Source: a virus. Taken from it: a stretch of 64,000 nt of DNA. Both the position numbers and the translations under genes were made by a program. The notes under the pieces are model-generated. The model did no database searches, was not told where the DNA came from, and was given only the letters and a program-made list of their open reading frames with translations. The stretch is taken from the IMG/VR virus record IMGVR_UViG_3300045996_001561, positions 15,345-79,344 of that record. One strand, written 5' to 3'. Below, one piece after another: positions 1 to 64,000 of this stretch (position 1 is the stretch's first letter; every line of letters starts with the position of its first letter).

Positions 1-786
1 GTTGTCGGCCGAGGTTCCCACGTTGCCGTCGCCGTTCAGGAGAACGTCAATGGCCTGAGCAACCCGGTCGGCCTCAACCTGCAACGCCGCCTTGGCGACG
101 AAGATCCCGACCTTGTCGATGGGCACGCGCCGGATCGCCTCGTAGGAGATCTCGATGCCCCGCCCATACTTGTAGAGCCGAACCAGTTGTTCGCTGGTTT
201 CGATCTTCGCCCGAGGAATATCGGCCGTCTCACCGATACGCAGCAGGCGCACGTCCGCAGCAGCGGGGTCGTTGAGATAGGCGCGTCGGTAGACGTCGCC
301 ATCGATCTGGCTCTGGAAGGCCAGGAGATCGGAGAGCGCGATCCCCGGGGTCAGCGTCTGGGAGTACAACCCCCCGGAGGCTTCCACGTAGGGGCGCTGC
401 AGCGACCCGATGACCGACTCACCCGACTCGATCACGCGGCGCTGTGGTACCTGTGGGACGTACCCATCGGCCCGCGCCTCACGATAGACCCGGTTCATCC
501 ACTCCGGAAGGAGGGCGCGACCCGTGTCATCCTCGTAGATATCCTCAACCCGGTCGGCCCAGATGCCTTCCCGGGGTGAGCTGCGGAAGCGGAACCCTGA
601 CGCCTGCAGCACGCGGCCAAAGGCGTTGAGCTTGCGATCCTCACCATCCCACTGATGCGAGGGATCCTCGTCCTCAAGGAATTGGGTGAGGGTCTTTTTC
701 TCGGTTGCCGCCTCACGGTAATAGACCGGGAGGTTCTTCAGAATCTCTCCGGGCCGCTCCCGAAAGTTGGAAACGTTCAGTCTCAT
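1..786 (-). CDS. Major capsid protein (HK97-fold), 5' part; runs off the window start
   Basis: Manual translation from ATG at 786 (SD GGAGGG): MRLNVSNFRERPGE...RIGETADIPRAKIETSEQLVRLYKYGRGIEISYEAIRRVPIDKV, with no stop before base 1. It follows scaffold and decoration genes. Absent from the ORF track because truncated. Confidence 0.85.
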   Translation of the reverse strand, partial: MRLNVSNFRERPGEILKNLPVYYREAATEKKTLTQFLEDEDPSHQWDGEDRKLNAFGRVLQASGFRFRSSPREGIWADRVEDIYEDDTGRALLPEWMNRVYREARADGYVPQVPQRRVIESGESVIGSLQRPYVEASGGLYSQTLTPGIALSDLLAFQSQIDGDVYRRAYLNDPAAADVRLLRIGETADIPRAKIETSEQLVRLYKYGRGIEISYEAIRRVPIDKVGIFVAKAALQVEADRVAQAIDVLLNGDGNVGTSADN

Positions 787-834
787 GATGTAGCCCTCCG
801 CGACTCGCGGTCGCGCCGTTAGCCCTTCAGGCTC

Positions 835-1278
835 TTATGCGCCGAGGTAGACGCTGATCGCGGTCGACACCGCGTCATCCTCAACCCGGTGCCGACCGGC
901 CAGCGCCGTGGTGCCGGATGTGCCAGCAGCGGGGCCAATGTAGCCACGCGCCGAGGCAGGCCCAAGCGCGCCCACGATGCGATCGCCGCGCACGACGTCA
1001 ACCGCGTCACCCTGGGGGAGCTTGCACTCGCCCTCGGTCTGGACAACCACGGAGCCGTCGCCCTCGACGTGATCGAGGCGTCCGAGGATGGCCTGCCCTG
1101 CGGCCGACAGTTCCACGGCATCCTGCGTCCCGACAACGTGCGACACGGCACGACCGGCAACGGCCGATCCATTGGCTGCCGTGGCGTCAAAAACAATCGT
1201 CGACCCATCGGCCTTGAAGGTTTCGGCGCGATAGCCAATCCCGTCCCGAGGGCCAGTGATCAATCTCGGATTCGCCAT
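835..1278 (-). CDS. Head decoration / capsid cement protein
   Basis: 147 aa, Gly/Ala/Val-rich and beta-rich, between scaffold and MCP. Confidence 0.65.
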   Translation of the reverse strand: MANPRLITGPRDGIGYRAETFKADGSTIVFDATAANGSAVAGRAVSHVVGTQDAVELSAAGQAILGRLDHVEGDGSVVVQTEGECKLPQGDAVDVVRGDRIVGALGPASARGYIGPAAGTSGTTALAGRHRVEDDAVSTAISVYLGA

Positions 1279-1312
1279 GATGGTACTCCCTCACACCCGG
1301 AAACCGGGGTGT

Positions 1313-2797
1313 CTATCCGATCAGGTGGGCGGGCGTGCGTCCGCGCTTGCGGGCCGGTCGATCGGCAGGCGTCTCTGGCTCTTCCTCGCTCGTGACCACA
1401 TCGCGCGTGGCGCGACCGGCCTCAAAGGGGGAACGCTCGTCCAGATCCGCAATCATGCGCTTGACGCCGTCGATATCCTCAACGGCCGCATAGCGCCGAA
1501 ACCGCTTCTGCTCCGCTTCCGCCGCATGTGCGCCGTAGACGCGCACGACTGCCGCGTCGAGGTCTTTGAGCAACCCCTCGCGGAAGTCCCGCCCATCCTT
1601 GGCCTCGCGCTCAAGACTCTCCAACCGCTCGTTCTGCTCCAGAACGGAGGTTGCGAGAGACTCGATGCACTCGTAGGGATCCTCGCCAAGCTCGATCCCC
1701 TTGTCGCGGAACGAGACCCGGAGCCGCTCCATCGGATCCTGCTCGACCGCCGAGGACGCCTTTGCGCGATCCTCCCGACTGAGATTGATGACCGTGGCCC
1801 GCTTGGTGACCGGAGCCGGGTTCGCTCCCTCACCCTGGTCGGCACCCCGCTCTTCAGCGTTCGGCTCGACAACCTCGGCCTCGGTATCATCGACAACGGT
1901 CGCCTTGGTGGTTCGTGCGCTCATGATGTTGAGATCCCTTTCCACCGCGTAGACGCGGCCCTCCGGTGCGATCCGCACCCGATACGTGTTCTCAAGGATT
2001 TGGCGATCCAGATCCGATAGCTCGCCTCGGGCTGAGGCAATACGGGCCATGTCAACAGCGACGATCCCCGCCCCCGGGGTCGCGCCGTCATAGACCGTCG
2101 AGACCTCGTTGAGGTGACCCTCGTCGATGCGGAAGATGGCAGTGATCTTCTCGACCTTGCGCCCCTTCTCCACATCGTAGGTGATGCCGGGGTAGTGTGT
2201 GCAACGCTCCGGGTCATCCCAATCCAACTCCCACCGCTTCAGGAGGTCGCCGTTGCAGATGTTGCAGATCATGGCCCCGGGGGTGAATCCGATGCTGACA
2301 TCGGCGTAGATCCCCGACCGCGCCCCAGCAATGAACTGGTCGCTGGTCATATTGCCACATTGCAACCCAGGGATCGTGTAGAAGTCGATCAGGCAGGATC
2401 GCTCCTTGGCGGGGCCAATGACCTCTCCCTGCAGGGAGCGACCGAATCCCACCTGACCGGCCTCGCCGCCCCCGAAGAAGCCGCTGGTTCCCGCGCCGTT
2501 GTGGCTGACCTGAAACTGGACGCCCGGGTCGGTCGCATCGGCCGCGTAGTTGCGAAGCGATCCGTCCGACATATAGGTGAAGTAGCTGTCGACCTTGGTG
2601 TTGCTGGCGCGCACGTTGAAGAAGAAGGGAGTGACCGCATCCTCGCCGTCAAAGATATCGGGATCCGGCGCGCGGCGGCGTACCAGATCCATGAGCGACT
2701 CGCGCTCTTTGGCGGTGAGCTTGCTTGCGGCCCGGACATGCAGTGCGCCATGCGCGCGGTAGACCGCGTTGTCCATTCCCGGTTCGGTTTCTGCCAT
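1313..2797 (-). CDS. Prohead protease/scaffold fusion
   Basis: N-terminal protease-like region (SHN, DVSIGF, CNIC, CTH, EVSTVYDGA) and acidic coiled-coil C-terminus; SD CGGAGG before ATG 2797. Confidence 0.75.
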   Translation of the reverse strand: MAETEPGMDNAVYRAHGALHVRAASKLTAKERESLMDLVRRRAPDPDIFDGEDAVTPFFFNVRASNTKVDSYFTYMSDGSLRNYAADATDPGVQFQVSHNGAGTSGFFGGGEAGQVGFGRSLQGEVIGPAKERSCLIDFYTIPGLQCGNMTSDQFIAGARSGIYADVSIGFTPGAMICNICNGDLLKRWELDWDDPERCTHYPGITYDVEKGRKVEKITAIFRIDEGHLNEVSTVYDGATPGAGIVAVDMARIASARGELSDLDRQILENTYRVRIAPEGRVYAVERDLNIMSARTTKATVVDDTEAEVVEPNAEERGADQGEGANPAPVTKRATVINLSREDRAKASSAVEQDPMERLRVSFRDKGIELGEDPYECIESLATSVLEQNERLESLEREAKDGRDFREGLLKDLDAAVVRVYGAHAAEAEQKRFRRYAAVEDIDGVKRMIADLDERSPFEAGRATRDVVTSEEEPETPADRPARKRGRTPAHLIG

Positions 2798-2937
2798 AGC
2801 AAAGCCTCCGAAATCCATGCCGGATCACGGCGGCGGCAGTCGAGTTCCGGACGAACGCGGCATCCCGAAGGGGGAACGCTCACGTGTCTGGGGGAGCGGG
2901 TTACTCCCTCGACACCTGTCACGCCTCTAAGTGCGGG

Positions 2938-2967
2938 ATACTAGCAGAGGATTTATCGCGCTGTCTA
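2938..2967 (-). promoter_or_regulatory. Degenerate sigma70-like promoter for the head operon
   Basis: TAGACA-N18-TAGTAT with TGC before the -10, ~140 nt upstream of the scaffold start. Confidence 0.45.
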
Positions 2968-2993
2968 GGATGCGTCGGAACGAGGACGCGGGG

Positions 2994-3539
2994 TTAGGAG
3001 CGTTTTCTGCTCCTGCGGCGCTTCTTCCTGGCCTTTCCGCCCCATACCGTCTTGAGCTTCCAGATATCGAATGGCCCGGGCGTCTCGCGCCACCCGTGGA
3101 CGCACGAATCTTCGCGGCACCCGTAACAGTCCTTGATGCCGGTCAGAATGTGCATGAACTCATGGCAGGCCACGATGCGCTGGCGTCTGGGATCAAGGGG
3201 GATGGTGTCGGTAACGAGGATCTTCCCCACCCCGGGACTCAGCGTCCAAGCAAGACCGGCATATTGGTCACCGGGGTTACCGGAGCAGGTATCGATATCC
3301 TCGGGGCACACCCCTGTTGGGTGTCGCTCGTAGACCAGCCTCGGCCCCTTGCTGGGCATGACGGCGTTGAAGTCGTCGACCACCTGGGGGATGATCCCGT
3401 TCCAGAGAACCGATGTGTAGTCCTTGACGTGGACGACCGGCCGGACGAAGGTCGTCGTTCGCTTCTTCTTCGCCTCGGCCCCCACAAAGGGGAGTGCCGC
3501 TAGGGCTGCTAGAACACGCCGTCGATCGATCACCGCCAC
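2994..3539 (-). CDS. Secreted (Tat-signal) zinc metallopeptidase, matrixin-like
   Basis: IDRRRVLAALAALP..AEA signal; ACHEFMHILTG HExxH motif; polybasic C-terminus. Confidence 0.65.
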   Translation of the reverse strand: MAVIDRRRVLAALAALPFVGAEAKKKRTTTFVRPVVHVKDYTSVLWNGIIPQVVDDFNAVMPSKGPRLVYERHPTGVCPEDIDTCSGNPGDQYAGLAWTLSPGVGKILVTDTIPLDPRRQRIVACHEFMHILTGIKDCYGCREDSCVHGWRETPGPFDIWKLKTVWGGKARKKRRRSRKRS

Positions 3540-3686
3540 CCCCGGGGTATGGCAATGCCGCCAGGGCGATCAGTCCCAGCGGCATTGCCCGGTACAAAAG
3601 TGTGTCATCCCATGATGGTAGTAGGGCAGGAGTCGTCCGACGAGTTGCCGCTCCACCTGACGCCTCCCAACCCGACTACGCCCATG

Positions 3687-3715
3687 ATATTACCATATGC
3701 GAGGGAGTTTGTCAA
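3687..3715 (-). promoter_or_regulatory. sigma70-type promoter
   Basis: TTGACA-N17(ends TGG)-TAATAT. Confidence 0.8.
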
Positions 3716-3813
3716 TGGCAGGGGCGGGGCGTTCAGGTGGGATGCAGACACCCGAACCCCCCGACACCCTTACGCACCCGGAGGTACGGCCGCTTGGGGA
3801 AACGGCGAGAAAA

Positions 3814-4074
3814 CTATAACTTGCCCTGCTGCCTCGGATCATTTCGCATGCCGACCATCCGCATGCCAATTTCCAACCCGGTGGCATCCGGATCGAGGTC
3901 GTGGATATCGGCGTCAGGGATGGTGATCGTCTGGGCGTAGTGCTTGACGAAGGCCAGCTTGCCATCCTGCACCAGGGAACCGGCAATCACCAGGGCGACC
4001 TCGATGCCGCTGTCGGTGATGGTGGTGCCGTTAATCGCCACGCTCAGGTTGCGGGCGGGTAGGTTGCGGTTCAT
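3814..4074 (-). CDS. Hypothetical protein (moron)
   Basis: SD CGGAGG; overlaps the stop of the upstream ORF. Confidence 0.6.
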   Translation of the reverse strand: MNRNLPARNLSVAINGTTITDSGIEVALVIAGSLVQDGKLAFVKHYAQTITIPDADIHDLDPDATGLEIGMRMVGMRNDPRQQGKL

Positions 4075-4532
4075 GTTTTCCTCCGTGCTTCATCCTCGAC
4101 CCAGGTTGCCTCGTAGAACCGTCGCTCGGCCCCGGGAAACCGCCTGACAGCATAGCAACGCATCCCGATAGGGGACGCCGCCTCGGGAGAGCAGACGATC
4201 TCGACCTCGGTATTGTGGGGCGCGGGCGGGGTAAAGACCCAGGAGACGGCCGCGCCGTCACCCATGAGGGCTTTGGTCTGCCCGGGCATCACCCGTGGTG
4301 ACGGCACACGCGGCCCGGGATCCCCAAAACGAAACGCCAGCGACTTCTCTTCCTCCGTGGGTCGCCGCAGGGCAATGGATCCCCACTCGTTGACCTCAGC
4401 CACAGCAACGCCGGACATATGCAGGAGGGCTGCCGCCATATTGGCAAGGTGGACGTCGACCGATGCCTGGAATGGGGTGATTTCTTCGCCCAGATCGATC
4501 GCCACCGCATCCGGGTCGGGTGGTTCGCTCAT
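4071..4532 (-). CDS. Hypothetical protein
   Basis: ATGA-coupled within the moron operon. Confidence 0.6.
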   Translation of the reverse strand: MSEPPDPDAVAIDLGEEITPFQASVDVHLANMAAALLHMSGVAVAEVNEWGSIALRRPTEEEKSLAFRFGDPGPRVPSPRVMPGQTKALMGDGAAVSWVFTPPAPHNTEVEIVCSPEAASPIGMRCYAVRRFPGAERRFYEATWVEDEARRKT

Positions 4533-4837
4533 CCCTTGATCCCCATCCCTTCCTTGACCTTTTCGTAGACCATCACCTTGTACTCTTCGGTCAGGACGCG
4601 GGCATAGTCATGCGGGATGCCGCTGTCGATAAGCTCCTTGTAGAAGGCTCCCAGCATGCGCCCAAAGGTCACGCTGGCATCGATGGCAGCGACGGATCCG
4701 GGGTTGATGGGTGATGGGTTGGCGGCAATGGCCTGCTCGTAGGTCTTGTCGGGAACTCCCGGGACAGCATCGCTAATCAGGGGATCCTGTTTCTTCTGGG
4801 AGTCCTTCTGCATCCGATAGTCGAACCCTGCCGTCAT
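4529..4837 (-). CDS. Hypothetical protein
   Basis: Start MTAGFDYR, coupled to the upstream stop. Confidence 0.6.
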   Translation of the reverse strand: MTAGFDYRMQKDSQKKQDPLISDAVPGVPDKTYEQAIAANPSPINPGSVAAIDASVTFGRMLGAFYKELIDSGIPHDYARVLTEEYKVMVYEKVKEGMGIKG

Positions 4838-5211
4838 CTCGTCCCCCCCATCGCCACGCGACGTGCCTGCTCCAGCAGCAAGCCCACACCCTCGATCTTC
4901 TTGAGCGACTCGTTGAGCCACTCGTCATGCTCCCCTGCGGGGATCTCGTAGATGTGCCACACGAACTCCGCACCAGCCCGCCGCTCCTGCAGCGAGTCGA
5001 TGTAGCGCCCTCGCTCCGGTTCGGGGAATCCGGTACCCATGATTTTGAAGCGGCGAATCTCCATCTCCGCTTCGGTATCGACCTTCGCCCAGATGGTCGG
5101 GGTTTCGTTCTGAATCGAGAGCTTCAGAACGATGGCCTCTTTCGGCATCTGGACGATGGCGATGTCGTTTTCGAGGTTGAATTGCAGCGGATACTTCCAG
5201 ATGGTCAGCAT
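4834..5211 (-). CDS. Conserved small phage protein (DUF7352-like)
   Basis: MLTIWKYPL..VQMP..A.VL....Q...PTIWA.VD....GTG....FVWHIYE pattern. Confidence 0.65.
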   Translation of the reverse strand: MLTIWKYPLQFNLENDIAIVQMPKEAIVLKLSIQNETPTIWAKVDTEAEMEIRRFKIMGTGFPEPERGRYIDSLQERRAGAEFVWHIYEIPAGEHDEWLNESLKKIEGVGLLLEQARRVAMGGTR

Positions 5212-5349
5212 CACTCCCCCAAGCGCATGCGTAAAGCGGTGACAGGTGACGCCTGTGAAACATCCCCCGCCACCGCCCGTATCAATCTCGGGCCAATGCC
5301 CACGCCCCCGCTCCGCAGTGGCGCGTACACCGCGCCTCCGATTGTCCGT

Positions 5350-5378
5350 ACAATACCATGATGGCAGGGATTTGTCAA
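5350..5378 (-). promoter_or_regulatory. sigma70-type promoter
   Basis: TTGACA-N17(TGG)-TATTGT. Confidence 0.75.
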
Positions 5379-5465
5379 CCCCGCTTCTGGCGATCGACCC
5401 AGGTCATGATGCTGTCGTAGGATACGGCAAAGAGCCAGGAGGCGACCGCCAGTCCCAGGAGACCC

Positions 5466-5807
5466 CTACCAATCCAGAAGCCGACGCGCGACATCCTGCT
5501 CCCCATCCTTCCAGACCACATCCCGCTTCCCAATCACATCATCAGGTGGGGCGTTGGATGCCGGATTGGCGCGCGTGCGCGGCGGTGGGTTCGCCACCTT
5601 CTCGGCCCCAGCGGGTACCGGGGCCAGCGCCCGGACGTTCGGGTTCGGGTTCCGCTCGTAGACGACGGTGCCACAGGCACGACAGGTCACACGGAGAAGC
5701 CCGGGGGCGTTCTCAAACACCACCTTGGTGGGACACTTCGGGCATGGCAGGCTGTAGATCTGGCCCATCGTCGCTGCCCATCGTGCGTAAAACTGCTCCG
5801 TCGTCAC
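5466..5807 (-). CDS. Zinc-ribbon protein (Com-like CxxC..CxxC); start uncertain (5807 or 5768)
   Basis: LPCPKCPTKVVFENAPGLLRVTCRACGTVVY; overlaps the portal 3' end. Confidence 0.5.
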   Translation of the reverse strand: MTTEQFYARWAATMGQIYSLPCPKCPTKVVFENAPGLLRVTCRACGTVVYERNPNPNVRALAPVPAGAEKVANPPPRTRANPASNAPPDDVIGKRDVVWKDGEQDVARRLLDW

Positions 5808-7704
5808 CGCGCCCATTCGCCTCGGTGGTGTCAAGGATAGCGGATTCGCGGGTGTGGCGATAGTCTGCGGGGATCGACACCGTCCCATTCGCATCCACCG
5901 TGCCACGCAGGCGCTTCGGTTCCGGAAGGCGACCGCTAATGCGCGCCATCGCGTACGCCACCCCGAGGGCGATGTTGGGGTTCTCCATCGATTGCAGGAA
6001 TCGCGCGAAATCGGCATCCGATATCCGGTTAACACCATCATCGCCCTGGATGTCATCTTCATCCTCGGTATCGCCATCGATGACCCCACCCTTCCCCTGG
6101 GGATCGTCGGTGGTGTCCTCGGGTGGCGGGTCGTTGCCCACCGCACCGATCGAGGTTTCCTCGGGTGCCGGGTGCCCCCAGGTGTAGATGGCCCCCTCGT
6201 CGTGGGTGATGTAGCCCAGAAGCTCCGAGGCTTCGGCATTCTCGATCTTCTGAAAGAGCGTCTGGGCGTCCCGCAATTCCTCGGCCGCGCGAAGCTCCTT
6301 GAAGCGGAATCGGGCCACGGCGGCGATCCCCTGCGCTTCCAGACCCAAGGTCAGCACGCTACTGAGCGCTTCCTCGGCCAGCCCCTGAATGGCCTTGATC
6401 CCCTGGACGTGAACCTCCCACTGCCGGTTGGCGTTGGCCTCGCTGACCCCTTCGGGCATGCCGAAGAGGAGCGGCATGCTTTTCAGTGCCCGGATCGCCA
6501 TCCGTTCCAGCACACTGACCAGGGCGTCAACCCCATCCAGACTGCCGATGGCTCCCACCGGCGTGCCGAAGGTGATGGTGCTGCTATGCACCCAGGCTTG
6601 GTCGGGTGCGAGGTCGCTGTAGCTGGCGGCAACTTGATTGACCGCCTCATCGACCATCGCTTTGACCTTGGCCGGGTCTTGCTGATCCTCGATCGGCATG
6701 GCGGCAATGAGTTGTTCGATGTCGATCATGATGTCGAGGCGCGGCCAGCCCTGCTGGGCCACCACACGCCGGGCATCAAGGAGCATGGTGATCAGAAAGA
6801 GGGCCGGGAACAGCCCCGGTGCGACCGGCGACGTCCCGTAGGGGGTATCGGGAAGGGGGTCGATGGGGATGTATTTGATCGTCGGTCGGTCGAGGACGAC
6901 CTCGTCCCGCCCCGTTCCCTGCACTAACTGGTATTTCTGCCCCCCGATATCGGGGTCATCGACCAGCTTGAAGCGGGCACTGTAGGCATCGGGGATGACC
7001 AGATCGGCAAAGGTGCGGGCATCGCGGGCCAGCACAAGCTCTAAAAAGAGCGCCCCCCGGATGTAGCCGTTGGTCAGGAGGCGGTTCCAGACCACATCGA
7101 CGGCTCCGTGGCGGCGGGAAAGCTGCAGCATGCAGGCATCGAGGTACTCCTGCCCGGCCGGGTTGGGGGTCTCGGTTCCCGGGGTGAGGGCTTTCAGTTC
7201 CCAGCCGGGGTTGGCCATCCGCAGATAGTCGTAATAGGCGCGACTCATCTCGGGGGAGATGCGCACCATGCGCGCGATCAGGTCGGCAGGCGACATGCGG
7301 CGCAGTTCGTCGGCGCTGAGGTTCTCCAGCCGCCACTCACCCGCCTCCGGTGGGTTGACCTGCTGTCCGACGCGCGGGGCGCCGATCATCTTGGTCAGGC
7401 GACCGCCCTGCAGCGGCTTGGTGCTGATGGGTTCCAGCAGAATGTTGACCGCACGGGAGGCAACCATAGGCCGGGGTCGTTCTGGGGGAGGGGAGATGGC
7501 CCGGTCGTGCGACTCGATGCGGCCTTTGACCTGCGCGATGCGGCGGCGCATGGTCTGCCGGTGCAGCCCATAGTGGCGCTGGATCCAGCTATAGGTCTTG
7601 CCCTCGCGCAGGAATTGCTCGATTTCGGCGTAATGCGCCTCAATCTGGGCGCTCGTCATCTTGTCGAGGTTCTTGATATCCCCGGTCGCGGTGGGTTCTG
7701 ACAC
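5713..7704 (-). CDS. Portal protein
   Basis: 663 aa directly after TerL; DTPYGTSPVAP and GWPRLD motifs; acidic tail. Confidence 0.8.
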   Translation of the reverse strand: MSEPTATGDIKNLDKMTSAQIEAHYAEIEQFLREGKTYSWIQRHYGLHRQTMRRRIAQVKGRIESHDRAISPPPERPRPMVASRAVNILLEPISTKPLQGGRLTKMIGAPRVGQQVNPPEAGEWRLENLSADELRRMSPADLIARMVRISPEMSRAYYDYLRMANPGWELKALTPGTETPNPAGQEYLDACMLQLSRRHGAVDVVWNRLLTNGYIRGALFLELVLARDARTFADLVIPDAYSARFKLVDDPDIGGQKYQLVQGTGRDEVVLDRPTIKYIPIDPLPDTPYGTSPVAPGLFPALFLITMLLDARRVVAQQGWPRLDIMIDIEQLIAAMPIEDQQDPAKVKAMVDEAVNQVAASYSDLAPDQAWVHSSTITFGTPVGAIGSLDGVDALVSVLERMAIRALKSMPLLFGMPEGVSEANANRQWEVHVQGIKAIQGLAEEALSSVLTLGLEAQGIAAVARFRFKELRAAEELRDAQTLFQKIENAEASELLGYITHDEGAIYTWGHPAPEETSIGAVGNDPPPEDTTDDPQGKGGVIDGDTEDEDDIQGDDGVNRISDADFARFLQSMENPNIALGVAYAMARISGRLPEPKRLRGTVDANGTVSIPADYRHTRESAILDTTEANGRGDDGAVLRTMGSDDGPDLQPAMPEVSHQGGV

Positions 7705-7719
7705 CTGTTCTCTCCCCGA

Positions 7720-9237
7720 CTAGAGCCGCCCCCACTTGGCCGTAGCATACCCGGTCGAAATAACCCCAATCGGCTTGACCTCGTCGGGAGGCGGGTCGTA
7801 GAAGGCCAGGGCAATGGAATCCCCGAAGTCCGACGACCGGCCCGTGCGCTTGCGAAAGTCGTCTTTTGGCTCCACCACCGGCTGCGTGTGGCGACCGTCG
7901 ATGCGCCCCTGCAGCGCGCTCAGGTCGGCTTCGACCTCGGGCACGATGGTGCCAAAGATATCGCCGTTGCGGAACCGATCGGCCAGCAACCCGTAGGATT
8001 CGGAGCGTTGGTTGATGTATTTCTCCTTGTCGTGGGGCACTTTACTGAAGTTGACCCCCACCACCCGCAGGTTCATGCCGCGTTCCTTGACGACGTGGCG
8101 CATCACATCGTAGACCCCGACCCCCAATCCGATGATATCGACCTTGATGCGGGTCGTCTCGGGCTGGTGTTTGCTGATCAGATCGAGGGTTGCCCCAACG
8201 GTTTGCCACGATTCATTGCCCGGAACGGGCCAGGATCCGACCACTTGCGCCCCCGCACGCAGGGTCAGGGCGCTGCGATCGTTGCCATCCCGGGCCACAT
8301 CCAGCCCCGCTTCCTGGGGAAACCCGGCATACATGCCGTCATCGAAGCCCCGATTCTTGGCCGCTTCGATCATGGCCACCGAGATCATCACCCCTTCGGC
8401 ACTCACCCAGCGGGCATAGACCCGGGACTGGACGTAGGGTGACTCGATGCCGTACTTGCGGATGGTGTTGTTGACCCACTGCTCGGTGATCAGTCCCTTC
8501 CACCGCGTCTGCCCGGGCATGAGGAAGTTGGGGGTATCCTCCCAGGCATAGACCATCGTGTGATAGAGGTCGCGGGCACTGTGGTGGCTGTCATAGAAGG
8601 GGCCACTCGTCGATGTCGGGTTGCCGATCATGAGCATGCGCGAATTCTCGGTCGTCATCGCGGCCTGCAGACCGTCGATGAGCATCGTCGGCACCCCGGC
8701 CCCCTCGTCGATGATGACCAGAATGTTCTCGGCATGGAACCCCTGGGTCGGATCCGTCTCCTGATCGGACGGCTTGAACCCCATCGCGTACCAATCCTCG
8801 GCAATATCGTAGCGCGTGGTGAGGGGTTTGGCCCCCAGCAGCGGCACCTTGGCCCTGCGGTGGATCGCGCGGATGTTGCGCCACAGCACATGCTCGACCT
8901 GTCGTCCGGTGGGTGCGGTACTGAGGACGATGGAGTTTTCAAAGCAATGGAGGAAGGTGATGCCAATCGCGGCGGTAATGAAGGTTTTGCCGATCCCGTG
9001 GCAGGAGGCCACGGAGGTGTATTGATGCTCCCAGACGGCCCGGGTGATATCCTCCTGCCCCCACCACGGGTCGATCCCCAGCACTTCGCGCTGGAACTGC
9101 ACCGGATCCTTCGGGTAGTCCCGGTTGACGGCGATCTGACTGGCCGTGGCCGACCGGATGGCCATGACCATGCGATCCCCGACGCTCATGGGGGGAGCAA
9201 TCTCCGGGGAGCGCAGATCCTTGATGGTGGTTTTCAC
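7720..9237 (-). CDS. terL: Terminase large subunit
   Basis: Walker A SCHGIGKT, Walker B IIDEG, coupling motif IGNP, nuclease motifs GLDVARDGND and SSDFGDSIALA. Confidence 0.95.
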   Translation of the reverse strand: MKTTIKDLRSPEIAPPMSVGDRMVMAIRSATASQIAVNRDYPKDPVQFQREVLGIDPWWGQEDITRAVWEHQYTSVASCHGIGKTFITAAIGITFLHCFENSIVLSTAPTGRQVEHVLWRNIRAIHRRAKVPLLGAKPLTTRYDIAEDWYAMGFKPSDQETDPTQGFHAENILVIIDEGAGVPTMLIDGLQAAMTTENSRMLMIGNPTSTSGPFYDSHHSARDLYHTMVYAWEDTPNFLMPGQTRWKGLITEQWVNNTIRKYGIESPYVQSRVYARWVSAEGVMISVAMIEAAKNRGFDDGMYAGFPQEAGLDVARDGNDRSALTLRAGAQVVGSWPVPGNESWQTVGATLDLISKHQPETTRIKVDIIGLGVGVYDVMRHVVKERGMNLRVVGVNFSKVPHDKEKYINQRSESYGLLADRFRNGDIFGTIVPEVEADLSALQGRIDGRHTQPVVEPKDDFRKRTGRSSDFGDSIALAFYDPPPDEVKPIGVISTGYATAKWGRL

Positions 9238-9947
9238 GACGAGAGCGCCCCGGCATGCATGCTTGGTCGCTTCCGCAGGGCGGCGATGGCTCCATCCTCG
9301 ATGGTTTGCAGCGCCCGCTTATCGGTGACATTGGCCGCGACGATCTGCATGACCTCGGTGACGAACCCGACCGCCTGATCGGCACTGACCAGGGCGTTCA
9401 TATCCATGAGCCGCTTCTGCTCCTGGGCAATGAGCCGTCCCTGCATGTGCATGGCCTTATACAGATCGTCCCAGACGCGATAGTCCTGATCGGCATCACT
9501 CAACAACCGCCCCAGGTCGTCGATCGCCTCGGCATAGCCCACCTTATCCTGTTGCGCCTGGGCACGCTTGAGGGAGCGGAAGGTGTCCTTGACATCCTTC
9601 CACCGCGTCTGGGCCTCACCAGTCGTCAATCGTTGGATCAGTTGCTTGATGCGGGTCTGGACAAGAGCGATCTCGTCCCGAAGTTGCAGCAGTTCCGGAT
9701 CCGCGCGGGCCGTCTCAAAGGCGTCGATCAGGTCGTAGGGCAGCCCTTCGGAGTAGCCCTTGCCCTTGAAGTTGGGATGGGCAATCCCCTTCAGGGCTTT
9801 CCCTCCGTGCAGGCGACAGCGGCCGTTGCTCATGGCCGGTTGGTCGCACGGATCGCCGGTGCGTTTCTCCTTCGCGCCGCACTTGGGGACACGGTCAAAA
9901 TTGTTGACGACCGCTTTTTCTCGGGCATGGGGGATGGTGTCGGACAT
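9234..9947 (-). CDS. terS: Terminase small subunit-like protein (HGGxSTG domain)
   Basis: CGAK..TGDPC.QPAMSNGRCRLHGG plus helical C-terminus; coupled to terL. Confidence 0.75.
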   Translation of the reverse strand: MSDTIPHAREKAVVNNFDRVPKCGAKEKRTGDPCDQPAMSNGRCRLHGGKALKGIAHPNFKGKGYSEGLPYDLIDAFETARADPELLQLRDEIALVQTRIKQLIQRLTTGEAQTRWKDVKDTFRSLKRAQAQQDKVGYAEAIDDLGRLLSDADQDYRVWDDLYKAMHMQGRLIAQEQKRLMDMNALVSADQAVGFVTEVMQIVAANVTDKRALQTIEDGAIAALRKRPSMHAGALSS

Positions 9948-9952
9948 GTCCC

Positions 9953-11284
9953 TTAGCGCGGCCTTTCCGCCGTCTCTCCCGTGTACTGCTCCCAGCGGTC
10001 GACGACCACATCACAGTACCCCGGGCTAATCTCGATCCCGTAGCAGGTCAACCCTTCCTGCTCGGCCGCAATGAGCGTACTTCCGCTGCCCAGGAAGGGG
10101 TCATAGACGATATCGCCGGGTCGCCCGGAGAGGCTAAACGCATGCGCCATGAGGGCCACGGGCTTCATGGTCGGATGCTCCGGGGATTTCACGGGGCGGT
10201 CGAACTCCCAGAGCGTATCGTGGGTGCGATCGCCGTAGAACCAGTGGGCCTTCCCCGGTGACCACCCGTAAAAAATCGGTTCCCACCGCCAGTGATAGTC
10301 GACGCCCAGGGGCGCAAAGGTGGCATTATTCTTGACCCAGGCGAGGGTTTGGCGCAGCACCCCGACTTCGGTGAGCGCCAATGAAAAGCGCCACAGGTTA
10401 TTTCCTGACGGCCCGCAGACGTACCAGGGGGAGCCTTCCTCGGTCATCTCCAGGGCCACCCGAAAACTGTTCCGCAGCAGATCGGTGAGTGCCTCACCGT
10501 CGTCCTTCTCGTCACCGTCCAGATCGACGGTCACCCGGTTGCTGGAACCGCGCTGCAGCGAGTCCAGATACCGATTCTTCGCGGCCACATCCACCCCGTA
10601 GGGCGGATCCGTGAACACCAACCGCGCGTTCTCCAGTCCCTCGGTGCCCATGAAGAGCTTGTGGGCGACCTCGATATCCTCGGCATCGCCACAGATGATC
10701 CGGTGCCGCCCCAGCAGGATCAGATCCCCGGGCTGGGTGATCGCCGCGTCGTCGGCCTTCGGCGGCGGTGCTTCATCCTCGGCCTCGCCGTAGGGATTCT
10801 CGTAGGGGCCATCGCCGGTCAGATCGAACTCCGGGTACAGCACATCGGCCCTGACGCCCAGATCGACCAACTCGTCGGGGAACCAGTACTCGGCCACCGC
10901 CTGCACACCCTGGTCGGCATCAGCCTGGATGACTTCCTCGGCCCAGGCCAACCCCTCCTGCGCCGTCCGGTTATCGGCATAGGCCAACTCGCGGGCCTGC
11001 CCCAGCGGGTCGTCGAGATCGAGATCGGTACGTTTCACCGCGATGATGGTATCGCCGGTCGTCTCCACAATGGTGACCGGCAGCCCCATCTCCATCGCCG
11101 CCTCGGCCGTTTTATTCCCGGCGATAATGCGCCCCTCGCCATCGAGCAGGATGGAGCGACCGGCCCCATTGCGCTGCAGCGACTTCTCCAGCAAGTCCCG
11201 ACCGCGCTTCGTGCCCTTGTTCGCGTTGTGATCGTCCGGAGTAATCTCCGTCCAATCGGCCTCAACCACCCGCCGCACCGCCAT
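9953..11284 (-). CDS. ParB-like N-domain fused to N4/N6 DNA methyltransferase (beta class)
   Basis: N-terminal IIAGNKT and LAYADNR; FTDPPY, HPTMKP and YDPFLGSGSTLIAA motifs. Confidence 0.9.
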   Translation of the reverse strand: MAVRRVVEADWTEITPDDHNANKGTKRGRDLLEKSLQRNGAGRSILLDGEGRIIAGNKTAEAAMEMGLPVTIVETTGDTIIAVKRTDLDLDDPLGQARELAYADNRTAQEGLAWAEEVIQADADQGVQAVAEYWFPDELVDLGVRADVLYPEFDLTGDGPYENPYGEAEDEAPPPKADDAAITQPGDLILLGRHRIICGDAEDIEVAHKLFMGTEGLENARLVFTDPPYGVDVAAKNRYLDSLQRGSSNRVTVDLDGDEKDDGEALTDLLRNSFRVALEMTEEGSPWYVCGPSGNNLWRFSLALTEVGVLRQTLAWVKNNATFAPLGVDYHWRWEPIFYGWSPGKAHWFYGDRTHDTLWEFDRPVKSPEHPTMKPVALMAHAFSLSGRPGDIVYDPFLGSGSTLIAAEQEGLTCYGIEISPGYCDVVVDRWEQYTGETAERPR

Positions 11285-11735
11285 CCTCAGAACCTCCGTC
11301 GCGTGATATACCCATCACTCCACTGCAGCACTTCCCAGGAGCGGCCATCAGGATCGTTCGTGATATAGCGATGCCAGATAACCGGACGCTCCCGCTTTGG
11401 AAGGATGCCCCACTTGGGGAATGCGGGAAGCGTCGGGTTTTGGGTGACCCTCATTCGTGGCACGGTGTCCACCCATCCGTCGTGACCCAATCAGGAACCG
11501 GGCCATTGCCCCGCACCTCATTGACCTCATCGGATCCCGGGATGGGCTTGCACACCCACCAATCCCACGCCTGCTCCGGTTCGGTCGTGCGGATCTCGTC
11601 GTCCATCGTTCCTCCTCTGCCGCGCTCCGTAGTCTAACAGGTGTCAGAAATTTCCCGAAATTCAGGGAAAGTGGGGAATGCCGACCTACTCACCCCGCAC
11701 GGAGCGATGCCGTCGTCCCTAAAAATGCCCATATT

Positions 11736-12329
11736 TCACCCCGAAGTGGGGCGATAGTCGATGGTTTTCGTTCCCTTGGAGCAGTTACAGGACAGGCACA
11801 GCGGTTGAATATTGCCGATATCATTCCTTCCCTTCCGGGCTAGCGGCACCACATGATCCGGTGTCAGGGGCTTGCGCTCCCCACAGGCAAGGCACCGATA
11901 CCCATACCGCGCCTGCAGTTCCTCCCATTCCCGGGCCGAGTAACTCCCCCCATTCTTCCGCAACCGCGCCCGACGCCGGGCCGATCGCATCTTGGAGTCC
12001 CGCCGCTCGTCCTCTTTCCGCTTCACCACGGCACAATCCCGGCACCACTTCGGTCGACTCCCCTGCCGAATCACCCACGAAAATTCCGCCCCACACCGCC
12101 GACATGCCACCATTTTTTCCGGATCCCGCTTCGCCTTCCTCCGCTTCTTGAACCGCCGCGCCGCCTCTCGCCGTAACGCATATCCCCGCTCCGTAAACGC
12201 CCACGCCCCCGAGGACTCCCGATCCTTCTTCCTGGCACAGCCCACACAATAGATCGCCCGATAGTGCCGATCCGCTATATCCACCCCACAGACCAAGCAC
12301 CGCCGCTCCCGTACCTGCTTCTTCGTCAT
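11736..12329 (-). CDS. HNH endonuclease with N-terminal zinc fingers
   Basis: CLACG..LTPDHVVPLARKGRNDIGNIQPLCLSCNCSK; upstream of the packaging genes. Confidence 0.9.
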   Translation of the reverse strand: MTKKQVRERRCLVCGVDIADRHYRAIYCVGCARKKDRESSGAWAFTERGYALRREAARRFKKRRKAKRDPEKMVACRRCGAEFSWVIRQGSRPKWCRDCAVVKRKEDERRDSKMRSARRRARLRKNGGSYSAREWEELQARYGYRCLACGERKPLTPDHVVPLARKGRNDIGNIQPLCLSCNCSKGTKTIDYRPTSG

Positions 12330-12485
12330 CCTCTGTTCTCCGCGTAGGGGTCGGAAGGTGTCAAGGGGGTCATCAGCATTGTCCCGAAATGTGGGCCGGA
12401 TTCATACGAAGGCTCCGCTGTAGGACACGTGTTCTACCCCCGCCGCGAAACACCCGTCTGGCCTACCGCGCGGCGCTACCCGGCG

Positions 12486-12527
12486 CTACCCCCCTACCGC
12501 GCGGCAAAGCTACGGGTAGGGGGGTAG
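12486..12527 (-). terminator. Hairpin after gene 12536-12787
   Basis: CTACCCCCCTACC...GGTAGGGGGGTAG inverted repeat. Confidence 0.5.
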
Positions 12528-12535
12528 GGGGTACC

Positions 12536-12787
12536 CTAGGACTGGCACATGCGTTCTAGTACCGCTACCCGCCTAGCCGCCGCGCGTACGTCGTCCGCTA
12601 GGTAGCTAGGTACCGCTACCCTATCCGCGCGGTAGTACCCGACTTCTAGCCGTAGGTCAGCTAGGGCGCTATAGGCATCGGCTAGCCGATCTTCTAGGCC
12701 GCGTAGCCGCGTACCGCGCGGTACCCAAGCGGTACCTTCATATTGGGCTACCGTACTACCGCTAGCCGCTACCATATAGCTATCCAC
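12536..12787 (-). CDS. Small early protein with extreme codon bias
   Basis: Own promoter, leader hairpin and SD GGAGGAAACC; GTG start; all 8 Leu are CTA. Confidence 0.7.
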   Translation of the reverse strand: MDSYMVAASGSTVAQYEGTAWVPRGTRLRGLEDRLADAYSALADLRLEVGYYRADRVAVPSYLADDVRAAARRVAVLERMCQS

Positions 12788-12834
12788 TGGTTTCCTCCTA
12801 CCGCTACGGCTAGCTTCCGTACTAGCCTATAGCT

Positions 12835-12863
12835 ACTATACCATACCCGTAGGCGATTGTCAA
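12835..12863 (-). promoter_or_regulatory. sigma70-type early promoter
   Basis: TTGACA-N17(TGG)-TATAGT. Confidence 0.85.
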
Positions 12864-12867
12864 TAGG

Positions 12868-13038
12868 CTAGTACGCTACCCTATAGGCGCTACCCGCGCC
12901 TAGTGGCCAGTACCCCGTATAGGTACCCCAAGCGCTACGGTACTGTACCCGTACCCCGGCTACCCGCCTAGCCGCTAGCCGCCGTACCCGCGCGCCGCGC
13001 GATAGGTACCCCGTACCCCGGCCGCCTAGCCTAGTCAT
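12868..13038 (-). CDS. 56-aa basic protein (below the ORF-track cutoff)
   Basis: MTRLGGRGTGYLSRGARVRRLAARRVAGVRVQYRSAWGTYTGYWPLGAGSAYRVAY, filling the space between promoters 13112 and 12863. Confidence 0.5.
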   Translation of the reverse strand: MTRLGGRGTGYLSRGARVRRLAARRVAGVRVQYRSAWGTYTGYWPLGAGSAYRVAY

Positions 13039-13083
13039 ACCCTACCCCCTACCGCTACCGTACCTACCTACCTAACTACCGCT

Positions 13084-13112
13084 ACTATAGCATACCCGTA
13101 CGCCATTGTCAA
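13084..13112 (-). promoter_or_regulatory. sigma70-type early promoter
   Basis: TTGACA-N17(TGC)-TATAGT. Confidence 0.85.
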
Positions 13113-13202
13113 CTACCTACGCGCGGGGTAGCTACGGTACTAGGCTATAGCGGCGCGCGGGTAGGTATACGGCTAGTACGGTACTACGGCTATACCTACC
13201 CC

Positions 13203-13231
13203 TTGACATACCCGTACGGCTATGGTAGTAT
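13203..13231 (+). promoter_or_regulatory. sigma70-type early promoter
   Basis: TTGACA-N17(TGG)-TAGTAT. Confidence 0.85.
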
Positions 13232-13305
13232 AGCGGTACTAGGGTAGTACGGGGTAGCGGGTACCCCGGCCTAGCGGGTAGGAAAGGGGGTAGCCTATAG
13301 GGGGG

Positions 13306-13334
13306 TTGACAATCACGGTACGCTATGGTAGGGT
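13306..13334 (+). promoter_or_regulatory. sigma70-type early promoter
   Basis: TTGACA-N17(TGG)-TAGGGT. Confidence 0.75.
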
Positions 13335-13398
13335 ATACCTAGAGCGGGGTACGGGTAGCGCGGTACGGAACGCGCGGTACCCCGTACGGAGGAAACCA

Positions 13399-13734
13399 AT
13401 GCACGGCGTGACAACTGAAGAGCGGTGTTCCTGCGGCGAGTACTCACTCGCTGGGGGTGGGACGATCTGCGCCTCGGAAGCTCGGGCAATCGAGGAGGAG
13501 GCGGTTCGGAGCCACTATGAGGTCGCCTATGACGAGGTCATGCCATTCCTCGTCGAGATGTACCGAGGCGTGGTGGAAGAGGATCGCTCGGCCAACACCT
13601 TGATGGCGGTCGTTAGAGCAGCCCAGCTTGCGCTCATGAACCCCGACATCACGGTCGATTGGGTCAAGGAGCAGTACGAGGACGTTGAGTTCGGAAATCG
13701 CGCGCAAAAGGCGCTCGATCCTCGGGTGGTCTAG
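13399..13734 (+). CDS. Small early protein
   Basis: SD CGGAGGAAACC; start MHGVTTEERCSC. Confidence 0.7.
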   Translation: MHGVTTEERCSCGEYSLAGGGTICASEARAIEEEAVRSHYEVAYDEVMPFLVEMYRGVVEEDRSANTLMAVVRAAQLALMNPDITVDWVKEQYEDVEFGNRAQKALDPRVV

Positions 13735-13761
13735 ACAAGCGCCCACAATTCAGGCTCGGTA

Positions 13762-13826
13762 GGGGTACCCTCGGTACCCCGCTGGGTCGTGAGAAACGTA
13801 CAGGGGTACCCTCCTTCGGGTACCCC
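13762..13826. terminator. Paired hairpins between convergent genes
   Basis: GGGGTACC-ctc-GGTACCCC (13762-13780) and GGGGTACCC-tccttc-GGGTACCCC (13803-13826). Confidence 0.6.
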
Positions 13827-13846
13827 CAGGAATCCGAACGTTCGTG

Positions 13847-14110
13847 CTACGGCACGATCTCCCACGCCGCGTCCTCGGGGTCGTAGGAAAACGCCTCGCC
13901 GTTGGCGCAGATGGCCGTGGCTGACCCATCCTCAAAGACTCGGAGGACTTCGCAATCCGGGGTTAAAAGACTCTGAACGTAGCGTTCGTGCGCGTTCAGA
14001 AATCGCGCCATCGCGTAGTCCGGCTCGGGCGGAACGTGGGCCGACGCGCTCCCCGTACCCAAAACCGCCGCAATCCCGAATGCCGCTACCGCGTACCGTA
14101 CCTTCCGCAT
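13847..14110 (-). CDS. Small secreted early protein
   Basis: Sec-type signal MRKVRYAVAAFGIAAVLGTGSASA; own promoter. Confidence 0.7.
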   Translation of the reverse strand: MRKVRYAVAAFGIAAVLGTGSASAHVPPEPDYAMARFLNAHERYVQSLLTPDCEVLRVFEDGSATAICANGEAFSYDPEDAAWEIVP

Positions 14111-14149
14111 CGCCTACCCCTTTCGTACGTACCTTTTTCAACTAGGGGT

Positions 14150-14178
14150 ACTATAGCATACCCGGCCTAGTTTGTCAA
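14150..14178 (-). promoter_or_regulatory. sigma70-type early promoter
   Basis: TTGACA-N17(TGC)-TATAGT. Confidence 0.85.
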
Positions 14179-14215
14179 GGGGTACCTATAGGGAGAATAG
14201 CCTACCCCCTACCCC

Positions 14216-14244
14216 TTGACAAACTGGTAGGGGTATGGTACTAT
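14216..14244 (+). promoter_or_regulatory. sigma70-type early promoter
   Basis: TTGACA-N17(TGG)-TACTAT. Confidence 0.85.
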
Positions 14245-14312
14245 AGCCGTAGTTGAAAAAGGGTAGCGGGTAGCGGTAGCGGTACCGTACGCGCTACCCG
14301 GAGGGTACGAAG

Positions 14313-14594
14313 GTGGATTGCCCCACAATGGAAGAGGAAGCGCGGGAAGCGGTAGGTATCGCTTTCTGGCGGGATCACGGCGACGACGTCGAGGCATTGA
14401 CCTCCGCGATCGAAACCGGGAAGATCGAGGCTCGGACGTGCTTCGACGCCATCCTCGCTCGGAAATCCTGGCGAAACGCGGTCGATATCGATTACGCGGC
14501 CGAGGCGGAAGTCGAGTACAACTTGGCCGAGTTGTGGTGGGATCTGCAGCATCCAGATCGGGAATTCCTCGACGCCATGCCCCTGGTCGGATAA
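14313..14594 (+). CDS. Small acidic early protein
   Basis: Own promoter and SD GGAGG; strongly acidic. Confidence 0.7.
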   Translation: MDCPTMEEEAREAVGIAFWRDHGDDVEALTSAIETGKIEARTCFDAILARKSWRNAVDIDYAAEAEVEYNLAELWWDLQHPDREFLDAMPLVG

Positions 14595-14614
14595 TCCGTA
14601 CAACGCACCGAATC

Positions 14615-14689
14615 GCTCGGGTTCCCTCGGGAATCCGGGCTTTTCGGGGTGACAGGTGTTGGGAGTCCTCGGGATTTCCCAAGGACTCC
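14615..14689. terminator. Paired hairpins between convergent genes
   Basis: GCTCGGGTTCC..GGAATCCGGGC followed by TTTT, and GGGAGTCCT..AGGACTCCC. Confidence 0.6.
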
Positions 14690-14697
14690 CCGTGGGT

Positions 14698-14964
14698 TCA
14701 AAACCGCTCGGGTAGGTTTCCGTAGCGTTCAAGGAGGAAGATCTGATCGTCCAGATCCGGCTCCTTTGGCGTGGGATCGGCTCGGCGGCTCGGGTAGATT
14801 CGCTCAAATTCGTCCAGATCGGGGTCGTCTCCGTACAAGGCTCGGAGCGTCTCCCAAATCCCCACCGCTCGACCGAATTCGTAGGGGTTGGCGTGGTTCA
14901 TCTCCACGTTCGCGCGTCGGATCAGGTTTCCGACCTTTTCGCGCTGGGTGATCGGTATCGCCAT
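14698..14964 (-). CDS. Small early protein
   Basis: SD AAGGAGGAG; start MAIPITQREK. Confidence 0.7.
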   Translation of the reverse strand: MAIPITQREKVGNLIRRANVEMNHANPYEFGRAVGIWETLRALYGDDPDLDEFERIYPSRRADPTPKEPDLDDQIFLLERYGNLPERF

Positions 14965-15001
14965 CGGCTCCTCCTTTTTCCGTACCTTCCAACGTGGGGG
15001 T

Positions 15002-15030
15002 ATAGTACCATACCCGTATGCTTTTGTCAA
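15002..15030 (-). promoter_or_regulatory. sigma70-type early promoter
   Basis: TTGACA-N17(TGG)-TACTAT. Confidence 0.85.
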
Positions 15031-15067
15031 GGGGTAGGGGTGGGGTATTTTGCTACGGCTATACCCC

Positions 15068-15096
15068 TTGACAAACTAGTAGGGGTATGCTATAGT
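15068..15096 (+). promoter_or_regulatory. sigma70-type early promoter
   Basis: TTGACA-N17(TGC)-TATAGT. Confidence 0.85.
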
Positions 15097-15152
15097 AGCC
15101 ACAGTTGGATCGGGGTACGGAACCCAGATCCGGGTAGACGAAGGAGGAAACG

Positions 15153-15428
15153 GTGAAATTGGATAAGGCGAAGAAGGAATTGGTCAAGTCGTTGCTGGCG
15201 GAATCCGCGCAAGCGGTCGAGGATGCCAGAAAAGCCGACCGGGAAGCCAAGACCGGCTCCAAGACCCGATTTGAGCGGGTTCGGCTCCAAGGCGTCGAAA
15301 CCGGGATCACCACGGCGCTGATCGCGATCTTTGGCGAGGATGCGGTGGCGCTCGTCGAGGACGAGATCACCACGGAGAAGGAGAAGGCGGAACTTGCCGC
15401 GCAGGAGCCGGTTGAGGACGCCGCCTAG
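15153..15428 (+). CDS. Small helical early protein
   Basis: SD GGAGGAAAC; GTG start. Confidence 0.75.
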   Translation: MKLDKAKKELVKSLLAESAQAVEDARKADREAKTGSKTRFERVRLQGVETGITTALIAIFGEDAVALVEDEITTEKEKAELAAQEPVEDAA

Positions 15429-15434
15429 ACCCTC

Positions 15435-15515
15435 GGGGGTACCCTCGGAAGCGGGGGTACCCTCGTCTGCGCCCAGAACGCGGGCAAAGAGCCACTCCCC
15501 AGGCATCCTGGGGAG
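15435..15515. terminator. Paired hairpins between convergent genes
   Basis: GGGGGTACCCTCG-gaag-CGGGGGTACCCTC and CTCCCCAGG-cat-CCTGGGGAG. Confidence 0.55.
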
Positions 15516-15530
15516 GCTCGGGGTCGTGGC

Positions 15531-15683
15531 CTAGAGCGGGAATCGGTAGGATCGACCCATACGCACCGATGCAAGATAGGATCGACCAACGTTGGCGCGG
15601 CGTGCGGCTCGGTACGACCAGATGCCAGCAACTCGCTTGCGGTGGTAGCGGTAGATCTTCCGCACGATCCAGGGGGTTTCCAT
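15531..15683 (-). CDS. 50-aa basic early protein
   Basis: SD TCGGAGGAAACC; start METPWIVRK. Confidence 0.6.
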   Translation of the reverse strand: METPWIVRKIYRYHRKRVAGIWSYRAARRANVGRSYLASVRMGRSYRFPL

Positions 15684-15735
15684 AGGGTTTCCTCCGATCT
15701 TTGCCGGGGTGCCGTACCCCGATTCCGTAGTTCCT

Positions 15736-15764
15736 ATACTACCATACCCGTAGGAAAGTGTCAA
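15736..15764 (-). promoter_or_regulatory. sigma70-type early promoter
   Basis: TTGACA-N17(TGG)-TAGTAT. Confidence 0.85.
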
Positions 15765-15779
15765 GGGGTAGAATAGGGG

Positions 15780-15808
15780 TTGACAAACGTACGCGGGTAT
15801 GGTAGTAT
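15780..15808 (+). promoter_or_regulatory. sigma70-type early promoter
   Basis: TTGACA-N17(TGG)-TAGTAT. Confidence 0.85.
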
Positions 15809-15855
15809 TCACCTACGTTGAAGGGGGTACGGAAACCCCGAAGGAGGAATCGCCC

Positions 15856-16110
15856 ATGAAGCGCGAGGATTACGAGTTCCTGATCGAGAAAGCCGAGAAG
15901 GTGGTACGGGATCACCAAACGGCCGTGGACGTGGTCGAAGGCGTCGATAATTCGCGGGAATCGGTCATGGCCATGAAGCTGGCCGAGGCGCGGATGGAGG
16001 GATTTTTCGACGGAATCTTCGCCGCCTCGCGGGATTCCTGCCTCGCGGGATTTGTGCGCCAAGATGCCAAGTTTCGGATGGATCGGGATCGGATTCTCGA
16101 TCTGAGCTAG
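15856..16110 (+). CDS. Small early protein
   Basis: SD AAGGAGGAA; start MKREDYEF. Confidence 0.7.
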   Translation: MKREDYEFLIEKAEKVVRDHQTAVDVVEGVDNSRESVMAMKLAEARMEGFFDGIFAASRDSCLAGFVRQDAKFRMDRDRILDLS

Positions 16111-16128
16111 CACCGCTCGGATCAGCAC

Positions 16129-16208
16129 GGAAACCGTGGGGAGATCCCCACGGTTTCCTGCCTCCCTGGAAAGGCACGACGAAGGGTACCCCGAGGATGG
16201 GGTACCCT
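16129..16208. terminator. Paired hairpins between convergent genes
   Basis: GGAAACCGTGGGGA..TCCCCACGGTTTCC and AGGGTACCCC-gaggat-GGGGTACCCT. Confidence 0.6.
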
Positions 16209-16222
16209 CGGTGGCGTGGTTT

Positions 16223-16510
16223 CTACCAGCCTTCCTCCCACTCTCGCTCGGTCGTGCAGCCCACGATCGCGCATGGCTCGACGTAGGAGTAGCGACCAAA
16301 GGCGATGCCGCCTTCGATCCCGACCATCTCTAGCTTGCGGACGTTGCCGACCAGCCGCAGATCCGTGGGATCGGTGCCTTGCGCGCGGTAGTCCGCGTAG
16401 TGATCCTTTTCCTCTTTCAGGAAGGCTTGGGCGTCCTTCTTGGTGCGGAAGGTTCCCTGGTATTCGTCGTTGACGCCGTCCCCTAATCCCGCGTACCCGT
16501 GGTAATGCAT
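16223..16510 (-). CDS. Small early protein
   Basis: Own promoter; SD AAAGGAG. Confidence 0.7.
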   Translation of the reverse strand: MHYHGYAGLGDGVNDEYQGTFRTKKDAQAFLKEEKDHYADYRAQGTDPTDLRLVGNVRKLEMVGIEGGIAFGRYSYVEPCAIVGCTTEREWEEGW

Positions 16511-16545
16511 GCGCGTCTCCTTTCTGCGACCTTCAACGTGGGGGT

Positions 16546-16574
16546 ACTATAGCATACGGGTACGCCATTGTCAA
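16546..16574 (-). promoter_or_regulatory. sigma70-type early promoter
   Basis: TTGACA-N17(TGC)-TATAGT. Confidence 0.85.
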
Positions 16575-16577
16575 GTC

Positions 16578-16606
16578 TTGACAATCGGGGTAGGGTATGG
16601 TAGTAT
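16578..16606 (+). promoter_or_regulatory. sigma70-type early promoter
   Basis: TTGACA-N17(TGG)-TAGTAT; -35 is only 3 bp from the divergent -35. Confidence 0.85.
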
Positions 16607-16653
16607 ATAAGCGTGGTAGGGAAACGGAACCCTACGGATCACGGGAGGATGCG

Positions 16654-16887
16654 ATGAAAGTTGATCCGATCTATGCGTACGCGCTTGATGGGCATCTGGA
16701 GGATTGCCAGGGGAATCACCTGGGAACCTATCGGGTGATCTCCCGGTGGCGCGTGGGATCGCGCTACATGGGCTGGTATACGTGGCACGCCATCCGGGCG
16801 AGGATCCGGGGTCTCGATGGGGAGATGTGGGCGCGGTACAACGTCGACAACGGCTCGGCCGTCGCGCTGCGACCGGTGCGATCATGA
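16654..16887 (+). CDS. Small early protein
   Basis: SD GGGAGG; start MKVDPIY. Confidence 0.7.
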   Translation: MKVDPIYAYALDGHLEDCQGNHLGTYRVISRWRVGSRYMGWYTWHAIRARIRGLDGEMWARYNVDNGSAVALRPVRS

Positions 16888-17078
16888 GTCTCACGCCAAA
16901 CCCGACGTTCGATCCGAAAACGGGGGAGGATCTGCCTCCCCACGTCCGCTACGATGGCTGGTTCCATACGTGCGGCGACTGTGGGAATGATGATGCGGTG
17001 TTCATCGTCACCCTCGACGGCGAGGATCACTTCTCCTGTCGATCATGCGTCTATGCGCACTATCTCGCTATCGCGTAG
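16884..17078 (+). CDS. Small zinc-finger protein
   Basis: CGDC..CRSC; ATGA-coupled. Confidence 0.6.
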   Translation: MSLTPNPTFDPKTGEDLPPHVRYDGWFHTCGDCGNDDAVFIVTLDGEDHFSCRSCVYAHYLAIA

Positions 17079-17112
17079 GAGGCTCGGCGCTTCGCACCAG
17101 AAGGAGGCTCGG

Positions 17113-17367
17113 ATGGCTCGGTATTGCCGGGATCGGTACGAGGGTCAGCTTCGTGCCAACATCTACGGTGCCACCAAATACGTGGTGGCTGATGTGGAAA
17201 CCGGGAGGATCGTCGCGGAACTCGACGAGAACGATCAGCTCCTGACGCATGAGAGCGCCCGATCCCTCGCCGCAGGGATGAATGCGATCATCTGGCAGCA
17301 GCGTCGACGTCATGGGCGATGCGCGGGGCATCCCAGGACTCGGGATCGGGGTCAGTCCTCGGTCTAA
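17113..17367 (+). CDS. Small early protein
   Basis: SD AAGGAGG; start MARYCRDR. Confidence 0.65.
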   Translation: MARYCRDRYEGQLRANIYGATKYVVADVETGRIVAELDENDQLLTHESARSLAAGMNAIIWQQRRRHGRCAGHPRTRDRGQSSV

Positions 17368-17380
17368 CCCTCGGGAACAC

Positions 17381-17412
17381 GGATCACCCCCTGGAATTCC
17401 AGGGGGTGATCC
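17381..17412. terminator. Perfect 32-bp palindrome between convergent genes
   Basis: GGATCACCCCCTGGAATTCCAGGGGGTGATCC. Confidence 0.65.
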
Positions 17413-17421
17413 TCGGTGCGG

Positions 17422-17652
17422 CTAGCTGATCCGGGTGTTCCAGAGATTGTCCTTGATCTTCTGCAATCGGTAGGATCGCTTGAGGGCGCTCGGGCGATGC
17501 TTCCCGTTGGCCATCAGATCGTTCTCGCACCGCTCGATCTCGGCGTCGATGCGTCCGACCTCGTCGCGCAACGCTTCGACTAAGGCGTCCACGCGCGACT
17601 GGATCGCATCCTCCGTCAGATTCCGTAGCGGGATCTTGTACCCGGCATCCAT
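17422..17652 (-). CDS. Small coiled-coil early protein
   Basis: SD CGGAGGAA; start MDAGYKIP. Confidence 0.7.
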   Translation of the reverse strand: MDAGYKIPLRNLTEDAIQSRVDALVEALRDEVGRIDAEIERCENDLMANGKHRPSALKRSYRLQKIKDNLWNTRIS

Positions 17653-17701
17653 CCTGATTCCTCCGTTTCCTTTCCGGGGTTCCGTACCCCAACGTGCGTC
17701 A

Positions 17702-17730
17702 ATACTACCATACTGGTACCCTATTGTCAA
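17702..17730 (-). promoter_or_regulatory. sigma70-type early promoter
   Basis: TTGACA-N17(TGG)-TAGTAT. Confidence 0.85.
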
Positions 17731-17733
17731 GGC

Positions 17734-17762
17734 TTGACAAACTACCCCGACTATGGTAGTAT
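17734..17762 (+). promoter_or_regulatory. sigma70-type early promoter
   Basis: TTGACA-N17(TGG)-TAGTAT. Confidence 0.85.
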
Positions 17763-17797
17763 AGAGGCAGTTGAGGATGGTACGGAAAGGAGGCAGC

Positions 17798-18163
17798 ATG
17801 ATCCACGGGAACGAGAACCCCGGCAAGGTGGCCGAGGCGATTGCGGAGGCGTTGCGCACCGCATCAGAGCATGGGGAGTTCGTCGATACGGACGACGAGC
17901 CACCCCGGATCGAGGTCGATCATGGGTTTCAACCCTTCCTCACGATCCGGTTTCGGAATGGCGCGGAATTCCAACTGACTCCGGTCAGATCGGCATGGCC
18001 GTCTGAAGGCTCGGCCCAATTCCTCGGCTGCGATCAGTGCGGCGAGACGGTGTGCGAATGCTGCGAACGCTGCGGTCGACCACCGGGGTACGAGCATGAT
18101 CGCTCGGGGTGCGTCGAGTACATCGCGCCGGAAGGTGATGAGCGGTATCGGGAGGGATCATGA
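17798..18163 (+). CDS. Early protein with Cys-rich C-terminus
   Basis: SD AAAGGAGG; CDQC..CECCERC. Confidence 0.7.
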   Translation: MIHGNENPGKVAEAIAEALRTASEHGEFVDTDDEPPRIEVDHGFQPFLTIRFRNGAEFQLTPVRSAWPSEGSAQFLGCDQCGETVCECCERCGRPPGYEHDRSGCVEYIAPEGDERYREGS

Positions 18164-18360
18164 CCGCATTGGAGGCGATTCGTCGGATCACGGACATCGT
18201 TGAGGCGTGGGAGAACAACCACGATCCCAGCGCCCAGAACGATATCGATACCCTCTACGAGATCCTCGGCATCGCGGGGGAGGTCGAGGAAACCGATCCC
18301 TACGCCCTGACTCCCTCGGAGGAAGATCGCTGGCGGAAAGATCAGGCCCATCCCGCGTAG
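18160..18360 (+). CDS. Small acidic protein
   Basis: ATGA-coupled; SD GGAGG. Confidence 0.65.
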   Translation: MTALEAIRRITDIVEAWENNHDPSAQNDIDTLYEILGIAGEVEETDPYALTPSEEDRWRKDQAHPA

Positions 18361-18435
18361 GACGGATCGGGATCTCCCCCATACCCTCGGTGACATCTGT
18401 CACGCGGGGGTCGGGGTGGTGAAAGGAGAACGATC

Positions 18436-18687
18436 ATGGATCGCTCGGAATGGGTCAGGATCAAGTACCGAGAACTCGATCCCACCGTGGATACCTTCGC
18501 GGATATCCGGGATCACGTTCGGGCATCGCTGCAGGAACAGGTTGACTTCTGGAAGGGTGACACGATCCAGGGTCGGGCCGATGTGGCGCGCCGGAATGCC
18601 CTCGGAGTACCTCCCCTGAATCCCGCGCGGCGTCCAATGGAACGGTGGGCGATCTGCGCGCTCTTTGTCGCGGCCGGGAAGCTGTAG
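18436..18687 (+). CDS. Small early protein
   Basis: SD AAAGGAG. Confidence 0.65.
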   Translation: MDRSEWVRIKYRELDPTVDTFADIRDHVRASLQEQVDFWKGDTIQGRADVARRNALGVPPLNPARRPMERWAICALFVAAGKL

Positions 18688-18690
18688 GGG

Positions 18691-18719
18691 TTGACAATAC
18701 CCCGCGTATATGGTACTAT
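18691..18719 (+). promoter_or_regulatory. sigma70-type early promoter
   Basis: TTGACA-N17(TGG)-TACTAT. Confidence 0.85.
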
Positions 18720-18769
18720 ACAACCAGTCAAGTGGGGGAACGGAAGCCCTCGGACGGAAGGAGGAAACA

Positions 18770-19225
18770 GTGATCAGGCCAGGAATGAAGATCACCCTAG
18801 AGAGTCTGGAAGAGATCGGGCCGTTCGCATGGCCGGGAGGGTACGTCAATACCTTCATCGACCGGGATGGCAGCATCCTGTGCTTCGATTGCGCCAAGAA
18901 GGATCTGCAGGACGGAAACCCGTTCGGATCGATCGCGTACGCGGGGTACGAGGAACGCGACCCCGAGGATGGCGACGTGATTTGCGATGGATGCGGACAG
19001 GAGGTCGATCCGGCGATTCGCGGTCGAGACGACGATCCCGCCACCGCCTGCCGCTACCGCGTACGCGGGAAGGATGTTGCCGAGTTTCACACGAACGTGT
19101 GGGACGAGGTGATCACCGAGGCTCGGAAGCTGCGCGGTGAGGGGATCAGAAACATCGCCGTCGAGGAACGGGATCACGGGCCGGGGTTTGGGCCGGGACA
19201 TTGGGTGGAGGTGATCTGGTCGTGA
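18770..19225 (+). CDS. Zinc-binding phage protein (AWPGGY..LCxxC..CxxC family)
   Basis: FAWPGGY..DGSILCFDCA..VICDGCG; SD GGAGGAAAC. Confidence 0.7.
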   Translation: MIRPGMKITLESLEEIGPFAWPGGYVNTFIDRDGSILCFDCAKKDLQDGNPFGSIAYAGYEERDPEDGDVICDGCGQEVDPAIRGRDDDPATACRYRVRGKDVAEFHTNVWDEVITEARKLRGEGIRNIAVEERDHGPGFGPGHWVEVIWS

Positions 19226-19533
19226 ACGCATGGACAGGTCTGCGGCTCTCGGATGCGCGGCGACAACTGGTCGGCGTCAAATCCCAGATCGATCGCTCGA
19301 TCCAAGCGGAGGACGACGACAACTGGCTCCGCGATGCGCCCCAAGATCCCGAAGCGTACGTGTTGCTCAATGAGATCGTGGGTCTCGTCAACACCCTCGA
19401 TCAGAAGCTGCTTGACCTCGTCTTGAGAAAGGATCACGATGCTGTTCCAGAAGAAGAAGCCAGCCAAGAAGGGTCGGTCGCGCACATCATCGACCCGACC
19501 AGCCCCAGCGCGGAGGAACTCTGGGGTCAGTAA
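19222..19533 (+). CDS. Hypothetical protein
   Basis: GTGA-coupled; SD GGAGGTG. Confidence 0.6.
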   Translation: MNAWTGLRLSDARRQLVGVKSQIDRSIQAEDDDNWLRDAPQDPEAYVLLNEIVGLVNTLDQKLLDLVLRKDHDAVPEEEASQEGSVAHIIDPTSPSAEELWGQ

Positions 19534-20038
19534 GATCCCTCGGGGGTACTACGAGAACTTTGGCACCGAGTACCACAACACGCGCGGGATGGGGTCAACC
19601 TATATCGCGGCGGCAGGATCGGGATGTCTGGGGGTCTCATGGAAGTTCTTTCTGATGGTGATGCTGATCGGGATTGTGATTGCCGCCTTCTGAGGGAGGC
19701 CCAGGCCCAGATCAGCACGGCCTGGATCGACGGCGACACGGACACCCTCGTCCAGTGGCTGGGCGCACTCGATCGCTCGATCCAGGCGAACGATCCACTG
19801 CAGAACGGTGCGGCCTTCCTGATCGAGTACACCGTGGCAGGGTTGGAGATCCTCCTGTTTGATCCCACGGTGCATGCATTCTATTGCACGGCACTCCTAC
19901 CCCAATTCTGGCCCCAACGCCCCACAGAGGCCACGGAGCGCGTCCACAGCGGGGGTTCCGTGGATGACGACCGGCAACGTCGTGCCGACGTGCTGCGGTT
20001 TCGCATCTTCGGGCCGTGGGAAGGGATGCCGGGGGACA

Positions 20039-20067
20039 TTGACAAATACGCGGGGGTGAGCTACACT
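20039..20067 (+). promoter_or_regulatory. Promoter of the candidate small RNA
   Basis: TTGACA-N17-TACACT; the only copy lacking the TG extended -10. Confidence 0.75.
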
Positions 20068-20073
20068 ACGCAG

Positions 20074-20206
20074 GCAACTAAAGGGAGCTTCCTCTAAGCT
20101 CCTGGGGGGTCGACACCGGCGATGCCGGAACCACTCGATCCCCAAAGGTTTCCTCCGAGTTGCACCTTCCGTGTCGGGAACCCCGGTCGCAAGGCTGGGG
20201 TTCTTG
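20074..20206 (+). ncRNA. Candidate structured antisense small RNA (~133 nt)
   Basis: Own promoter and no SD/ORF. Helices: GCAACT/AGTTGC, GGAGCTT/AAGCTCC, GGGGGTCGA/TCGATCCCC with inner CCGGC/GCCGG, and a 13-bp terminal stem with GCAA tetraloop. G-U pairs work only on the + strand. Confidence 0.75.
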
Positions 20207-20258
20207 GCGTCCCGATCACCCCCTGTGTATGTATGGGAAACTGGTTTCCATAATACCC

Positions 20259-20287
20259 TTGACAATACCCGTATGGTATGGTAGTAT
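20259..20287 (+). promoter_or_regulatory. sigma70-type early promoter
   Basis: TTGACA-N17(TGG)-TAGTAT. Confidence 0.85.
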
Positions 20288-20336
20288 TGTCAGTGGTGAA
20301 GGGTACGGAACCCTTCGCACGGAAGGAGGAAACGCG

Positions 20337-20780
20337 ATGCTGCAGACACAGGTCGATCATCAGTTTGGGGTGGGCGACCGGGCCATCCTGAAGCTGCGGC
20401 CGGGACGCAAGTTTGCCTACACCGGGTGGAAGGACGGCGATCTCGTCATCATCGATGCGGTCAACTTCCGCATCAACGCGGACGGATCGACGGTCGTCTT
20501 TTACGCGGTCACCCACACGCCCGGTGGGGGGCACGTCCACGTCGGTGCCAATGAGGTGGTGCCGCTGCTCGATCGCCCCACACCCCCACAGAAATTCCTG
20601 ATCTACGGCGGTGCGTACATCGCGCTGCTGGAGAAGGCGCTCGACGGCGGGCCATTCGCTCGGGCCATTCGCAACGCCACGCGCGCCGGAAACGATGCCT
20701 GCGGGTACGAGATCGTCCCGCGCAACGCCGAGGACGCCGCCCTGATCGCGCAGGCGGTGCGGGATGTGATGGTGCGCTGA
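20337..20780 (+). CDS. Hypothetical protein (SH3/KOW-like N-terminus)
   Basis: SD GGAGGAAAC; HQFGVGDRAIL..GWKDGD resembles the next gene's HAFAIGDAVML..GWVNGE. Confidence 0.65.
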   Translation: MLQTQVDHQFGVGDRAILKLRPGRKFAYTGWKDGDLVIIDAVNFRINADGSTVVFYAVTHTPGGGHVHVGANEVVPLLDRPTPPQKFLIYGGAYIALLEKALDGGPFARAIRNATRAGNDACGYEIVPRNAEDAALIAQAVRDVMVR

Positions 20781-21010
20781 TGCCTGAAACCACCTTCCAG
20801 CACGCCTTTGCCATCGGGGATGCGGTCATGCTGAACATGCGGGAGACGAAGCAGCGCAACGGCTGGGTGAACGGCGAGACGGTCTACATCCAGACCGTCA
20901 GCTTCCGCACGGCTCGGGAGGGATCGTACACCTTCTACACCGTGGGTATGGAGCCGGTCAGCACGTCCGTGATCAAGGTTCGGGATATCGACGTGGAGGC
21001 GGCAACGTGA
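20780..21010 (+). CDS. Hypothetical protein, paralog of the upstream N-domain
   Basis: TGATG-coupled; shared motif. Confidence 0.65.
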   Translation: MPETTFQHAFAIGDAVMLNMRETKQRNGWVNGETVYIQTVSFRTAREGSYTFYTVGMEPVSTSVIKVRDIDVEAAT

Positions 21011-21441
21011 ACATCTACGGACACACCTATCAGCAGCGCCGCGAGATCCAGCGGCAAGCGAATAAAATCTCGGCCCTCTGGCTCTCCCCTCGGGGCAAGC
21101 TCTATGGCCTGGGGGAGATCGAGGTCAAGGCGGCACGGGAGTATGCGTCCCACAACGAGTACAAAGGCGATCCAGGGGGGTGGATTCGGCGCACCGCATC
21201 GGATCGGGTAATCACGCAGGGGTGGAGAAACTTCTTCCTCGCCCGCACGCGGATGATCCTCGACTGGTACACCCAGCGCCTGACCGCCTTCCCCAGCTTC
21301 GCGGCCATGATCGATGCGCCCTCCACGTACCGGCCGACGCTGATGCAGACCTCGACGGACTGGCGGTGCTGGCTGCTGGCCTTCCACTACGATCAGACGA
21401 TGGCCTATCGGGGTGATCCGAGGCGGGTCTATCGTGGCTAG
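21007..21441 (+). CDS. Hypothetical protein
   Basis: GTGA-coupled; SD GGAGG. Confidence 0.6.
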   Translation: MNIYGHTYQQRREIQRQANKISALWLSPRGKLYGLGEIEVKAAREYASHNEYKGDPGGWIRRTASDRVITQGWRNFFLARTRMILDWYTQRLTAFPSFAAMIDAPSTYRPTLMQTSTDWRCWLLAFHYDQTMAYRGDPRRVYRG

Positions 21442-21653
21442 GGGGAGGGTTCGGCTCAAGCGCGGGGAGCAGCGCGTCACCACGTACCACCGGGGTGACG
21501 TCACGGCGATCATCAGCGGACGCAGCAGCGGGTACTACACCATGACGATCAACGGGTTCTTCGGGGGGATCGCCCACAGTCGGCATGAGGCCAAGTGGAT
21601 GATCCTCTCGGGCCACTACGTCAACGGGCCTGCGCTCCTACGGAGGATTCCGC

Positions 21654-22289
21654 ATGGATAAGATCAACATCTACCGTGTGAATATCACCGGCGTCGATCA
21701 GGTGCTGTCCTTCAGCGCCCCTGACGCTCCGATGGCTCCGATCTGGGCCAGCGTGTGGCCCTCGGGGGTGGCACTGGCCTCGGTCATCTGGCGCGACCGG
21801 GAGCGATTTGCCGGGAAGAAGGTCTTGGAGATCGGGCCGGGTCTGGGGATCACCGCCACGCTCCTGGGGCTGGCCGGGGCTGAGGTCACCCTCGTCGATA
21901 TCTCCCAATCCTGCCTCAATGTCGCGGCCTACAACATGCGGCAGAACGGAGCAGGGTACCCGGCCCATGCCATCGTCAGTGACATCCGTCACCCCACGCC
22001 GGATCTCCCGGGCCATCTTGAGCGTGGCGCATACGACATGATCGTGGGAGCCGACATCCTCTATGAGGATGACGTGGTGGAGCCACTCCTGCGGACGATC
22101 AGTGCCGTCGACCACGCCTGGATCGCCGCCGTGATCCGGGAGCCGTTTGCCAAGTTCGCCTTCGATACCCCGGGTGCCGGGTGGACGATGCGTACGGAGA
22201 AGATCCGGGTTCCCATCCCCGACCCCATCGAGGGCACCGTTGACCCGGTCATCGTTCTTTACCTTGACAAAGCGGGCCGGGTATGGTAA
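21654..22289 (+). CDS. Class I SAM methyltransferase, Methyltransf_16 (METTL21-type protein lysine MTase)-like
   Basis: IWASVWPSGVALA, GKKVLEIGPGLG, VTLVD, YDMIVGADILYE. Confidence 0.8.
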   Translation: MDKINIYRVNITGVDQVLSFSAPDAPMAPIWASVWPSGVALASVIWRDRERFAGKKVLEIGPGLGITATLLGLAGAEVTLVDISQSCLNVAAYNMRQNGAGYPAHAIVSDIRHPTPDLPGHLERGAYDMIVGADILYEDDVVEPLLRTISAVDHAWIAAVIREPFAKFAFDTPGAGWTMRTEKIRVPIPDPIEGTVDPVIVLYLDKAGRVW

Positions 22290-22292
22290 TAT
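22264..22292 (+). promoter_or_regulatory. sigma70-type promoter
   Basis: TTGACA-N17(TGG)-TAATAT. Confidence 0.85.
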
Positions 22293-22340
22293 AGGGACAA
22301 TCGAGATGGGGAGCGGAAGCCCCACAGAAAGGAGGAACGG

Positions 22341-23879
22341 ATGCGGGATCGCGTCACCATCGCCAACGTCGAGGCGGCGCTGAACTATTACACCTTTGTG
22401 ATGGGGTTGACGGCCGCGCAACAGGCCGACTTCCTGATCGATACGAAGCGGACAGTCACGAACGGTCGGTCGACGACGCGGTATCGCCTGTCGCACTTCG
22501 ACGGAGCGGAGATCGGTTTCCCCCTCGGGAGGGAGTGGCGCACCGCGCGGGAGATGCACGACGGTCTGCGGGATGCCGCCCTCGGCGTCAATTGTTACCG
22601 GAGGTCATTCGGATGAAGCTGGAAACCCTCGACCAAAAGCTGCAGCGGAAATACCCGAAGCTCTCCAAGAAGGAGCGGATGCTGGCCCTGCTCCTGGCCG
22701 ATGCCCAGCACCGGAGTCAGATCGGCCGAGCCAACGGCATCACCGCCACGCTGGAGACGCTCCATCCCCGCAAGGCAGCAGTGATTTCGGACGCCGCCTA
22801 TTTCATCCGCGAGTACAAGATCGCATCGGGAGCATGGTCATGACCAACGTGATTCTGCGGGCCGACGATATCGCGCAGCATCGGCAGGAGAGCGCCGTGC
22901 GGAGGGCGCTCCTGCCCTGCCTGCACCGGGTGCGGGTGGGTGACGACCGGGATCTGCATGAGATGATCGTGGCCGACCCGTTCCACGGATTCATCCCGGG
23001 AACCGCTGCGACGCTGAACAGGTGTCGTCAGGAAGCCTACTGCGTCAGCCGCAACAACCCCGGCCTCACCGTCTTGGTGGAGCGTCTGGATGGGGATGTT
23101 GTCGCACGCTACATCAACGGTCGGGAGGTCTGAGATGGGTTCCGTCAGGCAGTTGATCGAACTCCAGGGCGTCATCGAGGATGCGCGAGAGCAAGCCCGA
23201 TCCACCTTTGAGTACAGCCTCTTTGCGGGATCGAACAAGGATGAGTCGGGGCAGGATAAGGCCGAGGATCGCATCCTGCGCTATCTGGAGTTTGCGCGGA
23301 GCGAGGTCGAGATGCTCACCGGAAATCTGGTGCGCCATGAACAGCGGTAGCCCCCTGAATCGACGGGAGGTCTAGGTGCTGGGAACCCTACGTGCAGACG
23401 TGGTGGCGATCGAGGACAAGGGCAACGGCCTGTATGCGGCCCATCTCCTGATATCCGGAACGATCGTCGACGCGAAGAACACCGAGTACACCTTCGATCG
23501 TGTGAAATCGGTGATGGGATTCTCCGGGGGGATCGGGCCAAAGCAAACCCTCTCGGAGCAGCGGCAGGCCGAGGTACACGAGATCACGATGATCACACGA
23601 TTTGGGGAGGGCATCTGAATGACCACACAGGCACAGCGGGATGCGATCGATCTGGCCCACTATCAGCGGCGGGAGATCGACCGCCGCTACAGCGTGCTGA
23701 TGACCACCACTATGGGGCAGATGATCGCAATCGCCCAGGATGGGGTGCGCTGGCAGCAGGAGCATCGCCGGGCCGTACCGTACGCGGCCTACCGGGAGGA
23801 AATGGACACCGTGGTGTCGGTGATCGACCAACTCCGCGAGGGCATCCGCACGACGCTGCAGGAGGATGTCCGTGGATGA
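22341..23879 (+). other. Operon of six small hypothetical CDS (22341-22616, 22613-22843, 22840-23133, 23135-23350, 23376-23618, 23619-23879)
   Basis: Tightly coupled ORFs with SD sequences. Confidence 0.6.
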
Positions 23880-23967
23880 CGATCCCTACGAGGTCGCCAT
23901 CATGGCGGTCGGCGCGATTCTGGTCTACCTGGCGATCATTGGGCTTGTCGCACTGATCTGGCGTTAG
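23872..23967 (+). CDS. 31-aa single-TM membrane peptide
   Basis: MDDDPYEVAIMAVGAILVYLAIIGLVALIWR; SD GGAGG. Confidence 0.6.
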   Translation: MDDDPYEVAIMAVGAILVYLAIIGLVALIWR

Positions 23968-23979
23968 ACGGAGGGAGAT

Positions 23980-24141
23980 GTGAACGGGACGCTTTCTGCA
24001 CTGGCCGTCGCACTTGCCATCATCGCGGTGGGGTTCGTGCTGCGAGTCAACGACAAGATCGACACGCCGACGCAGATCGTCATCATGATTCTGGCGATCG
24101 CGATCGAAATCGTGTTGCTCCAGATATGGCGGGATCGATGA
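23980..24141 (+). CDS. 53-aa two-TM membrane protein, copy 1
   Basis: MNGTLSALAVALAIIAVGFVLRVNDKIDTPTQIVIMILAIAIEIVLLQIWRDR. Confidence 0.7.
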   Translation: MNGTLSALAVALAIIAVGFVLRVNDKIDTPTQIVIMILAIAIEIVLLQIWRDR

Positions 24142-24198
24142 GCGACACAAGGCGATCATCGGACTTGTCGCGCTGATCTGGAGATAGACGGAGGGAGC

Positions 24199-24360
24199 AT
24201 GACCGGAGTCTTTGCCGCATTTATCATCGCTCAGACCATCATCCTCACGGCGTTCGTCCTTGCGGTGAACGACACGATCGACCTGCCGACGCAGGCGGTC
24301 ATCACGATCCTGGCCATCGCCGTGCAAATCGTGCTGCTCCAGATATGGGGGGATCGATGA
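24199..24360 (+). CDS. 53-aa two-TM membrane protein, copy 2
   Basis: MTGVFAAFIIAQTIILTAFVLAVNDTIDLPTQAVITILAIAVQIVLLQIWGDR. Confidence 0.7.
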   Translation: MTGVFAAFIIAQTIILTAFVLAVNDTIDLPTQAVITILAIAVQIVLLQIWGDR

Positions 24361-24596
24361 GCGACACGGTCGGGAGGGGCAACGCCTATCGATGCTGGCG
24401 GGTACGGATGCGCGCCAATCAGGTCTACGAGGCCCACGTCTGGGCCAGCACGACCCCCGCCGCACAGGAGGCAGGGCAGGCCGCGTATTATGACGATCAT
24501 GTGATCGAGGTCGATCGGTACCTCGTCGAGATCACGGACGCGACACCTGTCAACGAGCAGGAGTGCTTTGCCGATGAGAAGCCCATCGGAGGATAG
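24357..24596 (+). CDS. Hypothetical protein
   Basis: ATGA-coupled. Confidence 0.55.
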   Translation: MSDTVGRGNAYRCWRVRMRANQVYEAHVWASTTPAAQEAGQAAYYDDHVIEVDRYLVEITDATPVNEQECFADEKPIGG

Positions 24597-24801
24597 CGAT
24601 GTATCGCACACACGGCGGCGATGTGGCCCAATTGCGTGGGCGCGTGGGGAACCCCTGTAACAAGATGGGGTTACGCGACTCCGAGGACGAGAAGATCACC
24701 CTCCCCATGACCACCCCGGGTATCCACAACGCTTATCGTGATTGCATGACCGAGGACTATCTGAAGCAGTGCAAACGCAAGAGGGCCAAGAAGTCAAAGG
24801 G

Positions 24802-24830
24802 TTGACAAATACATGCTAGTATGGTAATAT
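24802..24830 (+). promoter_or_regulatory. sigma70-type promoter
   Basis: TTGACA-N17(TGG)-TAATAT. Confidence 0.85.
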
Positions 24831-24880
24831 CCTCGTAGCTGGGGTGACGGAAGCCCCGAGGACGAGAGAAGGAGGAAACA

Positions 24881-24991
24881 GTGTTCTTTACGGTCAACTT
24901 TATGCAGTTCGTCCGATTCATGGGACGGTTCCTGAAGTGGATCCTGATCCTGGCGATCATCGTCATCGTGATTGGGAGCCTGTCATGGTAG
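24881..24991 (+). CDS. 36-aa single-TM peptide
   Basis: SD GGAGGAAAC then GTG: MFFTVNFMQFVRFMGRFLKWILILAIIVIVIGSLSW. Confidence 0.65.
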   Translation: MFFTVNFMQFVRFMGRFLKWILILAIIVIVIGSLSW

Positions 24992-25743
24992 CGGCGGCGA
25001 AGCGGGGGTGCGGATTTCGGGTTCCCGGCGACATCTACATGGAGTCCGTGGGTGGCACGGCAACGGTCGACGACTGTCTGATCGATCCACCCATCCCCAT
25101 CCCGGCAGGGTTGGAGATCCCGGCCCGTGGTGTCCTGATCATGCAGCGCCCGGGCACAGATGGTGATCCGATCTGGGATGTGTACGACCATGTCGGGTCG
25201 AACCACTACCCGAACGTGGCCGATTTCGTGGAGGAAACCCGACGCTTCGGGTTGTCCCGCAAGATCAGCCGCAACGAGAACCTCCATCTGCTCGACGATC
25301 GATCGGTGATCATCCTCTGCCATGAGCGGGCCGTGGTGGAGCAGGCCGATTTCATGTACCAGTTACTCTGGGAGGAGGCCGACGAGTACCCCTCGGCCAC
25401 CGGGTTGCGCTGCCCACAGCACAAGCACACCCTCGACCAGATGATGGCCGCGCGACCGGGTGCCAACACCTGTGCCGGACTCTGGTACGAGATGATCCAG
25501 GGCGGGGATGCCTCCTACGATCCCGACAAGCCGCCACGCACGGTGACCCGCGAGGTCGGATCGACCCGGTACGAGGGGCGCAAGACGCCCGAGGGATTCA
25601 CGCCACGCTACCGGGAGGGGTTCTTCCTCAGCAGCCGCCTCAGTAATCTCACGGTGATCAAGGATCCCGAGGGCGGCGAGGACATCAAGGCGATGCAGAA
25701 GGCCAGCCAGAGCAAGCTCACCGTGCGACTGGAGGACTCATGA
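24985..25743 (+). CDS. Conserved-looking hypothetical protein (RGCGxR..G.IY motif)
   Basis: MVAAAKRGCGFRVPGDIY..DHVGSNHYPNVADFVEETRRFGLSRKIS; start reassigned from the track. Confidence 0.7.
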   Translation: MVAAAKRGCGFRVPGDIYMESVGGTATVDDCLIDPPIPIPAGLEIPARGVLIMQRPGTDGDPIWDVYDHVGSNHYPNVADFVEETRRFGLSRKISRNENLHLLDDRSVIILCHERAVVEQADFMYQLLWEEADEYPSATGLRCPQHKHTLDQMMAARPGANTCAGLWYEMIQGGDASYDPDKPPRTVTREVGSTRYEGRKTPEGFTPRYREGFFLSSRLSNLTVIKDPEGGEDIKAMQKASQSKLTVRLEDS

Positions 25744-25750
25744 CGACACG

Positions 25751-25779
25751 TTGACAATACCGGGGGTATATGGTAACAT
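25751..25779 (+). promoter_or_regulatory. sigma70-type promoter
   Basis: TTGACA-N17(TGG)-TAACAT. Confidence 0.85.
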
Positions 25780-25828
25780 GCAACGCAATGGGGAGGAACG
25801 GAACCTCCCACGCGTACAGGAGGAAACC

Positions 25829-26905
25829 GTGGAACAGGATGCCAGGGACATGGAGAATGCGATCACCGAGGCCGAGCAGGAGGCCGAGGCGGGAGCGATC
25901 GAGGACGATCAGTTCGTGGAGGCCACCCAGGGGGAGCTTGCCGGACTGATCCCGAGTGAGATCCCAGAGGGCTTGGCGACGGACTATGCGCCCATCGACA
26001 AGTTGCGGCTCGATCCGATAGGCGACCCGCCGACCAAAGGGTTCATCAACAACGTGCGGCTCCTTGGCATCATCGAGCCGCTGGTGGTTCGGCTCGATGC
26101 CGAGGGGTTCTACGAGATCATCGAGGGGCGACGGCGGGCCGAGGCGGCACGCATCCTCGGCATGCGGTTCGTCCCGGTGGTGGTCGAGACGCGGAGCAGC
26201 GCGAACGATCTGGTGCTTGCCCTCGCGGCCAACTACCAACGCTCCCCGAACTTCATCGGGGATGCGCGCAACGTCGTCAGGCTCTTGGAGCATTCCAGTG
26301 AGCATCAGGTGGCAGCCGCCACGGGGATGGCGATCCCCCAGGTGCGGGCCGCGCGGGATATGATCACCCGACTCCACCCGAAGCTCGTCGAGGCGGCGGA
26401 AACCGGCCATATGGCGAAATGGGCCTCGACTCACGCGGCACGGCTACCGATGCCTGCCCAGGAGCGATTGCTGGCCGACCTGCAGGAGCGGTTGCAGCAC
26501 GATCCCAAGGCCAAGATCACCGACCAGCACGTCATCGAGGCGCGGAATGCCGGTCGGGATGTGGCGAAGGCGACCCTTCCGGCCAGCATGTTCGACCGGG
26601 AGGGTGGGGATGCGGTCGACCCGGTGCTATACGGGGATGCAACGGCTGAGGATCTGGAAGAGGAATTCGCGGAAGGATTGACGGCCGTCGCGGAGCAGGC
26701 GCGATCAGAGCTTGCGACGCACCCGGACAATGGGGCAAAGCCCACCAAGATCAGCCGCGAGGATCGGGTGGCGAATGCGGTCAGTCTCCTGCAGCAGGCG
26801 CGCAAGGAACTGATGGCCATCAAGGGACGCAGCGAGGATCAGCAACAGGTGGTGATCTTCATCGACGACGAGTTGCTGCCCCGGTTGCTGCAGCCGGTCA
26901 GCTAG
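25829..26905 (+). CDS. ParB/Srx-family protein with HTH
   Basis: GIIEPLVVR..YEIIEGRRRAEAA..ANYQR; HTH-like SEHQVAAATGMAIPQV. Confidence 0.8.
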   Translation: MEQDARDMENAITEAEQEAEAGAIEDDQFVEATQGELAGLIPSEIPEGLATDYAPIDKLRLDPIGDPPTKGFINNVRLLGIIEPLVVRLDAEGFYEIIEGRRRAEAARILGMRFVPVVVETRSSANDLVLALAANYQRSPNFIGDARNVVRLLEHSSEHQVAAATGMAIPQVRAARDMITRLHPKLVEAAETGHMAKWASTHAARLPMPAQERLLADLQERLQHDPKAKITDQHVIEARNAGRDVAKATLPASMFDREGGDAVDPVLYGDATAEDLEEEFAEGLTAVAEQARSELATHPDNGAKPTKISREDRVANAVSLLQQARKELMAIKGRSEDQQQVVIFIDDELLPRLLQPVS

Positions 26906-27014
26906 GCTAGCATCGCAGGCAAAGAGCAGGGGCCGGGAGGGAAGATCCGGCCCCATAGCTCACCCGAGGTAAGGAATGGCGGCTGCCCCTCGGGATTTTG
27001 GTGAGGAGGTCACC

Positions 27015-27881
27015 GTGTCTGATCCTACCACAACCACGGGCGATGAACTACTGCGGATCTCTGGGCCTCGACCCAAGGGATTCACGATGCTGTATCACGT
27101 CATCGCGCGCCCACTGCTGACGGAGCATAGCGCGGTGCTGCGAACCTATGTGGCCCTCGGGTTGTATAGCAACGTGCAACGCGCGGCCTACCCCTCGATC
27201 GATACCATCGCCACGGATATCAACATGGATCCCCGGTCGGTCTACCGCGCCATCGACCGATTGGAAACCCTCGGATTGCTCTCAGTCATCCGATCCCCAG
27301 GAAAACCGAACCATTATGTCATGCTCTCTCCCGGGGATGATGGGTTCCTGACCCCTGACACCCGTGTCACGGGTGCTGCGTCAACCCCTGACACCCATGT
27401 CACCCCACCCCTGACACCCATGTCACCCGAACAAGACGGTCTGAACAAGAAGAAAGAATCATCTTCTGCAGAGAAGGAATCCATCAGGGATAATGGGCGC
27501 TCGTCTGTGGGCGCGGAAAGCACGACCCCACCCCCTACCCCCGCCCCACAAAAGAAATCGACAGATAAACCGATGACCCGATTGGCCCGCGAAGAGGCCG
27601 ATTCGTACTGGCAGGAGGAACGGGTCAAGCATTTCTTTCTGGAGATCCGCAAGCTCTACCCGCGCACCCTGGATCGCGGGCAGGAGATGGAGGCGTTCCG
27701 AAAGACGGTTGGAGCCAAGATCGTCCAGCACCCTGATCTCGATACGCAGATCTGGAACGGGCTGCACGCCTGGATCGCCTACTGGCAGAAGGAGGGAACC
27801 GAGACGCGATTCATCCCGCACTTCAGTACGTGGATCAATGGGGAACGATGGGATGCCAAGCCAACGGGGGTGACAACATGA
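27015..27881 (+). CDS. Replication initiator (HTH_36 / lambda O-like)
   Basis: AYPSIDTIATDINMDPRSVYRAIDRLETLGLL; internal iterons; C-terminal FIPHFSTWINGERW. Confidence 0.8.
   Translation: MSDPTTTTGDELLRISGPRPKGFTMLYHVIARPLLTEHSAVLRTYVALGLYSNVQRAAYPSIDTIATDINMDPRSVYRAIDRLETLGLLSVIRSPGKPNHYVMLSPGDDGFLTPDTRVTGAASTPDTHVTPPLTPMSPEQDGLNKKKESSSAEKESIRDNGRSSVGAESTTPPPTPAPQKKSTDKPMTRLAREEADSYWQEERVKHFFLEIRKLYPRTLDRGQEMEAFRKTVGAKIVQHPDLDTQIWNGLHAWIAYWQKEGTETRFIPHFSTWINGERWDAKPTGVTT
27351..27426 (+). repeat. Three iterons (likely replication origin)
   Basis: ACCCCTGACACCCrTGTCAC at 27351, 27384 and 27407, each containing a TGACA/TGTCA inverted repeat, followed by an A-rich tract. Confidence 0.8.
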
Positions 27882-28472
27882 AATGGTGGGTAGTGACCTT
27901 TCCCAATGGGAGCATCGAGGTTGCGGCGGCGAACGCTCCCGATGCCATGTGGCGCGGCGCGCACGCATGGCCTGCCCTTGACCGGACACCGAGCGAGATC
28001 GTGGACAGCATCACCGGCATCAAGCAGATCGGTAACGCACTGAAGTGGATAGGGCCGCGCGACCCGATCGTCATTGACACCATCCCGAACGGATCGTGGT
28101 GGGCCGAGAACAACCCCGTCTCCCCGCGCGAGACGTGGGAACTCCTGACACAGGTGATGTCATGAGTCGTCGCAAGGATCGGAATGGGTTTTCCGCCAAC
28201 CAGTGCAGCCTGTGCGAATCGATCACCTTGACCCTCGGTGATCAGGGCATGGGTGGTGTCCGCTACTGTCGGGACTGCATCCGCGAGACGCTAGGGTGGC
28301 ATCAGCTTTCACCCGAGGCCAAGGTCAGTCTGCAGACGCGATTCATCAACGCCTTACAGGATCCCGAGTACAAGCGGCAGATGACGATGTGGGGAACCCC
28401 AACCCCCGAGGAACGTCAGGCGATCTCCATTGGGGAGAGCCGCTATCGACTTGCCACGTCGGAGATGGGACG

Positions 28473-30431
28473 ATGATCACACGACCAGAAGAGGAAGCCG
28501 GGATCACCTATGCCGATCTCGATATCGACGTCCGGCACTGCCGCACCGAGGAATGCAAGACGTGGTGTCCCAAGTGCCGGGACACGCATTCGCCAGGAAA
28601 ACGCACCCAGAAGGATCTCTCGGTCAACCTCGCACGCGGGGAAGGGAAGTGCCACCGCTGCCCGTATACCTTCGGCCTCGGAAAAGAGGCCCGAGAACGC
28701 GGCCTGACCCCCAGAGTGGTATCTACCCCCCTTTCGCGCCCAAACGCCCCGCAGCGGCCACGGATTGAAGCGGAGCGGCCCCAAACAGAGGTCATGCCTC
28801 CCCGCACTATGCCGGGGTTGCTCCACGATTGGGCCGTCGAGTGGTGCGGACAGCGCGAGATCCCCGAAGATGTGATGCACCACTTCGGGATCGAGTCCAC
28901 CGAACGGTGGGAAGAATTCGATCAACCGACGCTGCACTTCCCCTATCGCCTCGACGGCACCCTCGTCAACATCAAGCACCGCATCCTCCCCAAAGATTTC
29001 CGGCAAGAGAAGAAAGCGCTCAGGTCGTGCTTCAACATCGACGCGGCGAATGGTGCCGAGACGGTAGTGGTTGCCGAGGGGGAGCTTGATGTGATGGCCT
29101 GCCATGAGGCCGGGTTCATCGCTATCTCTCCCCCCGATGGTGCGCCAGGACTGATCCGCGACCCGGTGACAGGTGCCACCACCGGGGTGGCCGAGGTCGG
29201 GAACAAGGCGATGGCCTTTCTGGAGCCGCGCAACGCCGAGATCCTCAGTGGCATCAAGCGGTTCATCATCGCCACCGATGCGGACATGGAGGGGCAAAAG
29301 CTGGCCGAGTGGCTGGTTGAGCATTTCGGGGCCGAGCGATGCTGGCAGGTCGCGTGGCCCGAGGGGGTCAAAGATGCGAATCAGATGCTCGTCGAGCGCG
29401 GGACGAAGGCGCTCACCGATCTGATATCCCGGGCGCGGCCGGTCAACCCTCCGGGGATCTACACCTTCGAAGATCAGCGCGAGGAAGCCCACTATATCCA
29501 TCAGCACGGACTCCCCAAGGGACTCTCCACCGGGTGGATCGACTTCGATAGCCTCTACACCGTCTGGTCGGGGTCGGTGGTCGTCATCTACGGCGTGCCC
29601 AGCCACGGCAAGACCTCCTGGGTCAACAACCTGATCGTCAATCTGGCCCACATCCACGACATGAAGTTCGGGGTGTTCTCCCCCGAAGCCGGTCGGCCGG
29701 TGATGGCGCTGATGAAGTACGTCCAGATCGCCAACGACCGTCCGCTCCTTCCCGGCTACGAGCAGCAGATGACTGCCGAGGAACTCGACATCGGCATCGA
29801 TTGGGTGCGGGATCGCTTCTTCCGCATCGATGCCCCGACCCAAGGTTCCAGCTATACCAAGTTCTCCATCCCCGAGATCGTCTCGCGTGGGGAGCAGCTT
29901 GCCTTGCGCTCAGGCATTGGTGGCCTCGTCATCGATCCCTGGAACTATCTGCTCCCGATGCGCCCGGACGGTCAGAGCGACACCGAATACGTGGCGAACT
30001 CGATCCTGCAACTGCATGAGTTTGCCGATCGGTATCAGACGACGGTATTCGTGATTGCTCACCCGACCAAGCAGGACTTCGGGCAGCGGGAGGATGCCGA
30101 GGAAACGATGCCGAAGCCCTACTCCATCGCGGGGAGCGCCCACTGGTACAACATGGCGGATGCGATCCTCGGGGTGCAGCGCAACAAGTACACCGAGCCG
30201 ATCAACCAGACGACGGTCAAGGTGTGGAAGAACCGCGAAGAAGGGGTCTACGGATCGCTGGGGGAGTGCTACTTCACCTTCGACGAACGGAGCCGTCGCT
30301 TTCATTGCCGTTCCACGCCGATCCCCATCCTGACCGGAACCAATCCCTATCCCGAGCTACCCGCCTCCCTGCGCGTCAGTCCGATGTCGATCAGCCAGGG
30401 GAACACGACCTTTGCCGACGAGCCGTTCTAG
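28473..30431 (+). CDS. T7 gp4/Twinkle-like primase-helicase
   Basis: Zn finger CPKC..CHRC; TOPRIM EGELD and DAD; Walker A GVPSHGKT; VIDPWN, AHPTK, YSIAGSAHWYN. Confidence 0.92.
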   Translation: MITRPEEEAGITYADLDIDVRHCRTEECKTWCPKCRDTHSPGKRTQKDLSVNLARGEGKCHRCPYTFGLGKEARERGLTPRVVSTPLSRPNAPQRPRIEAERPQTEVMPPRTMPGLLHDWAVEWCGQREIPEDVMHHFGIESTERWEEFDQPTLHFPYRLDGTLVNIKHRILPKDFRQEKKALRSCFNIDAANGAETVVVAEGELDVMACHEAGFIAISPPDGAPGLIRDPVTGATTGVAEVGNKAMAFLEPRNAEILSGIKRFIIATDADMEGQKLAEWLVEHFGAERCWQVAWPEGVKDANQMLVERGTKALTDLISRARPVNPPGIYTFEDQREEAHYIHQHGLPKGLSTGWIDFDSLYTVWSGSVVVIYGVPSHGKTSWVNNLIVNLAHIHDMKFGVFSPEAGRPVMALMKYVQIANDRPLLPGYEQQMTAEELDIGIDWVRDRFFRIDAPTQGSSYTKFSIPEIVSRGEQLALRSGIGGLVIDPWNYLLPMRPDGQSDTEYVANSILQLHEFADRYQTTVFVIAHPTKQDFGQREDAEETMPKPYSIAGSAHWYNMADAILGVQRNKYTEPINQTTVKVWKNREEGVYGSLGECYFTFDERSRRFHCRSTPIPILTGTNPYPELPASLRVSPMSISQGNTTFADEPF

Positions 30432-30434
30432 GGG

Positions 30435-30463
30435 TTGACATACCCGCGATGATGTGGTACTAT
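30435..30463 (+). promoter_or_regulatory. sigma70-type promoter
   Basis: TTGACA-N17(TGG)-TACTAT. Confidence 0.85.
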
Positions 30464-30511
30464 GCTCCCGGGTTGGAATACGGAGCCGCCCGGGAGCGAC
30501 TCGGAGGAACG

Positions 30512-31726
30512 ATGAAGCGTCTGACGGATTACTTCAGCGACCTGCCCACGGCGCTGGCCGATGGCAACTACCCGTTCGCGGAGTTCATGGAGCGTGCCCC
30601 GGATCCAGACAAGACGCGTGACTATTTCCTGTCTGCGCTTGAGGAGCGGACGACGCTCGACATCACGGACATGATGGAGGTTCTTGTCACGGGCCAGATG
30701 CTCAGTATGAACTTCAAGGGCATGACCGGATGCGTCCCACCCTGGTTCTCCACCCTGACGGAGTGGGCGCTCCCCGAGAGCGATCACGATCTGAACGTCC
30801 GCATCAAGGAGGTCGTGAACTTCCCGGTGCGCCGCTGGGGCACCCTCACGGTGGGCATGACCGCCAGCCAGATGGTGCATCTCATGCGGCGTCCCGACAA
30901 CACCATCGATCGTGACGAGATGACCACCCTCCCGAAGCTCTCTCCGGACGAGATCGCTGAGGCATTTCGGGAAGAGCATCCGATCATGCAGCGGCACAGC
31001 CACGACGTTGCCGCGAATATCGGGTGGTACCTCCTGATGTATCCCTTCATCCGTACCAACCGGGGGATGCTGGGGCCACTCTACGAGGTTCACACCGTCC
31101 TCGATCACGACGGCAAGCCGCTGGTATTGCCGCACATAGAGGGTGATTACCTGAAGTGGGAAAAGGACGACACATCGCACGTCGCCATCTGGAACGAGTG
31201 GACGTCCTCTGCGCCCCTCGGTCGGGCGATCTTCAGCGGGAACACCCTCCACACCCCGAACGATCGATCGGTGATCGCCTTCTCCACGGTGTTCGTGATG
31301 CCGACGCTGCACGCCTTTGAGCTTGCCAACTACCGCAACATCCGCCCTCGCCCGGTGGAGCCACGCTACGCCTCCCGGCAGGAGCGAAGGGATGCCGAGC
31401 GGCGTGGCGACCCGCCGCTGACCAAGTACCACATTCTGGAGATCCTCCCGGCCGGGTCGACGAACGCCAAGCTGGCCCGACCGCTGGGGGAGGTCATGCG
31501 CGAGATGCCGCTGCACGCCGTGCGACGGCACAAGCGGGTCTACACGAAAGAGGCTCCCCTCTTTGGGAGGTTTGGGGATCCCCGCTACTACGGCACCTTC
31601 TGGATCGCTCCCCACACCCGGGGCGACCGGGAGAAGGGCGTGGTGCAGAAGGACTACATCGAGACGGCACGAACGGTGGAGATTGCCGAGGCGGATCGCC
31701 ACGGCATCACCCCGGTCATCGCCTGA
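30512..31726 (+). CDS. Phage protein with C-terminal HxVRxHxR..FW..H.RG motif
   Basis: LHAVRRHKRVY..FWIAPHTRGD; SD CGGAGGAA. Confidence 0.7.
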   Translation: MKRLTDYFSDLPTALADGNYPFAEFMERAPDPDKTRDYFLSALEERTTLDITDMMEVLVTGQMLSMNFKGMTGCVPPWFSTLTEWALPESDHDLNVRIKEVVNFPVRRWGTLTVGMTASQMVHLMRRPDNTIDRDEMTTLPKLSPDEIAEAFREEHPIMQRHSHDVAANIGWYLLMYPFIRTNRGMLGPLYEVHTVLDHDGKPLVLPHIEGDYLKWEKDDTSHVAIWNEWTSSAPLGRAIFSGNTLHTPNDRSVIAFSTVFVMPTLHAFELANYRNIRPRPVEPRYASRQERRDAERRGDPPLTKYHILEILPAGSTNAKLARPLGEVMREMPLHAVRRHKRVYTKEAPLFGRFGDPRYYGTFWIAPHTRGDREKGVVQKDYIETARTVEIAEADRHGITPVIA

Positions 31727-31740
31727 GAGGGAGAGAGCAT

Positions 31741-32498
31741 TTGCCACCTGTCAACATCAGCCTTGATGCGGCGCTGCGGGAGCGCGACGATATTTTGACG
31801 CGCATGGATAGCGAGGCGGCGAAGGCGTACATCGTCACGCACGGGGGGAAGGTTCCGAGGGAGAACCTCGATTGGGAGAAGGTGTTGCATCTGGCACGCC
31901 TGGAAGTCACGACCCTTCCCGGGGAGGTGCGTTCGGAAAGCCGCGTCTGGCTTGCCCGAAACGGCGCGCAGTCGATCATGACCCTTGGCCCCGATAGCCC
32001 GTACGTCACGGCCGTGCTTGATCTGATCTTCCCCGCCGCGCTCACCGATGCCTACATCGCGGAGATGGAGAAATCCCAGCGCCACCCGTATCCCGGCAAT
32101 CCTCTTGTCTCCAACGGAGGGACGGTGTGATCGTCGTCACGGTTGAACTGTGGCCCTACGGCATCGAGGGATTGAAGCGCCACCTGGGAACGGCCCGGAT
32201 CTGGAACGACACCACGGGCGATCCCAAAACAGGGAACTACCAGATCGAACTCCTTGGTCGCATGGAGTCGAGTGATTACCGGGGGTATCCTGGGATGCAC
32301 GCAAACCCCGATTGGGGGAGCGACGAGGTCTCGGAGGAAGATCTGATGGTGACCCTGTCGAAGTGGGGTCGACCGGATCAGGTCTGGAAGAAAGGAGAGG
32401 TCAAAGGATTTCCTCGCACCCGCCTTGGGGCGTGGGACTTGCTCTATCTGGCTCTCCGCAACATTGTCGGGAGCCGCAACAGGGAGGTCGGGTCATGA
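31741..32498 (+). other. Two hypothetical CDS (31741-32130, 32127-32498)
   Basis: Coupled ORFs with SD sequences. Confidence 0.6.
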
Positions 32499-32824
32499 TT
32501 CGTCGCGCAATCGTGGCGGCATGGATGGTGGTGGTGTTCCTGGGCGGGCAGGCAAGCGCCCAAGGGTACAGTTACGAGCAGGCCATCTACGACGCCTGTG
32601 CCCGCTACGGGTGCAACGGCGATCAGTTGGTGCGGGTGATGTACTGCGAGAGCGGCGGCAACCCCTATGCGGTCGGCCCGAACGGGGAGCGCGGTCTGTT
32701 CCAGTACCACCCCTATGGACACAACCCGGCAGCGGCCTGGGTCGATCCCTACACCCAGATCGACATTGCGGCGCGGGAGTGGGCCGCAGGACTTGGCTAT
32801 CTCTGGGTGTGCCAGGGCTGGTAG
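32495..32824 (+). CDS. Secreted lytic transglycosylase (SLT/Rpf-like)
   Basis: Signal peptide; VMYCESGGNPYA..GLFQY. Confidence 0.8.
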   Translation: MIRRAIVAAWMVVVFLGGQASAQGYSYEQAIYDACARYGCNGDQLVRVMYCESGGNPYAVGPNGERGLFQYHPYGHNPAAAWVDPYTQIDIAAREWAAGLGYLWVCQGW

Positions 32825-33076
32825 GAGGAATACGTCGATGCCCGGAGGTAATGATGCCCTCGCGCACGCGCACGGCGTGCAGGAGAATCTCCGGGCCATC
32901 GACCTCGCTCTGCAGATACTCCGCTTCCTGCACGAAAAGGGGTCGACCCGACTCACCATCGACGAGGCGGTCGATGTTTACGAGATGCAGGTACTGACCA
33001 CTTCGGCCAAGCGCAAGGCCGACACCCTCGTCGCATCGATGACGCGGCGAATGAAGGACAAGGAGAGCGAATCGCA

Positions 33077-33799
33077 ATGACCACGATCAATCGTCGTCGC
33101 TTGTTCGGATCAGGGCTGGGCGCACTCGTCGCCGCTGTAGTGGCGAAGGTGGCTCCGGTGGAGGCCGCACCCACCGGGGCAATCCTCGGGGAAGCCACGG
33201 GCACCATCTCGGTCGATGTGGCTCCTGCCATGACGGCGATGGACAGCCTGCATTCCTACATCTCGGCCATCCCCGATCCGGTTCCGTGGGCTACGCCACC
33301 GCACATGGAGATGATCCCGACCCCGCTCTCCCAGGACACGACCGCGTATTACGGCGGGACTGATGGCGGGCAGGAGGTTCTCACCATCCCTGAGCCACAG
33401 ATCCTTGCATCTGTCACGGGGGACTACCTGACGATCGACGAGTGGGCACCGTACCCGGTGGATGTGGGGAATCGGCGCATCTCGGCCAGGATCGATGAGG
33501 GACACACGATCCTTGTCTGTGGGAGTCGGGAGGTTGCCGTCTACTGCGATGGTCGTGAGATCGGCATCAACCTGTTCCCATCCGTCCGCAACCGTCCAGG
33601 CGGTGGTGAGTGGTGGGGATCATTCCGCATCGATGACGGCGCGTGGCACGCCCTAACCGTTCCGCGCGGCGTCGACACCATCAAGCTCTACGCCTCGGGA
33701 CAGATCAGCCACTTGACCGGGGGAGACTACTTCTCTGTCTCGCACGACGACGGCAAGACGTGGACGAAGATCCCAATCACGTCATGGACGTGGGAATGA
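33077..33799 (+). CDS. Tat-signal secreted protein
   Basis: MTTINRRRLFGSGLGALVAAVVAKVAPVEA. Confidence 0.65.
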   Translation: MTTINRRRLFGSGLGALVAAVVAKVAPVEAAPTGAILGEATGTISVDVAPAMTAMDSLHSYISAIPDPVPWATPPHMEMIPTPLSQDTTAYYGGTDGGQEVLTIPEPQILASVTGDYLTIDEWAPYPVDVGNRRISARIDEGHTILVCGSREVAVYCDGREIGINLFPSVRNRPGGGEWWGSFRIDDGAWHALTVPRGVDTIKLYASGQISHLTGGDYFSVSHDDGKTWTKIPITSWTWE

Positions 33800-34204
33800 T
33801 CCTCAACCTCTTTCCCGAGCGAAAGATCGGGACGGTTGAGTTTCAGTACCTCTCCTGCAATTGGGACAACCGCAGGCTGAAGCGCAAGATCCCGATTGGC
33901 AACCCTCGGAGCCGCTACGACCGGCGTGAGCATGTCTGCGCGAGGCGGCGGGCCAATCCCTACATCAGAGAGCAGTGGTACGCATGAGGGAAACGAACGA
34001 TTCAGTGGAGAAGTGGGAGGCTGACGCGAGGCAGTGGGTGCGAGATTCCACCCTGTCCCTAGTTCCCCTGATCAAGCGTCGGGCCAACCTGTTCAGGGCG
34101 GCGACCGGGATGAATCGTCGCCGCTCCACTGAGCAAGCCATCAAGCATCTTCAGGCCATCCAGAAGCGTGAGACACCCGCGACCCTCTTGGGAGTGTCAT
34201 TCGA

Positions 34205-34636
34205 ATGACGCGCCCACGCTTTCAGATGGGCGCGGATGCCTACAAGGACTCGGTGAGCGAGGCACAGTGGCAGGCAACGCTCGTCGAGCAGGCCGGATAC
34301 TACGGCTGGGTGGTGCTGCTCTCGATCCCCGATAGCGGCCTCGCGGCCCTCGGGCACATCATCCAGCGCATCAAGAAGGGGCAGGCCCAAGGGCCACTCC
34401 GGGGGTTGCTGGCGCTCCTGGCCGCGATCAGTGGATGGCCGGACTTGACGCTGGGCCACCCCCATCTGCACCGCACGATCTGCGTCGAGGTCAAGACCAA
34501 CACCGGGACGGTGCGGGCCAACCAGAAGGCAATGCTGTCCCTGCTGCCCCGGTGCGGAATCCCCAGCTACGTATGGCGTCCCAAGGATGGCGACGAGGTT
34601 GAACGGGTCTTGTCAGGGGTTGACATACCCGGTTAG
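34205..34636 (+). CDS. VRR-NUC PD-(D/E)XK nuclease / resolvase
   Basis: SEAQWQ..SGWPDLTL..CVEVKTNTG.V..NQ..YVWRP. Confidence 0.8.
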   Translation: MTRPRFQMGADAYKDSVSEAQWQATLVEQAGYYGWVVLLSIPDSGLAALGHIIQRIKKGQAQGPLRGLLALLAAISGWPDLTLGHPHLHRTICVEVKTNTGTVRANQKAMLSLLPRCGIPSYVWRPKDGDEVERVLSGVDIPG

Positions 34637-34648
34637 TTGTGGTATTAT
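34620..34648 (+). promoter_or_regulatory. sigma70-type promoter
   Basis: TTGACA-N17(TGG)-TATTAT. Confidence 0.85.
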
Positions 34649-34671
34649 ACGGAGCGTGAAAAGGGGGAGAA

Positions 34672-35127
34672 ATGAGTAACACGATGCCACGACCGATGGA
34701 CAGTGAGGCCGAGGCGCGCGTCGAACGCTGGCGCAAGCTAGAGGCCCAGGGCATCAACCGCTCCGAGATTGCCCGACGCGAGGGCATCAGTCGGCAGCGA
34801 GTGACGGCCAAGCTGGGGCCACTCCCCGACCGGGGGGGTCGCAAGGAGAAGCGCATCTACGTCCATGAGGGCGATTACCGCAAGGCGGCGGAAGTCGCCA
34901 AGAGCCTCGGCCTGCGGTTGCGGGCCGGGGAAACCTCGGGCGAGGGGTCGGTGAGTCTGCTCGTCGAGCTTATCGGTCGCGGGCAGCTAGTGGTGTCGCG
35001 GCGGACGGAAACCGCGAGGCCGAAGGAGGAAACGGATGGTGCGCCCACCGCACCAGTGGATGGAAGAGGCGATGACGCGACACCTGAGGGGGCTGGCAAC
35101 GTCGTTCCAGATGATGCAGCGGCTTAA
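34672..35127 (+). CDS. HTH DNA-binding protein
   Basis: GINRSEIARREGISRQRVTAKL. Confidence 0.7.
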   Translation: MSNTMPRPMDSEAEARVERWRKLEAQGINRSEIARREGISRQRVTAKLGPLPDRGGRKEKRIYVHEGDYRKAAEVAKSLGLRLRAGETSGEGSVSLLVELIGRGQLVVSRRTETARPKEETDGAPTAPVDGRGDDATPEGAGNVVPDDAAA

Positions 35128-38100
35128 GATCTTTCACCGTGGGGAGAAGTTGACCCGGTGTGAGCGGCGGGCGCTGCAGTTCCTGATCCAGATCCATTCG
35201 AACCAGCTTCCGGAAACCTACTCCGACCCGCGAGAGCGGAGAGCGTGGAATGCTGGTGCGCGCTACGGCGCTGAGGTGATGGGAGACATCCTTGGCCCTG
35301 CAAGTTGGCGGAACTACCCCGCGATCGCTGAGCGATATTGCCGCATCTACTGTCGAGATCGAGGAACGGCTGATCGCGCTCCGGGCGGTAAGGGATCACG
35401 TCGAGCAGGAGCAGCAACGCCTTCTGCTCCTGCAGCTTGACTACGAGCAGCAGATCGACGCCCTGGAGCGACGGCTGCCCAGACTGTGGGGGGATCGTGT
35501 CGACCTTATCCATGCCCAGCGCTTCTTTGGTACCGAGGATATCGAAATCGTTGGTGATTGAGCATCGCGTCCCGAGGGACACCACGCCGATCTACGGGAC
35601 GGTTGAGATTGCGCCCTACCCGGTACGGGAGTGGAGCGGCGGTGTCGACCTGCGCGGTCAGCCTCGCGTGGCCGGGTATGTGGGAGAGATTGCCCCGGGT
35701 GGGGATGTGGAAGCCTACGGCTACATCTACCGCTACCAGACGATGCGAACGATCCACGGACGCGCCTGGATCCACCGGGCGCTGAACCGGCTGCAGTACC
35801 TCGGATCCTTCACCGGGACGGATGCCCACGACCGGGCAGTCGATGCGGTGCTGCGCGGCGACCGTGAGGCCACGCACGGTGAGCGATGACCCCGCGACCG
35901 TCCAGCCTTCGCAACCTCGCCTTCGTGCGGCCGACCTGTGTCGCATGCTCCGACAGGAGATCGAGGTTGCCAAGGCGTCTCAGGGAACGTACACCCAGAA
36001 GGCTAGGAGATCGATTGAGCGCATGGGGCCGGATGACAACAACGCTGACTACTGGATGGTCTACGTGGCGATAGCTGAGATTCGTCAGCGGGCCTACGAG
36101 GCGGCATTCAGAGAGCAGTGCGATGGCTAGGATCACCCCGGAATTCCAAGATGAAGTCTGTGAGCATGCGAGGGTCTACCGAGCCAATGCGATCACCCAC
36201 ATCATATCGGAGAGTCACCAACTCCAAGCTGCTCAAACGAATGGCTGGAAGGATATCGCCGTCACCCTGGTTGGCCGCATCACGGTTGAACAGGAGGTCA
36301 TCGCTATGGCCGACCGACTCATCAGATTCTTCTGCTGCGACGAAGATGCATCCCCTGCCCGCCAGCACCAACAGCATCAATGGGAGCGATGGAATGCCGA
36401 TCGAGCTACCGAGTAACGTCACGCCGCTGTGGGAGGGGTCGATCACGGTACGCATCTTCCGCGATCGACTCTGGCCCGACTTGCCCGCCGCGAGTGATGG
36501 GGAAGTAAATCTTGCGGACGTTGACCCCATCGCTAGCTCAATCAAGTTTGCCCGGCTCTGGCAGGACGAGTTACAGCGCCGCCAGAAGCGATCCCGATTG
36601 CGCTTTACCACGGAGCCGGGGTCGTTTCAGACGCAGGTCGATGTTGGCGTCAACCATGCCAACCCTCGGGCGATGGAGGATACCCTGGCCGTGGGGATGA
36701 GCGTCTACGGCCGGTGGAAGGAGTGGGTGGTTCTCGTCGGGACTCCCGAGGCGCGGGATATCCGAGCGGCATACCAAGCCAACCGCACGGAGCAGCAACC
36801 GGAGGAACCCCCTGATCATGAGTTCTAACACCCCCTCCCCTGATCCGATGTGTCGTTCGTGCGGTCTGCGCCCCCGCAGCGGTGAGAGCCGGTATTGCGC
36901 CGTCTGCGAGGCGAACGGCATGGCATCGATTGATCGTCTTATGACGCGTGCGCTCGATGATGTCATTGCTAAAACTCGGCAGAAGATCGACCGGAACCTC
37001 AACGACGCATTCGGGAGGGTGTGCGAGTGAAGAAGCTGGTTTCTGCGTGGTCGTCAACGGCCAACGATCTCAACTGGAAGGCGAGGCGACTGGAGAGCGA
37101 TAACTACCACCGCGAGGCCCAGGTGGTCTGGTCACTCGCCTCCACCATTGAGGTCGCCATCGAGACGAGGCCGCTCGATGAAGAGGTCGATATCGATCTC
37201 ACCGACCAAGCGATCGATATGGCTATGCGGATAGACGATTGAGCGATCACGAACAGATCCGACGCGGGCTGGCCGCATCGACTATGCAACAGGTGTCACG
37301 GCTCGTCAAGGATTACACCGACGCCCTTCCGGTCACCAGCATCCACAAGAAGAACGCGATCGAGGTCGAGCGCATCCTGAACCGGGTCGCCGGGGCCATC
37401 CGCGACGGCCACATCGCGCCAAGTGAATGGGAGTTCCTCACATGGCTCAGTCCGGAGGGCGGCTTGAAAGAAAGCCCTGCCGCCTCTGCAAAGAACCCGT
37501 CGTCTGGGTACAGCACATCAAGCGCATCGCAGACGGCATCGAGTGGGGAAAGCGCACCCCCCTCAACCCCGACCCCCTCGACTTCCGAGCAGGCAACCTT
37601 GCCCGGGTAAACCCCCGCGAGGTTGAGGGCCGCACCGATGTCGTGGAGTTCATCCCCGAGAACCGGCGCTGGATGTTCGAACGCCTCTATCTCGATCACC
37701 ACGCGACCTGCGAGGTCTGGAAGTGGTGCAAGGATCAGGGGTTCAGCTTCAAGGAGTGTCTTGACACATGCGCCAGCAACAAGCCGATTCTGAACCAGAG
37801 CGCGAGGGAGGATCGGGAGCCGCAGCAGTACTCCCTCGACCGGAGCCGCTAGGCCCACGGGGAGACTGGCTGCCGCTTATCGACATGGGTGTGCGCCCAG
37901 GCGACGACGAGAAGGAGGTGGTGCGCCGAGGACAACGCGCGAAGGCCATCGAGCGGATCGTGACGGGACAGTGGCTGTTCCCGCACGTCATCGTGCGAAG
38001 CTATGCTGCTGTCCCGTACGCTCCCCAGGTGCAGCATCACCCCTCGGGAGCGGTTCGCTACCAGTGTTATTGCCGCCAAACCGTCATCACCCTGATCCCC

Positions 38101-39890
38101 ATGAGTGTTGCGGTCTGTCCGGCGTGTTTTCGTACCGTGCTGTACACCACGACCTATGTGGTGATCGACGAGCCGTCTCGCATCTAGGAGGATATCGCGT
38201 GCCCCGTTCACTGACGATCCCGTACATTTCCAAGACCGCCGCCATTCGCATGGTCAGGGAGGAAGGAGCCGACCCCTTGCACGTTGCGGCCCGCATCATC
38301 AGCCAGCGCCGCACCGAGCTTGTGCAGGTATCGCGGCTCCTGAGCCAGCGCGCCCCACGCGATCCTGCGGATCCGCCGAACGACCATGCCTATGTCGAGA
38401 TGCCGGGACGCCTTCCGGAGATGGCCGAGGTCGCGGGACTATGACCGAGAGTCTTGGACGCCTCTGGATCGAGGATCCTAGCGAGGACATTGGCTCCGTC
38501 CTCACCCGACCCTACATTCGGGATTCGGGTCTGCCCCGGCGCTCCCTTGGCACCTATCAGGCGATCCGGCGCTACAAGAAGGGAAAGGTGCGCTGGGTCG
38601 CTATTCAGGTAGCCTTCGACGACGGAGCCATTGGCATCGGAGCTATGCCTGCCAGCGACCCGGGGTGGGTCGAGGTCTACTCGGTATGAGCATCCCCTCG
38701 GTGCGTCAGGTCGACAAGCATCACCTGACGTCGGTGATCCGCCAGCAATTGGCCGCGTCGTGGGCGACGAACGACCGTCTGCAGCGGGGTCGGGTGTTAT
38801 GCGACACGGATCGTGAGCGTCATCACGGCATGCTAGTGATGTCCCGGGCCATCTGCCGCTCGATCGGCTGCGATGCCGATACGATCAACACCGAGGCGGC
38901 ACGTCTCGCGCGATCGGTGCAGGAATAGCGTGCCGCGTGCCGCAACGGGCATCAGGGCAGGAGGGGGGATTCGCTGCCCCTCCTGCCTGCGCTACTCCCA
39001 GGCCGCTGAGTGGAAAACCTACTTCTGCCCCAAGTGCGGGGAGCATCACGACCGGCTCTACAAGGACGAGCATCTGGATCCGGATCGGGCACGCACGATG
39101 ACCCGCCACGATATCCGTGTGGAATACTCCCGCGCGGGTATGGCATTTCGGAGAGGGTAATGGGAGGGCGCGAGGTCATCCTGGCGGTGCTGTTCACGGT
39201 CGCGGTGGTGATGATCGCCTCGGCCGTTGCCACCCCCACGCCTCCCATCGATCCAATTCCACCACCCACGGACGCCACCCCGGTGACGCTTGACCCCACG
39301 CCCACGATGCGCATCCCCACGGCCGTCCCGATCTGGAAGCTCTCCATCTGGGATTGCCAGGAGATTCCCCACGTTGGGACACGGTGCGCCACCATCGCGT
39401 GGCAGTACCGGGAGCTACAGGATGCTAGGCAACGATCCTATTACTACGGAGATCACCACCGATGAGAGTCACCCCGACGTTTATTCCCCTCTCGCGTGAT
39501 CCGAAGCTGGGGCCGCTGATCATCACGACCCAACATGGCTATGACGAAGAGATTGAGGATCGCGGTACCATCCGACACCCTCGGCGCATGGAGGTTACCT
39601 TGCCTGACGGACGCATCTACGTCAACGATGGCTATGGCCCCCTCCCCCCGAAGTCGGACGGCAAATTCGTCGCTGTACGCCTGCGGAGTCCCGATCTGGT
39701 TGAGACGGAGTTCTGGGTGAAGCCTGCCGTACGCCACGCTGGCACGGGGCACTTTATGGCGATCACCACCAAGCCGTGGGAGCATTTCGTCTACCAAGCC
39801 ACGCACGATCCCGATTGGATGAAGAAGCCATTTGGCGCATTGGCCTTCCCCGACGACCCCGTCCTGATCTGGCATGAGGTGCTTGACTAG
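35036..39890 (+). other. Dense run of ~15 small hypothetical CDS, several with CxxC pairs
   Basis: Overlapping start/stop ORFs, e.g. 35036-35440, 36123-36416, 36818-37030, 37239-37610, 37427-37852, 38441-38689, 39462-39890; exact starts unresolved. Confidence 0.55.
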
Positions 39891-39893
39891 GGG

Positions 39894-39922
39894 TTGACAT
39901 ACCGGGAGGATTATGGTAGTAT
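39894..39922 (+). promoter_or_regulatory. sigma70-type promoter
   Basis: TTGACA-N17(TGG)-TAGTAT. Confidence 0.85.
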
Positions 39923-39960
39923 TGTCGGGTAGTCAGGAACGGAACCTGACCGGAGGAACG

Positions 39961-40188
39961 ATGAACGACTATCCCGACTGCAGCGCCCAGCCGAACACCG
40001 ACGAGCGTTGTGAGCCGACCGACGAGGATCTCGCCGCTATCGCGGGGTGGACGTGGGCAGGCTACCAGCGCATGTACCAAGACCATCTCTGCGCCGTGGC
40101 ATCCCAGGAAGAGCGGTGGGGGAACTGGAAGGCCGGACTTGGGTACACACTCGATGCCCACGCATTGCACGGAGCAGATGGTGGATAG
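39961..40188 (+). CDS. Small hypothetical protein
   Basis: Leader hairpin and SD CGGAGGAA. Confidence 0.65.
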   Translation: MNDYPDCSAQPNTDERCEPTDEDLAAIAGWTWAGYQRMYQDHLCAVASQEERWGNWKAGLGYTLDAHALHGADGG

Positions 40189-40322
40189 GCCGGAATGCAC
40201 GCAGGAGCGAGAGGCATTTGAGAGGGCTAGAGCCACCTATCACCGCGCTCGTCGGAATGCTGCGGCCGAGAAGAAGCACCTGAAGCGCATGACCCTCGCG
40301 CTCCGAGCTTTTTTGGTGTGTC

Positions 40323-41326
40323 GTGGGCGCTAATCTCAGCACCCTCTCGGTCGTGATGACCGACGACGAGTTTCGCTTTGCCGCGAATCTGGCCGAGGAA
40401 CGGGGTGAGGTTGCCGGGGTCGCCAGCCTCGTCCAGAACGTCTGGTTTGCGTGGCTGCAGGATCAGGGATACGTCGATCCATCGATCATCAACCCCGGCC
40501 CCGAGTACGAGGTTATTGACACCTGTCCGTGGTGCAAACGAAAGGTGGTGCCAAGCAAATCAACGATCACCGAGGACTTCCCGCAGACACAGGATGGTGT
40601 TGAAAAGATCATTCGCATCCTGTGGCATGGCAAGTGTCTGAAGAACGCTGAGAAGCGGCTCAATGAGGATCTTGACGACGGTCAGGACGATCCTCGTTAC
40701 GGAGGCTACTAGTGCAAGGCACACGATTCAGTAAGCGGGGCAATCCCATCGTTGCGGGGTCGCACTCCCTGTTCCCCGACGACGGAAAAGGTGGTATCCG
40801 CATGGAGGAAATCCTCCGTTCGGAGATGATGCACGGGGAACCGGAGAACGTCAAAGTCTGCCAGTCGTGGATGACCAAGCTGGGTCAGGCGATTGCCGAG
40901 ACGGATCGCCGCCTGACCGAGATGAGTTCTCGCGGCATCCGCATGATGCACCCCAGCGGTCGCTACTTCACCGATCTGGAGAAGTCGGAGCTTCGGGTGT
41001 CGCTGATCGAGCAGAAGAACCAGCTTATCGCGCGATCGCAGGATCTCCGACGCTGGCGCAACGAGCGCGTGCGGCAGGCCAAGGCGGGGGAGATTTCCGA
41101 CCCCAACGTCTATAGCACGAAGCTCTCGGTCAACGTCCGCAACATGCGGGAAGCGGCCAAGCGGTATGGGCTACTGGAGGATCTCTACGAGGCCGTCAAG
41201 GTCTATCACTACGGCATGGGGGAGGACGAGGACGACCGACCGCAAGATATCGACGGTCAACGCTACGACGCGATGATCGAGGCGCTCGATGCGCTCATGG
41301 CGGATTGTGGCGATGAGCGCCCGTAG
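40323..41326 (+). other. Two hypothetical CDS (40323-40712, 40712-41326)
   Basis: Coupled ORFs. Confidence 0.55.
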
Positions 41327-41909
41327 CATCCACGTCGCCAGCAATCAGGACAAGGATCCCTGGTGCCGGGTCGGGGAGGAATACGAGCGGGCCTTCGTCG
41401 AGATCATGCGAACGCAGCTTCGTCTCCCCATCCACATCAACCCTGCGAAGGGGATCGACAAGTACGCGGCCGATCTGGTCTACGGCGACGTGTTCACCCC
41501 ATTCCCCAATGTGGCCGACCTGAAAACCCAGACCACCCCGTTCTTCACGGCGGATCGCTATGGTATGGATCCCCGCTTCACGGTGGTGTTGAACCGCAAG
41601 GATGTGGAGCGATACGACGCCTATTACGACTGGAGTATGTCGCTGTTCTTCTGGGTCGATTGGCACGTCACGGAGATGTTCAAGCAGCGCATCCCCTACT
41701 TCGGTGGCATCTTCGTCTGCAGCCTGGGTGACGTGATGCACATGATCAGCAACGATGCGCCCGAGCATGTCTATCAGCAGCGCGCCGAGGATGGGCAGGG
41801 GAACGCGCGATCGTCCTTCCTCCTGTCCCTTGGTGGCATGACCAACATGGCATCCTCCACCGAACCAGACTGGTGGGGTGCCGTACCGAAAGGGATCGTC
41901 GAGCGATGA
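41313..41909 (+). CDS. Putative PD-(D/E)XK nuclease
   Basis: GEEYERAF..YAADL..ADLKTQTTPFF. Confidence 0.55.
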   Translation: MSARSIHVASNQDKDPWCRVGEEYERAFVEIMRTQLRLPIHINPAKGIDKYAADLVYGDVFTPFPNVADLKTQTTPFFTADRYGMDPRFTVVLNRKDVERYDAYYDWSMSLFFWVDWHVTEMFKQRIPYFGGIFVCSLGDVMHMISNDAPEHVYQQRAEDGQGNARSSFLLSLGGMTNMASSTEPDWWGAVPKGIVER

Positions 41910-42578
41910 GTGATGGCAGCCCCAGCGCCAGAAGTGACGTCCTGACCCTCCTGACCATGCTGGAGGTGTTAGCGCAAGACAATAACCCACACGGGATTAC
42001 CGACACCCAGACATTGATCGCGTGGCTCTTTGAGGGCCATCCGTCCACGGTGGCCGAGTACCGGCGCATCCGCAACACCTATCTGACGTCCGGGATCCCG
42101 AACCGAGAGCCAGTCACCCGAGAGCGACTGGTGAATGCCATCAGCCCCATCGTCCACGCGGCCAAGAGCTATGGCGAGGCTCCGACTCACGAAACGTGCG
42201 GGCGGTGCGTCACCACATCCCATCTGATCGTCGATGCGATCGCTCCCCTGGTCGGGCGATGGATCGAAGATCACGAACCGGACGAGGACGACCGGCCATC
42301 CGTCGATGACGATCTTCTGGAGGAACAGTGGGTGAAGGAGATGGTGCGATGACCCTCCCCACCTACGCCTACTTCCAGATCCGTCCCTACCACTCCCGCT
42401 ACCGGGTGGCCCGGTCGTGGGCCGCAGGGTACTACCGCAGCGAGTTCGTCGGGGAAGTGGAGCGCGTCACCCAGAGCAAGTGGAAGGCCACCCTCTATAC
42501 CGACCCCACCACCGAGGGGTTTGGGCGCACCCGCAATCTAGCAATGGCCCGCGTCTGGGAACTCGTTGGGGGTGAAGG

Positions 42579-43007
42579 ATGAAAGCAATCTCACTGTGGC
42601 AACCGTGGGCCAGTCTGGTTGCCACGCGCAACAAGTGGGTTGAAACCCGTTCGTGGCAAACCCCGTACCGTGGGCCGATCCTGATCCATGCGGCCAGGCG
42701 GAAAGTCACCCGAGACGAGCGAGAGTACTTCGAATCGGTCGCCGCGTTTCAGGACGCTATGCGAATGGGTGAGATCAGTTGGGATACCATGCCCTATGGT
42801 CAGATGGTTGCCTTGGCGGTTCTTGGCAGGGTCGTTCCGACCGAGGCAATTCGGGACGCTATCCCCGACATGGAGTATGCCTTCGGGGATTACTCCAACG
42901 GCCGGTGGGCTTGGGTCTTTACCCGCATTGACCCCATCGATCCATTTCCCTACAAGGGAGAGCGCGGACTCTTTGACCTACCCTACGGGTTGACAATACC
43001 CCGCTAG
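42579..43007 (+). CDS. ASCH domain protein
   Basis: MKAISLWQPWASLV..KWVETRSW.TPYRGPILIHAA..KGERGLF. Confidence 0.9.
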   Translation: MKAISLWQPWASLVATRNKWVETRSWQTPYRGPILIHAARRKVTRDEREYFESVAAFQDAMRMGEISWDTMPYGQMVALAVLGRVVPTEAIRDAIPDMEYAFGDYSNGRWAWVFTRIDPIDPFPYKGERGLFDLPYGLTIPR

Positions 43008-43018
43008 TGTGGTAACAT
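42990..43018 (+). promoter_or_regulatory. sigma70-type promoter
   Basis: TTGACA-N17(TGG)-TAACAT. Confidence 0.85.
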
Positions 43019-43055
43019 TCTTTCAGGTTGGAACGGAAGCAACCTCGGAGGAACG

Positions 43056-43415
43056 ATGAATGGCACGCCTGAGCGCAAGCGGTCGACCCCGGCACGATGG
43101 CAAGAGGCACTGGCCCGCGCCATCGCACAAGGCGTGACCGTGCGACAGATCAATAGTTCCGGAGCCTGGATTGCCACGTCCGGAACGCAGAACGACACGG
43201 CGTATGTGATGGAGGTTACGGGTGGGATCGTCCACAGTTGCTCATGCCCGGCAGCAGAGTACGGAGACGACGTATGCAAGCACCGGGCCAAGTGGTACCA
43301 CGACGCAGGCGTTCTCGACCCTGACCCCGCGCCAGAAGTTCGGATCCTTCCTGAACCGGATCCGGAGGATGCGCGGGTTAACCATGATGGACTTTGCGCG
43401 TCAGGTTGGCGTTGA
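43056..43415 (+). CDS. SWIM zinc-finger protein
   Basis: ATSGT..AYV..SCSCPAAEYGDDVCKHRA. Confidence 0.8.
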   Translation: MNGTPERKRSTPARWQEALARAIAQGVTVRQINSSGAWIATSGTQNDTAYVMEVTGGIVHSCSCPAAEYGDDVCKHRAKWYHDAGVLDPDPAPEVRILPEPDPEDARVNHDGLCASGWR

Positions 43416-43575
43416 TCACTCCTATATCAGCCGCCTGGAGTCAGGGAAGCGCGACCCCGGCCGGGAGGTTGTGGATCTGATTGTCGAGGCGTTCCCCGAC
43501 CTGAGCGCCGGGGATATCGAGTGGCTCTACTTTTACGCGGGCTACGTTCCGACGTCCGAATGGGATCCGCGATGA
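43222..43575 (+). CDS. XRE-family HTH regulator (start uncertain)
   Basis: FGSFLNRIRRMRGLTMMDFARQVGVDHSYISRLESGKRDP..AGY. Confidence 0.75.
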   Translation: MGSSTVAHARQQSTETTYASTGPSGTTTQAFSTLTPRQKFGSFLNRIRRMRGLTMMDFARQVGVDHSYISRLESGKRDPGREVVDLIVEAFPDLSAGDIEWLYFYAGYVPTSEWDPR

Positions 43576-43759
43576 GCGCCACCTTCACACGGGTGACACA
43601 TACCGATTGGTGGTATTGCGGGAGCTGCGACGTGACGTGGCCGGTGATTACCAATCGCTACCAGTATCAGGGGTTTTGCACGATTTGCAAACGCGAAGCC
43701 ACCCTGATCGAACGCACGCGAGATCTCGGAAATCCCCCGTTCCCGGGAAAGACGGACGA

Positions 43760-44101
43760 ATGATCATCTTCGTGAGCGGCCCCTATAGCCACCCTGATGA
43801 CATGCGCGTGCTGAACAACGTCGAGAACGCCATGTGGGTCGGCTACGAGCTTACCCGGAGGGGTCACTGGCCGGTGGTTCCCCACCTGATGCATTACTTC
43901 GATATGTTCCTGCGCCGTGAGCGGATCGCCCATCCGCCGTACGACTTCTACATCCAGTGGTGCCTCTCTCTCCTTGACAGGTGTGACGCCCTCTATCTGA
44001 TCGATCGCTCCCCTGGTGCCGATCAAGAGGTCAGGCGGGCCAACCGGAACAACATCCCCATCTACCGCAGGATGAATCAGGTTCCCGATGGTCGGCTATG
44101 A
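43760..44101 (+). CDS. DUF4406 / nucleoside deoxyribosyltransferase-like protein
   Basis: IFVSGPYS..PVVPHL..CLSLLDRCDALY..SPGADQEV..IPIY. Confidence 0.75.
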   Translation: MIIFVSGPYSHPDDMRVLNNVENAMWVGYELTRRGHWPVVPHLMHYFDMFLRRERIAHPPYDFYIQWCLSLLDRCDALYLIDRSPGADQEVRRANRNNIPIYRRMNQVPDGRL

Positions 44102-44525
44102 GTTTCTCTTTGTCATCGTCGGGTTCGCCTGCGTGTGCATCATCATCAACGTCAGGGAGTTCCATGACTACCATGCACAACTGGAAGATCGCGCCCGGCA
44201 CGCCGATGCCATGATGACGAGGACTCTTGCGGAGCAACGGCGCATGAACCAAGCGGTCGGCAGGATGCTGGAAATGGGGGATAAACCCCTCTCTCAGGAC
44301 AGCGATATCCTTGTGGGCGACAATGGACGGGTGCTAGCCTACGCCTTCTCGCGGCCGATGAAGCGCCCACTGTACTTTCCTGACAGCAGTCCCTGCTCTT
44401 ACTGTGGTCGCTCCCCCCAGGAAGGGGATCTGACATGCCGTGGGTGCGGTGCCCCGGTATGGGCCGAACGCCGTGAAAGGAGGGAGATTCCCCCACCCGG
44501 CCCGAGTAACGTGATTCTTCGGTAA
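44088..44525 (+). CDS. Membrane-anchored zinc-ribbon protein
   Basis: N-terminal TM; CSYCG..CRGCGAP. Confidence 0.6.
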   Translation: MVGYEFLFVIVGFACVCIIINVREFHDYHAQLEDRARHADAMMTRTLAEQRRMNQAVGRMLEMGDKPLSQDSDILVGDNGRVLAYAFSRPMKRPLYFPDSSPCSYCGRSPQEGDLTCRGCGAPVWAERRERREIPPPGPSNVILR

Positions 44526-44532
44526 CGAAAGG

Positions 44533-45114
44533 ATGCACATGGATTCCAAGCGGTTCGACAGTTTCACGAAATCGATCGGTCGTCGTCCTGCCATCGCGCT
44601 TGGCCTCGCCGCCGTTCTGGGTGCGGTCGATGGGGCGCAGGGGAGACGGAGGCGACTCCGCTCCCAGAAGCGTCAGTGTCGCGTGCAGGGGCATCCCTGT
44701 GAGGTCGGCGGGCAGGAGTGCTGCCCGGTCGAAGGCAAGGTCGTCGAGTGTCGCGTCACCGGCCCGGGAGCGGTCACGCGCTGTGCCGTCGCCGGTGAGC
44801 CGGATCCACCCCCGGTACCCCCAACCCCCGACAAGCCCGGGGATGGGAGTGGTGGTGGTGGAGACACCCCGGGGAAGAAGCGGCGACGACGCAAGAAGAA
44901 GGGCGACAAGGGTCGCTGCAAGGACAGTCGCGCCTCGGGACGCGGATGCGCGGTCAACTGTCAGTGCAAGTCGAACAAGTGCCAGCGCGGGAAGTGCTGC
45001 GACCCGAAGGGCAACCACTGCCGGTCGGACAGCGAGTGCTGCTCTGGTCGATGCGAGTGGGTACACGCCCCGAACCGTCCCGGCAACCCGGACGAAGATC
45101 GGCAGTGCGCCTAG
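44533..45114 (+). CDS. Cys-rich secreted protein, Thermomicrobiales style
   Basis: MDSKRFDSFTKSIGRR leader, polybasic tracts, repeated C-x6-CC-x3-C knots. Confidence 0.7.
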   Translation: MHMDSKRFDSFTKSIGRRPAIALGLAAVLGAVDGAQGRRRRLRSQKRQCRVQGHPCEVGGQECCPVEGKVVECRVTGPGAVTRCAVAGEPDPPPVPPTPDKPGDGSGGGGDTPGKKRRRRKKKGDKGRCKDSRASGRGCAVNCQCKSNKCQRGKCCDPKGNHCRSDSECCSGRCEWVHAPNRPGNPDEDRQCA

Positions 45115-45138
45115 CCTGAGCGATCGTTGTTCCACAGG

Positions 45139-45169
45139 AAGCGGGGGAGGGATTGCCCCTCCCCCGCTT
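45139..45169. terminator. Bidirectional terminator where the early and late arms converge
   Basis: AAGCGGGGGAGGG-attgc-CCCTCCCCCGCTT. Confidence 0.75.
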
Positions 45170-45528
45170 TAGTGATTGACCAGCAGGAGGACGTAGACCG
45201 AGCGGCGCTCGATGCCAGCCGTGGTGTTGGCGTCAAAGGCGATGAAGAGGATGCACGGCTCATGCTTCGGGAGCAGAGAGGCGTCGATCTTCTGCGAGGC
45301 CACCTTCGTCGGAGCGTCATACCCGATGGGGGCCGACTTCGGATCGGGGTCGATGACGGTTCCGTGGCGATAGTGGACGACGCTTGCCGTCATGCCGGGA
45401 ATGAGGATCGTCGCTCCATCGCTGACCGCGCCCGACAGCCCCACGGTGACGTTGCGGTTCTCGGTCGAGATCATCTCGACCAGGGGTGGCTCTGTCGATC
45501 GACTCCCGGCCCACCAGAGTGTTGACAT
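45169..45528 (-). CDS. Small virion-associated protein
   Basis: Last gene of the late operon; beta-rich. Confidence 0.55.
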   Translation of the reverse strand: MSTLWWAGSRSTEPPLVEMISTENRNVTVGLSGAVSDGATILIPGMTASVVHYRHGTVIDPDPKSAPIGYDAPTKVASQKIDASLLPKHEPCILFIAFDANTTAGIERRSVYVLLLVNH

Positions 45529-45530
45529 GG

Positions 45531-48410
45531 CTAGTCTCCCGCCTCCACCGTCGTGCTGAACCCGACCCCCACCGCGCCGAGGGTTGCCCCCGATCCTACC
45601 ACCACCGCATACCCCGACCCAGGCATGGGCGCTACCGGCGAACCCCCGGCCCCAACCATCGGCGCTCCGCTTGGCACGGCATTCGTCACAATGGTGGCAC
45701 TCTCGGCCTCGACAATCTCCTGGCTATCCGGAATCAGGATATAGACCCGAATGCTCACCGCCTCGATCGATCCAAGGGTCGTGGCATCCACCGGCACCGG
45801 GTGCTGCGGTGGGAACCACGGTTCGGCGTAGGCGCTATCGGTGGTCTGGATCGTCTGGGCATCATTGACACGAATGGCATAGGTGACACCGATGGCATCC
45901 TGCGACCCGATCTCCTGGGTGTCCTGGGCCGATGCGGTGGCCTGGATCTGGCGCGTCTCGGATACGGCGATCGCCTGGGCATCCGTGGCCGACGTCGCAA
46001 CGGCAATCCCTGTTGTTTCGTTCGACGCCACGCCCTGGATATCGACGCTGGCCTTGGTGGTGACCTTGAGAACGGAGGTACTGTCGGATGACGAGATTCC
46101 CTGCGCGTCGGTGCGTGTCTGAGCCGTGGCGAGTGCCGTTTGGTCTTGAGCGGACAGGGGCTGACTGTCAGGTGCGGGTATCGTCGCACCCAGCGCTACG
46201 CTCTCAGTCGCCTGCAGAGCGGTCGCGTCGACGGCCGACTTGGACGCTTCTCCTACGGAGACTGACGCGGAATCTGACGATCCCAGCGATTGGCTGTCGG
46301 TTGCTGGGAGGGACGCCGCCACCGCAGTCGCTTCAGTGGCCTCCACGCTCTGGGAATCGGTGGTGGAAATAGTCGCCGCGAGGGATGCGCTCTCGGTGTC
46401 AGCGAGCGATTGGGTATCGTCTGCGGCAATCGGTGACCCGACGAACGCGGCATCGCTTGACCCCATCGACTGTGCGTCGGATGCTGAAATGGTGGCGGTT
46501 GCGGTGGCGACGTCGCTCGACCCCAGATCCTGGGTATCCGGGGAAAGTACCGCTACCGCGAGAACGGCATCGTCGGCAGACGAGAGCGCCCCGGCATCGT
46601 CGGCCGACTTCGACTCCTGATTGGAGAGAACCTCAACCGACGCACTCTCGCTATCGGCAACCCCTTGGGCATCGTCAGCACTCAGGGATGCGGTAAGGAC
46701 GGCGCTCTCACTCGACGACACGTCCTGGGCATCTGCTGCCGTGAGCGTGACACCTGTCTGTGCCGTTTCCGCCTGCGTGATCGCCTGCGAATCGACTGCG
46801 TCCTGCAGCACCGACACGACGGAAGCGTCAGACGATCCCAGCGCCTGGGTATCGCTCTGGGTGAGTGCGGACGCGATGGCCGTCGCTTCCGTCTGACTGA
46901 TCGCCTGCGTGTCGGCAGCAGAAAGCGTGGTGCTGATAGCGACCGCTTCTGACGATCCGAGTGCCTGCGTATCATCAGCGGTGAGACTGGTTGCAAGCGT
47001 GGCGGATTCTGACGACCCCAGCGCCTGGGTGTCATCGGCGGTCTTGGCCTCAGTGGCGGCGACCGATGCACTCTCGGACTGGCTCAGGGATTGGCTGTCG
47101 GCAGCGGCAAGGGTCGCGGCGATGACGCCGGTATCGGTGGATCCAAGTGCCTGGGTGTCGGCCTGGGTTTGGGATGCCGCAATGGCCGTCGTTTCCGACG
47201 AGCCAAGGGACTGTGAGTCCGATCCGCTCTTGGCGGCGGTTTCGGCAATCGAGGCGGTTTCACTCGATCCGAGTGCCTGGGCGTCGTCGGCAGTCTTGGA
47301 TGTTCCGGCTGAGAGTGTCGGATAGCCGTCGAAAAGGACGGTGCCACTGTTGTCGTAGAAGACACCAATATCACCGCCAGCGACGGTGATGGGCTGAATT
47401 TTGACGTTAGTGATATTGAGTCCGGACTTCCATGTCTGGTCAGTGCCGAATGTTCCCGACCCGTTGTCAACGTCGCGGAGGATCGTCGTCGCGTTGTTCG
47501 TATCCCAGAAGATGTGCGTCAGCGCACCCTCGGGAGCAACAGCGGGGATCTTTACCGGAACCTCAGTCGTGCTGACCGATCTATTGGTAAGTGTCGGCGC
47601 GGAAGTCGTGTCTGCCGAGACACATTCAACGGTTATGACGCCACCCGAACCACGAACAGGGAAGACGATGACCGTGCTTCCCGAACGAGCAACGCGAGTC
47701 GGTGTCCCTGTGGCGTATCCGCTTGCCGCGCCGCCGTTGTAGGCGTATCCGCCGCTCGTACTGCTCAGTGACCCGCCCGACGTTATGTGGCGCTCGTAAA
47801 TGGTGCTTGGGGCGCTAGAGGACTGTTCGTAGAGGCCGTGTACAACGTTGGAAACACCCTCAACGCAACCGCGAAACCCGAAGTGTGCGGCGGTTGCGGC
47901 TGAGAACTGAACGGCAGACCCCCACGATCCCCCCGAAGGTCGCTCGACGTAATAGACGGCGTTCTTCGACCCCATGCTGCTGAAGCTGCCGCTGAAGAAA
48001 ATAAGCACATCACCGTTTGCGGTGACACAGATCCCCACGCCGGGAACACCAACTGCGCTCTCAACTTCGGGCAATTGATTGGGAGTTGTCTGCGTTCCCC
48101 ACGTATCCGTCGCGCAGTCGAAGGGCCGATAGGCAACAACTCCCGACGACGCGAGGAACGCAACGTGGATCGTTGATCCGACAAGCACAGAGTCAAAGAC
48201 GTTGTAGTTGCCTGAACCATCGACGGACGTGCCAGAATCGGCTTCGGCCCACGTCTGACCGCCATCGGTCGATTTCCAGACCATAATGCGGTTGTGGAAG
48301 CTGCTGCGAAAGACCCCGTAGAGGTTGCCGTTATATTCCCACGGCCCCGAACGCCCTGAACGATGGGAGGAAAAGAGGAAGTTCGCGCCAACTGTTCCCG
48401 GCCACGCCAT
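45531..48410 (-). CDS. Fibre / receptor-binding protein: propeller-like N-domain plus ~21-aa repeats
   Basis: Asp-box WKSTDGGQTW; >20 repeats of the type ADDTQALGSSESATLATSLT. Confidence 0.7.
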   Translation of the reverse strand: MAWPGTVGANFLFSSHRSGRSGPWEYNGNLYGVFRSSFHNRIMVWKSTDGGQTWAEADSGTSVDGSGNYNVFDSVLVGSTIHVAFLASSGVVAYRPFDCATDTWGTQTTPNQLPEVESAVGVPGVGICVTANGDVLIFFSGSFSSMGSKNAVYYVERPSGGSWGSAVQFSAATAAHFGFRGCVEGVSNVVHGLYEQSSSAPSTIYERHITSGGSLSSTSGGYAYNGGAASGYATGTPTRVARSGSTVIVFPVRGSGGVITVECVSADTTSAPTLTNRSVSTTEVPVKIPAVAPEGALTHIFWDTNNATTILRDVDNGSGTFGTDQTWKSGLNITNVKIQPITVAGGDIGVFYDNSGTVLFDGYPTLSAGTSKTADDAQALGSSETASIAETAAKSGSDSQSLGSSETTAIAASQTQADTQALGSTDTGVIAATLAAADSQSLSQSESASVAATEAKTADDTQALGSSESATLATSLTADDTQALGSSEAVAISTTLSAADTQAISQTEATAIASALTQSDTQALGSSDASVVSVLQDAVDSQAITQAETAQTGVTLTAADAQDVSSSESAVLTASLSADDAQGVADSESASVEVLSNQESKSADDAGALSSADDAVLAVAVLSPDTQDLGSSDVATATATISASDAQSMGSSDAAFVGSPIAADDTQSLADTESASLAATISTTDSQSVEATEATAVAASLPATDSQSLGSSDSASVSVGEASKSAVDATALQATESVALGATIPAPDSQPLSAQDQTALATAQTRTDAQGISSSDSTSVLKVTTKASVDIQGVASNETTGIAVATSATDAQAIAVSETRQIQATASAQDTQEIGSQDAIGVTYAIRVNDAQTIQTTDSAYAEPWFPPQHPVPVDATTLGSIEAVSIRVYILIPDSQEIVEAESATIVTNAVPSGAPMVGAGGSPVAPMPGSGYAVVVGSGATLGAVGVGFSTTVEAGD

Positions 48411-49093
48411 TAGCGAACGATCCCGTGGCCTCGGTGGATGTTGACGATGCGCTCGTTCGCGTTCTGGCCGGTCGTGCCGATCATGGTGATCCAGTCAGCC
48501 TCACTCCGGTACAGCCCTTCCGCCGCTTCTTCCGGCGTCAGTGTGGGCGACCAGGGCTGCGACGGATCGTACATGCTGATGAAGTGGACGACGCGGCTGC
48601 GGTCGGTCGGAGCGCACTCGTCACGGATCGCCGTCAGCATCGCCTGAACCTCTGCCGCGCTGTCTGCGACGGACAAGAGATCGTCGGTGATGACGGCATC
48701 GAAGCGACGATTGCGCCCGATCCCGGCCTGCGACCGGATGTTCGCCATGTCGGCGGCGAGGGTGCAGTCACCAGCGAGGATATGGTCGGAGATGTTCGGC
48801 AGCTTACCGCCGGTTCGCGCTTGGCCCTGTGCCCATGCGCCATCGACGCCCCAGCCCGAGAATCCTTGATCCCACAAGTGCCAGACGACGTAACCGTAGC
48901 CGCATCCGGCGACGAGAATCTTCGGGCCAGCGTCGGTGCGTGCGTTGGCAGGCGTGAGGGTCGAGACAAGCTCCCGAAAGACGCGAACGCGATCCGGCCA
49001 CATCTCCCACGACAACGCGGGCGGCGGGCGATACCATGTACCGCCCAGCCCATCGACCCCCTCAAACCGAGTGGGTGTCGCAAACTTGCTCAT
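48410..49093 (-). CDS. Class I SAM methyltransferase-like protein
   Basis: KILVAGCGYGY..GWGVD..FDAVITDDLL. Confidence 0.65.
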   Translation of the reverse strand: MSKFATPTRFEGVDGLGGTWYRPPPALSWEMWPDRVRVFRELVSTLTPANARTDAGPKILVAGCGYGYVVWHLWDQGFSGWGVDGAWAQGQARTGGKLPNISDHILAGDCTLAADMANIRSQAGIGRNRRFDAVITDDLLSVADSAAEVQAMLTAIRDECAPTDRSRVVHFISMYDPSQPWSPTLTPEEAAEGLYRSEADWITMIGTTGQNANERIVNIHRGHGIVR

Positions 49094-49106
49094 GGTATCC
49101 CCCGTA

Positions 49107-49484
49107 CTAGGCCAGGGTGGTGGTGTGGGTGTAGGTCAGAACCCAGGTCGATCCTGATGCCTTGGTGCCCATCGCCTGCACCAGACGGCTGAACATCGTT
49201 CCGGCCGATGAGGCGTTGAAGAAGCCAACTTCCTCCCAGGCAAAGTTCGCATCGGCGCTGGCAAAGGTGCTGACCGCCGTGATCACATTCGCGGGAGCGG
49301 TCGGATAGGTGGCATCCATCGCCTTGCGGGCTTTGGATGCGCCCTGCAGATCCGTATGGGCCGCTGAGAAGGCGGTGCTGCTATTGCCGACCCCCAGATG
49401 GGCGTTGGCATTGTTGAAGAGCGGGGTGAACAACCCCACCAGGGATCGGACGAGGGCATCACGCCCTGCGGTTGTGGTCGCCAT
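49107..49484 (-). CDS. Conserved virion protein (fibre anchor-like)
   Basis: LGVGNSSTA..TDLQG..RKAMDATYP..ANFAWEEVGFFNA..GTKASG. Confidence 0.7.
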   Translation of the reverse strand: MATTTAGRDALVRSLVGLFTPLFNNANAHLGVGNSSTAFSAAHTDLQGASKARKAMDATYPTAPANVITAVSTFASADANFAWEEVGFFNASSAGTMFSRLVQAMGTKASGSTWVLTYTHTTTLA

Positions 49485-49488
49485 GACG

Positions 49489-50295
49489 CTAGCCCTCCGC
49501 GAGGATCTCTCGCATGTCGTCGGTCATCACATCCTCGTCGAGATCCCCACTTGCCCGGGCGTCGAGCAGTTGCTGCCGCTTGGCCTCGCGGATATCAGCT
49601 TTCTTCAGGTGCGGCCCCTCTTCGATGGCCGGTGCCGGGTTGGGCTGGCCGATCGTTCCGGCGTCGATCAGCGCCTGAAGCTCGTCGCGGGTCAGGGTGA
49701 TGACCTCGACGTTGTCATCGGCAGCCACTTTCGCAAGATCATTCAGTGAGCGGCCTCCCGCATCGTCATGCTTTGCCATGAGTCCCTCCCAGAATCTGCT
49801 CCTGCAGCGCGCGGATCGCCGCGATACGCCCCGGATCGGTAATGACGGTTCCGTCACCTTCGGTGAAGATATCCGCCCCAATCAGCATGTCGTCCGGCTC
49901 CCCATCGGCCGGGGTTCTGCCGTTATTGTACTTTGCCACCGTCACCGTTTCGCGCTGCGTCCGAAGCAACGTCACGTCCGTGACCCCGTACGCCTGCATC
50001 GCCTCGATCTCTTTGGCGGTCGGTGGGGCAATCATAGATTTCGGCGTTCCCGCATCTCCGGAACCGGATACCGCTTGGTGTCTCCCACCAGCGTATCGGC
50101 CGTCTCCGCGCTGGGGGTGGAGACGAGGGGTTCCGGAACAATCTCGACCTCGGGGTTGATGACCGGAGCCACCGTCTCCCCCGGGAGGATCTTGCGGTAG
50201 ATGCCCGGGCTGTCCGCAACCTGGGCATCGGTGCGCATCACCGTTTTCCCGGTTCGGGTGTCCACCCACGGTCGTGCATAGGTGTTGTCAGCCAT
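49489..50295 (-). other. Three small hypothetical CDS (50032-50295, 49766-50035, 49489-49779)
   Basis: Coupled ORFs with SD sequences. Confidence 0.6.
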
Positions 50296-50374
50296 ACCAT
50301 CGCTCCTGCGCTTCAATCCGTGGCCTGTGTGCGACGAAAACGGCGAGAAGGGTAGAAACCCCCTCGCCGTCCGT

Positions 50375-50752
50375 TTAGTGCCTGTGGAGCGCCTTCTTGA
50401 ACCGCTCCGTCATCTCCTGCGCCACAATCGACGGCTTGCGTGGGCGCGCTCCCGCGCGGTCGGCCAGCACGGTGTCGGTTGGGGTGCCGATCTTGGCTTC
50501 TAGTTGCGCCGGAACGTCACTGGTAATGACCACGCCTTTGTTCGCGCGATCCTGATCGGTGAACCCAAACCCCAGCATCGCCAGGAATGCCGGGATGGCC
50601 CAGATGAAGCCCTCGACGGCCGCATCCTCGATCGTGCCGCCCTGCTGCACGTTGAAGAGGGACTTGAGGATCCCGAATAGCACCACGGCAATGATGCCCC
50701 GAACGGCCGAGTTCTCCAGGGGCGTCCCACCCCAATTGATCGGGTTGCCCAT
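50375..50752 (-). CDS. Holin-like two-TM protein
   Basis: Two hydrophobic segments, basic C-tail, in the lysis region. Confidence 0.55.
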   Translation of the reverse strand: MGNPINWGGTPLENSAVRGIIAVVLFGILKSLFNVQQGGTIEDAAVEGFIWAIPAFLAMLGFGFTDQDRANKGVVITSDVPAQLEAKIGTPTDTVLADRAGARPRKPSIVAQEMTERFKKALHRH

Positions 50753-50775
50753 ATCCACCCTCCTGTTGCGCTGAC

Positions 50776-50841
50776 CTAGAGAACCCAGATCAGCAGAATG
50801 ACGACGAGAATGACGAGCAGTAGACCGCCGCCAATATACAT
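50776..50841 (-). CDS. 21-aa membrane peptide
   Basis: MYIGGGLLLVILVVILLIWVL; SD GGAGGT. Confidence 0.6.
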   Translation of the reverse strand: MYIGGGLLLVILVVILLIWVL

Positions 50842-50867
50842 AGCGCAACCTCCACCGTCGCTCGGGG

Positions 50868-51005
50868 TTACGACCCCTTCTTTTTCCGCCTCTTGCGCCC
50901 ACCCGGTACGCCGTACTTCTTCACCCACTGGCGGGCGACTTTCGCGGCCTTCCCACCCTTGGCGAACATGGCCCGCATCTGGGCCTTTCCTCCCTTGAAT
51001 GGCAT
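50868..51005 (-). CDS. 45-aa basic protein (MPFK..AQ.R type)
   Basis: MPFKGGKAQMRAMFAKGGKAAKVARQWVKKYGVPGGRKRRKKKGS. Confidence 0.6.
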   Translation of the reverse strand: MPFKGGKAQMRAMFAKGGKAAKVARQWVKKYGVPGGRKRRKKKGS

Positions 51006-51006
51006 A

Positions 51007-52200
51007 TTACCCCCTCGGGAGATCGCGCACGTAGACGTGCGGTGAGGCTCCCTTGAGCCACTCGATCATGTTGTCGACATCGTCCTGATCGGGCCACGCA
51101 TGGTCGCCGTGACGATCCTGCCAGTTGCCCATCAACCCGGAATACTCTGGTCGCGGGTACTGCGGGGCGTTGTCGTAGTGATCGTAGGCCCGCGTTGCGG
51201 CATGACCAACGGCTTCATGGAGCCAGACCCGGGAGAGCCATTGGGTGTTGAACCACCGCTTGGCAATATCGACTCTGGCCCGTTCTCCGGATCGCTTGTA
51301 ATAGCAACCAGCCGCTCCACCGCACGCATCATCGACCATTCGCACCAAGACATGAGCTTCCTGTGGAGTGGCGACTTCACGGAGATCCAGACCAATCCGC
51401 AGCGGGCCACGGGGATCGTCAGTGATGGCGGTAAGCGTGCGCTTAACATCCTCAGCATTCAGCCCTCCCGCATCCTCAAGGTACCAGCAGAATTCATGGG
51501 TAATGGGCGGGAAGTCCTGGGCCACGTACTCCGAGGCGGGAACGGCCAGATACTCGGAGTTGACCCAGCCGGTCTTGGGGGGAGCCAGCCACGTATCCGC
51601 ACCCTTCAGCCGCGTCGTCTGGACTTCCGAGGCATCGACCTTGACCCGTACCCACAGCGATTTCTCGACCTTCCGTCGCCCTCCGGTCATAAGCACGGTG
51701 GTTCCGGTGGGGATGACGCCCAGCGAGGGGTTCTTGACCCCGGCCTGCTTGCGGAGGCGCAGGTTCGTGGTCGTCACGGCCTGCCCCTTACGGGGAAGCT
51801 GACCCGGGGTGACCGGCTCGGGATTGGGCGATGGGTTCACGGGAGGGGTGATCGGTGGCGGTGTGACCCTGACGGGTGTCACGTCCTGCGGCCCCTGCGC
51901 CCAATGGTACGGCCCCTTGTCGTCCTGGCGGGCGAAGGCGTCCGTCTCATTGAGAATGATCCCTGACTCGCCAAAGATCATCGCCGCGCTGGGGTCGTTG
52001 GCAAGCAGCGTTTGGAAGGCGAGATCCTCGTCATAGACGATGCAGGACGGCATTCCGGGGCCAGCATCGCGGGCCACCTGGGCTTGTTCCTGCGCCGTCG
52101 TTGCGGCCAGCGCCATCGCGCTTACCGATCGTCCAAGACGGCCCCTGTCCCACGCGGACGTATTCTCCCAAGCCGGGGTGAACTTACGCTGATCCGACAC
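51007..52200 (-). CDS. SH3b domain plus zinc metallopeptidase
   Basis: TTTNLRLRKQAG..WVRV..GWVNSEYL; WLHEAVGHA. Confidence 0.7.
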   Translation of the reverse strand: MSDQRKFTPAWENTSAWDRGRLGRSVSAMALAATTAQEQAQVARDAGPGMPSCIVYDEDLAFQTLLANDPSAAMIFGESGIILNETDAFARQDDKGPYHWAQGPQDVTPVRVTPPPITPPVNPSPNPEPVTPGQLPRKGQAVTTTNLRLRKQAGVKNPSLGVIPTGTTVLMTGGRRKVEKSLWVRVKVDASEVQTTRLKGADTWLAPPKTGWVNSEYLAVPASEYVAQDFPPITHEFCWYLEDAGGLNAEDVKRTLTAITDDPRGPLRIGLDLREVATPQEAHVLVRMVDDACGGAAGCYYKRSGERARVDIAKRWFNTQWLSRVWLHEAVGHAATRAYDHYDNAPQYPRPEYSGLMGNWQDRHGDHAWPDQDDVDNMIEWLKGASPHVYVRDLPRG

Positions 52201-52409
52201 GGCCAAGCCCCTTTCTCGGGATATCTTCCACCGGAATGCCGAGGATCTCTTGGAGTCGTCGATATTCAGCACCGCTGAGAAGCGGCGAATCGGAATCCGA
52301 AAGACGCTCACGAATGACTCGGGCCACCGCATCATCGACCTCCTGCTCCGTGGGCATCACGAAGTTGGCCGGAAGCTCGATTCCGTGGAAGTTCAGTCGC
52401 TCATTTTCG

Positions 52410-52799
52410 CTATTGGTCATCGGTTCCCCGCGCCTCGTCCAATCGCGTGTTGGTCGACCAGACGGCCATCTTGACCGCCTCGATCTCGCCCCGGATCGCA
52501 TCAACCTTGGCCTCCAGGCGATCCTGCCCATCCCGGCTTTCGTGCGACCCGGCATAGATCAGGTACGTGGTTGCCACGACGAAGGTGAAGAGCTGGAGAA
52601 ACTCGGACTGCCAGTTCTCCATCGTGGCCCGGAGCCAGATATTGAGGTACTCCGTCCACAGGGGGTCGGATCCGTGCTGCACGGTTTCGGCCGCGTACTC
52701 CCACCAGCCGAACCACGTCTGGGCGACCCAGGCCGAGAGCCAGAGGGCGGCGAGGAAAATCCCGAGTCCCTTGGGATGGTGACCCAACCAGCCGATCAT
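52410..52799 (-). CDS. DUF6766-like membrane protein
   Basis: WLRATMENWQSEFLQLF..GSHES. Confidence 0.7.
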   Translation of the reverse strand: MIGWLGHHPKGLGIFLAALWLSAWVAQTWFGWWEYAAETVQHGSDPLWTEYLNIWLRATMENWQSEFLQLFTFVVATTYLIYAGSHESRDGQDRLEAKVDAIRGEIEAVKMAVWSTNTRLDEARGTDDQ

Positions 52800-53203
52800 G
52801 TCAGAAGCTCCTTCACGTCGGTGAGCATATCACCATCGGTGATGACATACACGTCGGCCACGTAGCGTTCGAAGGAGCGGATTTCGCTCACCACCGTCTC
52901 CCGTTGCCGGGTGACAACACGGATCGTCCACCCCGGTGGAGGGTCGAAGAGCAGGAAGCCGAGAACCTCCTGCAGTCGGATCATGGCCTCGCCGCCGCCG
53001 TCCTCGCCAAGCTCCGGGGTGTTGATATCCGCGATGCGAATCCGTACCTCATGACGACCGAAGAACCCCGTATCGACCAGGGCGATGAAGGTATCCCCGT
53101 CGATGACCCGGATCGGTCGGGCGCGATAGTGCCAGAGGAAGTTGCGATCGAACCATCCGGTCGTCATGGGCGGCTTGAGCAGTTCCTCGACGACATCCTC
53201 CAT
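52796..53203 (-). CDS. Thermonuclease (SNase-like)
   Basis: RVIDGDTF..VDTGF..IRIADINTPE..FERYVADVY. Confidence 0.85.
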   Translation of the reverse strand: MEDVVEELLKPPMTTGWFDRNFLWHYRARPIRVIDGDTFIALVDTGFFGRHEVRIRIADINTPELGEDGGGEAMIRLQEVLGFLLFDPPPGWTIRVVTRQRETVVSEIRSFERYVADVYVITDGDMLTDVKELLT

Positions 53204-54822
53204 CACGATCCTCCGGCCATGAAGTCCGCCTTGGACATGGACGGCGCATCCTCGGGAACCTCGACAGCGGACAGACCGCGATGGGCGTCGACCAGAATCG
53301 GCTCGGCCCCGGGGTCATAGACGTCCGGATGATCGGAGAGCCACGCATCGCCCACCAGCACGCTCACGCGCGGATGGCAATCCTCGGCCACGATCCGGCT
53401 CCCGTACTGACTGACGAGCCAGAGCTTGTTGTCGCTTCCTTGCGTCGACCAGTGGGCGAGGAAGGCTTCTCCCGCTGCCAGATCGCGGCGAACCTTCGGT
53501 GACGCAGGATCCGCGCTCTGGCGTGCCGATGTGGTTGTCCGGGCCACAAAGACCCGCTGCAGGGCATAGAAGATGTGACCATCGCTGCGGACATAGTCGG
53601 TGCCATCCCACTCCTTGGGGATCGGAAACGCCTCCGCATACTCTTCCGGTGCAGGGATCGTGCCACCGCCTTGCTTCAGGATGGCAATCCGCTCGTCAAC
53701 GCCACGCTCGATCTGCGGCCAGCGCCCCTGCCCCATGATGATGGCGGGGCAGCCGGTGGCGCGGTTGCCATGCGGGTAGAGATGGTCGACGGCGTTTTGC
53801 CCGCGCGCATGGAGGATCGCGGCATGGATCCACATGGCCGTATCCTCGGTCTGCTCCGCGTTCCGTCCGGCATTGACACAGACCTCCATCGAGGGGTGCG
53901 CGTTGTTGCGCCAGTCGCCACTATGGATGCTGGCCTCGTCGAAGGGGATCTTGACGATAACGAGCCGGTTCTCAACGTACATGGAGACCCCGACGTTGCC
54001 GTCAGGATGCCCGGGAGTACAGCTATCCTGCCACCCGGAATGCATCCTGGCCCCGGCCGTCGCTCCGCGATTTCCCGTTTCGTGAAGGGTCGATCCGGTC
54101 ATCGTCACCCGGCGATGCGGCCGGTGGCGACCGGGCGGGGTGAGGATGACCTCAACCGTGATCGTGCCCGGGAGCCACACCGTTCCCAGACCCGGGATGG
54201 CGTGCTGCTTGAACCCCTGACCGGCCAGTCCGGTGTTGCCGGGATCCGGGGGAGGCTGCAGGACACCCACACGACCATAGATGTTCACCCGCTCATTGCT
54301 GCGCTGGATGATCTGCTGCTTGTAGACCCGCAGGTTGTCCAGCGACTCTCCGGGCGGGAGGGCGCGCCCCTCGGCCCCGGGGAGCCACCCTAGCAGGTAT
54401 CGCTCGATGTACTCCCCCAGCGTGTTCACGCCCACGGAGAGGTAGGCGTCGTTGGGATCCGTGAGTCGCCGCCTGAACTCCGCGAAGGCATCGGCCCACG
54501 TCGCAAAGACCTTCAGCTTCCTTCCCGCCTGGGTGATGATATGCGGCTCCCGCGCGGCATCCCGCACCATCAGCCCCAGAGGATTCCGGGCCTGTCGTGC
54601 GGTGGCATTCGTGCCGTCGCTGGACTCCTTGAGGGCTTGCTCTCGGGCGAGGATGCCGACACCTGTCGTGACGGCGATAATGGCGGCAACCTCGTCGCGG
54701 AGTGGCGACTCAGCCAGGAGCGTCTCGTCCCAAACCCGCTGGGGATAATCCCCCATCTGCAGGTAGGGTGTCGTCTCGCTGAACGGGAATGGCGCGAGGT
54801 CGAAGAACTGCGAATCGTGCAT
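53203..54822 (-). CDS. Endolysin: lysozyme-like domain plus Amidase_2
   Basis: KESSDG..NPLGL..FATWADA; TLHETGN..HSGD..SMEVC..YPHG..GCP. Confidence 0.8.
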   Translation of the reverse strand: MHDSQFFDLAPFPFSETTPYLQMGDYPQRVWDETLLAESPLRDEVAAIIAVTTGVGILAREQALKESSDGTNATARQARNPLGLMVRDAAREPHIITQAGRKLKVFATWADAFAEFRRRLTDPNDAYLSVGVNTLGEYIERYLLGWLPGAEGRALPPGESLDNLRVYKQQIIQRSNERVNIYGRVGVLQPPPDPGNTGLAGQGFKQHAIPGLGTVWLPGTITVEVILTPPGRHRPHRRVTMTGSTLHETGNRGATAGARMHSGWQDSCTPGHPDGNVGVSMYVENRLVIVKIPFDEASIHSGDWRNNAHPSMEVCVNAGRNAEQTEDTAMWIHAAILHARGQNAVDHLYPHGNRATGCPAIIMGQGRWPQIERGVDERIAILKQGGGTIPAPEEYAEAFPIPKEWDGTDYVRSDGHIFYALQRVFVARTTTSARQSADPASPKVRRDLAAGEAFLAHWSTQGSDNKLWLVSQYGSRIVAEDCHPRVSVLVGDAWLSDHPDVYDPGAEPILVDAHRGLSAVEVPEDAPSMSKADFMAGGS

Positions 54823-54836
54823 CACGAACCCCTTTC

Positions 54837-55232
54837 TCAGAACCAGTGAAACGTCCAGTGCCCAAGGATTGCGGCCAGGATAACCAGCGCCACCAGCATC
54901 ACGTACTTGTGCGTGACGCAGAACGCGCACACCTCGCGGATCAGCGGCATCGTCCACTCACCGGCAAGCGTCCAGACATAGAACGCCACCAGCGCCAGAT
55001 TGATAAGCCAGAAGATCGCGCCATAGGGCTGGGGAATCAACCCTCCGGTTGCGAGGACGTAGAGTGATCGCACGAGAATCAGAAGAAACGATGTGATCAG
55101 AGCCAAGGATGCCCACTCAAAGCGTGAACGCGGGTGCTGTATGACCATCACCACCCAGGTATAGACCACGGCAATCACAATCAGGTAAAAGGCGATGAGG
55201 ACGATGTACTCCGAGATCCGCTCAGCGTCCAT
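54837..55232 (-). CDS. Multi-TM membrane protein
   Basis: Four hydrophobic segments; next to the endolysin. Confidence 0.6.
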   Translation of the reverse strand: MDAERISEYIVLIAFYLIVIAVVYTWVVMVIQHPRSRFEWASLALITSFLLILVRSLYVLATGGLIPQPYGAIFWLINLALVAFYVWTLAGEWTMPLIREVCAFCVTHKYVMLVALVILAAILGHWTFHWF

Positions 55233-55465
55233 TGGGATACTCGGACGAATGCCGCGCGATGATCCTCCGTTCCCGGTCGATCTGATCGGCAATCGGATAT
55301 GCCCCTTCTTCGCGCATCTTGGCACTGAGCTTGTCCAGGCGGTGCAGCACCTGATTGAGAATACCGATGGCCCGCTCCTGGGCGATGACCGATTCCTCTA
55401 GAGCCACGGCGAAATCTTCTTCCTTCTTCGCGTCGGTGCGATGCTCCGCGCCCGTGCTGCCCATA

Positions 55466-55900
55466 TCAGGCATTCTTGTCTCCCGCGCGACTTCGACGCT
55501 GGGTGGGTTGCTCAAAGCGGTCAAGGCGCTCCATGATCTGAGTGAGGATTTCGGTGTTCCGACTGATGGCCGAGGCGTGATCCTTGATGGCGGCGTCGTT
55601 GCGGCTGACTGCTGCGCTGAGTGCGTCATGCGTCGCCTTCCCCATTGTGAACGCATCCTCCGCAATGTCAACAGAGCGAAGGGTTGCCGCCGATAGCTCT
55701 TTCAGGATCCCCGTTGTGGCGCGACTATCTTCCAGCAACGAATCTTCGCGCGTTTCGCAACGTGCGGTTCGCGCGTCGATTGCGCCAGTGTACTTGACAA
55801 AGACGTACCCAAGCGCCGCCGCGATCATCGCGGCAACCCAGGGCCACGCTTCCTGTCCACTTGCGGGGATCGGGACAGATTGGGCCAGCATGCGAATCAC
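55466..55900 (-). CDS. TM plus coiled-coil protein (holin-like)
   Basis: WPWVAAMIAAALGYVF followed by heptads. Confidence 0.55.
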   Translation of the reverse strand: MIRMLAQSVPIPASGQEAWPWVAAMIAAALGYVFVKYTGAIDARTARCETREDSLLEDSRATTGILKELSAATLRSVDIAEDAFTMGKATHDALSAAVSRNDAAIKDHASAISRNTEILTQIMERLDRFEQPTQRRSRAGDKNA

Positions 55901-56199
55901 TCCTGTGAATTCAGCCGTCTTTTACGATCCATGCACCCACGCTTTATCGTATCAGACGCCGAACCATCGGATGGTGGCCCCCACGGGAATGGTTCCGCCA
56001 TAGATCCGCTGCGCCGCTGCATTCACGGCGGCAAGGATCGCCTCGCGCTCCACGGTCTGGGATGCCCCTGGCACGACCCGAAGCTGCACGGCCACCTGCA
56101 TAAACCCTCCCCCGGCAGGAAAGGCCACGGCCTGGAAGTTCGCCATGATGTCGTCGCCGTTGGGCTGCAAGGGAGGCACCAGCATGATATAGACGACCA

Positions 56200-57234
56200 T
56201 CATCCCCTCCCTCGCAACAGGCCACGTCGCGCCCACCACAGGTAGTCGACGAGCAGCACCTTACTCGTCGTGGTGACCGCCGCGCATTGCGTAAACGCTT
56301 CGTAGACCGCTGTGACGTTGCTGACGCCGGTATGCTCGACGGGATTCCCCTCGATGGGGTTGAGGGGGTCGGTAACGTCGGTGACGGTGCCACGCCAATG
56401 GCCCGCCCCGAGGCGCTTGAAGTTGAAGATGTACCAGTGGTTGAGGACAACAGGAAGTCCGGTGTCGATGGCTGTTGATGCGCTTGCCACGATCTTGCGG
56501 AACCACCATGTGGTGTGCCCCGATGGGGTGTTGTACCAGAAGGTCAGGGACTCGGCAAAAGACGTGGAGTGGTTGGTGAGTCCGATCAGGAATTGCGCCC
56601 CGGTGATATCGCCGGACACCCCGACCATGAACTCAAACTCGGTCAGGCTATTCGGTTGGGTGTATCCGAGGGTGTAGGCGAATTGATAGGATCCCGCCGT
56701 ATTCCCGGCGTGAAGCTCCATGATCCCGGGGTGGTTGGCATCGACGCCCTGATTCGCCGCGATGGCGAAGCTGCCTGACCCCGCCCATGTCCACCGGGCC
56801 ATCCCGATATCCCCGGATGCCCCCACCCATCCCACGTCGAAATCATCGATGAAGAACGTGTCCGGAAGGCCACGGCGGGGAGCGGCCCACATGGTGTTCT
56901 CGTCGGGCATGACCCCGAGGACGCACGGCGACCCCTTGGCATAGGTGTAGATCACATGCTGCCCCGGTCGCGGCGTCACATGGTTGAGGGGCACGAACCA
57001 CGGGCCATCGCCGGTCGCGGGATCGTTGAACACGTCGATGCGGATCCGGCTGACCTCGTCGACGTCGGTGACCATCCCGACCTGCAGACCGGACTCCTGC
57101 ACAGCCCGCGCCACATCCTCTGCCTGGGCGCGCTGCACGCCGCGTAGGGACATCTCCTGATGGTCGAGGATCGTCCGGGGGTGCCCCGACGCCATCTGAT
57201 GAACAAGATCGTGATCTTCGCCGCCGTGAACCAT
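56200..57234 (-). CDS. Minor tail protein
   Basis: Follows the Tal-like gene; beta-sandwich C-terminus. Confidence 0.6.
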   Translation of the reverse strand: MVHGGEDHDLVHQMASGHPRTILDHQEMSLRGVQRAQAEDVARAVQESGLQVGMVTDVDEVSRIRIDVFNDPATGDGPWFVPLNHVTPRPGQHVIYTYAKGSPCVLGVMPDENTMWAAPRRGLPDTFFIDDFDVGWVGASGDIGMARWTWAGSGSFAIAANQGVDANHPGIMELHAGNTAGSYQFAYTLGYTQPNSLTEFEFMVGVSGDITGAQFLIGLTNHSTSFAESLTFWYNTPSGHTTWWFRKIVASASTAIDTGLPVVLNHWYIFNFKRLGAGHWRGTVTDVTDPLNPIEGNPVEHTGVSNVTAVYEAFTQCAAVTTTSKVLLVDYLWWARRGLLRGRG

Positions 57235-57237
57235 GCC

Positions 57238-59163
57238 CTATCCCCACGCTGCCGTTGCAAACTCGATCACCCGCGTGAGATTGTGGGTCATCTCCCACGG
57301 CAATCCAAGCTGCAGCGTCCACCCCCGGCACCAGTAGCGCCCTTGCCCCGACGCAATCGGATTGCCGAAGGCGTCGGTCATATTCAGTTCGTAGACCTCG
57401 GGGTAGCCACGCAGCATGACCTCGGTCGTCAGCCGCACCCGGATGGGAATCAGCGAGGCGTCACGCAGCGCCTGATCGGCAATCGCTATCGCCTCGGCCT
57501 CTCCCGAGATGAGGGGCACGTTCACATCAGGAAGGTCGATAATGCGCCCCAGGCTGGCGATGGAGAGGGGATGGGTCGGGTCGTTGTTGGCCCGCACCAC
57601 CGACACGGGCACATTCCAGTAGTCCGTGCGGACGTACTGGTAATACCCGGGCTGCCCCGGAGACCCCCCTTTGCGCTTCTTCTTCTTCTTCTTCCCCTTC
57701 TTCTTCCCCTTCGACCCAGGAACGGGATCAACCCATTCGTACACCGGCTGGGAAAGCTGCTGGGCGCTAAAGACCCGCACGCGATTGCCTACCCGCGAGA
57801 CTTCCGGCTCCACGTCGAAGGGCCAGCGGATCCGCGAGTTCTCGCCTGTTGCCAGCACGATGGAGGGTTCAATGTGCGCCGGGTCGGTGCCCGCGATCTC
57901 GGATCGAATGATCCCCTGCGGACTCACCCACGGCTTTTGGAAGCCCGCACCCTGGAGGATCTGGGTGAGCGTCTCCAGAACGCTTGTTCCGTTCTCAACG
58001 GCGAAGTCCTGCTGGAATATCGCATCCCCGAGGTTGATGGCGACCTGCGATCGATCGAGACCGACGATGTCAAAGAGCAGCAAGTCGACGGCCGCTTGAT
58101 AGCGGTTCCCCGCGTAGACAAGGAACCCCGAGGCCGCGACCGCTTCCTCTTCGGCCCCGAAGGTCGGTCGAAGCTCCGGGCCACGCATCATCCATGTGGA
58201 CAGGAGGGCCAGCATATCTTTCCCATCGTACGTCCACTGATCGTGCCCACCGCTCCACCGCTCCTTGGGCGGGTCGACCATGAACATGCCGATAGAATCT
58301 TCCTCCACCGTCCCATCGACATACTCGATCCGCAACGTGACGCGCACGTACTCGTCGGCAAAGGGGGATATCAGCCCGGGATCGTTCAGAATGAGATTGC
58401 ACGACCCCTTCCACTGATCGGCGTCCAGGTCGTAGTTGACGCTGCCGTCGATGAAGTTCTCCGTGATCTCGCGCAGGATCTGGTTCTTGCGGTTGACCAC
58501 ATGGAGTCGGATCGAGGGGTAGACCACCCCACCCGATCCCAGCACTGGCCCAATCGTGAACGCGGCGCGATCGGAGGGCGACCCGTTCACCGTCCCTTCC
58601 CAGGAGTAGTTTGGGCCAGCCGATCCGTGGACAAACGCATCAACGGGCTGATTACGGCGAATGTCTGCGCCACCCAGGTAGAAGGTCGTGGCGGGAGCGC
58701 CAACACTGATATCGTTGACCACTTCGATGCGGACGTTGCGGATCGCCTTGGTGGTGACAATGGGCTGCATGATGATGCGCTGGAAGTCCGTGGATCCTGC
58801 AGGAATCCACACGAGATTTCCGTACGTCCCGGTGTCGTCGGTGTAGATCGCCACAAGGCGGGCATAGAGGATGTTGTGCGGCACCGGCCCCGAGAGATGG
58901 ATCATGCCGGAGATCGTGGATCCAATGGGAACGCGACTGGCCCACAACGGGTCATCCCAATTCCCCGCATCGATGATGGTCACGCTCGTCTCGCCAGCAT
59001 TCAGGACATAGCGCATGCTATTCACCCCTGAATAGCTGCGGTCGCTGACGAGGGTTGCCGTGGAGAGGCCGCTGGCCGACCAGACGGCCCAATAGGATGA
59101 GCCGACCGGGCGTGGGTTATGGACGAGGTTCTTGGCGGCGGAAATCAGCGTGTTCTCGCTCAC
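57238..59163 (-). CDS. Tail tip / baseplate hub (Tal-like) protein with N-terminal CBM-like domain
   Basis: NLVHNP start; FIDGSVNYD..KGSCNL..IGMFMV..GKDMLALL. Confidence 0.7.
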   Translation of the reverse strand: MSENTLISAAKNLVHNPRPVGSSYWAVWSASGLSTATLVSDRSYSGVNSMRYVLNAGETSVTIIDAGNWDDPLWASRVPIGSTISGMIHLSGPVPHNILYARLVAIYTDDTGTYGNLVWIPAGSTDFQRIIMQPIVTTKAIRNVRIEVVNDISVGAPATTFYLGGADIRRNQPVDAFVHGSAGPNYSWEGTVNGSPSDRAAFTIGPVLGSGGVVYPSIRLHVVNRKNQILREITENFIDGSVNYDLDADQWKGSCNLILNDPGLISPFADEYVRVTLRIEYVDGTVEEDSIGMFMVDPPKERWSGGHDQWTYDGKDMLALLSTWMMRGPELRPTFGAEEEAVAASGFLVYAGNRYQAAVDLLLFDIVGLDRSQVAINLGDAIFQQDFAVENGTSVLETLTQILQGAGFQKPWVSPQGIIRSEIAGTDPAHIEPSIVLATGENSRIRWPFDVEPEVSRVGNRVRVFSAQQLSQPVYEWVDPVPGSKGKKKGKKKKKKRKGGSPGQPGYYQYVRTDYWNVPVSVVRANNDPTHPLSIASLGRIIDLPDVNVPLISGEAEAIAIADQALRDASLIPIRVRLTTEVMLRGYPEVYELNMTDAFGNPIASGQGRYWCRGWTLQLGLPWEMTHNLTRVIEFATAAWG

Positions 59164-59909
59164 ACCGCACCCTCGGTGTAGGCGATGCGGCGCATCGTCC
59201 ACGACAGGCGGTAGCGCACGCCACCGGGAAGGTAGTCAACCTCGGCATCACCATTGAAGCGACTGAACCACTTGTCGCCACGCGGGTGTCGCACGCAAAT
59301 GGGATCCCGCGTGTCAAAGAGGGTGGTAAACGCGGATTTCAGTTGTTGTGCCGTCACCCCATCGGCCCGGTCGTAGAGACTAGCCGACATGGGGAGATCG
59401 CGCCCACGCAGAGATCCGGCAAGCTCGATATAGTTCGATCCCCCAGCCGGGATCTGCCACTCCTGGGTCTGCAGGAGTCGCTCACGGAAGCTGTCCCAGG
59501 CGTCAAAGACCACGCGGCGCGAGATGGGCGCGGCCGTGTTGACCATCGAGATATAGGGCAGGGTGATCTGCGCCGCGACCTGCGCCCACAACCCGGCAGT
59601 TACCGCGCCACTTGCGCCCTTGACGAACTGGAAGATCTGATAGGTGGTGTTCTTGCCCGAGCGTGGGTAGTGGTAGGTGAACTGCGAGACGGCCGGGTCG
59701 GTAAAGCGGGCAATGCGCGTGACCTGAACGTCGTCGAGTGCCCAGATCTCAATGCGGTCGATGTTCTCCGGGGCCGTGGGGATCGTCGACCATGTGAGCC
59801 GCACGGAGCTTGGATACCCCGGCACGTCGAACAGTTGGGCGAGGGTGGCGAGGGTGACGTTCGATGCCACCCCGGGAGCGGTGAAGTCGATCGTAAACGG
59901 AACGGGCAT
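59160..59909 (-). CDS. Distal tail (Dit-like) protein
   Basis: Position; PICVRHPRGDKWF. Confidence 0.55.
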   Translation of the reverse strand: MPVPFTIDFTAPGVASNVTLATLAQLFDVPGYPSSVRLTWSTIPTAPENIDRIEIWALDDVQVTRIARFTDPAVSQFTYHYPRSGKNTTYQIFQFVKGASGAVTAGLWAQVAAQITLPYISMVNTAAPISRRVVFDAWDSFRERLLQTQEWQIPAGGSNYIELAGSLRGRDLPMSASLYDRADGVTAQQLKSAFTTLFDTRDPICVRHPRGDKWFSRFNGDAEVDYLPGGVRYRLSWTMRRIAYTEGAV

Positions 59910-62900
59910 CAGACCATGACCTCAATCTTTCCGTCATCGATCCAGAGCCGCGCGAGGTAGCTCCCGTTGTCTGCCAGATACCCGATCGGCACGCGGTGCT
60001 GCCGTGCCGTTTGGTCGGAAATCCAGTCGGAACTATAGACGATGACACCTGTGACGGCGTCGACGATGTCGACCTTGTAGCGCCACTGCTCCCCGGCCGT
60101 GAGCATCCACACCACCACCGGATCGGTCGTGTTGATGACCTGTCCCGATGCGGGGCTGACGATGGTGGCGGCAGGCCCGATGGTGTAGATGATGCGCTCA
60201 GGCTTCGTCCACTGTCCCGCGCTGTTGACGTCCCTGCCGCGCGCCCGAATCTCATAGGTGTCAAGAACGGGCATGTCTGCCGTCACCGCCTGATAGGAGA
60301 ACGCTCCCGACCCGAGGGAGGTCGCATCGCGGCGATAGCGCGATCCGTGATCGGTAGAGAATTCGTCGAAGTCCATGTTGACCGGATAGACGACCGATCC
60401 CGGCGCTGTGGTGACCATGCCCGACACGCCGTACCAGACGGTCTTGGCCCCCGGTGGCGCAATCGCTGTAAAGACCAGTTCGCGCCACGTATTGAGCGGT
60501 GGGTCGAAGGGTTCGCTGTACTCGATGACCAGCAGCCCTCCGGAGTCCGTTGACCATTCAAGACGGATATACCCGGAGACGAAATCGTGCGACCGGCGAA
60601 ACCAGGCACGGAAGGTGTATGGCTCCCCCGGGACGCATGGGAGTGAGGATCCCAGATTCTGTTGCAGATAGCGCGCTTCGTCGTTGACGAACAGCGGGCC
60701 AGCAGCGATCGATAGGCGGGCATAGCCAAGCCCCGCGTACGGGGTGTCCGTTTGGCGCGATGCCGTCCCCACGTTCCCCTGCTTGACCCACCCCGACAGA
60801 TCGAGATCAAAGGTGCCGTTGTAGACCGGGAGTGGCCCCAGGATATCCACGTCTCCAACCAGTCCATAGGACGACAGGTTGGCGTGAGGATGGAGGGTGA
60901 AGGAATTGAGCCGGTTATGCCACGCATCACTCACCCACAACGTGGACTCGGCTGTTGAGAGCGCGACTCCCCGTGGGGAGCGAAGCGTTCCGACCGGGTC
61001 GGTGAGGACTGATGGTGGGATGCCAACAATGCCCAGGAACCGTCCATCGTGGTCAAACACCTGAACGTCGGCCCTTCCCGAGTCGGCCACATAGACGTTG
61101 CCCGTGTCCTTTCCAACCGCCACACTCTGGGGGTTGATAAACTGCCCGGGTTCATATCCGTACTCCCCCCATTCGATCATAAATTCAGGGGTCGAGGTGA
61201 AGAGGGAGAATTTCTGGATTCGCGCGTTTCCCGGGTCGGACACGTAGAGCGCCATCCCATCGGGGGAGAGGGCAACACCCCACGCGCCACTGAACTTCCC
61301 GGGTTCACTCCCACTCCCACCGATTACCGTGACCGCTTCGCCGGTCGAGCAGAGCCGCTTGTAGACCGTATCCAACGACGTGAAGTAGACGTGCGCTCCA
61401 TCCGTGGCAACGTCCTGTGCCGTGCTATTCACATTCGACGACGTCCATTGCAGCGCAAGGAGGCTGTTGTACTTCCGAATGGTATAGGTTGGCGCATTGT
61501 TGGTGGTGACATAGATGTTGCCACTTGGATCAACGGCGACTCCAATGATGCCCGTTATCCCGGTGATGCTATTCACATACGCACCGGAACTGCTCCGGAT
61601 AATCAGCCGATTGTTGATATAGTCCGCGATATACACCTTGTCGTCGCTACCGACAGCAACCTGCAGCGGCGTGTTGAATTGGTCGGTCGTCGATCCCAGC
61701 GACCCGTACCGATTCGCAGGAACGGCAATCGCATTGCGTGGATAGGGCGCGCTAGGAACGTCGTCAGGGTCACTCACGGTGAATAACACCAGTGGCGGGC
61801 TGGTCACGGCCGTGGCGTCGGCGGGACTCAGGTTGGCTGCTTGATTCGGCGGGTCGTTCAGATAGAAGTAGCGGCGTCCCACCCAATCGCTGACCATGCC
61901 ATCCTGGCTGACAAGCTGGGCCTCGACCGCATAGCGCCCTCCCCAATCCAGGGGAACGAAGTTGAGGTCAGTCCATGAGAGGCGCTGCCCGTTGCCACTT
62001 GTGGTGTACATATAGGTCACCCACGGGCTGACCTGATCCTCTCGATACTCACCGCTGAGGTTTTGCTTGAGCAATCGGATCCTGCGCTTGATCCCAAACT
62101 TTGACCTTGGGTGCGTGTAGTACCAGCCGAAGTAATCCGGTGTCTGGGTGAAGATCTTGGTGTCGTCGAATTCTGGGTAGTAGAAGTTCGCCATTGGGGC
62201 GGCAGACATCACGAAGTCGGTCGATCCGTCCGGCCCCTCGGTTTCCAGATCGCGCCCGCCGTACCCCACGCCATTGATACCGCCAAGCTCGTCGTGCGCC
62301 TCCACCGTCCAGGCGTACGTCGTGTCGTTGCGCCAATCGGTCGGGGGGTCGACCTTGTAGGGATGGTCGTCGGGCAGGTTCGCGGTCAACCCCCACTTGT
62401 GGGCCAGATACCCCTCAACCTTCTCCCGGTCGTCGGTCGAGAGCGTGGGGAATACGAGGATCTCGTAGATCACACCGTCGAAGGGGCTGGTAGCCCCATC
62501 CCATTCGTGGCCGATGCGTGTCACCCGACCGGCGTCAAGTGTCACAGCATGCGTTCCGCTCTGCCATCTGCCGTTCAAACTCAAGTCCCAGGTGGTTGCC
62601 CCGAGGGTGCTTCCGACGATGGCAGGAACCCCCGGGGTCACAGCCCCGATGGTGTACGTCCCTATCCCTGTCACCCATTCTTTCCCACTAATGGGCCTCC
62701 CAAGGGTGTCGAACATCAACAACCGCCCACCTGTCGCACCATCTGTTGCGAGAATGGCTCGGTTGAAGCTCAGATTGTCCACCTTCACCACGGCGAGTAC
62801 CGTCTCGTCGTGAGAGGATGCGGTCAGGGTGGTAGTGAGCCAGTCGTGACTGACAAACTCCACCCCGGGAAGATCGTTGAGGGTGAGTCCGGCAGCAGAT

Positions 62901-63772
62901 CGAAAGAGCGGCCTATTGTCATTGGTTGCCTGGGTCGCAGAGACGTTGTAGGCCGATCTGTCAAGCCATGAATTCACGACTGTCTGGTCGGCGTTGCCGA
63001 TCAGGTTGGCCGCATCCCACCATGCCCGGGGCGACAACCCCCCGGGAACTACGGGCAGCGGGGAGAGGATCGTCGGACGGATATTGCGATGGGGATGGGC
63101 GGTAGGCAGGCTGGTCTGCATGCTGTACTTGTGGGCCAGATAGCCTTCGACCTGCTGCTGCTCTGCCGTGGAGAGCGCGCCCTGATAGATGATGATCTCG
63201 GCAATATCACCCTGGAAGAACTCGGTGGTTCCTGTCGATCCCACGATGAGGTCTGCGGCCGTCCCGAGGTTATTGGCTCCCGCGTTCCCCAGCACATTGA
63301 CCCCATTGAGGGCACCCCGGGACTTCGTGGTGTCATAGACATGGGAGTGAATGAAGAATGCCGTGTTGTTGATCGTTCCCGTTTCAAATCCAACCCCCGA
63401 CCACATGCGGATGAGGTTTGTGGCGTCAAGGTAGCCAAAGAGCGAGAGTCCGTTTCCCAGGAGGGTATAGATTCTGGACAGCTTCGCCACGGTCTGCTTC
63501 GCCACGACGAATACGGTGATGGGCTGGGTGGCATCGATGGTGGTGCCGAACGCGACGAGGTCGTCGCTCACCCCATCGAAGCGGACGGCGGGCATCCCGG
63601 CAATGGCACTCTCGATGAAGGTTGGTCGATCCGCCTGGACGCTATTTGACAGGTGTCGATTGTTCCCCGAGAGATCGTCCCATTGAACAACCTCCGCGCC
63701 ATTGGCAACCGATCCCCACATGCTGAAGGCGTCATACCATGCCAGGAGGTTTCGTCTGAGGGAGAACGGCAC
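59909..63772 (-). CDS. Large tail / receptor-binding protein: two LamG-like domains, NHL repeats, CBM-like domain
   Basis: Duplicated AWYDA..WDDLSGN..GDIAEIIIY..VEGYLAHK units; NHL repeats (FNTPLQVAV, FSGAWGVAL, FINPQSVAV). Confidence 0.75.
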   Translation of the reverse strand: MPFSLRRNLLAWYDAFSMWGSVANGAEVVQWDDLSGNNRHLSNSVQADRPTFIESAIAGMPAVRFDGVSDDLVAFGTTIDATQPITVFVVAKQTVAKLSRIYTLLGNGLSLFGYLDATNLIRMWSGVGFETGTINNTAFFIHSHVYDTTKSRGALNGVNVLGNAGANNLGTAADLIVGSTGTTEFFQGDIAEIIIYQGALSTAEQQQVEGYLAHKYSMQTSLPTAHPHRNIRPTILSPLPVVPGGLSPRAWWDAANLIGNADQTVVNSWLDRSAYNVSATQATNDNRPLFRSAAGLTLNDLPGVEFVSHDWLTTTLTASSHDETVLAVVKVDNLSFNRAILATDGATGGRLLMFDTLGRPISGKEWVTGIGTYTIGAVTPGVPAIVGSTLGATTWDLSLNGRWQSGTHAVTLDAGRVTRIGHEWDGATSPFDGVIYEILVFPTLSTDDREKVEGYLAHKWGLTANLPDDHPYKVDPPTDWRNDTTYAWTVEAHDELGGINGVGYGGRDLETEGPDGSTDFVMSAAPMANFYYPEFDDTKIFTQTPDYFGWYYTHPRSKFGIKRRIRLLKQNLSGEYREDQVSPWVTYMYTTSGNGQRLSWTDLNFVPLDWGGRYAVEAQLVSQDGMVSDWVGRRYFYLNDPPNQAANLSPADATAVTSPPLVLFTVSDPDDVPSAPYPRNAIAVPANRYGSLGSTTDQFNTPLQVAVGSDDKVYIADYINNRLIIRSSSGAYVNSITGITGIIGVAVDPSGNIYVTTNNAPTYTIRKYNSLLALQWTSSNVNSTAQDVATDGAHVYFTSLDTVYKRLCSTGEAVTVIGGSGSEPGKFSGAWGVALSPDGMALYVSDPGNARIQKFSLFTSTPEFMIEWGEYGYEPGQFINPQSVAVGKDTGNVYVADSGRADVQVFDHDGRFLGIVGIPPSVLTDPVGTLRSPRGVALSTAESTLWVSDAWHNRLNSFTLHPHANLSSYGLVGDVDILGPLPVYNGTFDLDLSGWVKQGNVGTASRQTDTPYAGLGYARLSIAAGPLFVNDEARYLQQNLGSSLPCVPGEPYTFRAWFRRSHDFVSGYIRLEWSTDSGGLLVIEYSEPFDPPLNTWRELVFTAIAPPGAKTVWYGVSGMVTTAPGSVVYPVNMDFDEFSTDHGSRYRRDATSLGSGAFSYQAVTADMPVLDTYEIRARGRDVNSAGQWTKPERIIYTIGPAATIVSPASGQVINTTDPVVVWMLTAGEQWRYKVDIVDAVTGVIVYSSDWISDQTARQHRVPIGYLADNGSYLARLWIDDGKIEVMV

Positions 63773-63801
63773 CCACAGCGACCCCCAAGGGTGCGTCTCG
63801 G

Positions 63802-64000
63802 TTAAGGGAGCGGTACCGTCCGGGGGAGTGGTTGGGAAGTAGTCGACCGCGCTGATGAACCGATAGCTGCCCGACTCCTTGCGGTACAGGCGAAGGATGT
63901 AGCGTCGGAGGTAGTCGTTATACCCCTCGGCACGATCCGGATCACTGATGGTGAACGTGAAGTCGGGCGTGATGTCGGTGAGAACGACGTCATCCCGAGG
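63802..64000 (-). CDS. 3' end of a tail protein (truncated by the window edge)
   Basis: Open frame reaching the window end, upstream of the RBP. Confidence 0.45.
   Translation of the reverse strand, partial: LGMTSFSPTSRPTSRSPSVIRIVPRGITTTSDATSFACTARSRAAIGSSARSTTSQPLPRTVPLP

What the first reader, a model, noticed from the sequence alone, without database searches (positions are those of the whole stretch)
12536..18719. Modular array of back-to-back promoter cassettes with small orphan genes
Seen: six divergent promoter pairs (13112/13203, 14178/14216, 15030/15068, 15764/15780, 16574/16578, 17730/17734), with -35 boxes as close as 3 bp. Each promoter drives one to three genes of 50-120 aa, and convergent genes are insulated by usually two GC hairpins, several on a GGGTACCC core. 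Inference: a host-takeover / anti-defence island whose cassettes can be exchanged by recombination between repeated promoters. The acidic proteins (14313, 18160) are candidate DNA mimics or anti-CRISPR / anti-restriction factors.
Basis: partly seen in the sequence, partly recalled or inferred. Interest (0 to 1): 0.7.

Follow-up and report, generated by a model that had tools for sequence, protein, structure and literature searches.

The report
Phage early-gene rack of two-way promoters
An uncultured soil phage packs 17 tiny genes of unknown function behind six back-to-back pairs of near-perfect host-type promoters, each unit closed by hairpins; this is an unusually regular version of the known phage "early gene" regions, and what the genes do is still untested.

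Summary
The window is part of a 79-kb uncultured siphophage record with 62% GC. The pattern TTGACA-N14-TGn-TAnnnT occurs 25 times against 0 expected. Fifteen copies lie at 12835-18719, including all six divergent pairs, with -35 boxes 90, 37, 37, 15, 3 and 3 bp apart.

- **Units:** each promoter precedes one to three genes of 50-121 aa with strong ribosome sites. All five convergent gaps fold into GC hairpins.
- **Proteins:** 19 of 20 tested have no family match. They are not paralogues of one another.
- **Leaders:** promoter-proximal leaders across the genome share a 5'-terminal hairpin with covarying stem and invariant ACGGAA loop, just upstream of a GGAGGAA ribosome site. Eight of the 15 copies lie in the array.

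Best reading: a host-polymerase-driven immediate-early accessory-gene region. It resembles the PeSL cassettes of T4-type phages and the SPO1 host-takeover module, but has an unusual strictly alternating, self-insulated layout.

The anti-defence and DNA-mimic roles are untested. Cassette exchange could not be tested because no relatives were found. Soil contigs from three studies are near-identical, with one weak hint of a swapped promoter-leader.

The scan had already noted this leader regulon on this genome (e1-6083269), an antisense RNA candidate (e1-6085343), and comparable arrays on other DNA (e1-6132147, e1-5987699).

The parts
12440..13400 (.). TA-punctuated island around the leftmost hub: 139 TA in 961 nt, about four times the genome density. 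The sense strand is rich in GGUAG/GGUAC in both transcription directions.
   Evidence: predicted RNA folding is not above shuffles
12478..12535 (-). Long GC hairpin directly after the stop of gene 12787-12536. Likely terminator insulating the array from the HNH/terminase late operon.
   Evidence: about 20-bp stem in the MFE fold; no sigma70-like site between it and HNH
12536..12787 (-). Gene, 83 aa, GTG start, SD AGGAGGAAACC. It uses rare GTA/CTA codons imposed by the TA island.
   Evidence: its frame stays open for 97 codons amid 47 UAG on that strand
12835..12863 (-). Promoter P12863(-), TTGACA-17-TATAGT with TG
12807..12829 (-). Leader hairpin GGCTAGT-acggaa-GCTAGCC
13084..13231 (.). Hub 1: P13112(-) and P13203(+), -35 boxes 90 bp apart. 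Both are upstream tandem promoters.
13306..13334 (+). Promoter P13306(+), tandem to P13203
13356..13378 (+). Leader hairpin GCGCG-gtacggaa-CGCGC
13399..13734 (+). Gene, 111 aa, acidic (pI 4.5)
13735..13846 (.). Convergent gap with two strong hairpins on GGGTACCC cores
   Evidence: z -3.36 on +
13847..14110 (-). Gene, 87 aa, N-terminal signal-peptide-like segment (MRKVRYAVAAFGIAAVLGTGSASA; read by eye, no predictor run)
14150..14244 (.). Hub 2: P14178(-) and P14216(+), 37 bp apart. The two halves are 81% complementary over 53 nt.
   Evidence: I3
14313..14594 (+). Gene, 93 aa, acidic (pI 4.2). The GTG start is supported by N-terminal conservation in two remote homologues.
14595..14697 (.). Convergent gap with two strong hairpins
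   Evidence: z -4.84 / -5.08
14698..14964 (-). Gene, 88 aa. Its leader has single-stranded ACGGAA 2 nt from the SD.
15002..15096 (.). Hub 3: P15030(-) and P15068(+), 37 bp apart. It looks like an inverted copy of hub 2 (86-87% over 43-46 nt).
   Evidence: I4, I5
15108..15130 (+). Leader hairpin with loop tACGGAa
15153..15428 (+). Gene, 91 aa
15429..15530 (.). Convergent gap with three hairpins, the first on GGGGGTACCC
   Evidence: z -4.86
15531..15683 (-). Gene, 50 aa, very basic (pI 11.8). This is the weakest coding call in the array.
   Evidence: (score 14.2)
15702..15724 (-). Leader hairpin GGGG-tacggca-CCCC (variant loop)
15736..15808 (.). Hub 4: P15764(-) and P15780(+), 15 bp apart
15820..15842 (+). 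Leader hairpin GGGGT-acggaa-ACCCC
15856..16110 (+). Gene, 84 aa
16111..16222 (.). Convergent gap with two hairpins of 13 and 10 bp. The same junction is seen unchanged in run X2.
   Evidence: z -5.68 / -7.09; record 13
16223..16510 (-). Gene, 95 aa
16546..16606 (.). Hub 5: P16574(-) and P16578(+), -35 boxes 3 bp apart, forming the palindrome ATTGTCAAG-T-CTTGACAAT
   Evidence: the junction is unchanged in run X2 (record 14)
16615..16637 (+). Leader hairpin GTAGGG-aaacggaa-CCCTAC
16654..17367 (+). Three-gene unit: 16654-16887 (77 aa), 16884-17078 (64 aa, four Cys as CxxC...CxxC) and 17113-17367 (84 aa)
17368..17421 (.). Convergent gap with one 14-bp hairpin
   Evidence: z -4.53 / -4.85
17422..17652 (-). 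Gene, 76 aa
17672..17694 (-). Leader hairpin TTGGGG-tacggaa-CCCCGG
17702..17762 (.). Hub 6: P17730(-) and P17734(+), -35 boxes 3 bp apart
17798..18687 (+). Three-gene unit: 17798-18163 (121 aa, seven Cys), 18160-18360 (66 aa, pI 4.2) and 18436-18687 (83 aa)
18691..18719 (+). Promoter P18691(+), first of the co-directional rightward series. The upstream gene's stop codon lies 3 nt before its -35 box.
18731..18753 (+). Leader hairpin TGGGGG-aacggaag-CCCTCG, followed by a second ACGGAA abutting the SD
18770..20097 (+).
20040..20210 (+). Outside the finding: candidate small RNA or 3'UTR. It has an unpaired GGUUUCCUCC (anti-SD) and CUUCCGU (anti-loop) before a terminator-like hairpin.
   Evidence: (lead)

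Best explanation
This is the immediate-early accessory-gene region of a novel soil siphophage.

**Shown by sequence**
- Fifteen near-consensus promoters for the host's primary sigma factor (TTGACA, 17-bp spacer, TGn extended -10, TAnnnT) form six bidirectional hubs plus three single promoters.
- Each promoter is followed by a stereotyped leader. Transcription should start near a GTTGRR box. In 8 of 13 gene-proximal leaders a hairpin begins within a few bases of the 5' end and presents an invariant ACGGAA loop. A GGAGGAA ribosome site lies 1-12 nt further on.
- One to three small orphan genes follow.
- Strong GC hairpins at every convergent junction, and after the last leftward gene, close each unit and keep early transcription out of its neighbours and out of the late virion operon.

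**Inferred**
- Host RNA polymerase fires all units as soon as the DNA enters, producing 17 small, mostly acidic proteins that condition the cell (takeover, anti-defence or exclusion).
- The 5' hairpin stabilises the transcripts.
- Its invariant loop, together with the extended ribosome site, is the handle for a common post-transcriptional switch. The best candidate is the antisense RNA at 20075-20210. An RNA-binding protein is the alternative.
- In the two hubs with -35 boxes 3 bp apart, the two polymerases probably compete for the site.
- The promoter-leader repeats, present in both orientations, allow units to be swapped, inverted or lost without losing expression.
For: - **Promoters:** 25 matches against 0.00 expected, and 0 with the backwards control. 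Fifteen lie in 6 kb, with strict alternation of strand.
- **Rarity of the layout:** among 354 loci fetched by promoter-pattern scans, 35 have five or more such promoters. Thirteen have one divergent pair under 100 bp, one has three, and none has more.
- **Coding:** the codon log-odds caller picked 15 of the 17 reading frames in the array, and strong ribosome sites precede the gene-proximal starts. It missed 12536-12787, whose frame stays open for 97 codons amid 47 UAG. The 15531-15683 call is weak (score 14.2).
- **Insulation:** hairpins in 5 of 5 convergent gaps, z -3.4 to -5.7 on the + strand, and a hairpin after gene 12787-12536.
- **Position:** the array lies between the leftward HNH / methylase / terminase / portal / capsid / tail operon and the rightward replication arm.
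- **Leaders:** 17 of the window's 41 ACGGAA copies fall in the 25 stretches of 70 nt just downstream of the promoters. Thirteen of those 17 sit in stems of at least 4 bp, against 3 of 24 elsewhere.
- **Covariation:** score 0.395 against 0.163 in shuffles, reached by 0 of 500 shuffles; 5 of 6 pairs change on both sides. A covariance-model search finds only one non-seed hit as strong as the seeds.
- **Antisense candidate:** both complementary stretches are unpaired in the predicted fold, z -3.65. Predicted duplexes are stronger with promoter-proximal start regions (mean -27.0, n=19) than with other starts (-22.8, n=89; p=3e-4) or with a shuffled RNA (-22.6, sd 1.7).
- **Known precedents:** PeSL cassettes (abstract and section 13 of PMC2839356) and the SPO1 host-takeover module (passages of PMC6873191).
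Against: - There are no expression data of any kind, so early timing is inferred from promoter type and position only.
- The host is unknown, so 'host consensus' is assumed from the general sigma70 pattern.
- Two promoters of the same type lie inside the late arm (3715, 5378), so the type is not exclusive to early genes.
- There are no relatives, hence no evolutionary conservation for any gene or site. Only one array protein has homologues: two, at 41-44% identity.
- Five of 13 gene-proximal leaders lack the hairpin.
- In the fixed-register alignment only 70% of cells pair, and a one-column slide does nearly as well at 67.8%.
- The duplex test is modest, about 2.6 sd from shuffles.
- Promoter units share only 45% identity at unconstrained positions. 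The longest exact stretches that I noticed by eye between the units printed are about 15-16 nt; I did not compute this. That is poor substrate for homologous recombination.
- Contigs from three soil studies show the same junctions, so no cassette flux is seen.
Confidence: 0.7

Rival explanations
1. Moron-type array. The units are autonomous promoter-gene-terminator insertions expressed from a resident prophage, possibly plasmid-like, to change the host. They would not be lytic early genes.
For: Each unit has its own strong promoter and hairpin terminator. One product carries a signal-peptide-like N-terminus. The genome encodes ParB-like proteins and an HTH_3/HTH_31 regulator.
Against: No integrase or clear immunity repressor appeared in the Pfam and PHROGs scans of the called genes. 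The same promoter-leader module also heads the replication genes, which argues for a lytic programme. The definition of a moron is recalled, not read here.
Confidence: 0.12
2. Transcription-activated replication origin. The leftmost hub and the TA island (12440-13400) serve as an origin, with divergent G-rich transcripts priming or opening the DNA. The remaining hubs would be incidental.
For: The cumulative GC skew has its minimum at 12-14 kb. The strand switch is at about 13113-13200, with G-rich sense strands on both sides. TA density is about four times the genome level.
Against: The skew change coincides with the change of coding strand, so it is confounded. GC content there is still 0.61 and no AT-rich unwinding element is present. 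No iteron family stands out. The O-like initiator gene is 14 kb away. This reading does not explain hubs 2-6.
Confidence: 0.08
3. Polymerase sink. The main job of the 15 consensus promoters is to capture host RNA polymerase and sigma factor away from host genes. The short genes would be secondary.
For: Fifteen near-perfect promoters sit in 6 kb, with very short transcription units.
Against: The units carry strong ribosome sites, and the codon-log-odds caller picked 15 of the 17 frames. At least one protein family is conserved in other metagenomes. A single injected genome offers few sites compared with the host's own promoters (inference).
Confidence: 0.05
4. The leader hairpin is a protein operator. 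This could be a CsrA-type site, with GGA in a hairpin loop and a second GGA in the ribosome site, or a site for a phage translational regulator. It would not be an antisense-RNA target.
For: The geometry fits: a loop with GGA lies 1-12 nt from a GGA-containing ribosome site. One copy stands at an internal gene start without a promoter (35001), which points to translation rather than transcription.
Against: All six loop bases, including the C, are near-invariant. That is more than I recall CsrA requiring. No RNA-binding family was found among the phage proteins scanned. The host, and so whether it has CsrA, is unknown.
Confidence: 0.25

Closest known systems
PeSL (promoter-early stem-loop) cassettes of T4-type phages RB49 and phi1 (Arbiol et al. 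2010, PMC2839356; abstract and section 13 read)
   Same: Both are repeated small regulatory modules made of a strong sigma70-like promoter, a stem-loop, a ribosome site and a start codon. Both sit just upstream of orphan genes in a plastic region. In both, stem-loops block spill-over into late genes, and the repeats are proposed as recombination points.
   Different: - In PeSLs the stem-loop lies in or beside the promoter and acts as terminator for upstream transcription. Here the terminators are separate hairpins at convergent gene ends, and the promoter-linked hairpin lies in the transcript's 5' end with an invariant loop.
- PeSLs have AT-rich upstream regions. Here the upstream flank is TACCCC or TAGGGG.
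- PeSL arrays are not described as alternating back-to-back pairs in what I read.
- The genome here is not T4-type.
- Shuffling was shown for PeSLs but not here.
Host-takeover module of Bacillus phage SPO1 (passages of PMC6873191 read; Stewart et al. 1998 seen only as a reference entry)
   Same: Both are clusters of small early genes, 26 in 12.4 kb for SPO1. Both have promoters and ribosome sites typical of highly expressed genes, organised in several short operons running in both directions.
   Different: No sequence relation was found: 0 of 20 array proteins hit a PHROG of known takeover function. In SPO1, growth attenuation by eight products and roles of several in host shut-off have been shown; here nothing is tested. 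The strict alternation and the shared leader hairpin are not part of the SPO1 description that I read.
Start-associated sequences (SAS and extended SAS) of Cluster K mycobacteriophages (Pope et al. 2011, PMC3203893; passages read)
   Same: Both are conserved asymmetric motifs that contain the ribosome site but extend beyond what pairs with 16S rRNA. Both lie a few bases before the start codons of many non-structural genes. About half of the SAS copies have an upstream inverted repeat. A phage or host RNA or protein partner was proposed in both cases.
   Different: The sequence differs: GGGATAGGAGCCC gives 2 matches at up to 2 mismatches against 2.9 expected. The authors found little support for an RNA hairpin in ESAS. 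Here the stems covary and the loop is invariant. SAS copies are not tied to promoters.
Unrelated marine metagenome contig L261, an analogue rather than a relative
   Same: It has twelve extended -10 promoters in 10 kb and three divergent pairs with -35 boxes 11-12 bp apart. Most of its leaders carry a 5' hairpin, and six of the twelve then have a conserved linear motif followed by a ribosome site.
   Different: The conserved leader motif is different (TTGACAAC, placed after the hairpin), and the loops are not conserved. No protein similarity to this phage was found. It has fewer pairs.

Membership tests
PeSL cassettes (T4-type phages) | Strong sigma70-like early promoter in each repeat | tested here: met
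   Fifteen matches to TTGACA-N14-TGn-TAnnnT lie in the array, and 25 in the window against 0 expected. Promoter activity itself was not tested.
PeSL cassettes (T4-type phages) | Stem-loop placed within or next to the promoter (upstream of it, between or over the boxes, or just before the transcription start), acting as terminator for upstream transcription | tested here: not met
   The terminator-like hairpins lie at the 3' ends of units. The promoter-linked hairpin starts after the predicted transcription start. Co-directional promoters such as 18691 have no hairpin in front of them.
PeSL cassettes (T4-type phages) | Located upstream of orphan genes in a plastic region | tested here: inconclusive
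   The genes are orphans. Plasticity cannot be judged without relatives.
PeSL cassettes (T4-type phages) | Recombination between cassettes shuffles modules between related phages | not testable with these tools
   No relative with context was found. There is only one 2.9x contig with a chimeric hub.
SPO1-type host-takeover module | Cluster of small genes with strong promoters and ribosome sites | tested here: met
SPO1-type host-takeover module | Expressed early, with products that shut down host processes | not testable with these tools
   No RNA run is listed. No functional family match was found.
Cluster K SAS/ESAS | 13-bp motif GGGATAGGAGCCC 3-7 bp before start codons | tested here: not met
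   Two matches at up to 2 mismatches against 2.86 expected. Neither lies in the array (22207, 58365), and I did not check either against a gene start.
   No Pfam or PHROGs match. The 14313 model has pLDDT 49.9. The 18160 model has pLDDT 80.7 with no Foldseek PDB match at E<=0.001. No dedicated anti-CRISPR library was available.
CsrA/Rsm-type binding sites | GGA in a hairpin loop plus a second GGA at the ribosome site (definition recalled) | tested here: inconclusive
   The geometry fits. The presence of CsrA in the unknown host is not testable.

The most novel reading that the evidence does not exclude
The array is a recombinase-free 'rack' for orphan genes. It is built from quasi-palindromic two-way promoter hubs and two-way terminators, so any unit can be inverted, swapped or deleted and still be expressed and insulated. 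All units, together with the rest of the 25-promoter regulon, would be switched off together by one phage RNA. That RNA would sit at the 3' end of the last array operon and pair with the invariant ACGGAA loop on a 5'-terminal hairpin and with the extended ribosome site.
Probability: 0.2. Interest if true: 0.8.

Novelty: new variant of a known kind. Interest (0 to 1): 0.55.

Why it matters
Phage early regions hold most of the unknown genes that disarm bacteria. This array offers 17 such candidates, each already packaged with its own promoter, leader and terminator.

The regular two-way layout gives a clean natural system for two questions. One is how closely spaced divergent promoters (-35 boxes 3 bp apart) share or compete for polymerase. 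The other is whether a single RNA or protein can control many transcripts through a shared 5' hairpin.

If the units do move between phages, the array would extend the PeSL idea of mobile regulatory cassettes beyond T4-type phages.

Tried and rejected
- **Relatives:**
  - Megablast of the array against cultured phages gave no match.
  - Primase-helicase, TerL and portal reach at most 32% identity in IMG/VR or cultured phages.
  - The amidase has no phage match.
  - TerL gave nothing in metagenome contigs.
- **Homologue context:** the homologue P0003 was not found in viral contigs. The genome-contig scan with the three-protein alignment gave two 20-25-residue matches on contigs without any other similarity, judged spurious.
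- **Rfam:** no family at gathering score, and only two chance-level snoRNA rows in the array.
- **tRNAs:** none.
- **Paralogy among array proteins:** none, with best E 0.002 to a non-array protein.
- **ESM Atlas:** only leads under 0.9. The N-terminal part of 18770-19225 resembles small phage proteins, which fits the weak phrog_18452 hit.
- **TA-island RNAs as structured RNAs:** not above shuffles (z -1.0 and -1.6).
- **Expression:** no RNA holder is listed for this stretch.
- **Read laying:** several joints (21263 to 14368; 17566 to 19726; 18290 to 19690) have unrelated flanks or many mismatches, so I attributed them to other organisms.
- my first promoter pattern had the wrong spacing and found nothing. 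It was corrected.
- **Literature:** the phrase search 'back-to-back promoters' + bacteriophage + 'early genes' returned 0 papers. This is no evidence of novelty.

Full report
**Context**

The window is bases 15345-79344 of a 79,344-bp IMG/VR virus record rated 99% complete. GC is 0.59-0.65 throughout. Family scans give three blocks:
- A leftward block holds HNH endonuclease, a ParB-methyltransferase fusion, large terminase, portal, major head protein, major tail protein and a 2,650-aa tape measure. It continues across the record's ends into tail and lysis genes.
- A rightward block at 18.7-44.5 kb holds replication and regulatory genes: a ParB-like protein, an O-like initiator, a primase-helicase and an HTH regulator.
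- No RNA polymerase, DNA polymerase or integrase was recognised.

The finding sits exactly where the two blocks diverge.

The consensus scan found 17 promoter-like sites in 11500-20000, against 3.2 (sd 1.9) in shuffles. The stricter pattern TTGACA-N14-TGn-TAnnnT gives 25 matches in the window against 0.00 in 100 shuffles. The backwards control gives none, and all 25 matches of the whole record lie inside the window.

Fifteen of the 25 lie at 12835-18719. The strand order across the window is ----++-+-+-+-+-++++++++++. The six divergent pairs have 90, 37, 37, 15, 3 and 3 bp between their -35 boxes.

A codon log-odds caller trained on the long genes, together with the ribosome sites, gives 17 genes of 50-121 aa in 13 gene-proximal units. 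Ten units have one gene and three have three. The 56-codon frame at 12868-13038 has no ribosome site and is probably not a gene. P13112 and P13203 are then upstream tandem promoters.

All five convergent gaps fold into GC hairpins of 8-14 bp, well beyond shuffles. Four of the five have two or more hairpins, and three are built on GGGTACCC. A roughly 20-bp hairpin follows the last leftward gene. No promoter of this type stands between it and the HNH gene. The array is therefore insulated from the virion operon.

**How unusual the layout is**

Pattern scans of public viral and metagenome contigs returned 354 loci (1.5 Mb). Thirty-five of them carry five or more promoters of this type, so dense arrays of such promoters recur in phages. 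In those arrays, however, the promoters mostly point one way. Thirteen loci have one divergent pair under 100 bp, one has three, and none has more.

The locus with three pairs is a marine contig (L261). It has no protein similarity to this phage. It still shows the same logic: promoter, 5' hairpin, conserved leader motif, ribosome site.

**The proteins**

- Pfam gave 0 of 20 proteins above the curated cut-off.
- PHROGs gave 1 of 20 under E 1e-3: 18770-19225, phrog_18452, 8e-6.
- PADLOC gave 0 of 17 under 1e-3.
- They are not paralogues of one another.
- Two of them searched against 5.8 billion proteins found only themselves.
- An exhaustive profile search for the acidic 93-aa protein found two remote homologues, at 44% and 41% identity, with E 1.7e-6 and 3.2e-4. 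Both are on short metagenome contigs. They conserve the residues before the first ATG, which supports the GTG start.
- Its structure model is unusable (pLDDT 49.9).
- The 66-aa acidic protein models as three helices (pLDDT 80.7) with no PDB match.
- Median pI is 4.8 in the array against 6.1 for other small proteins of the phage.

Nothing here speaks for or against DNA mimicry or anti-CRISPR activity.

**The shared leader**

Aligning all 25 promoter regions showed that conservation runs past the -10 box. Fifteen hairpins were collected, 14 of them within 70 nt of a promoter. Eight lie in the array. Their stems differ (GGGG/CCCC, GAAGGG/CCCTTC, GGGAGG/CCTCCC, GTCAGG/CCTGAC, GTAGGG/CCCTAC, GCGCG/CGCGC). 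The loop keeps A-C-G-G-A-A.

A covariance model scanned over the whole genome with filters off finds the 15 seeds. Only one other hit, at 17.1 bits inside the tape-measure gene, scores within the seeds' range.

On the model-fitted alignment:
- 70% of cells pair, against 55% in shuffles (0 of 500 shuffles reach it).
- Covariation is 0.395 against 0.163 (0 of 500).
- Five of 6 pairs change on both sides.
- A one-column slide does almost as well, because loop length varies between copies.

A census that does not depend on the alignment gives the same picture. Of 41 ACGGAA copies on both strands, 17 lie in the 25 seventy-nucleotide leaders, which make up about 1.4% of the sequence space. Thirteen of those 17 sit in stems of at least 4 bp, against 3 of 24 elsewhere.

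The motif lies 14-20 nt after the -10 box, so the hairpin begins within a few bases of the predicted 5' end. Its 3' foot is 1-12 nt from a GGAGGAA ribosome site. One copy (35001) precedes an internal gene start without a promoter. That ties the element to the start of translation rather than to the promoter.

By gene-proximal leader in the array, 8 of 13 have the hairpin. Two more have a single-stranded ACGGAA touching the ribosome site.

**A possible partner**

After I had found the hairpin, the scan's notes pointed to 20039-20206. I checked this myself:
- A TTGACA-17-TACACT site overlaps the end of gene 19639-20097.
- It is followed by GGTTTCCTCC and CTTCCGT, the complements of the extended ribosome site and of the loop.
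- A terminator-like hairpin follows.
- Both stretches are unpaired in the predicted fold, with z -3.65.
- Predicted duplexes are stronger with promoter-proximal start regions (mean -27.0, n=19) than with other start regions (-22.8, n=89; Mann-Whitney p=3e-4) or with a shuffled RNA (-22.6, sd 1.7).

This support is moderate. The stretch could equally be the 3' untranslated end of the last array operon. A protein that reads the loop remains a live alternative.

**Repeats and exchange**

The promoter-leader units are repeats of 31-65 nt at 60-87% identity, in both orientations. Hub 3 looks like an inverted copy of hub 2. At positions not fixed by the search pattern, array units share 45% identity, against 37-39% for other comparisons.

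No relative was found in any collection. Only DNA runs hold the stretch. They come from three soil or terrestrial studies (2017, 2021, 2025), with word shares of 0.27, 0.26, 0.14 and 0.06. One of them may be the source sample.

Their contigs are 150-400 nt and mostly identical to the window. They bridge hubs 1 and 5 and one terminator junction without change. So the same phage recurs, and no cassette flux is seen at this resolution.

One contig at depth 2.9 joins 14965 to 15689-15746 and then to 15082. The simplest reading is that the promoter-leader in front of gene 14964 has been replaced by one like that of P15764. Its sides are only 42-43 nt and the sequences are repeats, so this is a hint and not a finding.

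A 25-nt tandem duplication of a ribosome-site segment at 17076 also appears in one run.

**Unexplained: the TA island**

From 12440 to 13400 the DNA carries 139 TA dinucleotides in 961 nt, about four times the genome density. Roughly three quarters of all A and T bases there belong to a TA step. CTAG, GTAC, GGTA and TAGG are enriched 13- to 33-fold.

The sense strand is rich in GGUAG/GGUAC in both transcription directions. The motif invades the coding sequence of gene 12787-12536, which uses rare GTA and CTA codons. The predicted RNAs are not unusually structured.

I considered four readings and could not decide between them: a protein-binding array on DNA or RNA, a target field of the adjacent ParB-methyltransferase, a packaging-related site, or an origin.

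**Comparison with known systems**

- **PeSL cassettes.** The closest described concept is the PeSL cassette of T4-type phages: a sigma70-like promoter, stem-loop, ribosome site and start codon before orphan genes, about 50 per genome, with recombination between copies (PMC2839356; abstract and section 13 read). This array shares the logic. It fails the defining placement of the stem-loop, lacks AT-rich upstream regions and lies in an unrelated genome.
- **SPO1 host-takeover module.** This matches in kind, as a cluster of small early genes with strong promoters and ribosome sites (passages of PMC6873191). It does not match in sequence.
- **Cluster K start-associated sequences.** These are the nearest precedent for a conserved motif around the ribosome site with an upstream inverted repeat (passages of PMC3203893). 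The motif is absent here. Those authors did not find support for an RNA hairpin.
- **Recalled only.** Comparisons with morons, CsrA sites, lambda nut sites and 5'-hairpin stabilisers rest on my own recall.

**Verdict**

The feature is real and highly non-random. It is best read as a host-polymerase-driven early accessory-gene region, in a new, strictly alternating and self-insulated layout, and it belongs to a genome-wide promoter-hairpin-ribosome-site regulon. Function, timing and mobility remain inferred.

Noticed in passing
window 12440-13400: TA-punctuated island. It has 139 TA in 961 nt, about four times the genome density, and about three quarters of its A/T bases sit in TA steps. CTAG, GTAC and GGTA are enriched 13- to 33-fold. 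The sense strand is GGUAG/GGUAC-rich in both transcription directions, and the bias overrides codon choice in gene 12787-12536.
   Followed up: partly
window 20040-20210 (+): Candidate small RNA or 3'UTR with unpaired complements of the leader loop (CUUCCGU) and of the extended ribosome site (GGUUUCCUCC), ahead of a terminator-like hairpin. Its own promoter-like site lacks the TG extension.
   Followed up: partly
window 34996-35040 (+): An ACGGAA hairpin plus GAAGGAGGAAAC and an ATG at 35036 lie inside the 3' part of the frame 34672-35127, with no promoter upstream. This suggests an overlapping or mis-called gene start at 35036.
   Followed up: partly
L261 1-10029 (marine metagenome contig): An unrelated element with 12 extended -10 promoters and three divergent pairs 11-12 bp apart. 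Most of its leaders carry a 5' hairpin, and six of the twelve then have the conserved motif TTGACAAC and a ribosome site. It is an independent analogue of the architecture.
   Followed up: partly
window 17077-17112: The segment AGGAGGCTCGG occurs twice before gene 17113. One soil run carries a further 25-nt tandem copy.
   Followed up: no
window 15389-15416: A cluster of substitutions and small deletions at the C-terminal end of gene 15153-15428 in one contig of run X2. The other contigs listed have 0-3 differences over 150-400 nt.
   Followed up: no
window 18685, 30429, 39888 (stop codons): In the co-directional rightward series, the stop codon TAG of the upstream gene sits 3 nt before the -35 box (TAGGGG-TTGACA). 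These promoters are therefore fused to gene ends with no terminator between them.
   Followed up: no
G000 ends (L130 1-200 and window 63800-64000): The first and last roughly 150 bases of the record overlap with a few mismatches. This suggests a circular or permuted assembly rather than true ends.
   Followed up: no
L130 1560-9512 (-): The tape measure protein is 2,650 aa, which implies an exceptionally long tail.
   Followed up: no

Follow-up and report, generated by a model that had tools for sequence, protein, structure and literature searches.

Variable-stem hairpins that share a loop hexamer in the early leaders of an uncultured soil phage: a possible contact site for a phage-encoded anti-leader RNA

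Introduction

In an uncultured soil phage of 79 kb (IMGVR_UViG_3300045996_001561), many early genes are preceded by small hairpins that differ in stem sequence and present the same six bases in the loop, which raises the question of what reads these bases. We addressed this question in a stretch of 64,000 nt of this genome (hereafter, the window). The phage looks lytic, and its host is unknown, perhaps a member of Chloroflexota. A preliminary description of this DNA had interpreted the hairpins as a genome-wide RNA-level operator targeted by an RNA encoded at 20074, with a CsrA/RsmA-type or boxB-like protein site as alternatives. According to our analysis, the leader element probably switches the translation of ~16 early genes as a single set.

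Structure and distribution of the leader cassette

Sixteen early leaders, located at 12.8–43 kb of the window, carry a hairpin of 5–9 bp with a variable stem and a loop of 6–10 nt. The conserved loop claimed previously was confirmed in 13 of the 16 hairpins (ACGGAA), while the other three contain one variant each, namely ACGGCA at 15710-15715 (-), GCGGAA at 22313-22318 and ACGGAG at 30480-30485, the last in the larger loop of a 9-bp palindromic stem. Fifteen hairpins are located 8–15 nt downstream of a consensus promoter (TTGACA-N17-TGnTAnnnT); the remaining copy (34996) has no promoter and stands at an internal gene start within an operon. The hairpins begin 0–9 nt from the predicted 5' end, both here and in the related phage G001 described below, and the spacing between the motif and the -10 box ranges from 13 to 30 nt. 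All 16 are found 1–12 nt upstream of an extended Shine-Dalgarno (SD) sequence, GGAGGAA(A)C, and a start codon. The extended SD is unpaired in the predicted folds of the leaders, and the motif is on the sense strand in every case. The phage contains ~26 near-consensus sigma-70-type promoters, which are near-identical modules, and 15 of these transcripts carry the hairpin. Many of the tagged units are convergent single genes. The leaders are as follows.

12808-12827 (-): hairpin GGCUAGU-ACGGAA-GCUAGCC; promoter 12835-12863 (-), SD GGAGGAAACC, GTG 12787
13358-13375 (+): hairpin GCGCG-GUACGGAA-CGCGC, within a longer outer stem GGGGUAC/GUACCCC; promoter 13306-13334, SD CGGAGGAAACC, ATG 13399
14978-14983 (-): unstructured ACGGAA, then AAAAA (5 nt), then SD GGAGG; promoter 15002-15030 (-), ATG 14964
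15107-15131 (+): hairpin GGAUCgGGG-UACGGAA-CCCaGAUCC; promoter 15068-15096, SD GGAGGAAAC, GTG 15153
15704-15722 (-): hairpin UCGGGG-UACGGCA-CCCCGG, variant hexamer, with an unstructured ACGGAA (15723-15728) ahead of it; promoter 15736-15764 (-), SD UCGGAGGAAACC, ATG 15683
15824-15839 (+): hairpin GGGGU-ACGGAA-ACCCC; promoter 15780-15808, SD GGAGGAAU, ATG 15856
16616-16635 (+): hairpin GUAGGG-AAACGGAA-CCCUAC; promoter 16578-16606, SD GGGAGGAU, ATG 16654
17674-17692 (-): hairpin UUGGGG-UACGGAA-CCCCGG; promoter 17702-17730 (-), SD CGGAGGAAU, ATG 17652
17782-17787 (+): unstructured ACGGAA immediately 5' of SD AGGAGG; promoter 17734-17762, ATG 17798
18733-18759 (+): hairpin UGGGGG-AACGGAAG-CCCUCG and a second, unstructured ACGGAA (18754-18759); promoter 18691-18719, SD GGAGGAAAC adjoining the unstructured copy, GTG 18770
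20296-20324 (+): hairpin GUGAAGGG-UACGGAA-CCCUUCGC and a second, unstructured ACGGAA (20319-20324); promoter 20259-20287, SD GGAGGAAAC adjoining the unstructured copy, ATG 20337
22307-22324 (+): hairpin UGGGG-AGCGGAAG-CCCCA, variant hexamer GCGGAA; promoter 22264-22292, SD GGAGGAAC, ATG 22341
24840-24858 (+): hairpin UGGGGU-GACGGAA-GCCCCG; promoter 24802-24830, SD GGAGGAAAC, GTG 24881
25791-25809 (+): hairpin GGGAGG-AACGGAA-CCUCCC; promoter 25751-25779, SD GGAGGAAACC, GTG 25829 (ParB-like gene)
30464-30497 (+): variant hairpin with a 9-bp palindromic stem, GCUCCCGGG/CCCGGGAGC, and a loop containing UACGGAG; promoter 30435-30463, SD ACUCGGAGGAAC, ATG 30512
34996-35017 (+): operon-internal hairpin UCGCGG-CGGACGGAAA-CCGCGA, without promoter; SD GGAGGAAAC, ATG 35036
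39932-39950 (+): hairpin GUCAGG-AACGGAA-CCUGAC; promoter 39894-39922, SD CGGAGGAAC, ATG 39961
43025-43045 (+): hairpin AGGUUG-GAACGGAAG-CAACCU; promoter 42990-43018, SD CUCGGAGGAAC, ATG 43056

Every hairpin listed in the preliminary description is present, at or within a few bases of where it had been placed. The term 'genome-wide' was an overstatement, because all copies are confined to the early region at 12.8–43 kb of the window. The reported absence from structural genes was borne out: no copy precedes any of them, and the three late-arm consensus promoters, at 5378(-), 3715(-) and 2967(-), also lack the hairpin motif. The two unstructured copies previously noted at 14978 (-) and 17782 do exist, but that list was incomplete, as it lacked those adjoining the SD at 18754 and 20319. 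No Rfam family matches the hairpin.

Enrichment and covariation of the hairpins

The bare word ACGGAA is mildly enriched (41 occurrences versus 30.5 +/- 5.3). When loops of <=10 nt closed by >=5 pairs were counted, 13 contained ACGGAA, compared with 2.25 +/- 1.5 (maximum 7) in 300 dinucleotide shuffles, and ACGGAA ranked above all 60 hexamer permutations in this count. The hairpins are strongly over-represented relative to shuffled sequence.

The stems vary and remain paired. The two phages together have 20 hairpins (16 here and 4 in G001) with 16 distinct 5' arms, and in a partner-shuffle control 4.80 of 5 positions were paired in the true combinations versus 3.02 (maximum 3.75 in 5000) in the shuffled ones. 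A structure-pair count on 18 hairpins revealed that 95.3% of the cells are paired, versus 59.9 +/- 3.6 in shuffles (none of 500 reached the observed value), with 35 double-sided changes versus 11.7 and compensatory changes in five of the six pairs, whereas only 30–56% were paired in slid registers. This alignment was fitted to the structure model and is thus biased towards structure. The natural covariation inferred in the preliminary description is nevertheless strong, and it supports an RNA-level element, as do the strand specificity of the motif and its association with translation starts instead of promoters, which is evident from the promoter-less copy and from the unstructured copies beside the SD. 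Furthermore, 13 of the 16 copies agree in all six loop bases, while the stems, promoter spacers and initial transcribed bases have fully diverged, indicating that selection acts on the loop itself. The GGAGGAA extension is present in 14 of the 17 leaders with the motif and in none of the 8 without it (Fisher, 1.5e-4); such co-occurrence is the pattern expected from one trans-acting factor with two recognition parts.

A candidate anti-leader RNA

A candidate for such a factor is an RNA predicted at 20074-20206, with the following features.

20039-20067 (+): promoter TTGACA-N17-TACACT, with consensus -35 box and spacing and no TG extension
20074-20206 (+): candidate anti-leader sRNA (prediction), ~133 nt, no convincing ORF
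20091-20095: loop CCUCU of the 5' hairpin
20147-20156: predicted open stretch GGUUUCCUCC, complement of GGAGGAAACC
20167-20172: predicted open stretch UUCCGU, complement of ACGGAA
20175-20206: terminal stem, 14 bp, GCAA-capped, without a U run in this phage

The two seeds are arranged in antiparallel order, GGUUUCCUCC and then UUCCGU, directly 5' of the terminal stem, and their unpaired probability is ~0.7–1.0. The RNA folds more stably than its shuffles (z -4.48) and more stably than its reverse complement (-65.5 versus -50.8 kcal/mol). A common motif in an antisense gene would yield the same pattern as an sRNA at both this locus and its counterpart in G001: the opposite strand resembles a leader followed by a TTG-started ORF of 82 aa here, and a leader-like sequence with a TTG-started stretch of 37 aa within a 128-aa ORF in G001. 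These antisense ORFs have no coding-type codon-position GC and no promoter, and they are mutually unrelated. No RNA runs containing the phage were found, and both the sRNA and the leader 5' ends remain predictions without transcript evidence.

Most cassette leaders contain perfect complements to the sRNA of 7–12 nt at the SD and 6–9 nt at the hexamer, compared with typically 4–6 nt at 83 other gene starts (p 6e-10 and 3e-8); in three cassette leaders, the SD complement is merely 5–6 nt. The ddG of structure-aware cofolding was -11.6 for the cassette leaders and weaker both at other GGAGG starts (-8.3, p 0.001) and for other genes (-6.8, p 3e-6). The sRNA also matches the AAAC extension of the SD, for which the usual 16S tail offers no partner. 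Hexamer variants with A-to-G at the first or last position, such as GCGGAA in the 22307 leader, can still pair with UUCCGU via G-U, whereas ACGGCA cannot keep this pairing. It should be mentioned that the complementarity statistics are partly circular, because the leaders have a consensus in common, which the sRNA region in effect repeats in inverted form. In addition, the loop contact is short (6–7 nt), and the minimum free energy cofolds mainly use the SD seed.

Joint changes in a related phage

The relative G001 (80 kb) is syntenic with this phage, and its portal is 54% identical, but its early genes are otherwise barely alignable. As the preliminary description had recommended, related DNA was examined for the motif: G001 carries a cassette of the same anatomy, with the loop UCGGAA and the extended SD GGGAGUCUC. 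Four promoter-proximal hairpins with variable stems present this loop, at only 4 of ~13 promoters, and the extended SD GGGAGUCUCA(C) is found at at least five starts. One of the hairpins is located 5' of the orthologue of gene 24985-25743 (252 aa), which here belongs to the operon of the 24840 leader and thus has the cassette in both phages. G001 also contains an ORF-less RNA of ~150 nt behind TTGACA-N17-TACATT (TACAYT being the -10 form common to both phages), with GUGAGACUCCC close to its 5' end and UUUCCGA directly before a canonical terminator with a U run (z -3.39).

In each phage, the open stretches of this RNA are complementary to the phage's own hexamer (UUCCGU here and UUCCGA in G001) and to its own extended SD. 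CGGAA is common to both, while the hexamer begins with A in 15 of 16 hairpins here and with U in 4 of 4 in G001 (p 2.6e-4), and the matching sRNA base is U here and A in G001. The SD extension is likewise phage-specific (AAAC here, UCUCAC in G001). In a swap test, sRNA complements of >=9 nt at SD-plus-start sites numbered 18 versus 6 and 14 versus 2 in the own versus the other genome. We regard this apparent joint change of loop hexamer, SD extension and sRNA seeds, as read from the two sequences, as decisive. However, only two phages were compared, and the co-variation therefore rests on one evolutionary contrast.

What reads the loop?

With moderate confidence, we lean towards the explanation that the hairpin is the first-contact site for the phage anti-leader sRNA, which then covers the SD. 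Anatomy, enrichment, stem covariation, complementarity and two-phage co-variation provide in silico support for it, and the earlier proposal of the 20074 RNA as partner gains independent support of this kind from the complements in predicted single-stranded stretches and from their joint change in G001. Production of the sRNA, pairing and a repressive effect are inferred, without transcript or binding evidence. In the proposed scheme, host sigma-70-type RNA polymerase would initiate at the ~26 early promoters, and each leader hairpin would present the hexamer in its loop, leaving the stem sequence free. UUCCGU of the sRNA would make the first contact with the exposed loop, and the anti-SD seed would next pair with the extended SD and block ribosome binding, so that the whole tagged set of early messages would be turned down jointly. 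The hairpin would probably also protect the 5' end of the mRNA.

Neither a protein site nor a plain stabiliser hairpin is excluded. A CsrA/RsmA-type host dimer bridging the GGA of the loop and that of the SD, or an unrecognised phage RNA-binding protein, could set the translation or stability of early messages, the sRNA complement then being secondary, e.g. an anti-leader competing with the protein, or a relic. We consider this unlikely, although a protein reading the same loop cannot be ruled out. ACGGA matches the A(N)GGA core of CsrA sites, the arrangement of a loop GGA in a short hairpin near a GGA-containing SD fits the two-site geometry known for the CsrA targets hag of B. subtilis and hcnA of Pseudomonas, U-ACGGA-A loops are predicted to close the U-A pair and leave an ACGGA pentaloop, some leaders contain three GGA motifs, and CGGAA occurs in both phages. 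However, csrA is absent from the phage (the best match, with E 0.018, did not reach the cut-off), no RNA-binding family was detected among ~80 early proteins with Pfam and PHROGs, no small early protein is conserved between both phages, and UCGGA of G001 deviates from A(N)GGA. A GGA reader also leaves unexplained the first hexamer base, uniform within each phage yet different between them, and the phage-specific SD extension mirrored by the sRNA. In the best-guess host group, CsrA is present in 1 of 5 Chloroflexota MAGs with related portals and in 20 of 121 genomes of that order, i.e. not in most of those searched, so that the CsrA alternative raised earlier is weakened but still stands. It is quite doubtful that the hairpin merely stabilises or insulates the 5' end, blocking 5'-end-dependent decay and keeping the region upstream of a strong SD structure-free, with loop and SD extension alike by cassette descent and the sRNA-like locus an inverted cassette without trans function. 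The hairpins' proximity to the predicted 5' ends in both phages, the open SD and the near-identical promoter modules agree with this, and the stabilisation of mRNAs by 5' hairpins and strong SDs is well established, as in the ompA, ermC and SP82 leaders. Nevertheless, it accounts neither for loop bases that stayed invariant while their surroundings diverged nor for the unstructured and promoter-less copies, and a relic would not retain a consensus promoter, terminator and phage-matched seeds in two phages with barely alignable early genes.

The boxB-like alternative is likewise weakened without being excluded, and we consider it very improbable. Promoter-proximal hairpins with a conserved loop and free stem recall the lambda N/boxB system, in which case they would load an antiterminator that renders RNA polymerase from early promoters termination-resistant, such as the arginine-rich 56-aa product of 12868-13038 (-); the first early ORF does encode an Arg-rich peptide with SRGARVRRLAARRV. 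Yet this ORF is not conserved in G001 and belongs to a segment of unusual composition, the element does not resemble a boxB/nut site (its 6–10-nt loops are not GNRA-like pentaloops, and no boxA was noticed), and the sixteen sites, each 1–12 nt from an SD, are not distributed one per operon. The promoter-less and unstructured copies are at translation starts, T-run terminators are not enriched, and read-through would harm many convergent single-gene units. Least credible is a reading at the DNA level, in which a transcription factor would bind an operator or cruciform just 3' of the promoters. Although the position, +1 to +30 at strong promoters, would suit a roadblock repressor, a DNA-binding dimer reads repeat arms, which are free here, only the asymmetric centre being fixed; moreover, the motif is confined to the sense strand, its spacing from the -10 box is variable, and one copy has no promoter.

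Relation to known systems

In Cluster K mycobacteriophages, the motif of the start-associated sequences (SAS) covers the SD together with bases outside the rRNA pairing at 11–19 gene starts, about half of the copies being preceded by an inverted repeat (extended SAS, ESAS); it occurs in one orientation, its function is unknown, and whether its partner is a host or phage RNA or a protein was left open (PMC3203893). The cassette described here is similar in repetition, inclusion of the SD, upstream inverted repeat and orientation. It differs from SAS in sequence (GGGATAGGAGCCC in SAS), in that ESAS has conserved arms and a variable spacer whereas here it is the centre that is conserved and the arms that vary, and in that SAS has no proposed partner RNA.

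OxyS-fhlA is a two-site kissing interaction, and RoxS/RsaE and RNAIII are sRNAs whose C-rich seeds pair with SDs. The predicted system resembles the former in a short loop-mediated first contact (6–9 nt) with a second site at the SD, and the latter in C/U-rich open seeds that cover GGAGG of several mRNAs. In contrast to these host sRNAs with heterogeneous targets, it would use a dedicated, repeated leader code and a seed that reaches into the phage-specific SD extension. The c4 RNA exposes short stretches that pair with two short targets, one of them at a ribosome-binding site. Like c4, the RNA proposed here would be a phage-encoded, trans-acting small RNA that blocks translation through short exposed stretches, with seed and target sequences that vary between related phages and set specificity. 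The c4 antisense RNA of phages P1/P7 acts on icd/ant (PMC12197685). Whereas c4 acts on a single operon, derives from the same transcript by processing and serves in the control of immunity, the putative RNA of this phage has its own promoter and ~16–18 dispersed targets among early genes, in which one target site is displayed in the loop of a hairpin whose stem sequence is free.

Early region of the genome

The 79,344-bp IMG/VR virus record of the phage is rated 99% complete and has a GC content of 62%. The genes of the window are arranged as follows:

1-12.3 kb and 45.2-63.6 kb, minus strand: structural and late genes
12.5-17.7 kb, both strands: early region of small genes
17.8-45.1 kb, plus strand: long early/replication block

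Nearly all of the early proteins were orphans in the Pfam and PHROGs searches; the recognised products are a ParB-like protein, an HTH protein, a primase-helicase, a Methyltransf_16-like enzyme and a few nucleases. No tRNA genes were found in the window, and no Rfam family was matched across it at the gathering score, a single chance-level match (E 0.46) being obtained in 12.5-26 kb. The sequencing runs containing the phage were DNA only and derived from soil/terrestrial metagenomes of four studies, and no RNA runs were present among those listed. Their low-depth contigs are identical to the window and offer no strain variation at the hairpins described below.

Leader hairpins with a conserved loop

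A pattern search for TTGACA-N17-TAnnnT identified 27 sites, and in almost all of them the -35 box is perfect and the -10 box TG-extended; a separate promoter scan of 12.3-32 kb yielded 26 sites, compared with 6.1 ± 2.5 in shuffled sequences. At 15 promoters, a hairpin of 5-9 bp is located 8-15 nt past the -10 box. The loops contain ACGGAA, except for single occurrences of GCGGAA, ACGGCA and ACGGAG, and each hairpin is followed by a spacer of 1-12 nt, the extended Shine-Dalgarno (SD) sequence GGAGGAA(A)C and the start codon. The 16th hairpin, at 34996, also precedes the SD but lacks a promoter, and four more copies of ACGGAA are unstructured and lie directly 5' of an SD. If transcription is assumed to start 7 nt past the -10 box (start sites have not been mapped), the hairpins begin 0-9 nt from the predicted 5' end. 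In most of these leaders, the hairpin is present in the minimum-energy fold and the SD is mostly unpaired.

The preliminary description had noted hairpins with variable stems and a conserved loop before an extended SD, and the statistics obtained for the 16 hairpins bear this out. ACGGAA occurs 13 times in a small loop closed by at least five pairs, compared with 2.25 ± 1.5 in shuffled sequences, and 95% of the pair cells are paired versus 60% after shuffling. Double-sided changes were detected in five of the six stem pairs, the pairing collapses in slid registers, and in a separate partner-shuffle control 4.80 of 5 positions were paired, compared with 3.02 after shuffling. The motif always lies on the coding strand and precedes none of the late genes, in agreement with the earlier remark that it is not found before structural genes. 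The covariance model (R1) was too short to discriminate over the whole window, with true sites outside its seed scoring E values of 0.015-6.5 and mixed with false matches. A duplex operator would conserve its arms and not an asymmetric centre, and the reading of the motif as a DNA operator is therefore disfavoured. The element is real, acts as RNA, as had been inferred, and is part of the translation-start region rather than of the promoter; its restriction to the coding strand, the stem covariation and the linkage to translation starts all agree on this point. Paralogous leaders in a single uncultured genome can provide enough covariation to define an RNA element.

The hexamer-containing leaders share an SD extension, GGAGGAA and mostly GGAGGAAAC(C), which occurs in 14 of the 17 leaders with the motif and in none of the eight promoter-driven leaders without it (Fisher's test, 1.5e-4). 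The 11 copies of GGAGGAAAC in the window comprise nine in these leaders, one inside a gene and one on the minus strand at 20148-20156. Because the bases past GGAGG cannot pair with the usual 16S tail, the extension is selected by something else.

A candidate anti-leader RNA

A promoter (TTGACA-N17-TACACT) is present at 20039 without any SD-led ORF downstream. The features of this locus are:

20039-20067, plus strand: promoter
20074-20206, plus strand: candidate small RNA (sRNA), the 20074 RNA
20147-20156, plus strand: open anti-SD seed, GGUUUCCUCC
20167-20172, plus strand: open anti-hexamer seed, UUCCGU

The predicted RNA of ~133 nt is well folded (z -4.48), with a fold energy of -65.5 kcal/mol versus -50.8 kcal/mol for its reverse complement. 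Its fold includes a closing stem and two hairpins, one GC-rich and the other at the 5' end with the loop CCUCU. The two open stretches are separated by 10 nt and followed by the 14-bp terminal stem, and their predicted unpaired probability is ~0.7-1.0. Read antiparallel, they mirror the order 'ACGGAA ... GGAGGAAACC' of the leaders.

In the leaders that carry the cassette of hairpin and extended SD, perfect complements to the RNA span 6-9 nt at the hexamer; at the SD they span 7-12 nt, apart from three leaders with 5-6 nt. The typical length at 83 other gene starts is 4-6 nt. In a structure-aware cofold analysis, the ddG was -11.6 for the cassette leaders, whereas other genes reached -6.8 and other GGAGG starts -8.3. 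Seed matching and cofolding were used in place of plain duplexfold, which did not discriminate in this GC-rich genome when the whole sRNA was run with the leaders. The complementarity figures are partly circular, because the 20074 locus effectively repeats the leader consensus in inverted form. Its minus strand could be read as a leader followed by a TTG-started ORF of 82 aa. This antisense ORF overlaps the end of a plus-strand gene of normal coding signature, lacks a promoter and does not show a coding-like pattern of codon-position GC.

Comparison with a related phage

The portal homologues include a clade at 50-60% identity, several of whose members are on contigs of 78-80 kb. Among its relatives, phage G001 (80,353 bp with terminal repeats, 55% GC, portal 54% identical) shows synteny with our phage (G000) over the virion and replication genes. 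It contains ~13 TTGACA-N17-TAnnnT promoters, four of which are followed by hairpins at +2 to +7. These four hairpins have unrelated stems and the loop hexamer UCGGAA, followed by 8-9 nt and then the SD. One of them lies upstream of the orthologue of gene 24985, whose operon in G000 starts with the cassette of the 24802 promoter and the 24840 hairpin. The SD extension of G001 is GGGAGUCUCA(C) at at least five starts, or GGAGGAAUCAG.

A G001 promoter, TTGACA-N17-TACATT, lies in a 500-bp stretch without a coding signature on either strand. The RNA predicted from it is ~150 nt long (z -3.39) and ends with a canonical terminator with a U run. This RNA and the 20074 RNA can be aligned at their promoters and first hairpins, and there is no relationship between the putative antisense ORFs at the two loci. 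In the G001 RNA, GUGAGACUCCC lies close to the 5' end, CUGAUUCC comes later, and UUUCCGA precedes the terminator by six bases. The hexamer/seed pair is ACGGAA/UUCCGU in G000 versus UCGGAA/UUCCGA in G001, and the pair of SD extension and anti-SD seed is GGAGGAAACC/GGUUUCCUCC versus GGGAGUCUCAC/GUGAGACUCCC, the seed differing between the phages in step with the extension. The hexamer begins with A in 15 of the 16 G000 hairpins and with U in all four of G001 (p 2.6e-4); the sRNA base opposite is U versus A. Of the variant loops in G000, GCGGAA and ACGGAG would still pair through G-U, and ACGGCA would leave a mismatch. When the sRNAs were swapped, complements of at least 9 nt at SD-plus-start sites numbered 18 in the own genome versus 6 in the other, and 14 versus 2.

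By the usual marks of an sRNA gene (a promoter, a terminator and no coding potential), both loci qualify in silico, and the 20074 RNA also has predicted accessible seeds complementary to targets at or near the ribosome-binding site. Co-variation of seed and target among relatives is likewise met as far as two sequences can tell. Since the promoter, the terminator and the phage-matched seeds have been kept across this divergence, a functionless inverted relic would be unexpected. The earlier suggestion that the leaders are the target of the 20074 RNA thus gains support from complementarity and from the co-variation in G001, in the absence of binding data.

Another anti-leader candidate in G001, at 73784 (minus strand), was rejected; the plus strand there is the leader of a real gene. 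Directly past the terminator of the G001 sRNA, a second TTGACA-N17-TACATT promoter is present (G001 67950-68016, corresponding to 7950-8016 on the minus strand of the G001 stretch L129). It is followed by a ~50-nt hairpin and a U run without an ORF, and a second small RNA is possible. No counterpart was seen in the window.

Alternative readers of the leader element

Our best guess for the host, made from portal relatives in MAGs, is a member of Chloroflexota, most likely of Thermomicrobiales or Dehalococcoidia. When 301 genomes from the class to which G004 belongs were searched at the DNA level for CRISPR or prophage matches, only prophage-gene similarity and short chance matches were detected, and none of the four best short host matches lies in a repeat array. 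Two unpublished genomes in that search, G161 and G202, underlie none of the conclusions drawn here. The preliminary description had offered a CsrA-type site, at which a protein would read GGA in both the loop and the SD. The geometric part of this suggestion stands: the ACGGA loop fits, and a second GGA at the SD is within reach of a dimer. However, every GGAGG SD contains GGA, which makes this a weak criterion. No match to csrA over the cut-off was found in the phage; in the best-guess host group, CsrA was found in one of the five Chloroflexota MAGs with related portals and in 20 of the 121 genomes of the order. The A(N)GGA consensus is not kept in G001, where all four loops have UCGGA. Nor would a GGA reader account for the phage-specific first base or the SD extension. 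A CsrA-type site is weakened by these findings but not excluded. An unknown phage RNA-binding protein that reads the loop cannot be excluded either, although the Pfam and PHROGs searches found no RNA-binding family among the early proteins and no small early protein is conserved in G001.

The location of the hairpins 0-9 nt from the start sites predicted from the -10 box is what would be expected of a pure 5'-terminal stabiliser; yet such a function leaves unexplained why the loop is invariant when stems and spacers have diverged completely, and a conserved loop exceeds the definition of this class. The boxB-like protein site, also raised previously, fits poorly when read as a boxB/nut site for an antiterminator. 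The loops of 6-10 nt holding NCGGAA do not meet the criterion of a GNRA-like pentaloop, the sixteen sites are at translation starts, not one per operon, and many of the units are convergent. An Arg-rich 56-aa first early ORF does exist, but this sole candidate with an arginine-rich-like motif is missing from G001 and sits in a 'TA-only' segment of unusual composition.

Proposed mechanism and relation to known systems

We tentatively propose, as a reading that may well prove correct but that we do not yet hold to be the probable one, that early mRNAs of the soil phages of this clade carry a two-part leader code, namely a hairpin-presented hexamer and a phage-specific SD extension, read by one master sRNA with a matching two-part seed, and that code and reader co-evolve, forming a private post-transcriptional switch over ~16 genes per phage. 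In the underlying pairing mechanism, which is our preferred reading and slightly more likely than not, the open UUCCGU of the sRNA would rapidly make initial contact with the six bases exposed by the hairpin; the adjoining anti-SD seed would then pair with the extended SD and occlude the ribosome-binding site. All tagged early messages would be damped together; that the effect is damping, when it sets in and whether a cofactor takes part are inferences. Being at the extreme 5' end, the hairpin probably stabilises the message as well. The comparison is limited to two phages, and without transcripts the pairing, the expression of the sRNA and its effect on target translation or stability remain inferences.

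The proposed pairing follows in kind the principle of the P1/P7 c4 RNA and the two-site principle of OxyS-fhlA, extended to a regulon. Known phage sRNAs mostly target one neighbouring gene or host genes; a 2025 review covers cis-antisense and single-target RNAs (sar, OOP, c4 and the PAK_P4 antisense RNAs) and shows no anti-leader RNA with multiple targets among the early genes of the phage that encodes it (PMC12197685). The nearest published start-associated repeats are the SAS/ESAS of Cluster K mycobacteriophages, a 13-bp GGGATAGGAGCCC at starts with conserved 17-bp inverted-repeat arms, the function of which is unknown and for which an RNA or protein partner was explicitly left open (PMC3203893). 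The G000 leaders differ from them in the SD word and in having variable arms around a conserved centre, and do not meet the membership criteria. The logic of a two-part leader code might nevertheless extend to other unexplained start-associated repeats, such as SAS/ESAS. If the proposal is true, a dedicated sRNA that recognises a structured tag shared by an entire class of phage messages would time early-gene shut-off compactly and without a protein regulator, and would give a concrete, testable account of 'extended SD' sequences and start-associated repeats in other phages. The hexamer/seed pair that differs between the two relatives is a ready-made compensatory-mutation system and possibly a source of orthogonal translational switches.

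Searches for further relatives

A search of the phages database found no near relatives of the window. Matches in cultured phages to the portal, TerL and primase-helicase were at most 33% identical, with mixed hosts, and the primase-helicase and ParB relatives that could be compared were too distant. A metagenome scan with the portal profile revealed only relatives of at most 48% identity and one 2-kb piece. The sole match to the sRNA-promoter pattern was G001. IMG/VR pattern scans (promoter, ACGGAA and GGAGGAA) returned leaders unrelated to these, one family of repeated leaders that is likewise unrelated, and isolated look-alikes in a few cases (L035, L055/L058). A leader of the form TATGGTAATAT-N7-ACAACGGAA-GGGCnnnnGCCC-...-GGAGGAA-ATG is shared by an unrelated group of IMG/VR phage contigs of ~47-55% GC (loci L014-L017, L019, L022, L024 and L026-L028) and is present twice in L014; its ACGGAA is unstructured and lies 5' of a small hairpin.

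Other features of the early region

Gene 24985 (24985-25743, plus strand; 5226-6005 on the minus strand of L129) is the most widely conserved unknown early gene in the window. Its 252-aa product belongs to no Pfam family, is 47% identical in G001, with invariant Cys, His and Trp positions between the two, and has homologues of 29-39% identity in six further IMG/VR phages. The cassette is absent from the more distant phages with such homologues. The methyltransferase encoded at 21654-22289 (plus strand) in the early block is Methyltransf_16-like (Pfam E 5e-12), possibly acting on protein lysine, and has a weak PrmA-like match; a protein atlas search with it returned viral clusters only. The 56-aa ORF (12868-13038, minus strand), the first early ORF behind the promoter at 13112 (minus strand), has 11 Arg residues, contains SRGARVRRLAARRV and resembles an arginine-rich RNA-binding motif.

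In 12300-32000, canonical T-run terminators show no enrichment (11 versus 10 in shuffled sequences) despite the many independent promoters. The ends of early units seem to be GC-rich hairpins without U tracts, including the terminal stem of the 20074 RNA. At 13203-13305 (plus strand), a consensus promoter at 13203 is followed by ~70 nt without an SD or ORF and then by a promoter at 13306; a very short transcript or a tandem promoter is possible. Nine promoters in 13084-17762 share A(C)GUUG(A/G) as the predicted beginning of their transcripts. Examples, given by promoter coordinate, are:

14178, minus strand: A(C)GUUG(A/G) start
14216, plus strand: A(C)GUUG(A/G) start
15030, minus strand: A(C)GUUG(A/G) start
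15068, plus strand: A(C)GUUG(A/G) start
15780, plus strand: A(C)GUUG(A/G) start
16574, minus strand: A(C)GUUG(A/G) start
17730, minus strand: A(C)GUUG(A/G) start
17734, plus strand: A(C)GUUG(A/G) start

AGUUG is also found in the 3' strand of the closing stem of the 20074 RNA (GAGUUGC, which pairs with the 5' GCAACU). Leaders with this start could compete for the 5' end of the sRNA, or the sequence may merely be a preferred initiation sequence.

Follow-up and report, generated by a model that had tools for sequence, protein, structure and literature searches.

A 133-nt stretch in the early region of an uncultured soil phage, running on the + strand from a predicted transcription start to the end of a terminator stem (20074-20206), may encode a small RNA that acts in trans by base-pairing with the leaders of the phage's early genes. 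We put the chances of this at about even, and would place such an RNA among the kin of C4-like or C-rich anti-Shine-Dalgarno (anti-SD) riboregulators. The features computed here are the sequence of the candidate, its fold and the accessibility of its exposed stretches, its complementarity to the leaders and the enrichment of that complementarity, the lack of a minus-strand gene at the locus, and an analogous RNA in one relative, the phage G001.

Coordinates refer to the window, a stretch of 64,000 nucleotides (GC = 62%) that corresponds to bases 15345-79344 of a 79,344-bp IMG/VR virus record with a completeness rating of 99%. Identical low-depth fragments of this 79-kb phage were found in soil and terrestrial metagenomes from four studies; since the four DNA runs contain only such fragments, the reads give no usable variants. 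Our gene map, made with a home-made codon-usage gene finder and PHROGs/Pfam scans, assigns the structural and lysis genes to the minus strand, below 12 kb and above 45 kb, and between them shows a zone of small genes of alternating orientation (12.5-18 kb) and an arm at 18-45 kb in which all genes are on the + strand, with ParB-like, replication-initiator, and primase-helicase genes amid ORFans. A tRNA/tmRNA search returned none. Several other features of the map are worth recording. The late arm includes a minus-strand gene for a 2650-aa protein (G000:C1:1561-9512, window -13784..-5832), of which G001 has a 43%-identical homologue (27680-35428). A 1.4-kb segment at window 12030-13398 contains four consensus promoters (12863 and 13112 on the minus strand, 13203 and 13306 on the + strand) and no gene called by the codon-usage finder; P13306 lies ~75 nt after P13203 with no ORF between, and the two may be tandem promoters or mark another small transcript. 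Gaps of 160-200 nt without confident genes occur in the + strand arm at window 35128-35291, 37243-37441, and 38038-38198, and the ParB-like gene is followed by a strong hairpin, GGGGCCGGGAGGGAAGATCCGGCCCC (window 26906-26975), which is among the few other terminator-like structures inside this arm.

Promoter, fold, and terminator of the candidate RNA

The candidate is preceded by a sigma70-type promoter, TTGACA-N17-TACACT (20039-20067, + strand), located inside the last codons of an upstream ORFan gene of 157 aa (19624-20097, + strand). This ORFan, for which no relatives were found, keeps a positive codon score to the end of its frame, and its 3' end carries the RNA promoter as well as the first two elements of the predicted fold, the P1 5' arm and P2. 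Promoters of the form TTGACA-N17-TANNNT are frequent in the window (26 copies versus 0.07 expected), and 25 of the 26 carry an extended -10, TG(G/C); the copy at 20039-20067 is the only one without it and, for this reason, may be weak or decaying. A first, sequence-only reading of the window had proposed 20039-20206 as an antisense RNA with two seeds, and its coordinates and sequences for this segment were all correct on re-check. It had also reported that neither an SD nor an ORF follows the promoter, and an ORF search likewise found no SD-preceded frame. Searches with cmscan, at the gathering threshold across the whole window and at E <= 10 on 19900-20400, found no Rfam family for the candidate RNA.

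On the + strand, 20074-20206 is predicted to fold into a three-way junction plus a GCAA-capped terminator (MFE -65.5 kcal/mol, z -4.9, with the MFE structure making up 25% of the ensemble), whereas the minus-strand fold of the same segment is unexceptional (z -1.0). Compared with all 133-nt windows of the genome, the candidate ranks in the top 0.9% for energy and the top 7% for strand asymmetry—strong, though not unique. The P1 5' arm, GCAACU (20074-20079), starts at the predicted transcription start and pairs with the 3' arm AGUUGC (20158-20163), which sits between the two seeds. Within P1, the fold comprises the P2 hairpin (20083-20103), whose loop, CCUCU (20091-95), adds a third anti-SD-like stretch rich in C and U and contains the stop codon of the upstream ORF, and the P3 hairpin (20105-20143), with an internal CCGGC/GCCGG helix. 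The junction holds AAAGGUUUCCUCCG, and the free linker is ACCUUCCGUGU.

The terminator is a 16-bp hairpin with a GCAA tetraloop, three G.U pairs, and the tail UUCUU (20175-20206, + strand). Folded alone it reaches -29.1 kcal/mol (z -4.7) on the + strand versus -13.8 kcal/mol (z -0.3) on the minus strand. The terminator is clearly specific to the + strand, on which its three non-Watson-Crick pairs are G.U, against A.C mismatches on the minus strand; the RNA body is less strand-specific (z -3.6 versus -2.0). The short tail, UUCUU only, counts against a trans-acting small RNA; it is nonetheless in keeping with the phage's own style, since its other terminators also lack long U tracts. A 10-mer common to the terminator and a leader, GGAACCCCGG, was at chance level and was set aside. 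In silico, the locus has the generic make-up of a small RNA, with its own predicted promoter and intrinsic terminator around a short non-coding transcript, and also that of a 3' UTR-derived small RNA of the internal-promoter type, its promoter lying inside ORF 19624-20097 (a gene by codon score only) and a single terminator closing the unit at 20175-20206.

Leader cassettes and predicted pairing

The proposed targets are repeated promoter/leader cassettes. CGGAA followed by GGAGGAA within 40 nt after the promoter was found in 13 copies versus 0 expected, and about 20 leaders are promoter-proximal. Aligned leaders show hairpin stems that vary freely (GGGG/CCCC, GCGCG/CGCGC, GGCTAG/CTAGCC, AGGTTG/CAACCT, GTCAGG/CCTGAC) around constant loops, ACGGAA(G). 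GGAGGAA lies 3' of the hairpin, with an AAC(C) extension in about half of the leaders, and GGAGGAAAC occurs 11 times versus 0.44 expected. RNAalifold returned no structure from a MAFFT alignment of the leaders, which was not a structural alignment.

Two cassettes flank the candidate. One (18691-18772, + strand) heads the operon that ends at the candidate RNA, and its leader, with ACGGAAGGAGGAAAC, is the second-ranked predicted target (18770). The other is the next cassette downstream (20259-20339, + strand), consisting of a promoter, an ACGGAA-loop hairpin, ACGGAAGGAGGAAAC, and the start codon of gene 20337, which is one of the three best predicted targets. The + strand cassette promoters at 18691, 22264, 24802, 25751, 30435, 34620, 39894, and 42990 are all directly adjacent to, or overlap, the end of the gene before them; 20259 is the only one in the + arm (18-45 kb) with ~160 nt of non-coding DNA and a terminator before it. 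Just upstream of its -35 lies a perfect palindrome, GGAAAC-TG-GTTTCC (window 20236-20249), and a longer GGAAACC...GGTTTCC hairpin occurs in the convergent terminator at 16.1 kb (window 16129-16158); both contain the GGAAAC/GTTTCC word common to the SD extension and the RNA seed.

Two unpaired stretches of the predicted fold complement the conserved leader elements. Seed 1 is the anti-SD sequence GGUUUCCUCCG in the junction (20147-20157, + strand), the complement of CGGAGGAAACC, with an opening cost of 2.1 kcal/mol; seed 2, CUUCCGU in the single-stranded linker (20166-20172, + strand), complements the ACGGAAG leader loop and costs 0.13 kcal/mol to open. The predicted fold bears out the earlier claim that both seeds are unpaired and stand in the right antiparallel order relative to the leader elements, and at these costs neither is buried in a stable fold, an outcome that would have spoken against pairing. 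The perfect leader matches that had been quoted are real (12 nt at gene 15683, 11 nt at 13399 and 30512, and 10 nt at 12787 and 25829), as is the mirror image of the whole seed region in the 43056 leader. A single stray copy of GGAGGAAAC would be unsurprising by itself, given 11 occurrences versus 0.44 expected. On the other hand, when ACGGAAG stands 8 nt upstream of such a copy on the same strand, and the pair is located between genes and flanked by a + promoter and a + terminator, a chance origin becomes very improbable (<1e-3 per window by our estimate). Chance does not account for the mirrored motifs, which reflect a working antisense RNA or else arose incidentally when cassettes recombined.

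We scored pairing of the candidate with 133 start regions, using 18-nt duplex windows and the opening energies of both partners, because duplexfold on full-length RNAs gave unrealistic long duplexes. A k-mer census of genome-wide antisense matches was too noisy to use, as the leader stems are self-complementary. Ranks 1-7 were all promoter-proximal leaders: 13399 at -17.7 kcal/mol, then 18770, 20337, and 15153 at about -14 kcal/mol, followed by 14110, 30512, and 25829. Median energies were -9.5 kcal/mol for promoter-proximal leaders, -6.8 kcal/mol for other genes with equally strong SDs, and -5.5 kcal/mol for the remaining genes, and the difference between promoter-proximal leaders and non-promoter genes of equal SD strength was significant (Mann-Whitney p = 2e-5). 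The junction seed, the linker seed, and the P2 loop were each enriched for leaders when tested separately, and the linker seed reaches the hairpin loops of 15856, 22341, 24881, 30512, and 43056 at -7 to -10 kcal/mol. In silico, the RNA thus presents single-stranded seeds complementary to translation initiation regions beyond background, and the accessibility-corrected ranking came out as the sequence-only reading had predicted, with early leaders at the top and late genes elsewhere; this ranking is partly circular, since the finding itself came from noticing the same complementarity. That reading had put the number of targets at about 18 leaders. There are ~20 promoter-proximal leaders, but only 7 are strong predicted targets (<= -12.8 kcal/mol; the others score -6 to -11 kcal/mol) and 7-10 are well matched. 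Its statement that the AAAC(C) extension is unexplained by 16S pairing needs a caveat, in that an A-rich tail after GGAG has a protein precedent in the T4 RegB/S1 site (PMC3014915).

From these features we infer that the RNA is transcribed, pairs with leaders in vivo, and represses them, in the following manner. Host sigma70 RNA polymerase would start at ~20074 from a weaker variant of the early promoter, inside the end of the upstream gene, and would halt at the GCAA-capped hairpin (20175-20206). The three-way junction would leave CCUCU in the P2 loop, GGUUUCCUCCG in the junction, and CUUCCGU in the linker unpaired; the linker would dock on the conserved ACGGAA(G) hairpin loop of early leaders, and the junction would next cover the SD, GGAGGAAAC(C), and keep the 30S subunit off. 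As the RNA accumulates, promoter-proximal early genes would then be translated less or not at all, with 13399, 18770, 20337, 15153, 30512, 25829, and 24881 as the strongest proposed targets. A role in early-to-late timing is unproven, because the RNA would share its polymerase and its time of synthesis with its targets.

A parallel unit in phage G001

The comparison with relatives covers one phage, G001 (80,353 bp, terminal repeats). Relatives of the TerL protein are 55-65% identical and lie on ~80-kb contigs; the TerL of G001 is 58% identical. G001 is syntenic with this phage across the structural and replication genes, at 30-80% protein identity, and contains 12 promoters of the same type. 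Other searches yielded less. The flanking ORFans had no relatives; the primase had only 30%-identical relatives among viral contigs, without cassette promoters, and none among GTDB genomes; and a ParB search recovered one 41% relative on a 4.3-kb contig, while an alignment-based ParB scan found nothing. At the DNA level, pattern scans of viral and metagenome contigs for the seeds, the promoter, and the whole cassette yielded no more than isolated, unrelated matches, a blastn comparison of the window with 286 loci gave none, and GenBank phages showed no DNA match and a TerL identity of <= 32%.

The early leaders of G001 differ from those of this phage, having hairpin loops of the form (A/G/U)UCGGAA and the motifs AGGGAGUC and GGAGGAAUCAG. 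A candidate RNA unit of G001 occupies the corresponding early region, upstream of the replication module and of the homologue of gene 24985. It lies on the minus strand (promoter 68213, -10 TACATT) and consists of 158 nt without an ORF, a hairpin plus UUUUU terminator, and then the next promoter (fold z -3.9). Its segment GAGACUCCCUGUC is perfectly complementary to the 79760 leader over 13 nt and to the 54990 leader over 11 nt; CUGAUUCC complements GGAAUCAG, and UUCCGA complements the UCGGAA loops. Each RNA favoured the leaders of its own genome. Perfect matches of at least 9 nt were found for this phage's RNA in 9 of its own 20 leaders (median -9.5 kcal/mol) and in none of the 10 G001 leaders (-6.9 kcal/mol), and for the G001 RNA in 2 of its own 10 leaders (-7.7 kcal/mol) and in none of the 20 leaders of this phage (-5.0 kcal/mol). 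The own-leader enrichment of the G001 RNA is modest (p = 0.014, n = 10 leaders), and its seeds are partly buried in the predicted fold.

BLAST detected no sequence homology between the two RNAs, the best matches lying elsewhere, and cmscan of the G001 region gave no Rfam match, C4 included. A conserved 'AAGGUUUCC..GAG' block was dropped as evidence, because BLAST with G001 did not single out the G001 candidate. By position and logic, the G001 RNA is an analogue, rather than a proven orthologue, of the candidate described here; two genomes allow no real covariation statistic.

A second promoter-driven non-coding unit of G001 (L309:7805-7981; promoter 68016, body 67805-67981, minus strand) also has the -10 TACATT, spans ~177 nt, and is closed by a GCAA-capped hairpin immediately ahead of the following cassette promoter. 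It lacks complementarity to leaders, showed no leader preference (p = 0.89), and served as a negative control. The -10 elements of the non-coding units, TACACT here and the similar TACATT at 68213 and 68016 in G001, are set apart from those of the cassettes (TAGTAT/TATAGT here, TAAGGT/TAGGAT in G001), a difference that hints at a separately regulated promoter subclass. Elsewhere in G001, GTTTCCTCCGATTT (70279-70292, + strand) matches the anti-SD seed over 11-14 nt; it falls within a gene called on the minus strand, on the strand that is not transcribed, and could reflect a wrongly called start or an SD inside the gene.

Alternative readings and known systems

The same sequence features could be read in other ways. 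An unlikely possibility is that the element works in cis, as a 3' UTR or insulator whose hairpin closes off the 18691 operon and keeps read-through transcription from entering gene 20337, with the mirrored motifs acting within one molecule, either by masking the 20337 leader on read-through transcripts or by pairing the operon's 5' leader (18770) with its 3' end. A + specific terminator does stand at the end of this three-gene operon, the contiguous 15-mer ACGGAAGGAGGAAAC is present only in the two flanking leaders (ranks 2 and 3), the linker pairs with ACGGAAGG of the 20337 leader in the predicted read-through fold, and C4 of phage P1 likewise acts on its own operon. On the contrary, action in cis leaves unexplained the consensus -35/-10 with its exact 17-bp spacing and the start of P1 at +1, the best match at the distant leader 13399 (-17.7 kcal/mol), and the analogous free-standing unit in G001; furthermore, no other + strand operon junction needs such an insulator.

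We also assign a low probability to a non-functional origin, in which recombination among the repeated cassettes left behind an inverted leader fragment and the complementarity is a by-product of descent. Read on the minus strand, the locus does resemble an 18770/20337-type leader, with a hairpin, ACGGAAGG, an 8-nt insert, GGAGGAAACC, and a properly spaced TTG. Many cassettes a short way upstream (12.5-18 kb) point in the minus direction, the RNA promoter looks degenerate, and the comparable PeSL cassettes of T4-type phages recombine readily (PMC2839356). A mere relic would not be expected to retain pairing at all three non-Watson-Crick hairpin positions on the + strand and not on the minus strand, nor to have an 8-nt insert that is exactly the P1 arm pairing with the transcript's 5' end. 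In addition, no remnant of a minus-strand promoter is visible, and in G001 a unit of this kind carries the antisense of that phage's own leader motif, which differs from the one here. We favour a functional RNA over a by-product because the + promoter is placed such that P1 starts at +1 and the 8-nt spacer between the seeds is precisely the P1 partner, and because of the + specific G.U pairs, the non-coding gap unique in the + arm, and the parallel unit of G001, which follows the leaders of that phage. The element probably arose when a leader of the 18770/20337 type was inverted, an origin compatible with function.

It is highly improbable, in our estimation, that the RNA serves some other role, its CCUCC-type stretches mimicking the 16S rRNA 3' end or binding a protein or host mRNAs, with host ribosome-binding sites or a factor as the targets. 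Its three unpaired C/U-rich motifs recall the multi-target C-rich small RNAs of Firmicutes, and any strong SD pairs with it to some extent, SD5 non-promoter genes outscoring weak-SD genes (p = 0.001); yet the phage's cassette leaders outscore other strong-SD genes in turn (p = 2e-5), and two features are specific to the phage, the AAACC that extends the SD core and the complement of the loop. Finally, we give almost no credence to a real minus-strand gene of 80 aa (19897-20136, minus strand), which would start at the TTG at 20136 and use the mirrored SD GGAGGAAACC with a 4-nt spacer: despite its 80 open codons, its codon log-odds are -11 versus +6.6 for the overlapping + frame, its predicted product is Arg/Pro-rich and shadow-like, a promoter pattern search of the window found no minus-strand promoter for it, every gene from 18 to 45 kb is on the + strand, and the minus-strand copy falls short of a leader cassette, with ACGGAAG outside any hairpin loop and three A.C mismatches in the upstream hairpin.

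Precedents exist for several parts of the proposed RNA-based mechanism. The C4 RNA of P1/P7 and the P4 CI RNA are phage-encoded and protein-free, place two short exposed seeds on two elements around a ribosome-binding site, and are encoded just upstream of their target gene. The candidate is like C4 of P1/P7, an RNA known to repress Ant synthesis (PMC8546580), in having two short seeds that would cover a ribosome-binding site and in adjoining one of its predicted targets. It differs in that C4 is a 77-nt RNA processed from an operon transcript, with its seeds in loops and a single operon as target, whereas the candidate is bounded by a predicted promoter and terminator of its own, exposes its seeds in a junction and a linker, and has ~7-20 dispersed predicted targets. 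Membership of the C4 family (RF01695), which had been proposed as a check, found no support from cmscan, either on the window or at E <= 10 on 19900-20400.

C-rich multi-target anti-SD small RNAs of the RsaE/RoxS, RNAIII, and LhrC type direct several unpaired C/U-rich motifs at many SDs and end in a Rho-independent terminator. The seeds of the candidate are likewise unpaired and C/U-rich; those RNAs, by contrast, are bacterial and chromosomal and act in host metabolism or virulence, while the candidate is encoded by a phage and complements the cassette leaders of that phage, a loop motif outside the SD among them. In layout, the candidate resembles small RNAs of the DapZ and MicL type, whose promoter lies inside the 3' end of an upstream coding region and whose terminator is common with the mRNA. 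Known examples of that type are enterobacterial and Hfq-dependent, whereas a Pfam/PHROGs scan of 30 early proteins found no RNA chaperone here, nor a repressor or a RegA/RegB-like protein.

On the target side, the closest described match to the cassettes is the PeSL of T4-type phages, repeated units of a strong sigma70-like promoter, a GGGG..CCCC stem-loop, and an SD that flank ORFans in a plastic early region (PMC2839356). PeSL stem-loops, however, are terminators or recombination sites without a conserved loop, whereas here the stems vary and the loop (N)CGGAA is kept, even in G001, and a candidate antisense RNA matches it. In T4 itself, RegA competes with ribosomes on ~30 mRNAs, and RegB cuts at GGAG followed by an A-rich tail, the RegB/S1 site being GGAGRAYARAA (PMC3014915). 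The system proposed here would resemble RegA and RegB in shutting off early mRNAs globally and post-transcriptionally at the translation initiation region, the effector being an RNA rather than a protein.

To our knowledge, the described phage riboregulators (C4, CI, OOP, Sar, and PreS) control either a single gene or operon or genes of the host, and global shut-off of early phage translation is known for proteins only (T4 RegA and RegB). With somewhat less than even confidence, we suggest that a family of uncultured ~80-kb soil phages may restrain early translation globally by RNA alone, through a small RNA that parallels T4 RegA/RegB, arose from an inverted leader cassette, and has exposed stretches that co-evolve with the cassettes. 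The system is compact enough for reporter and compensatory-mutation tests without culture of the host. If the proposal is true, it would account for the conserved leader loops and SD extensions of ORFan genes that have nothing else in common, and a single small RNA matched to a repeated leader cassette would constitute a simple, evolvable means of timing a whole class of genes.
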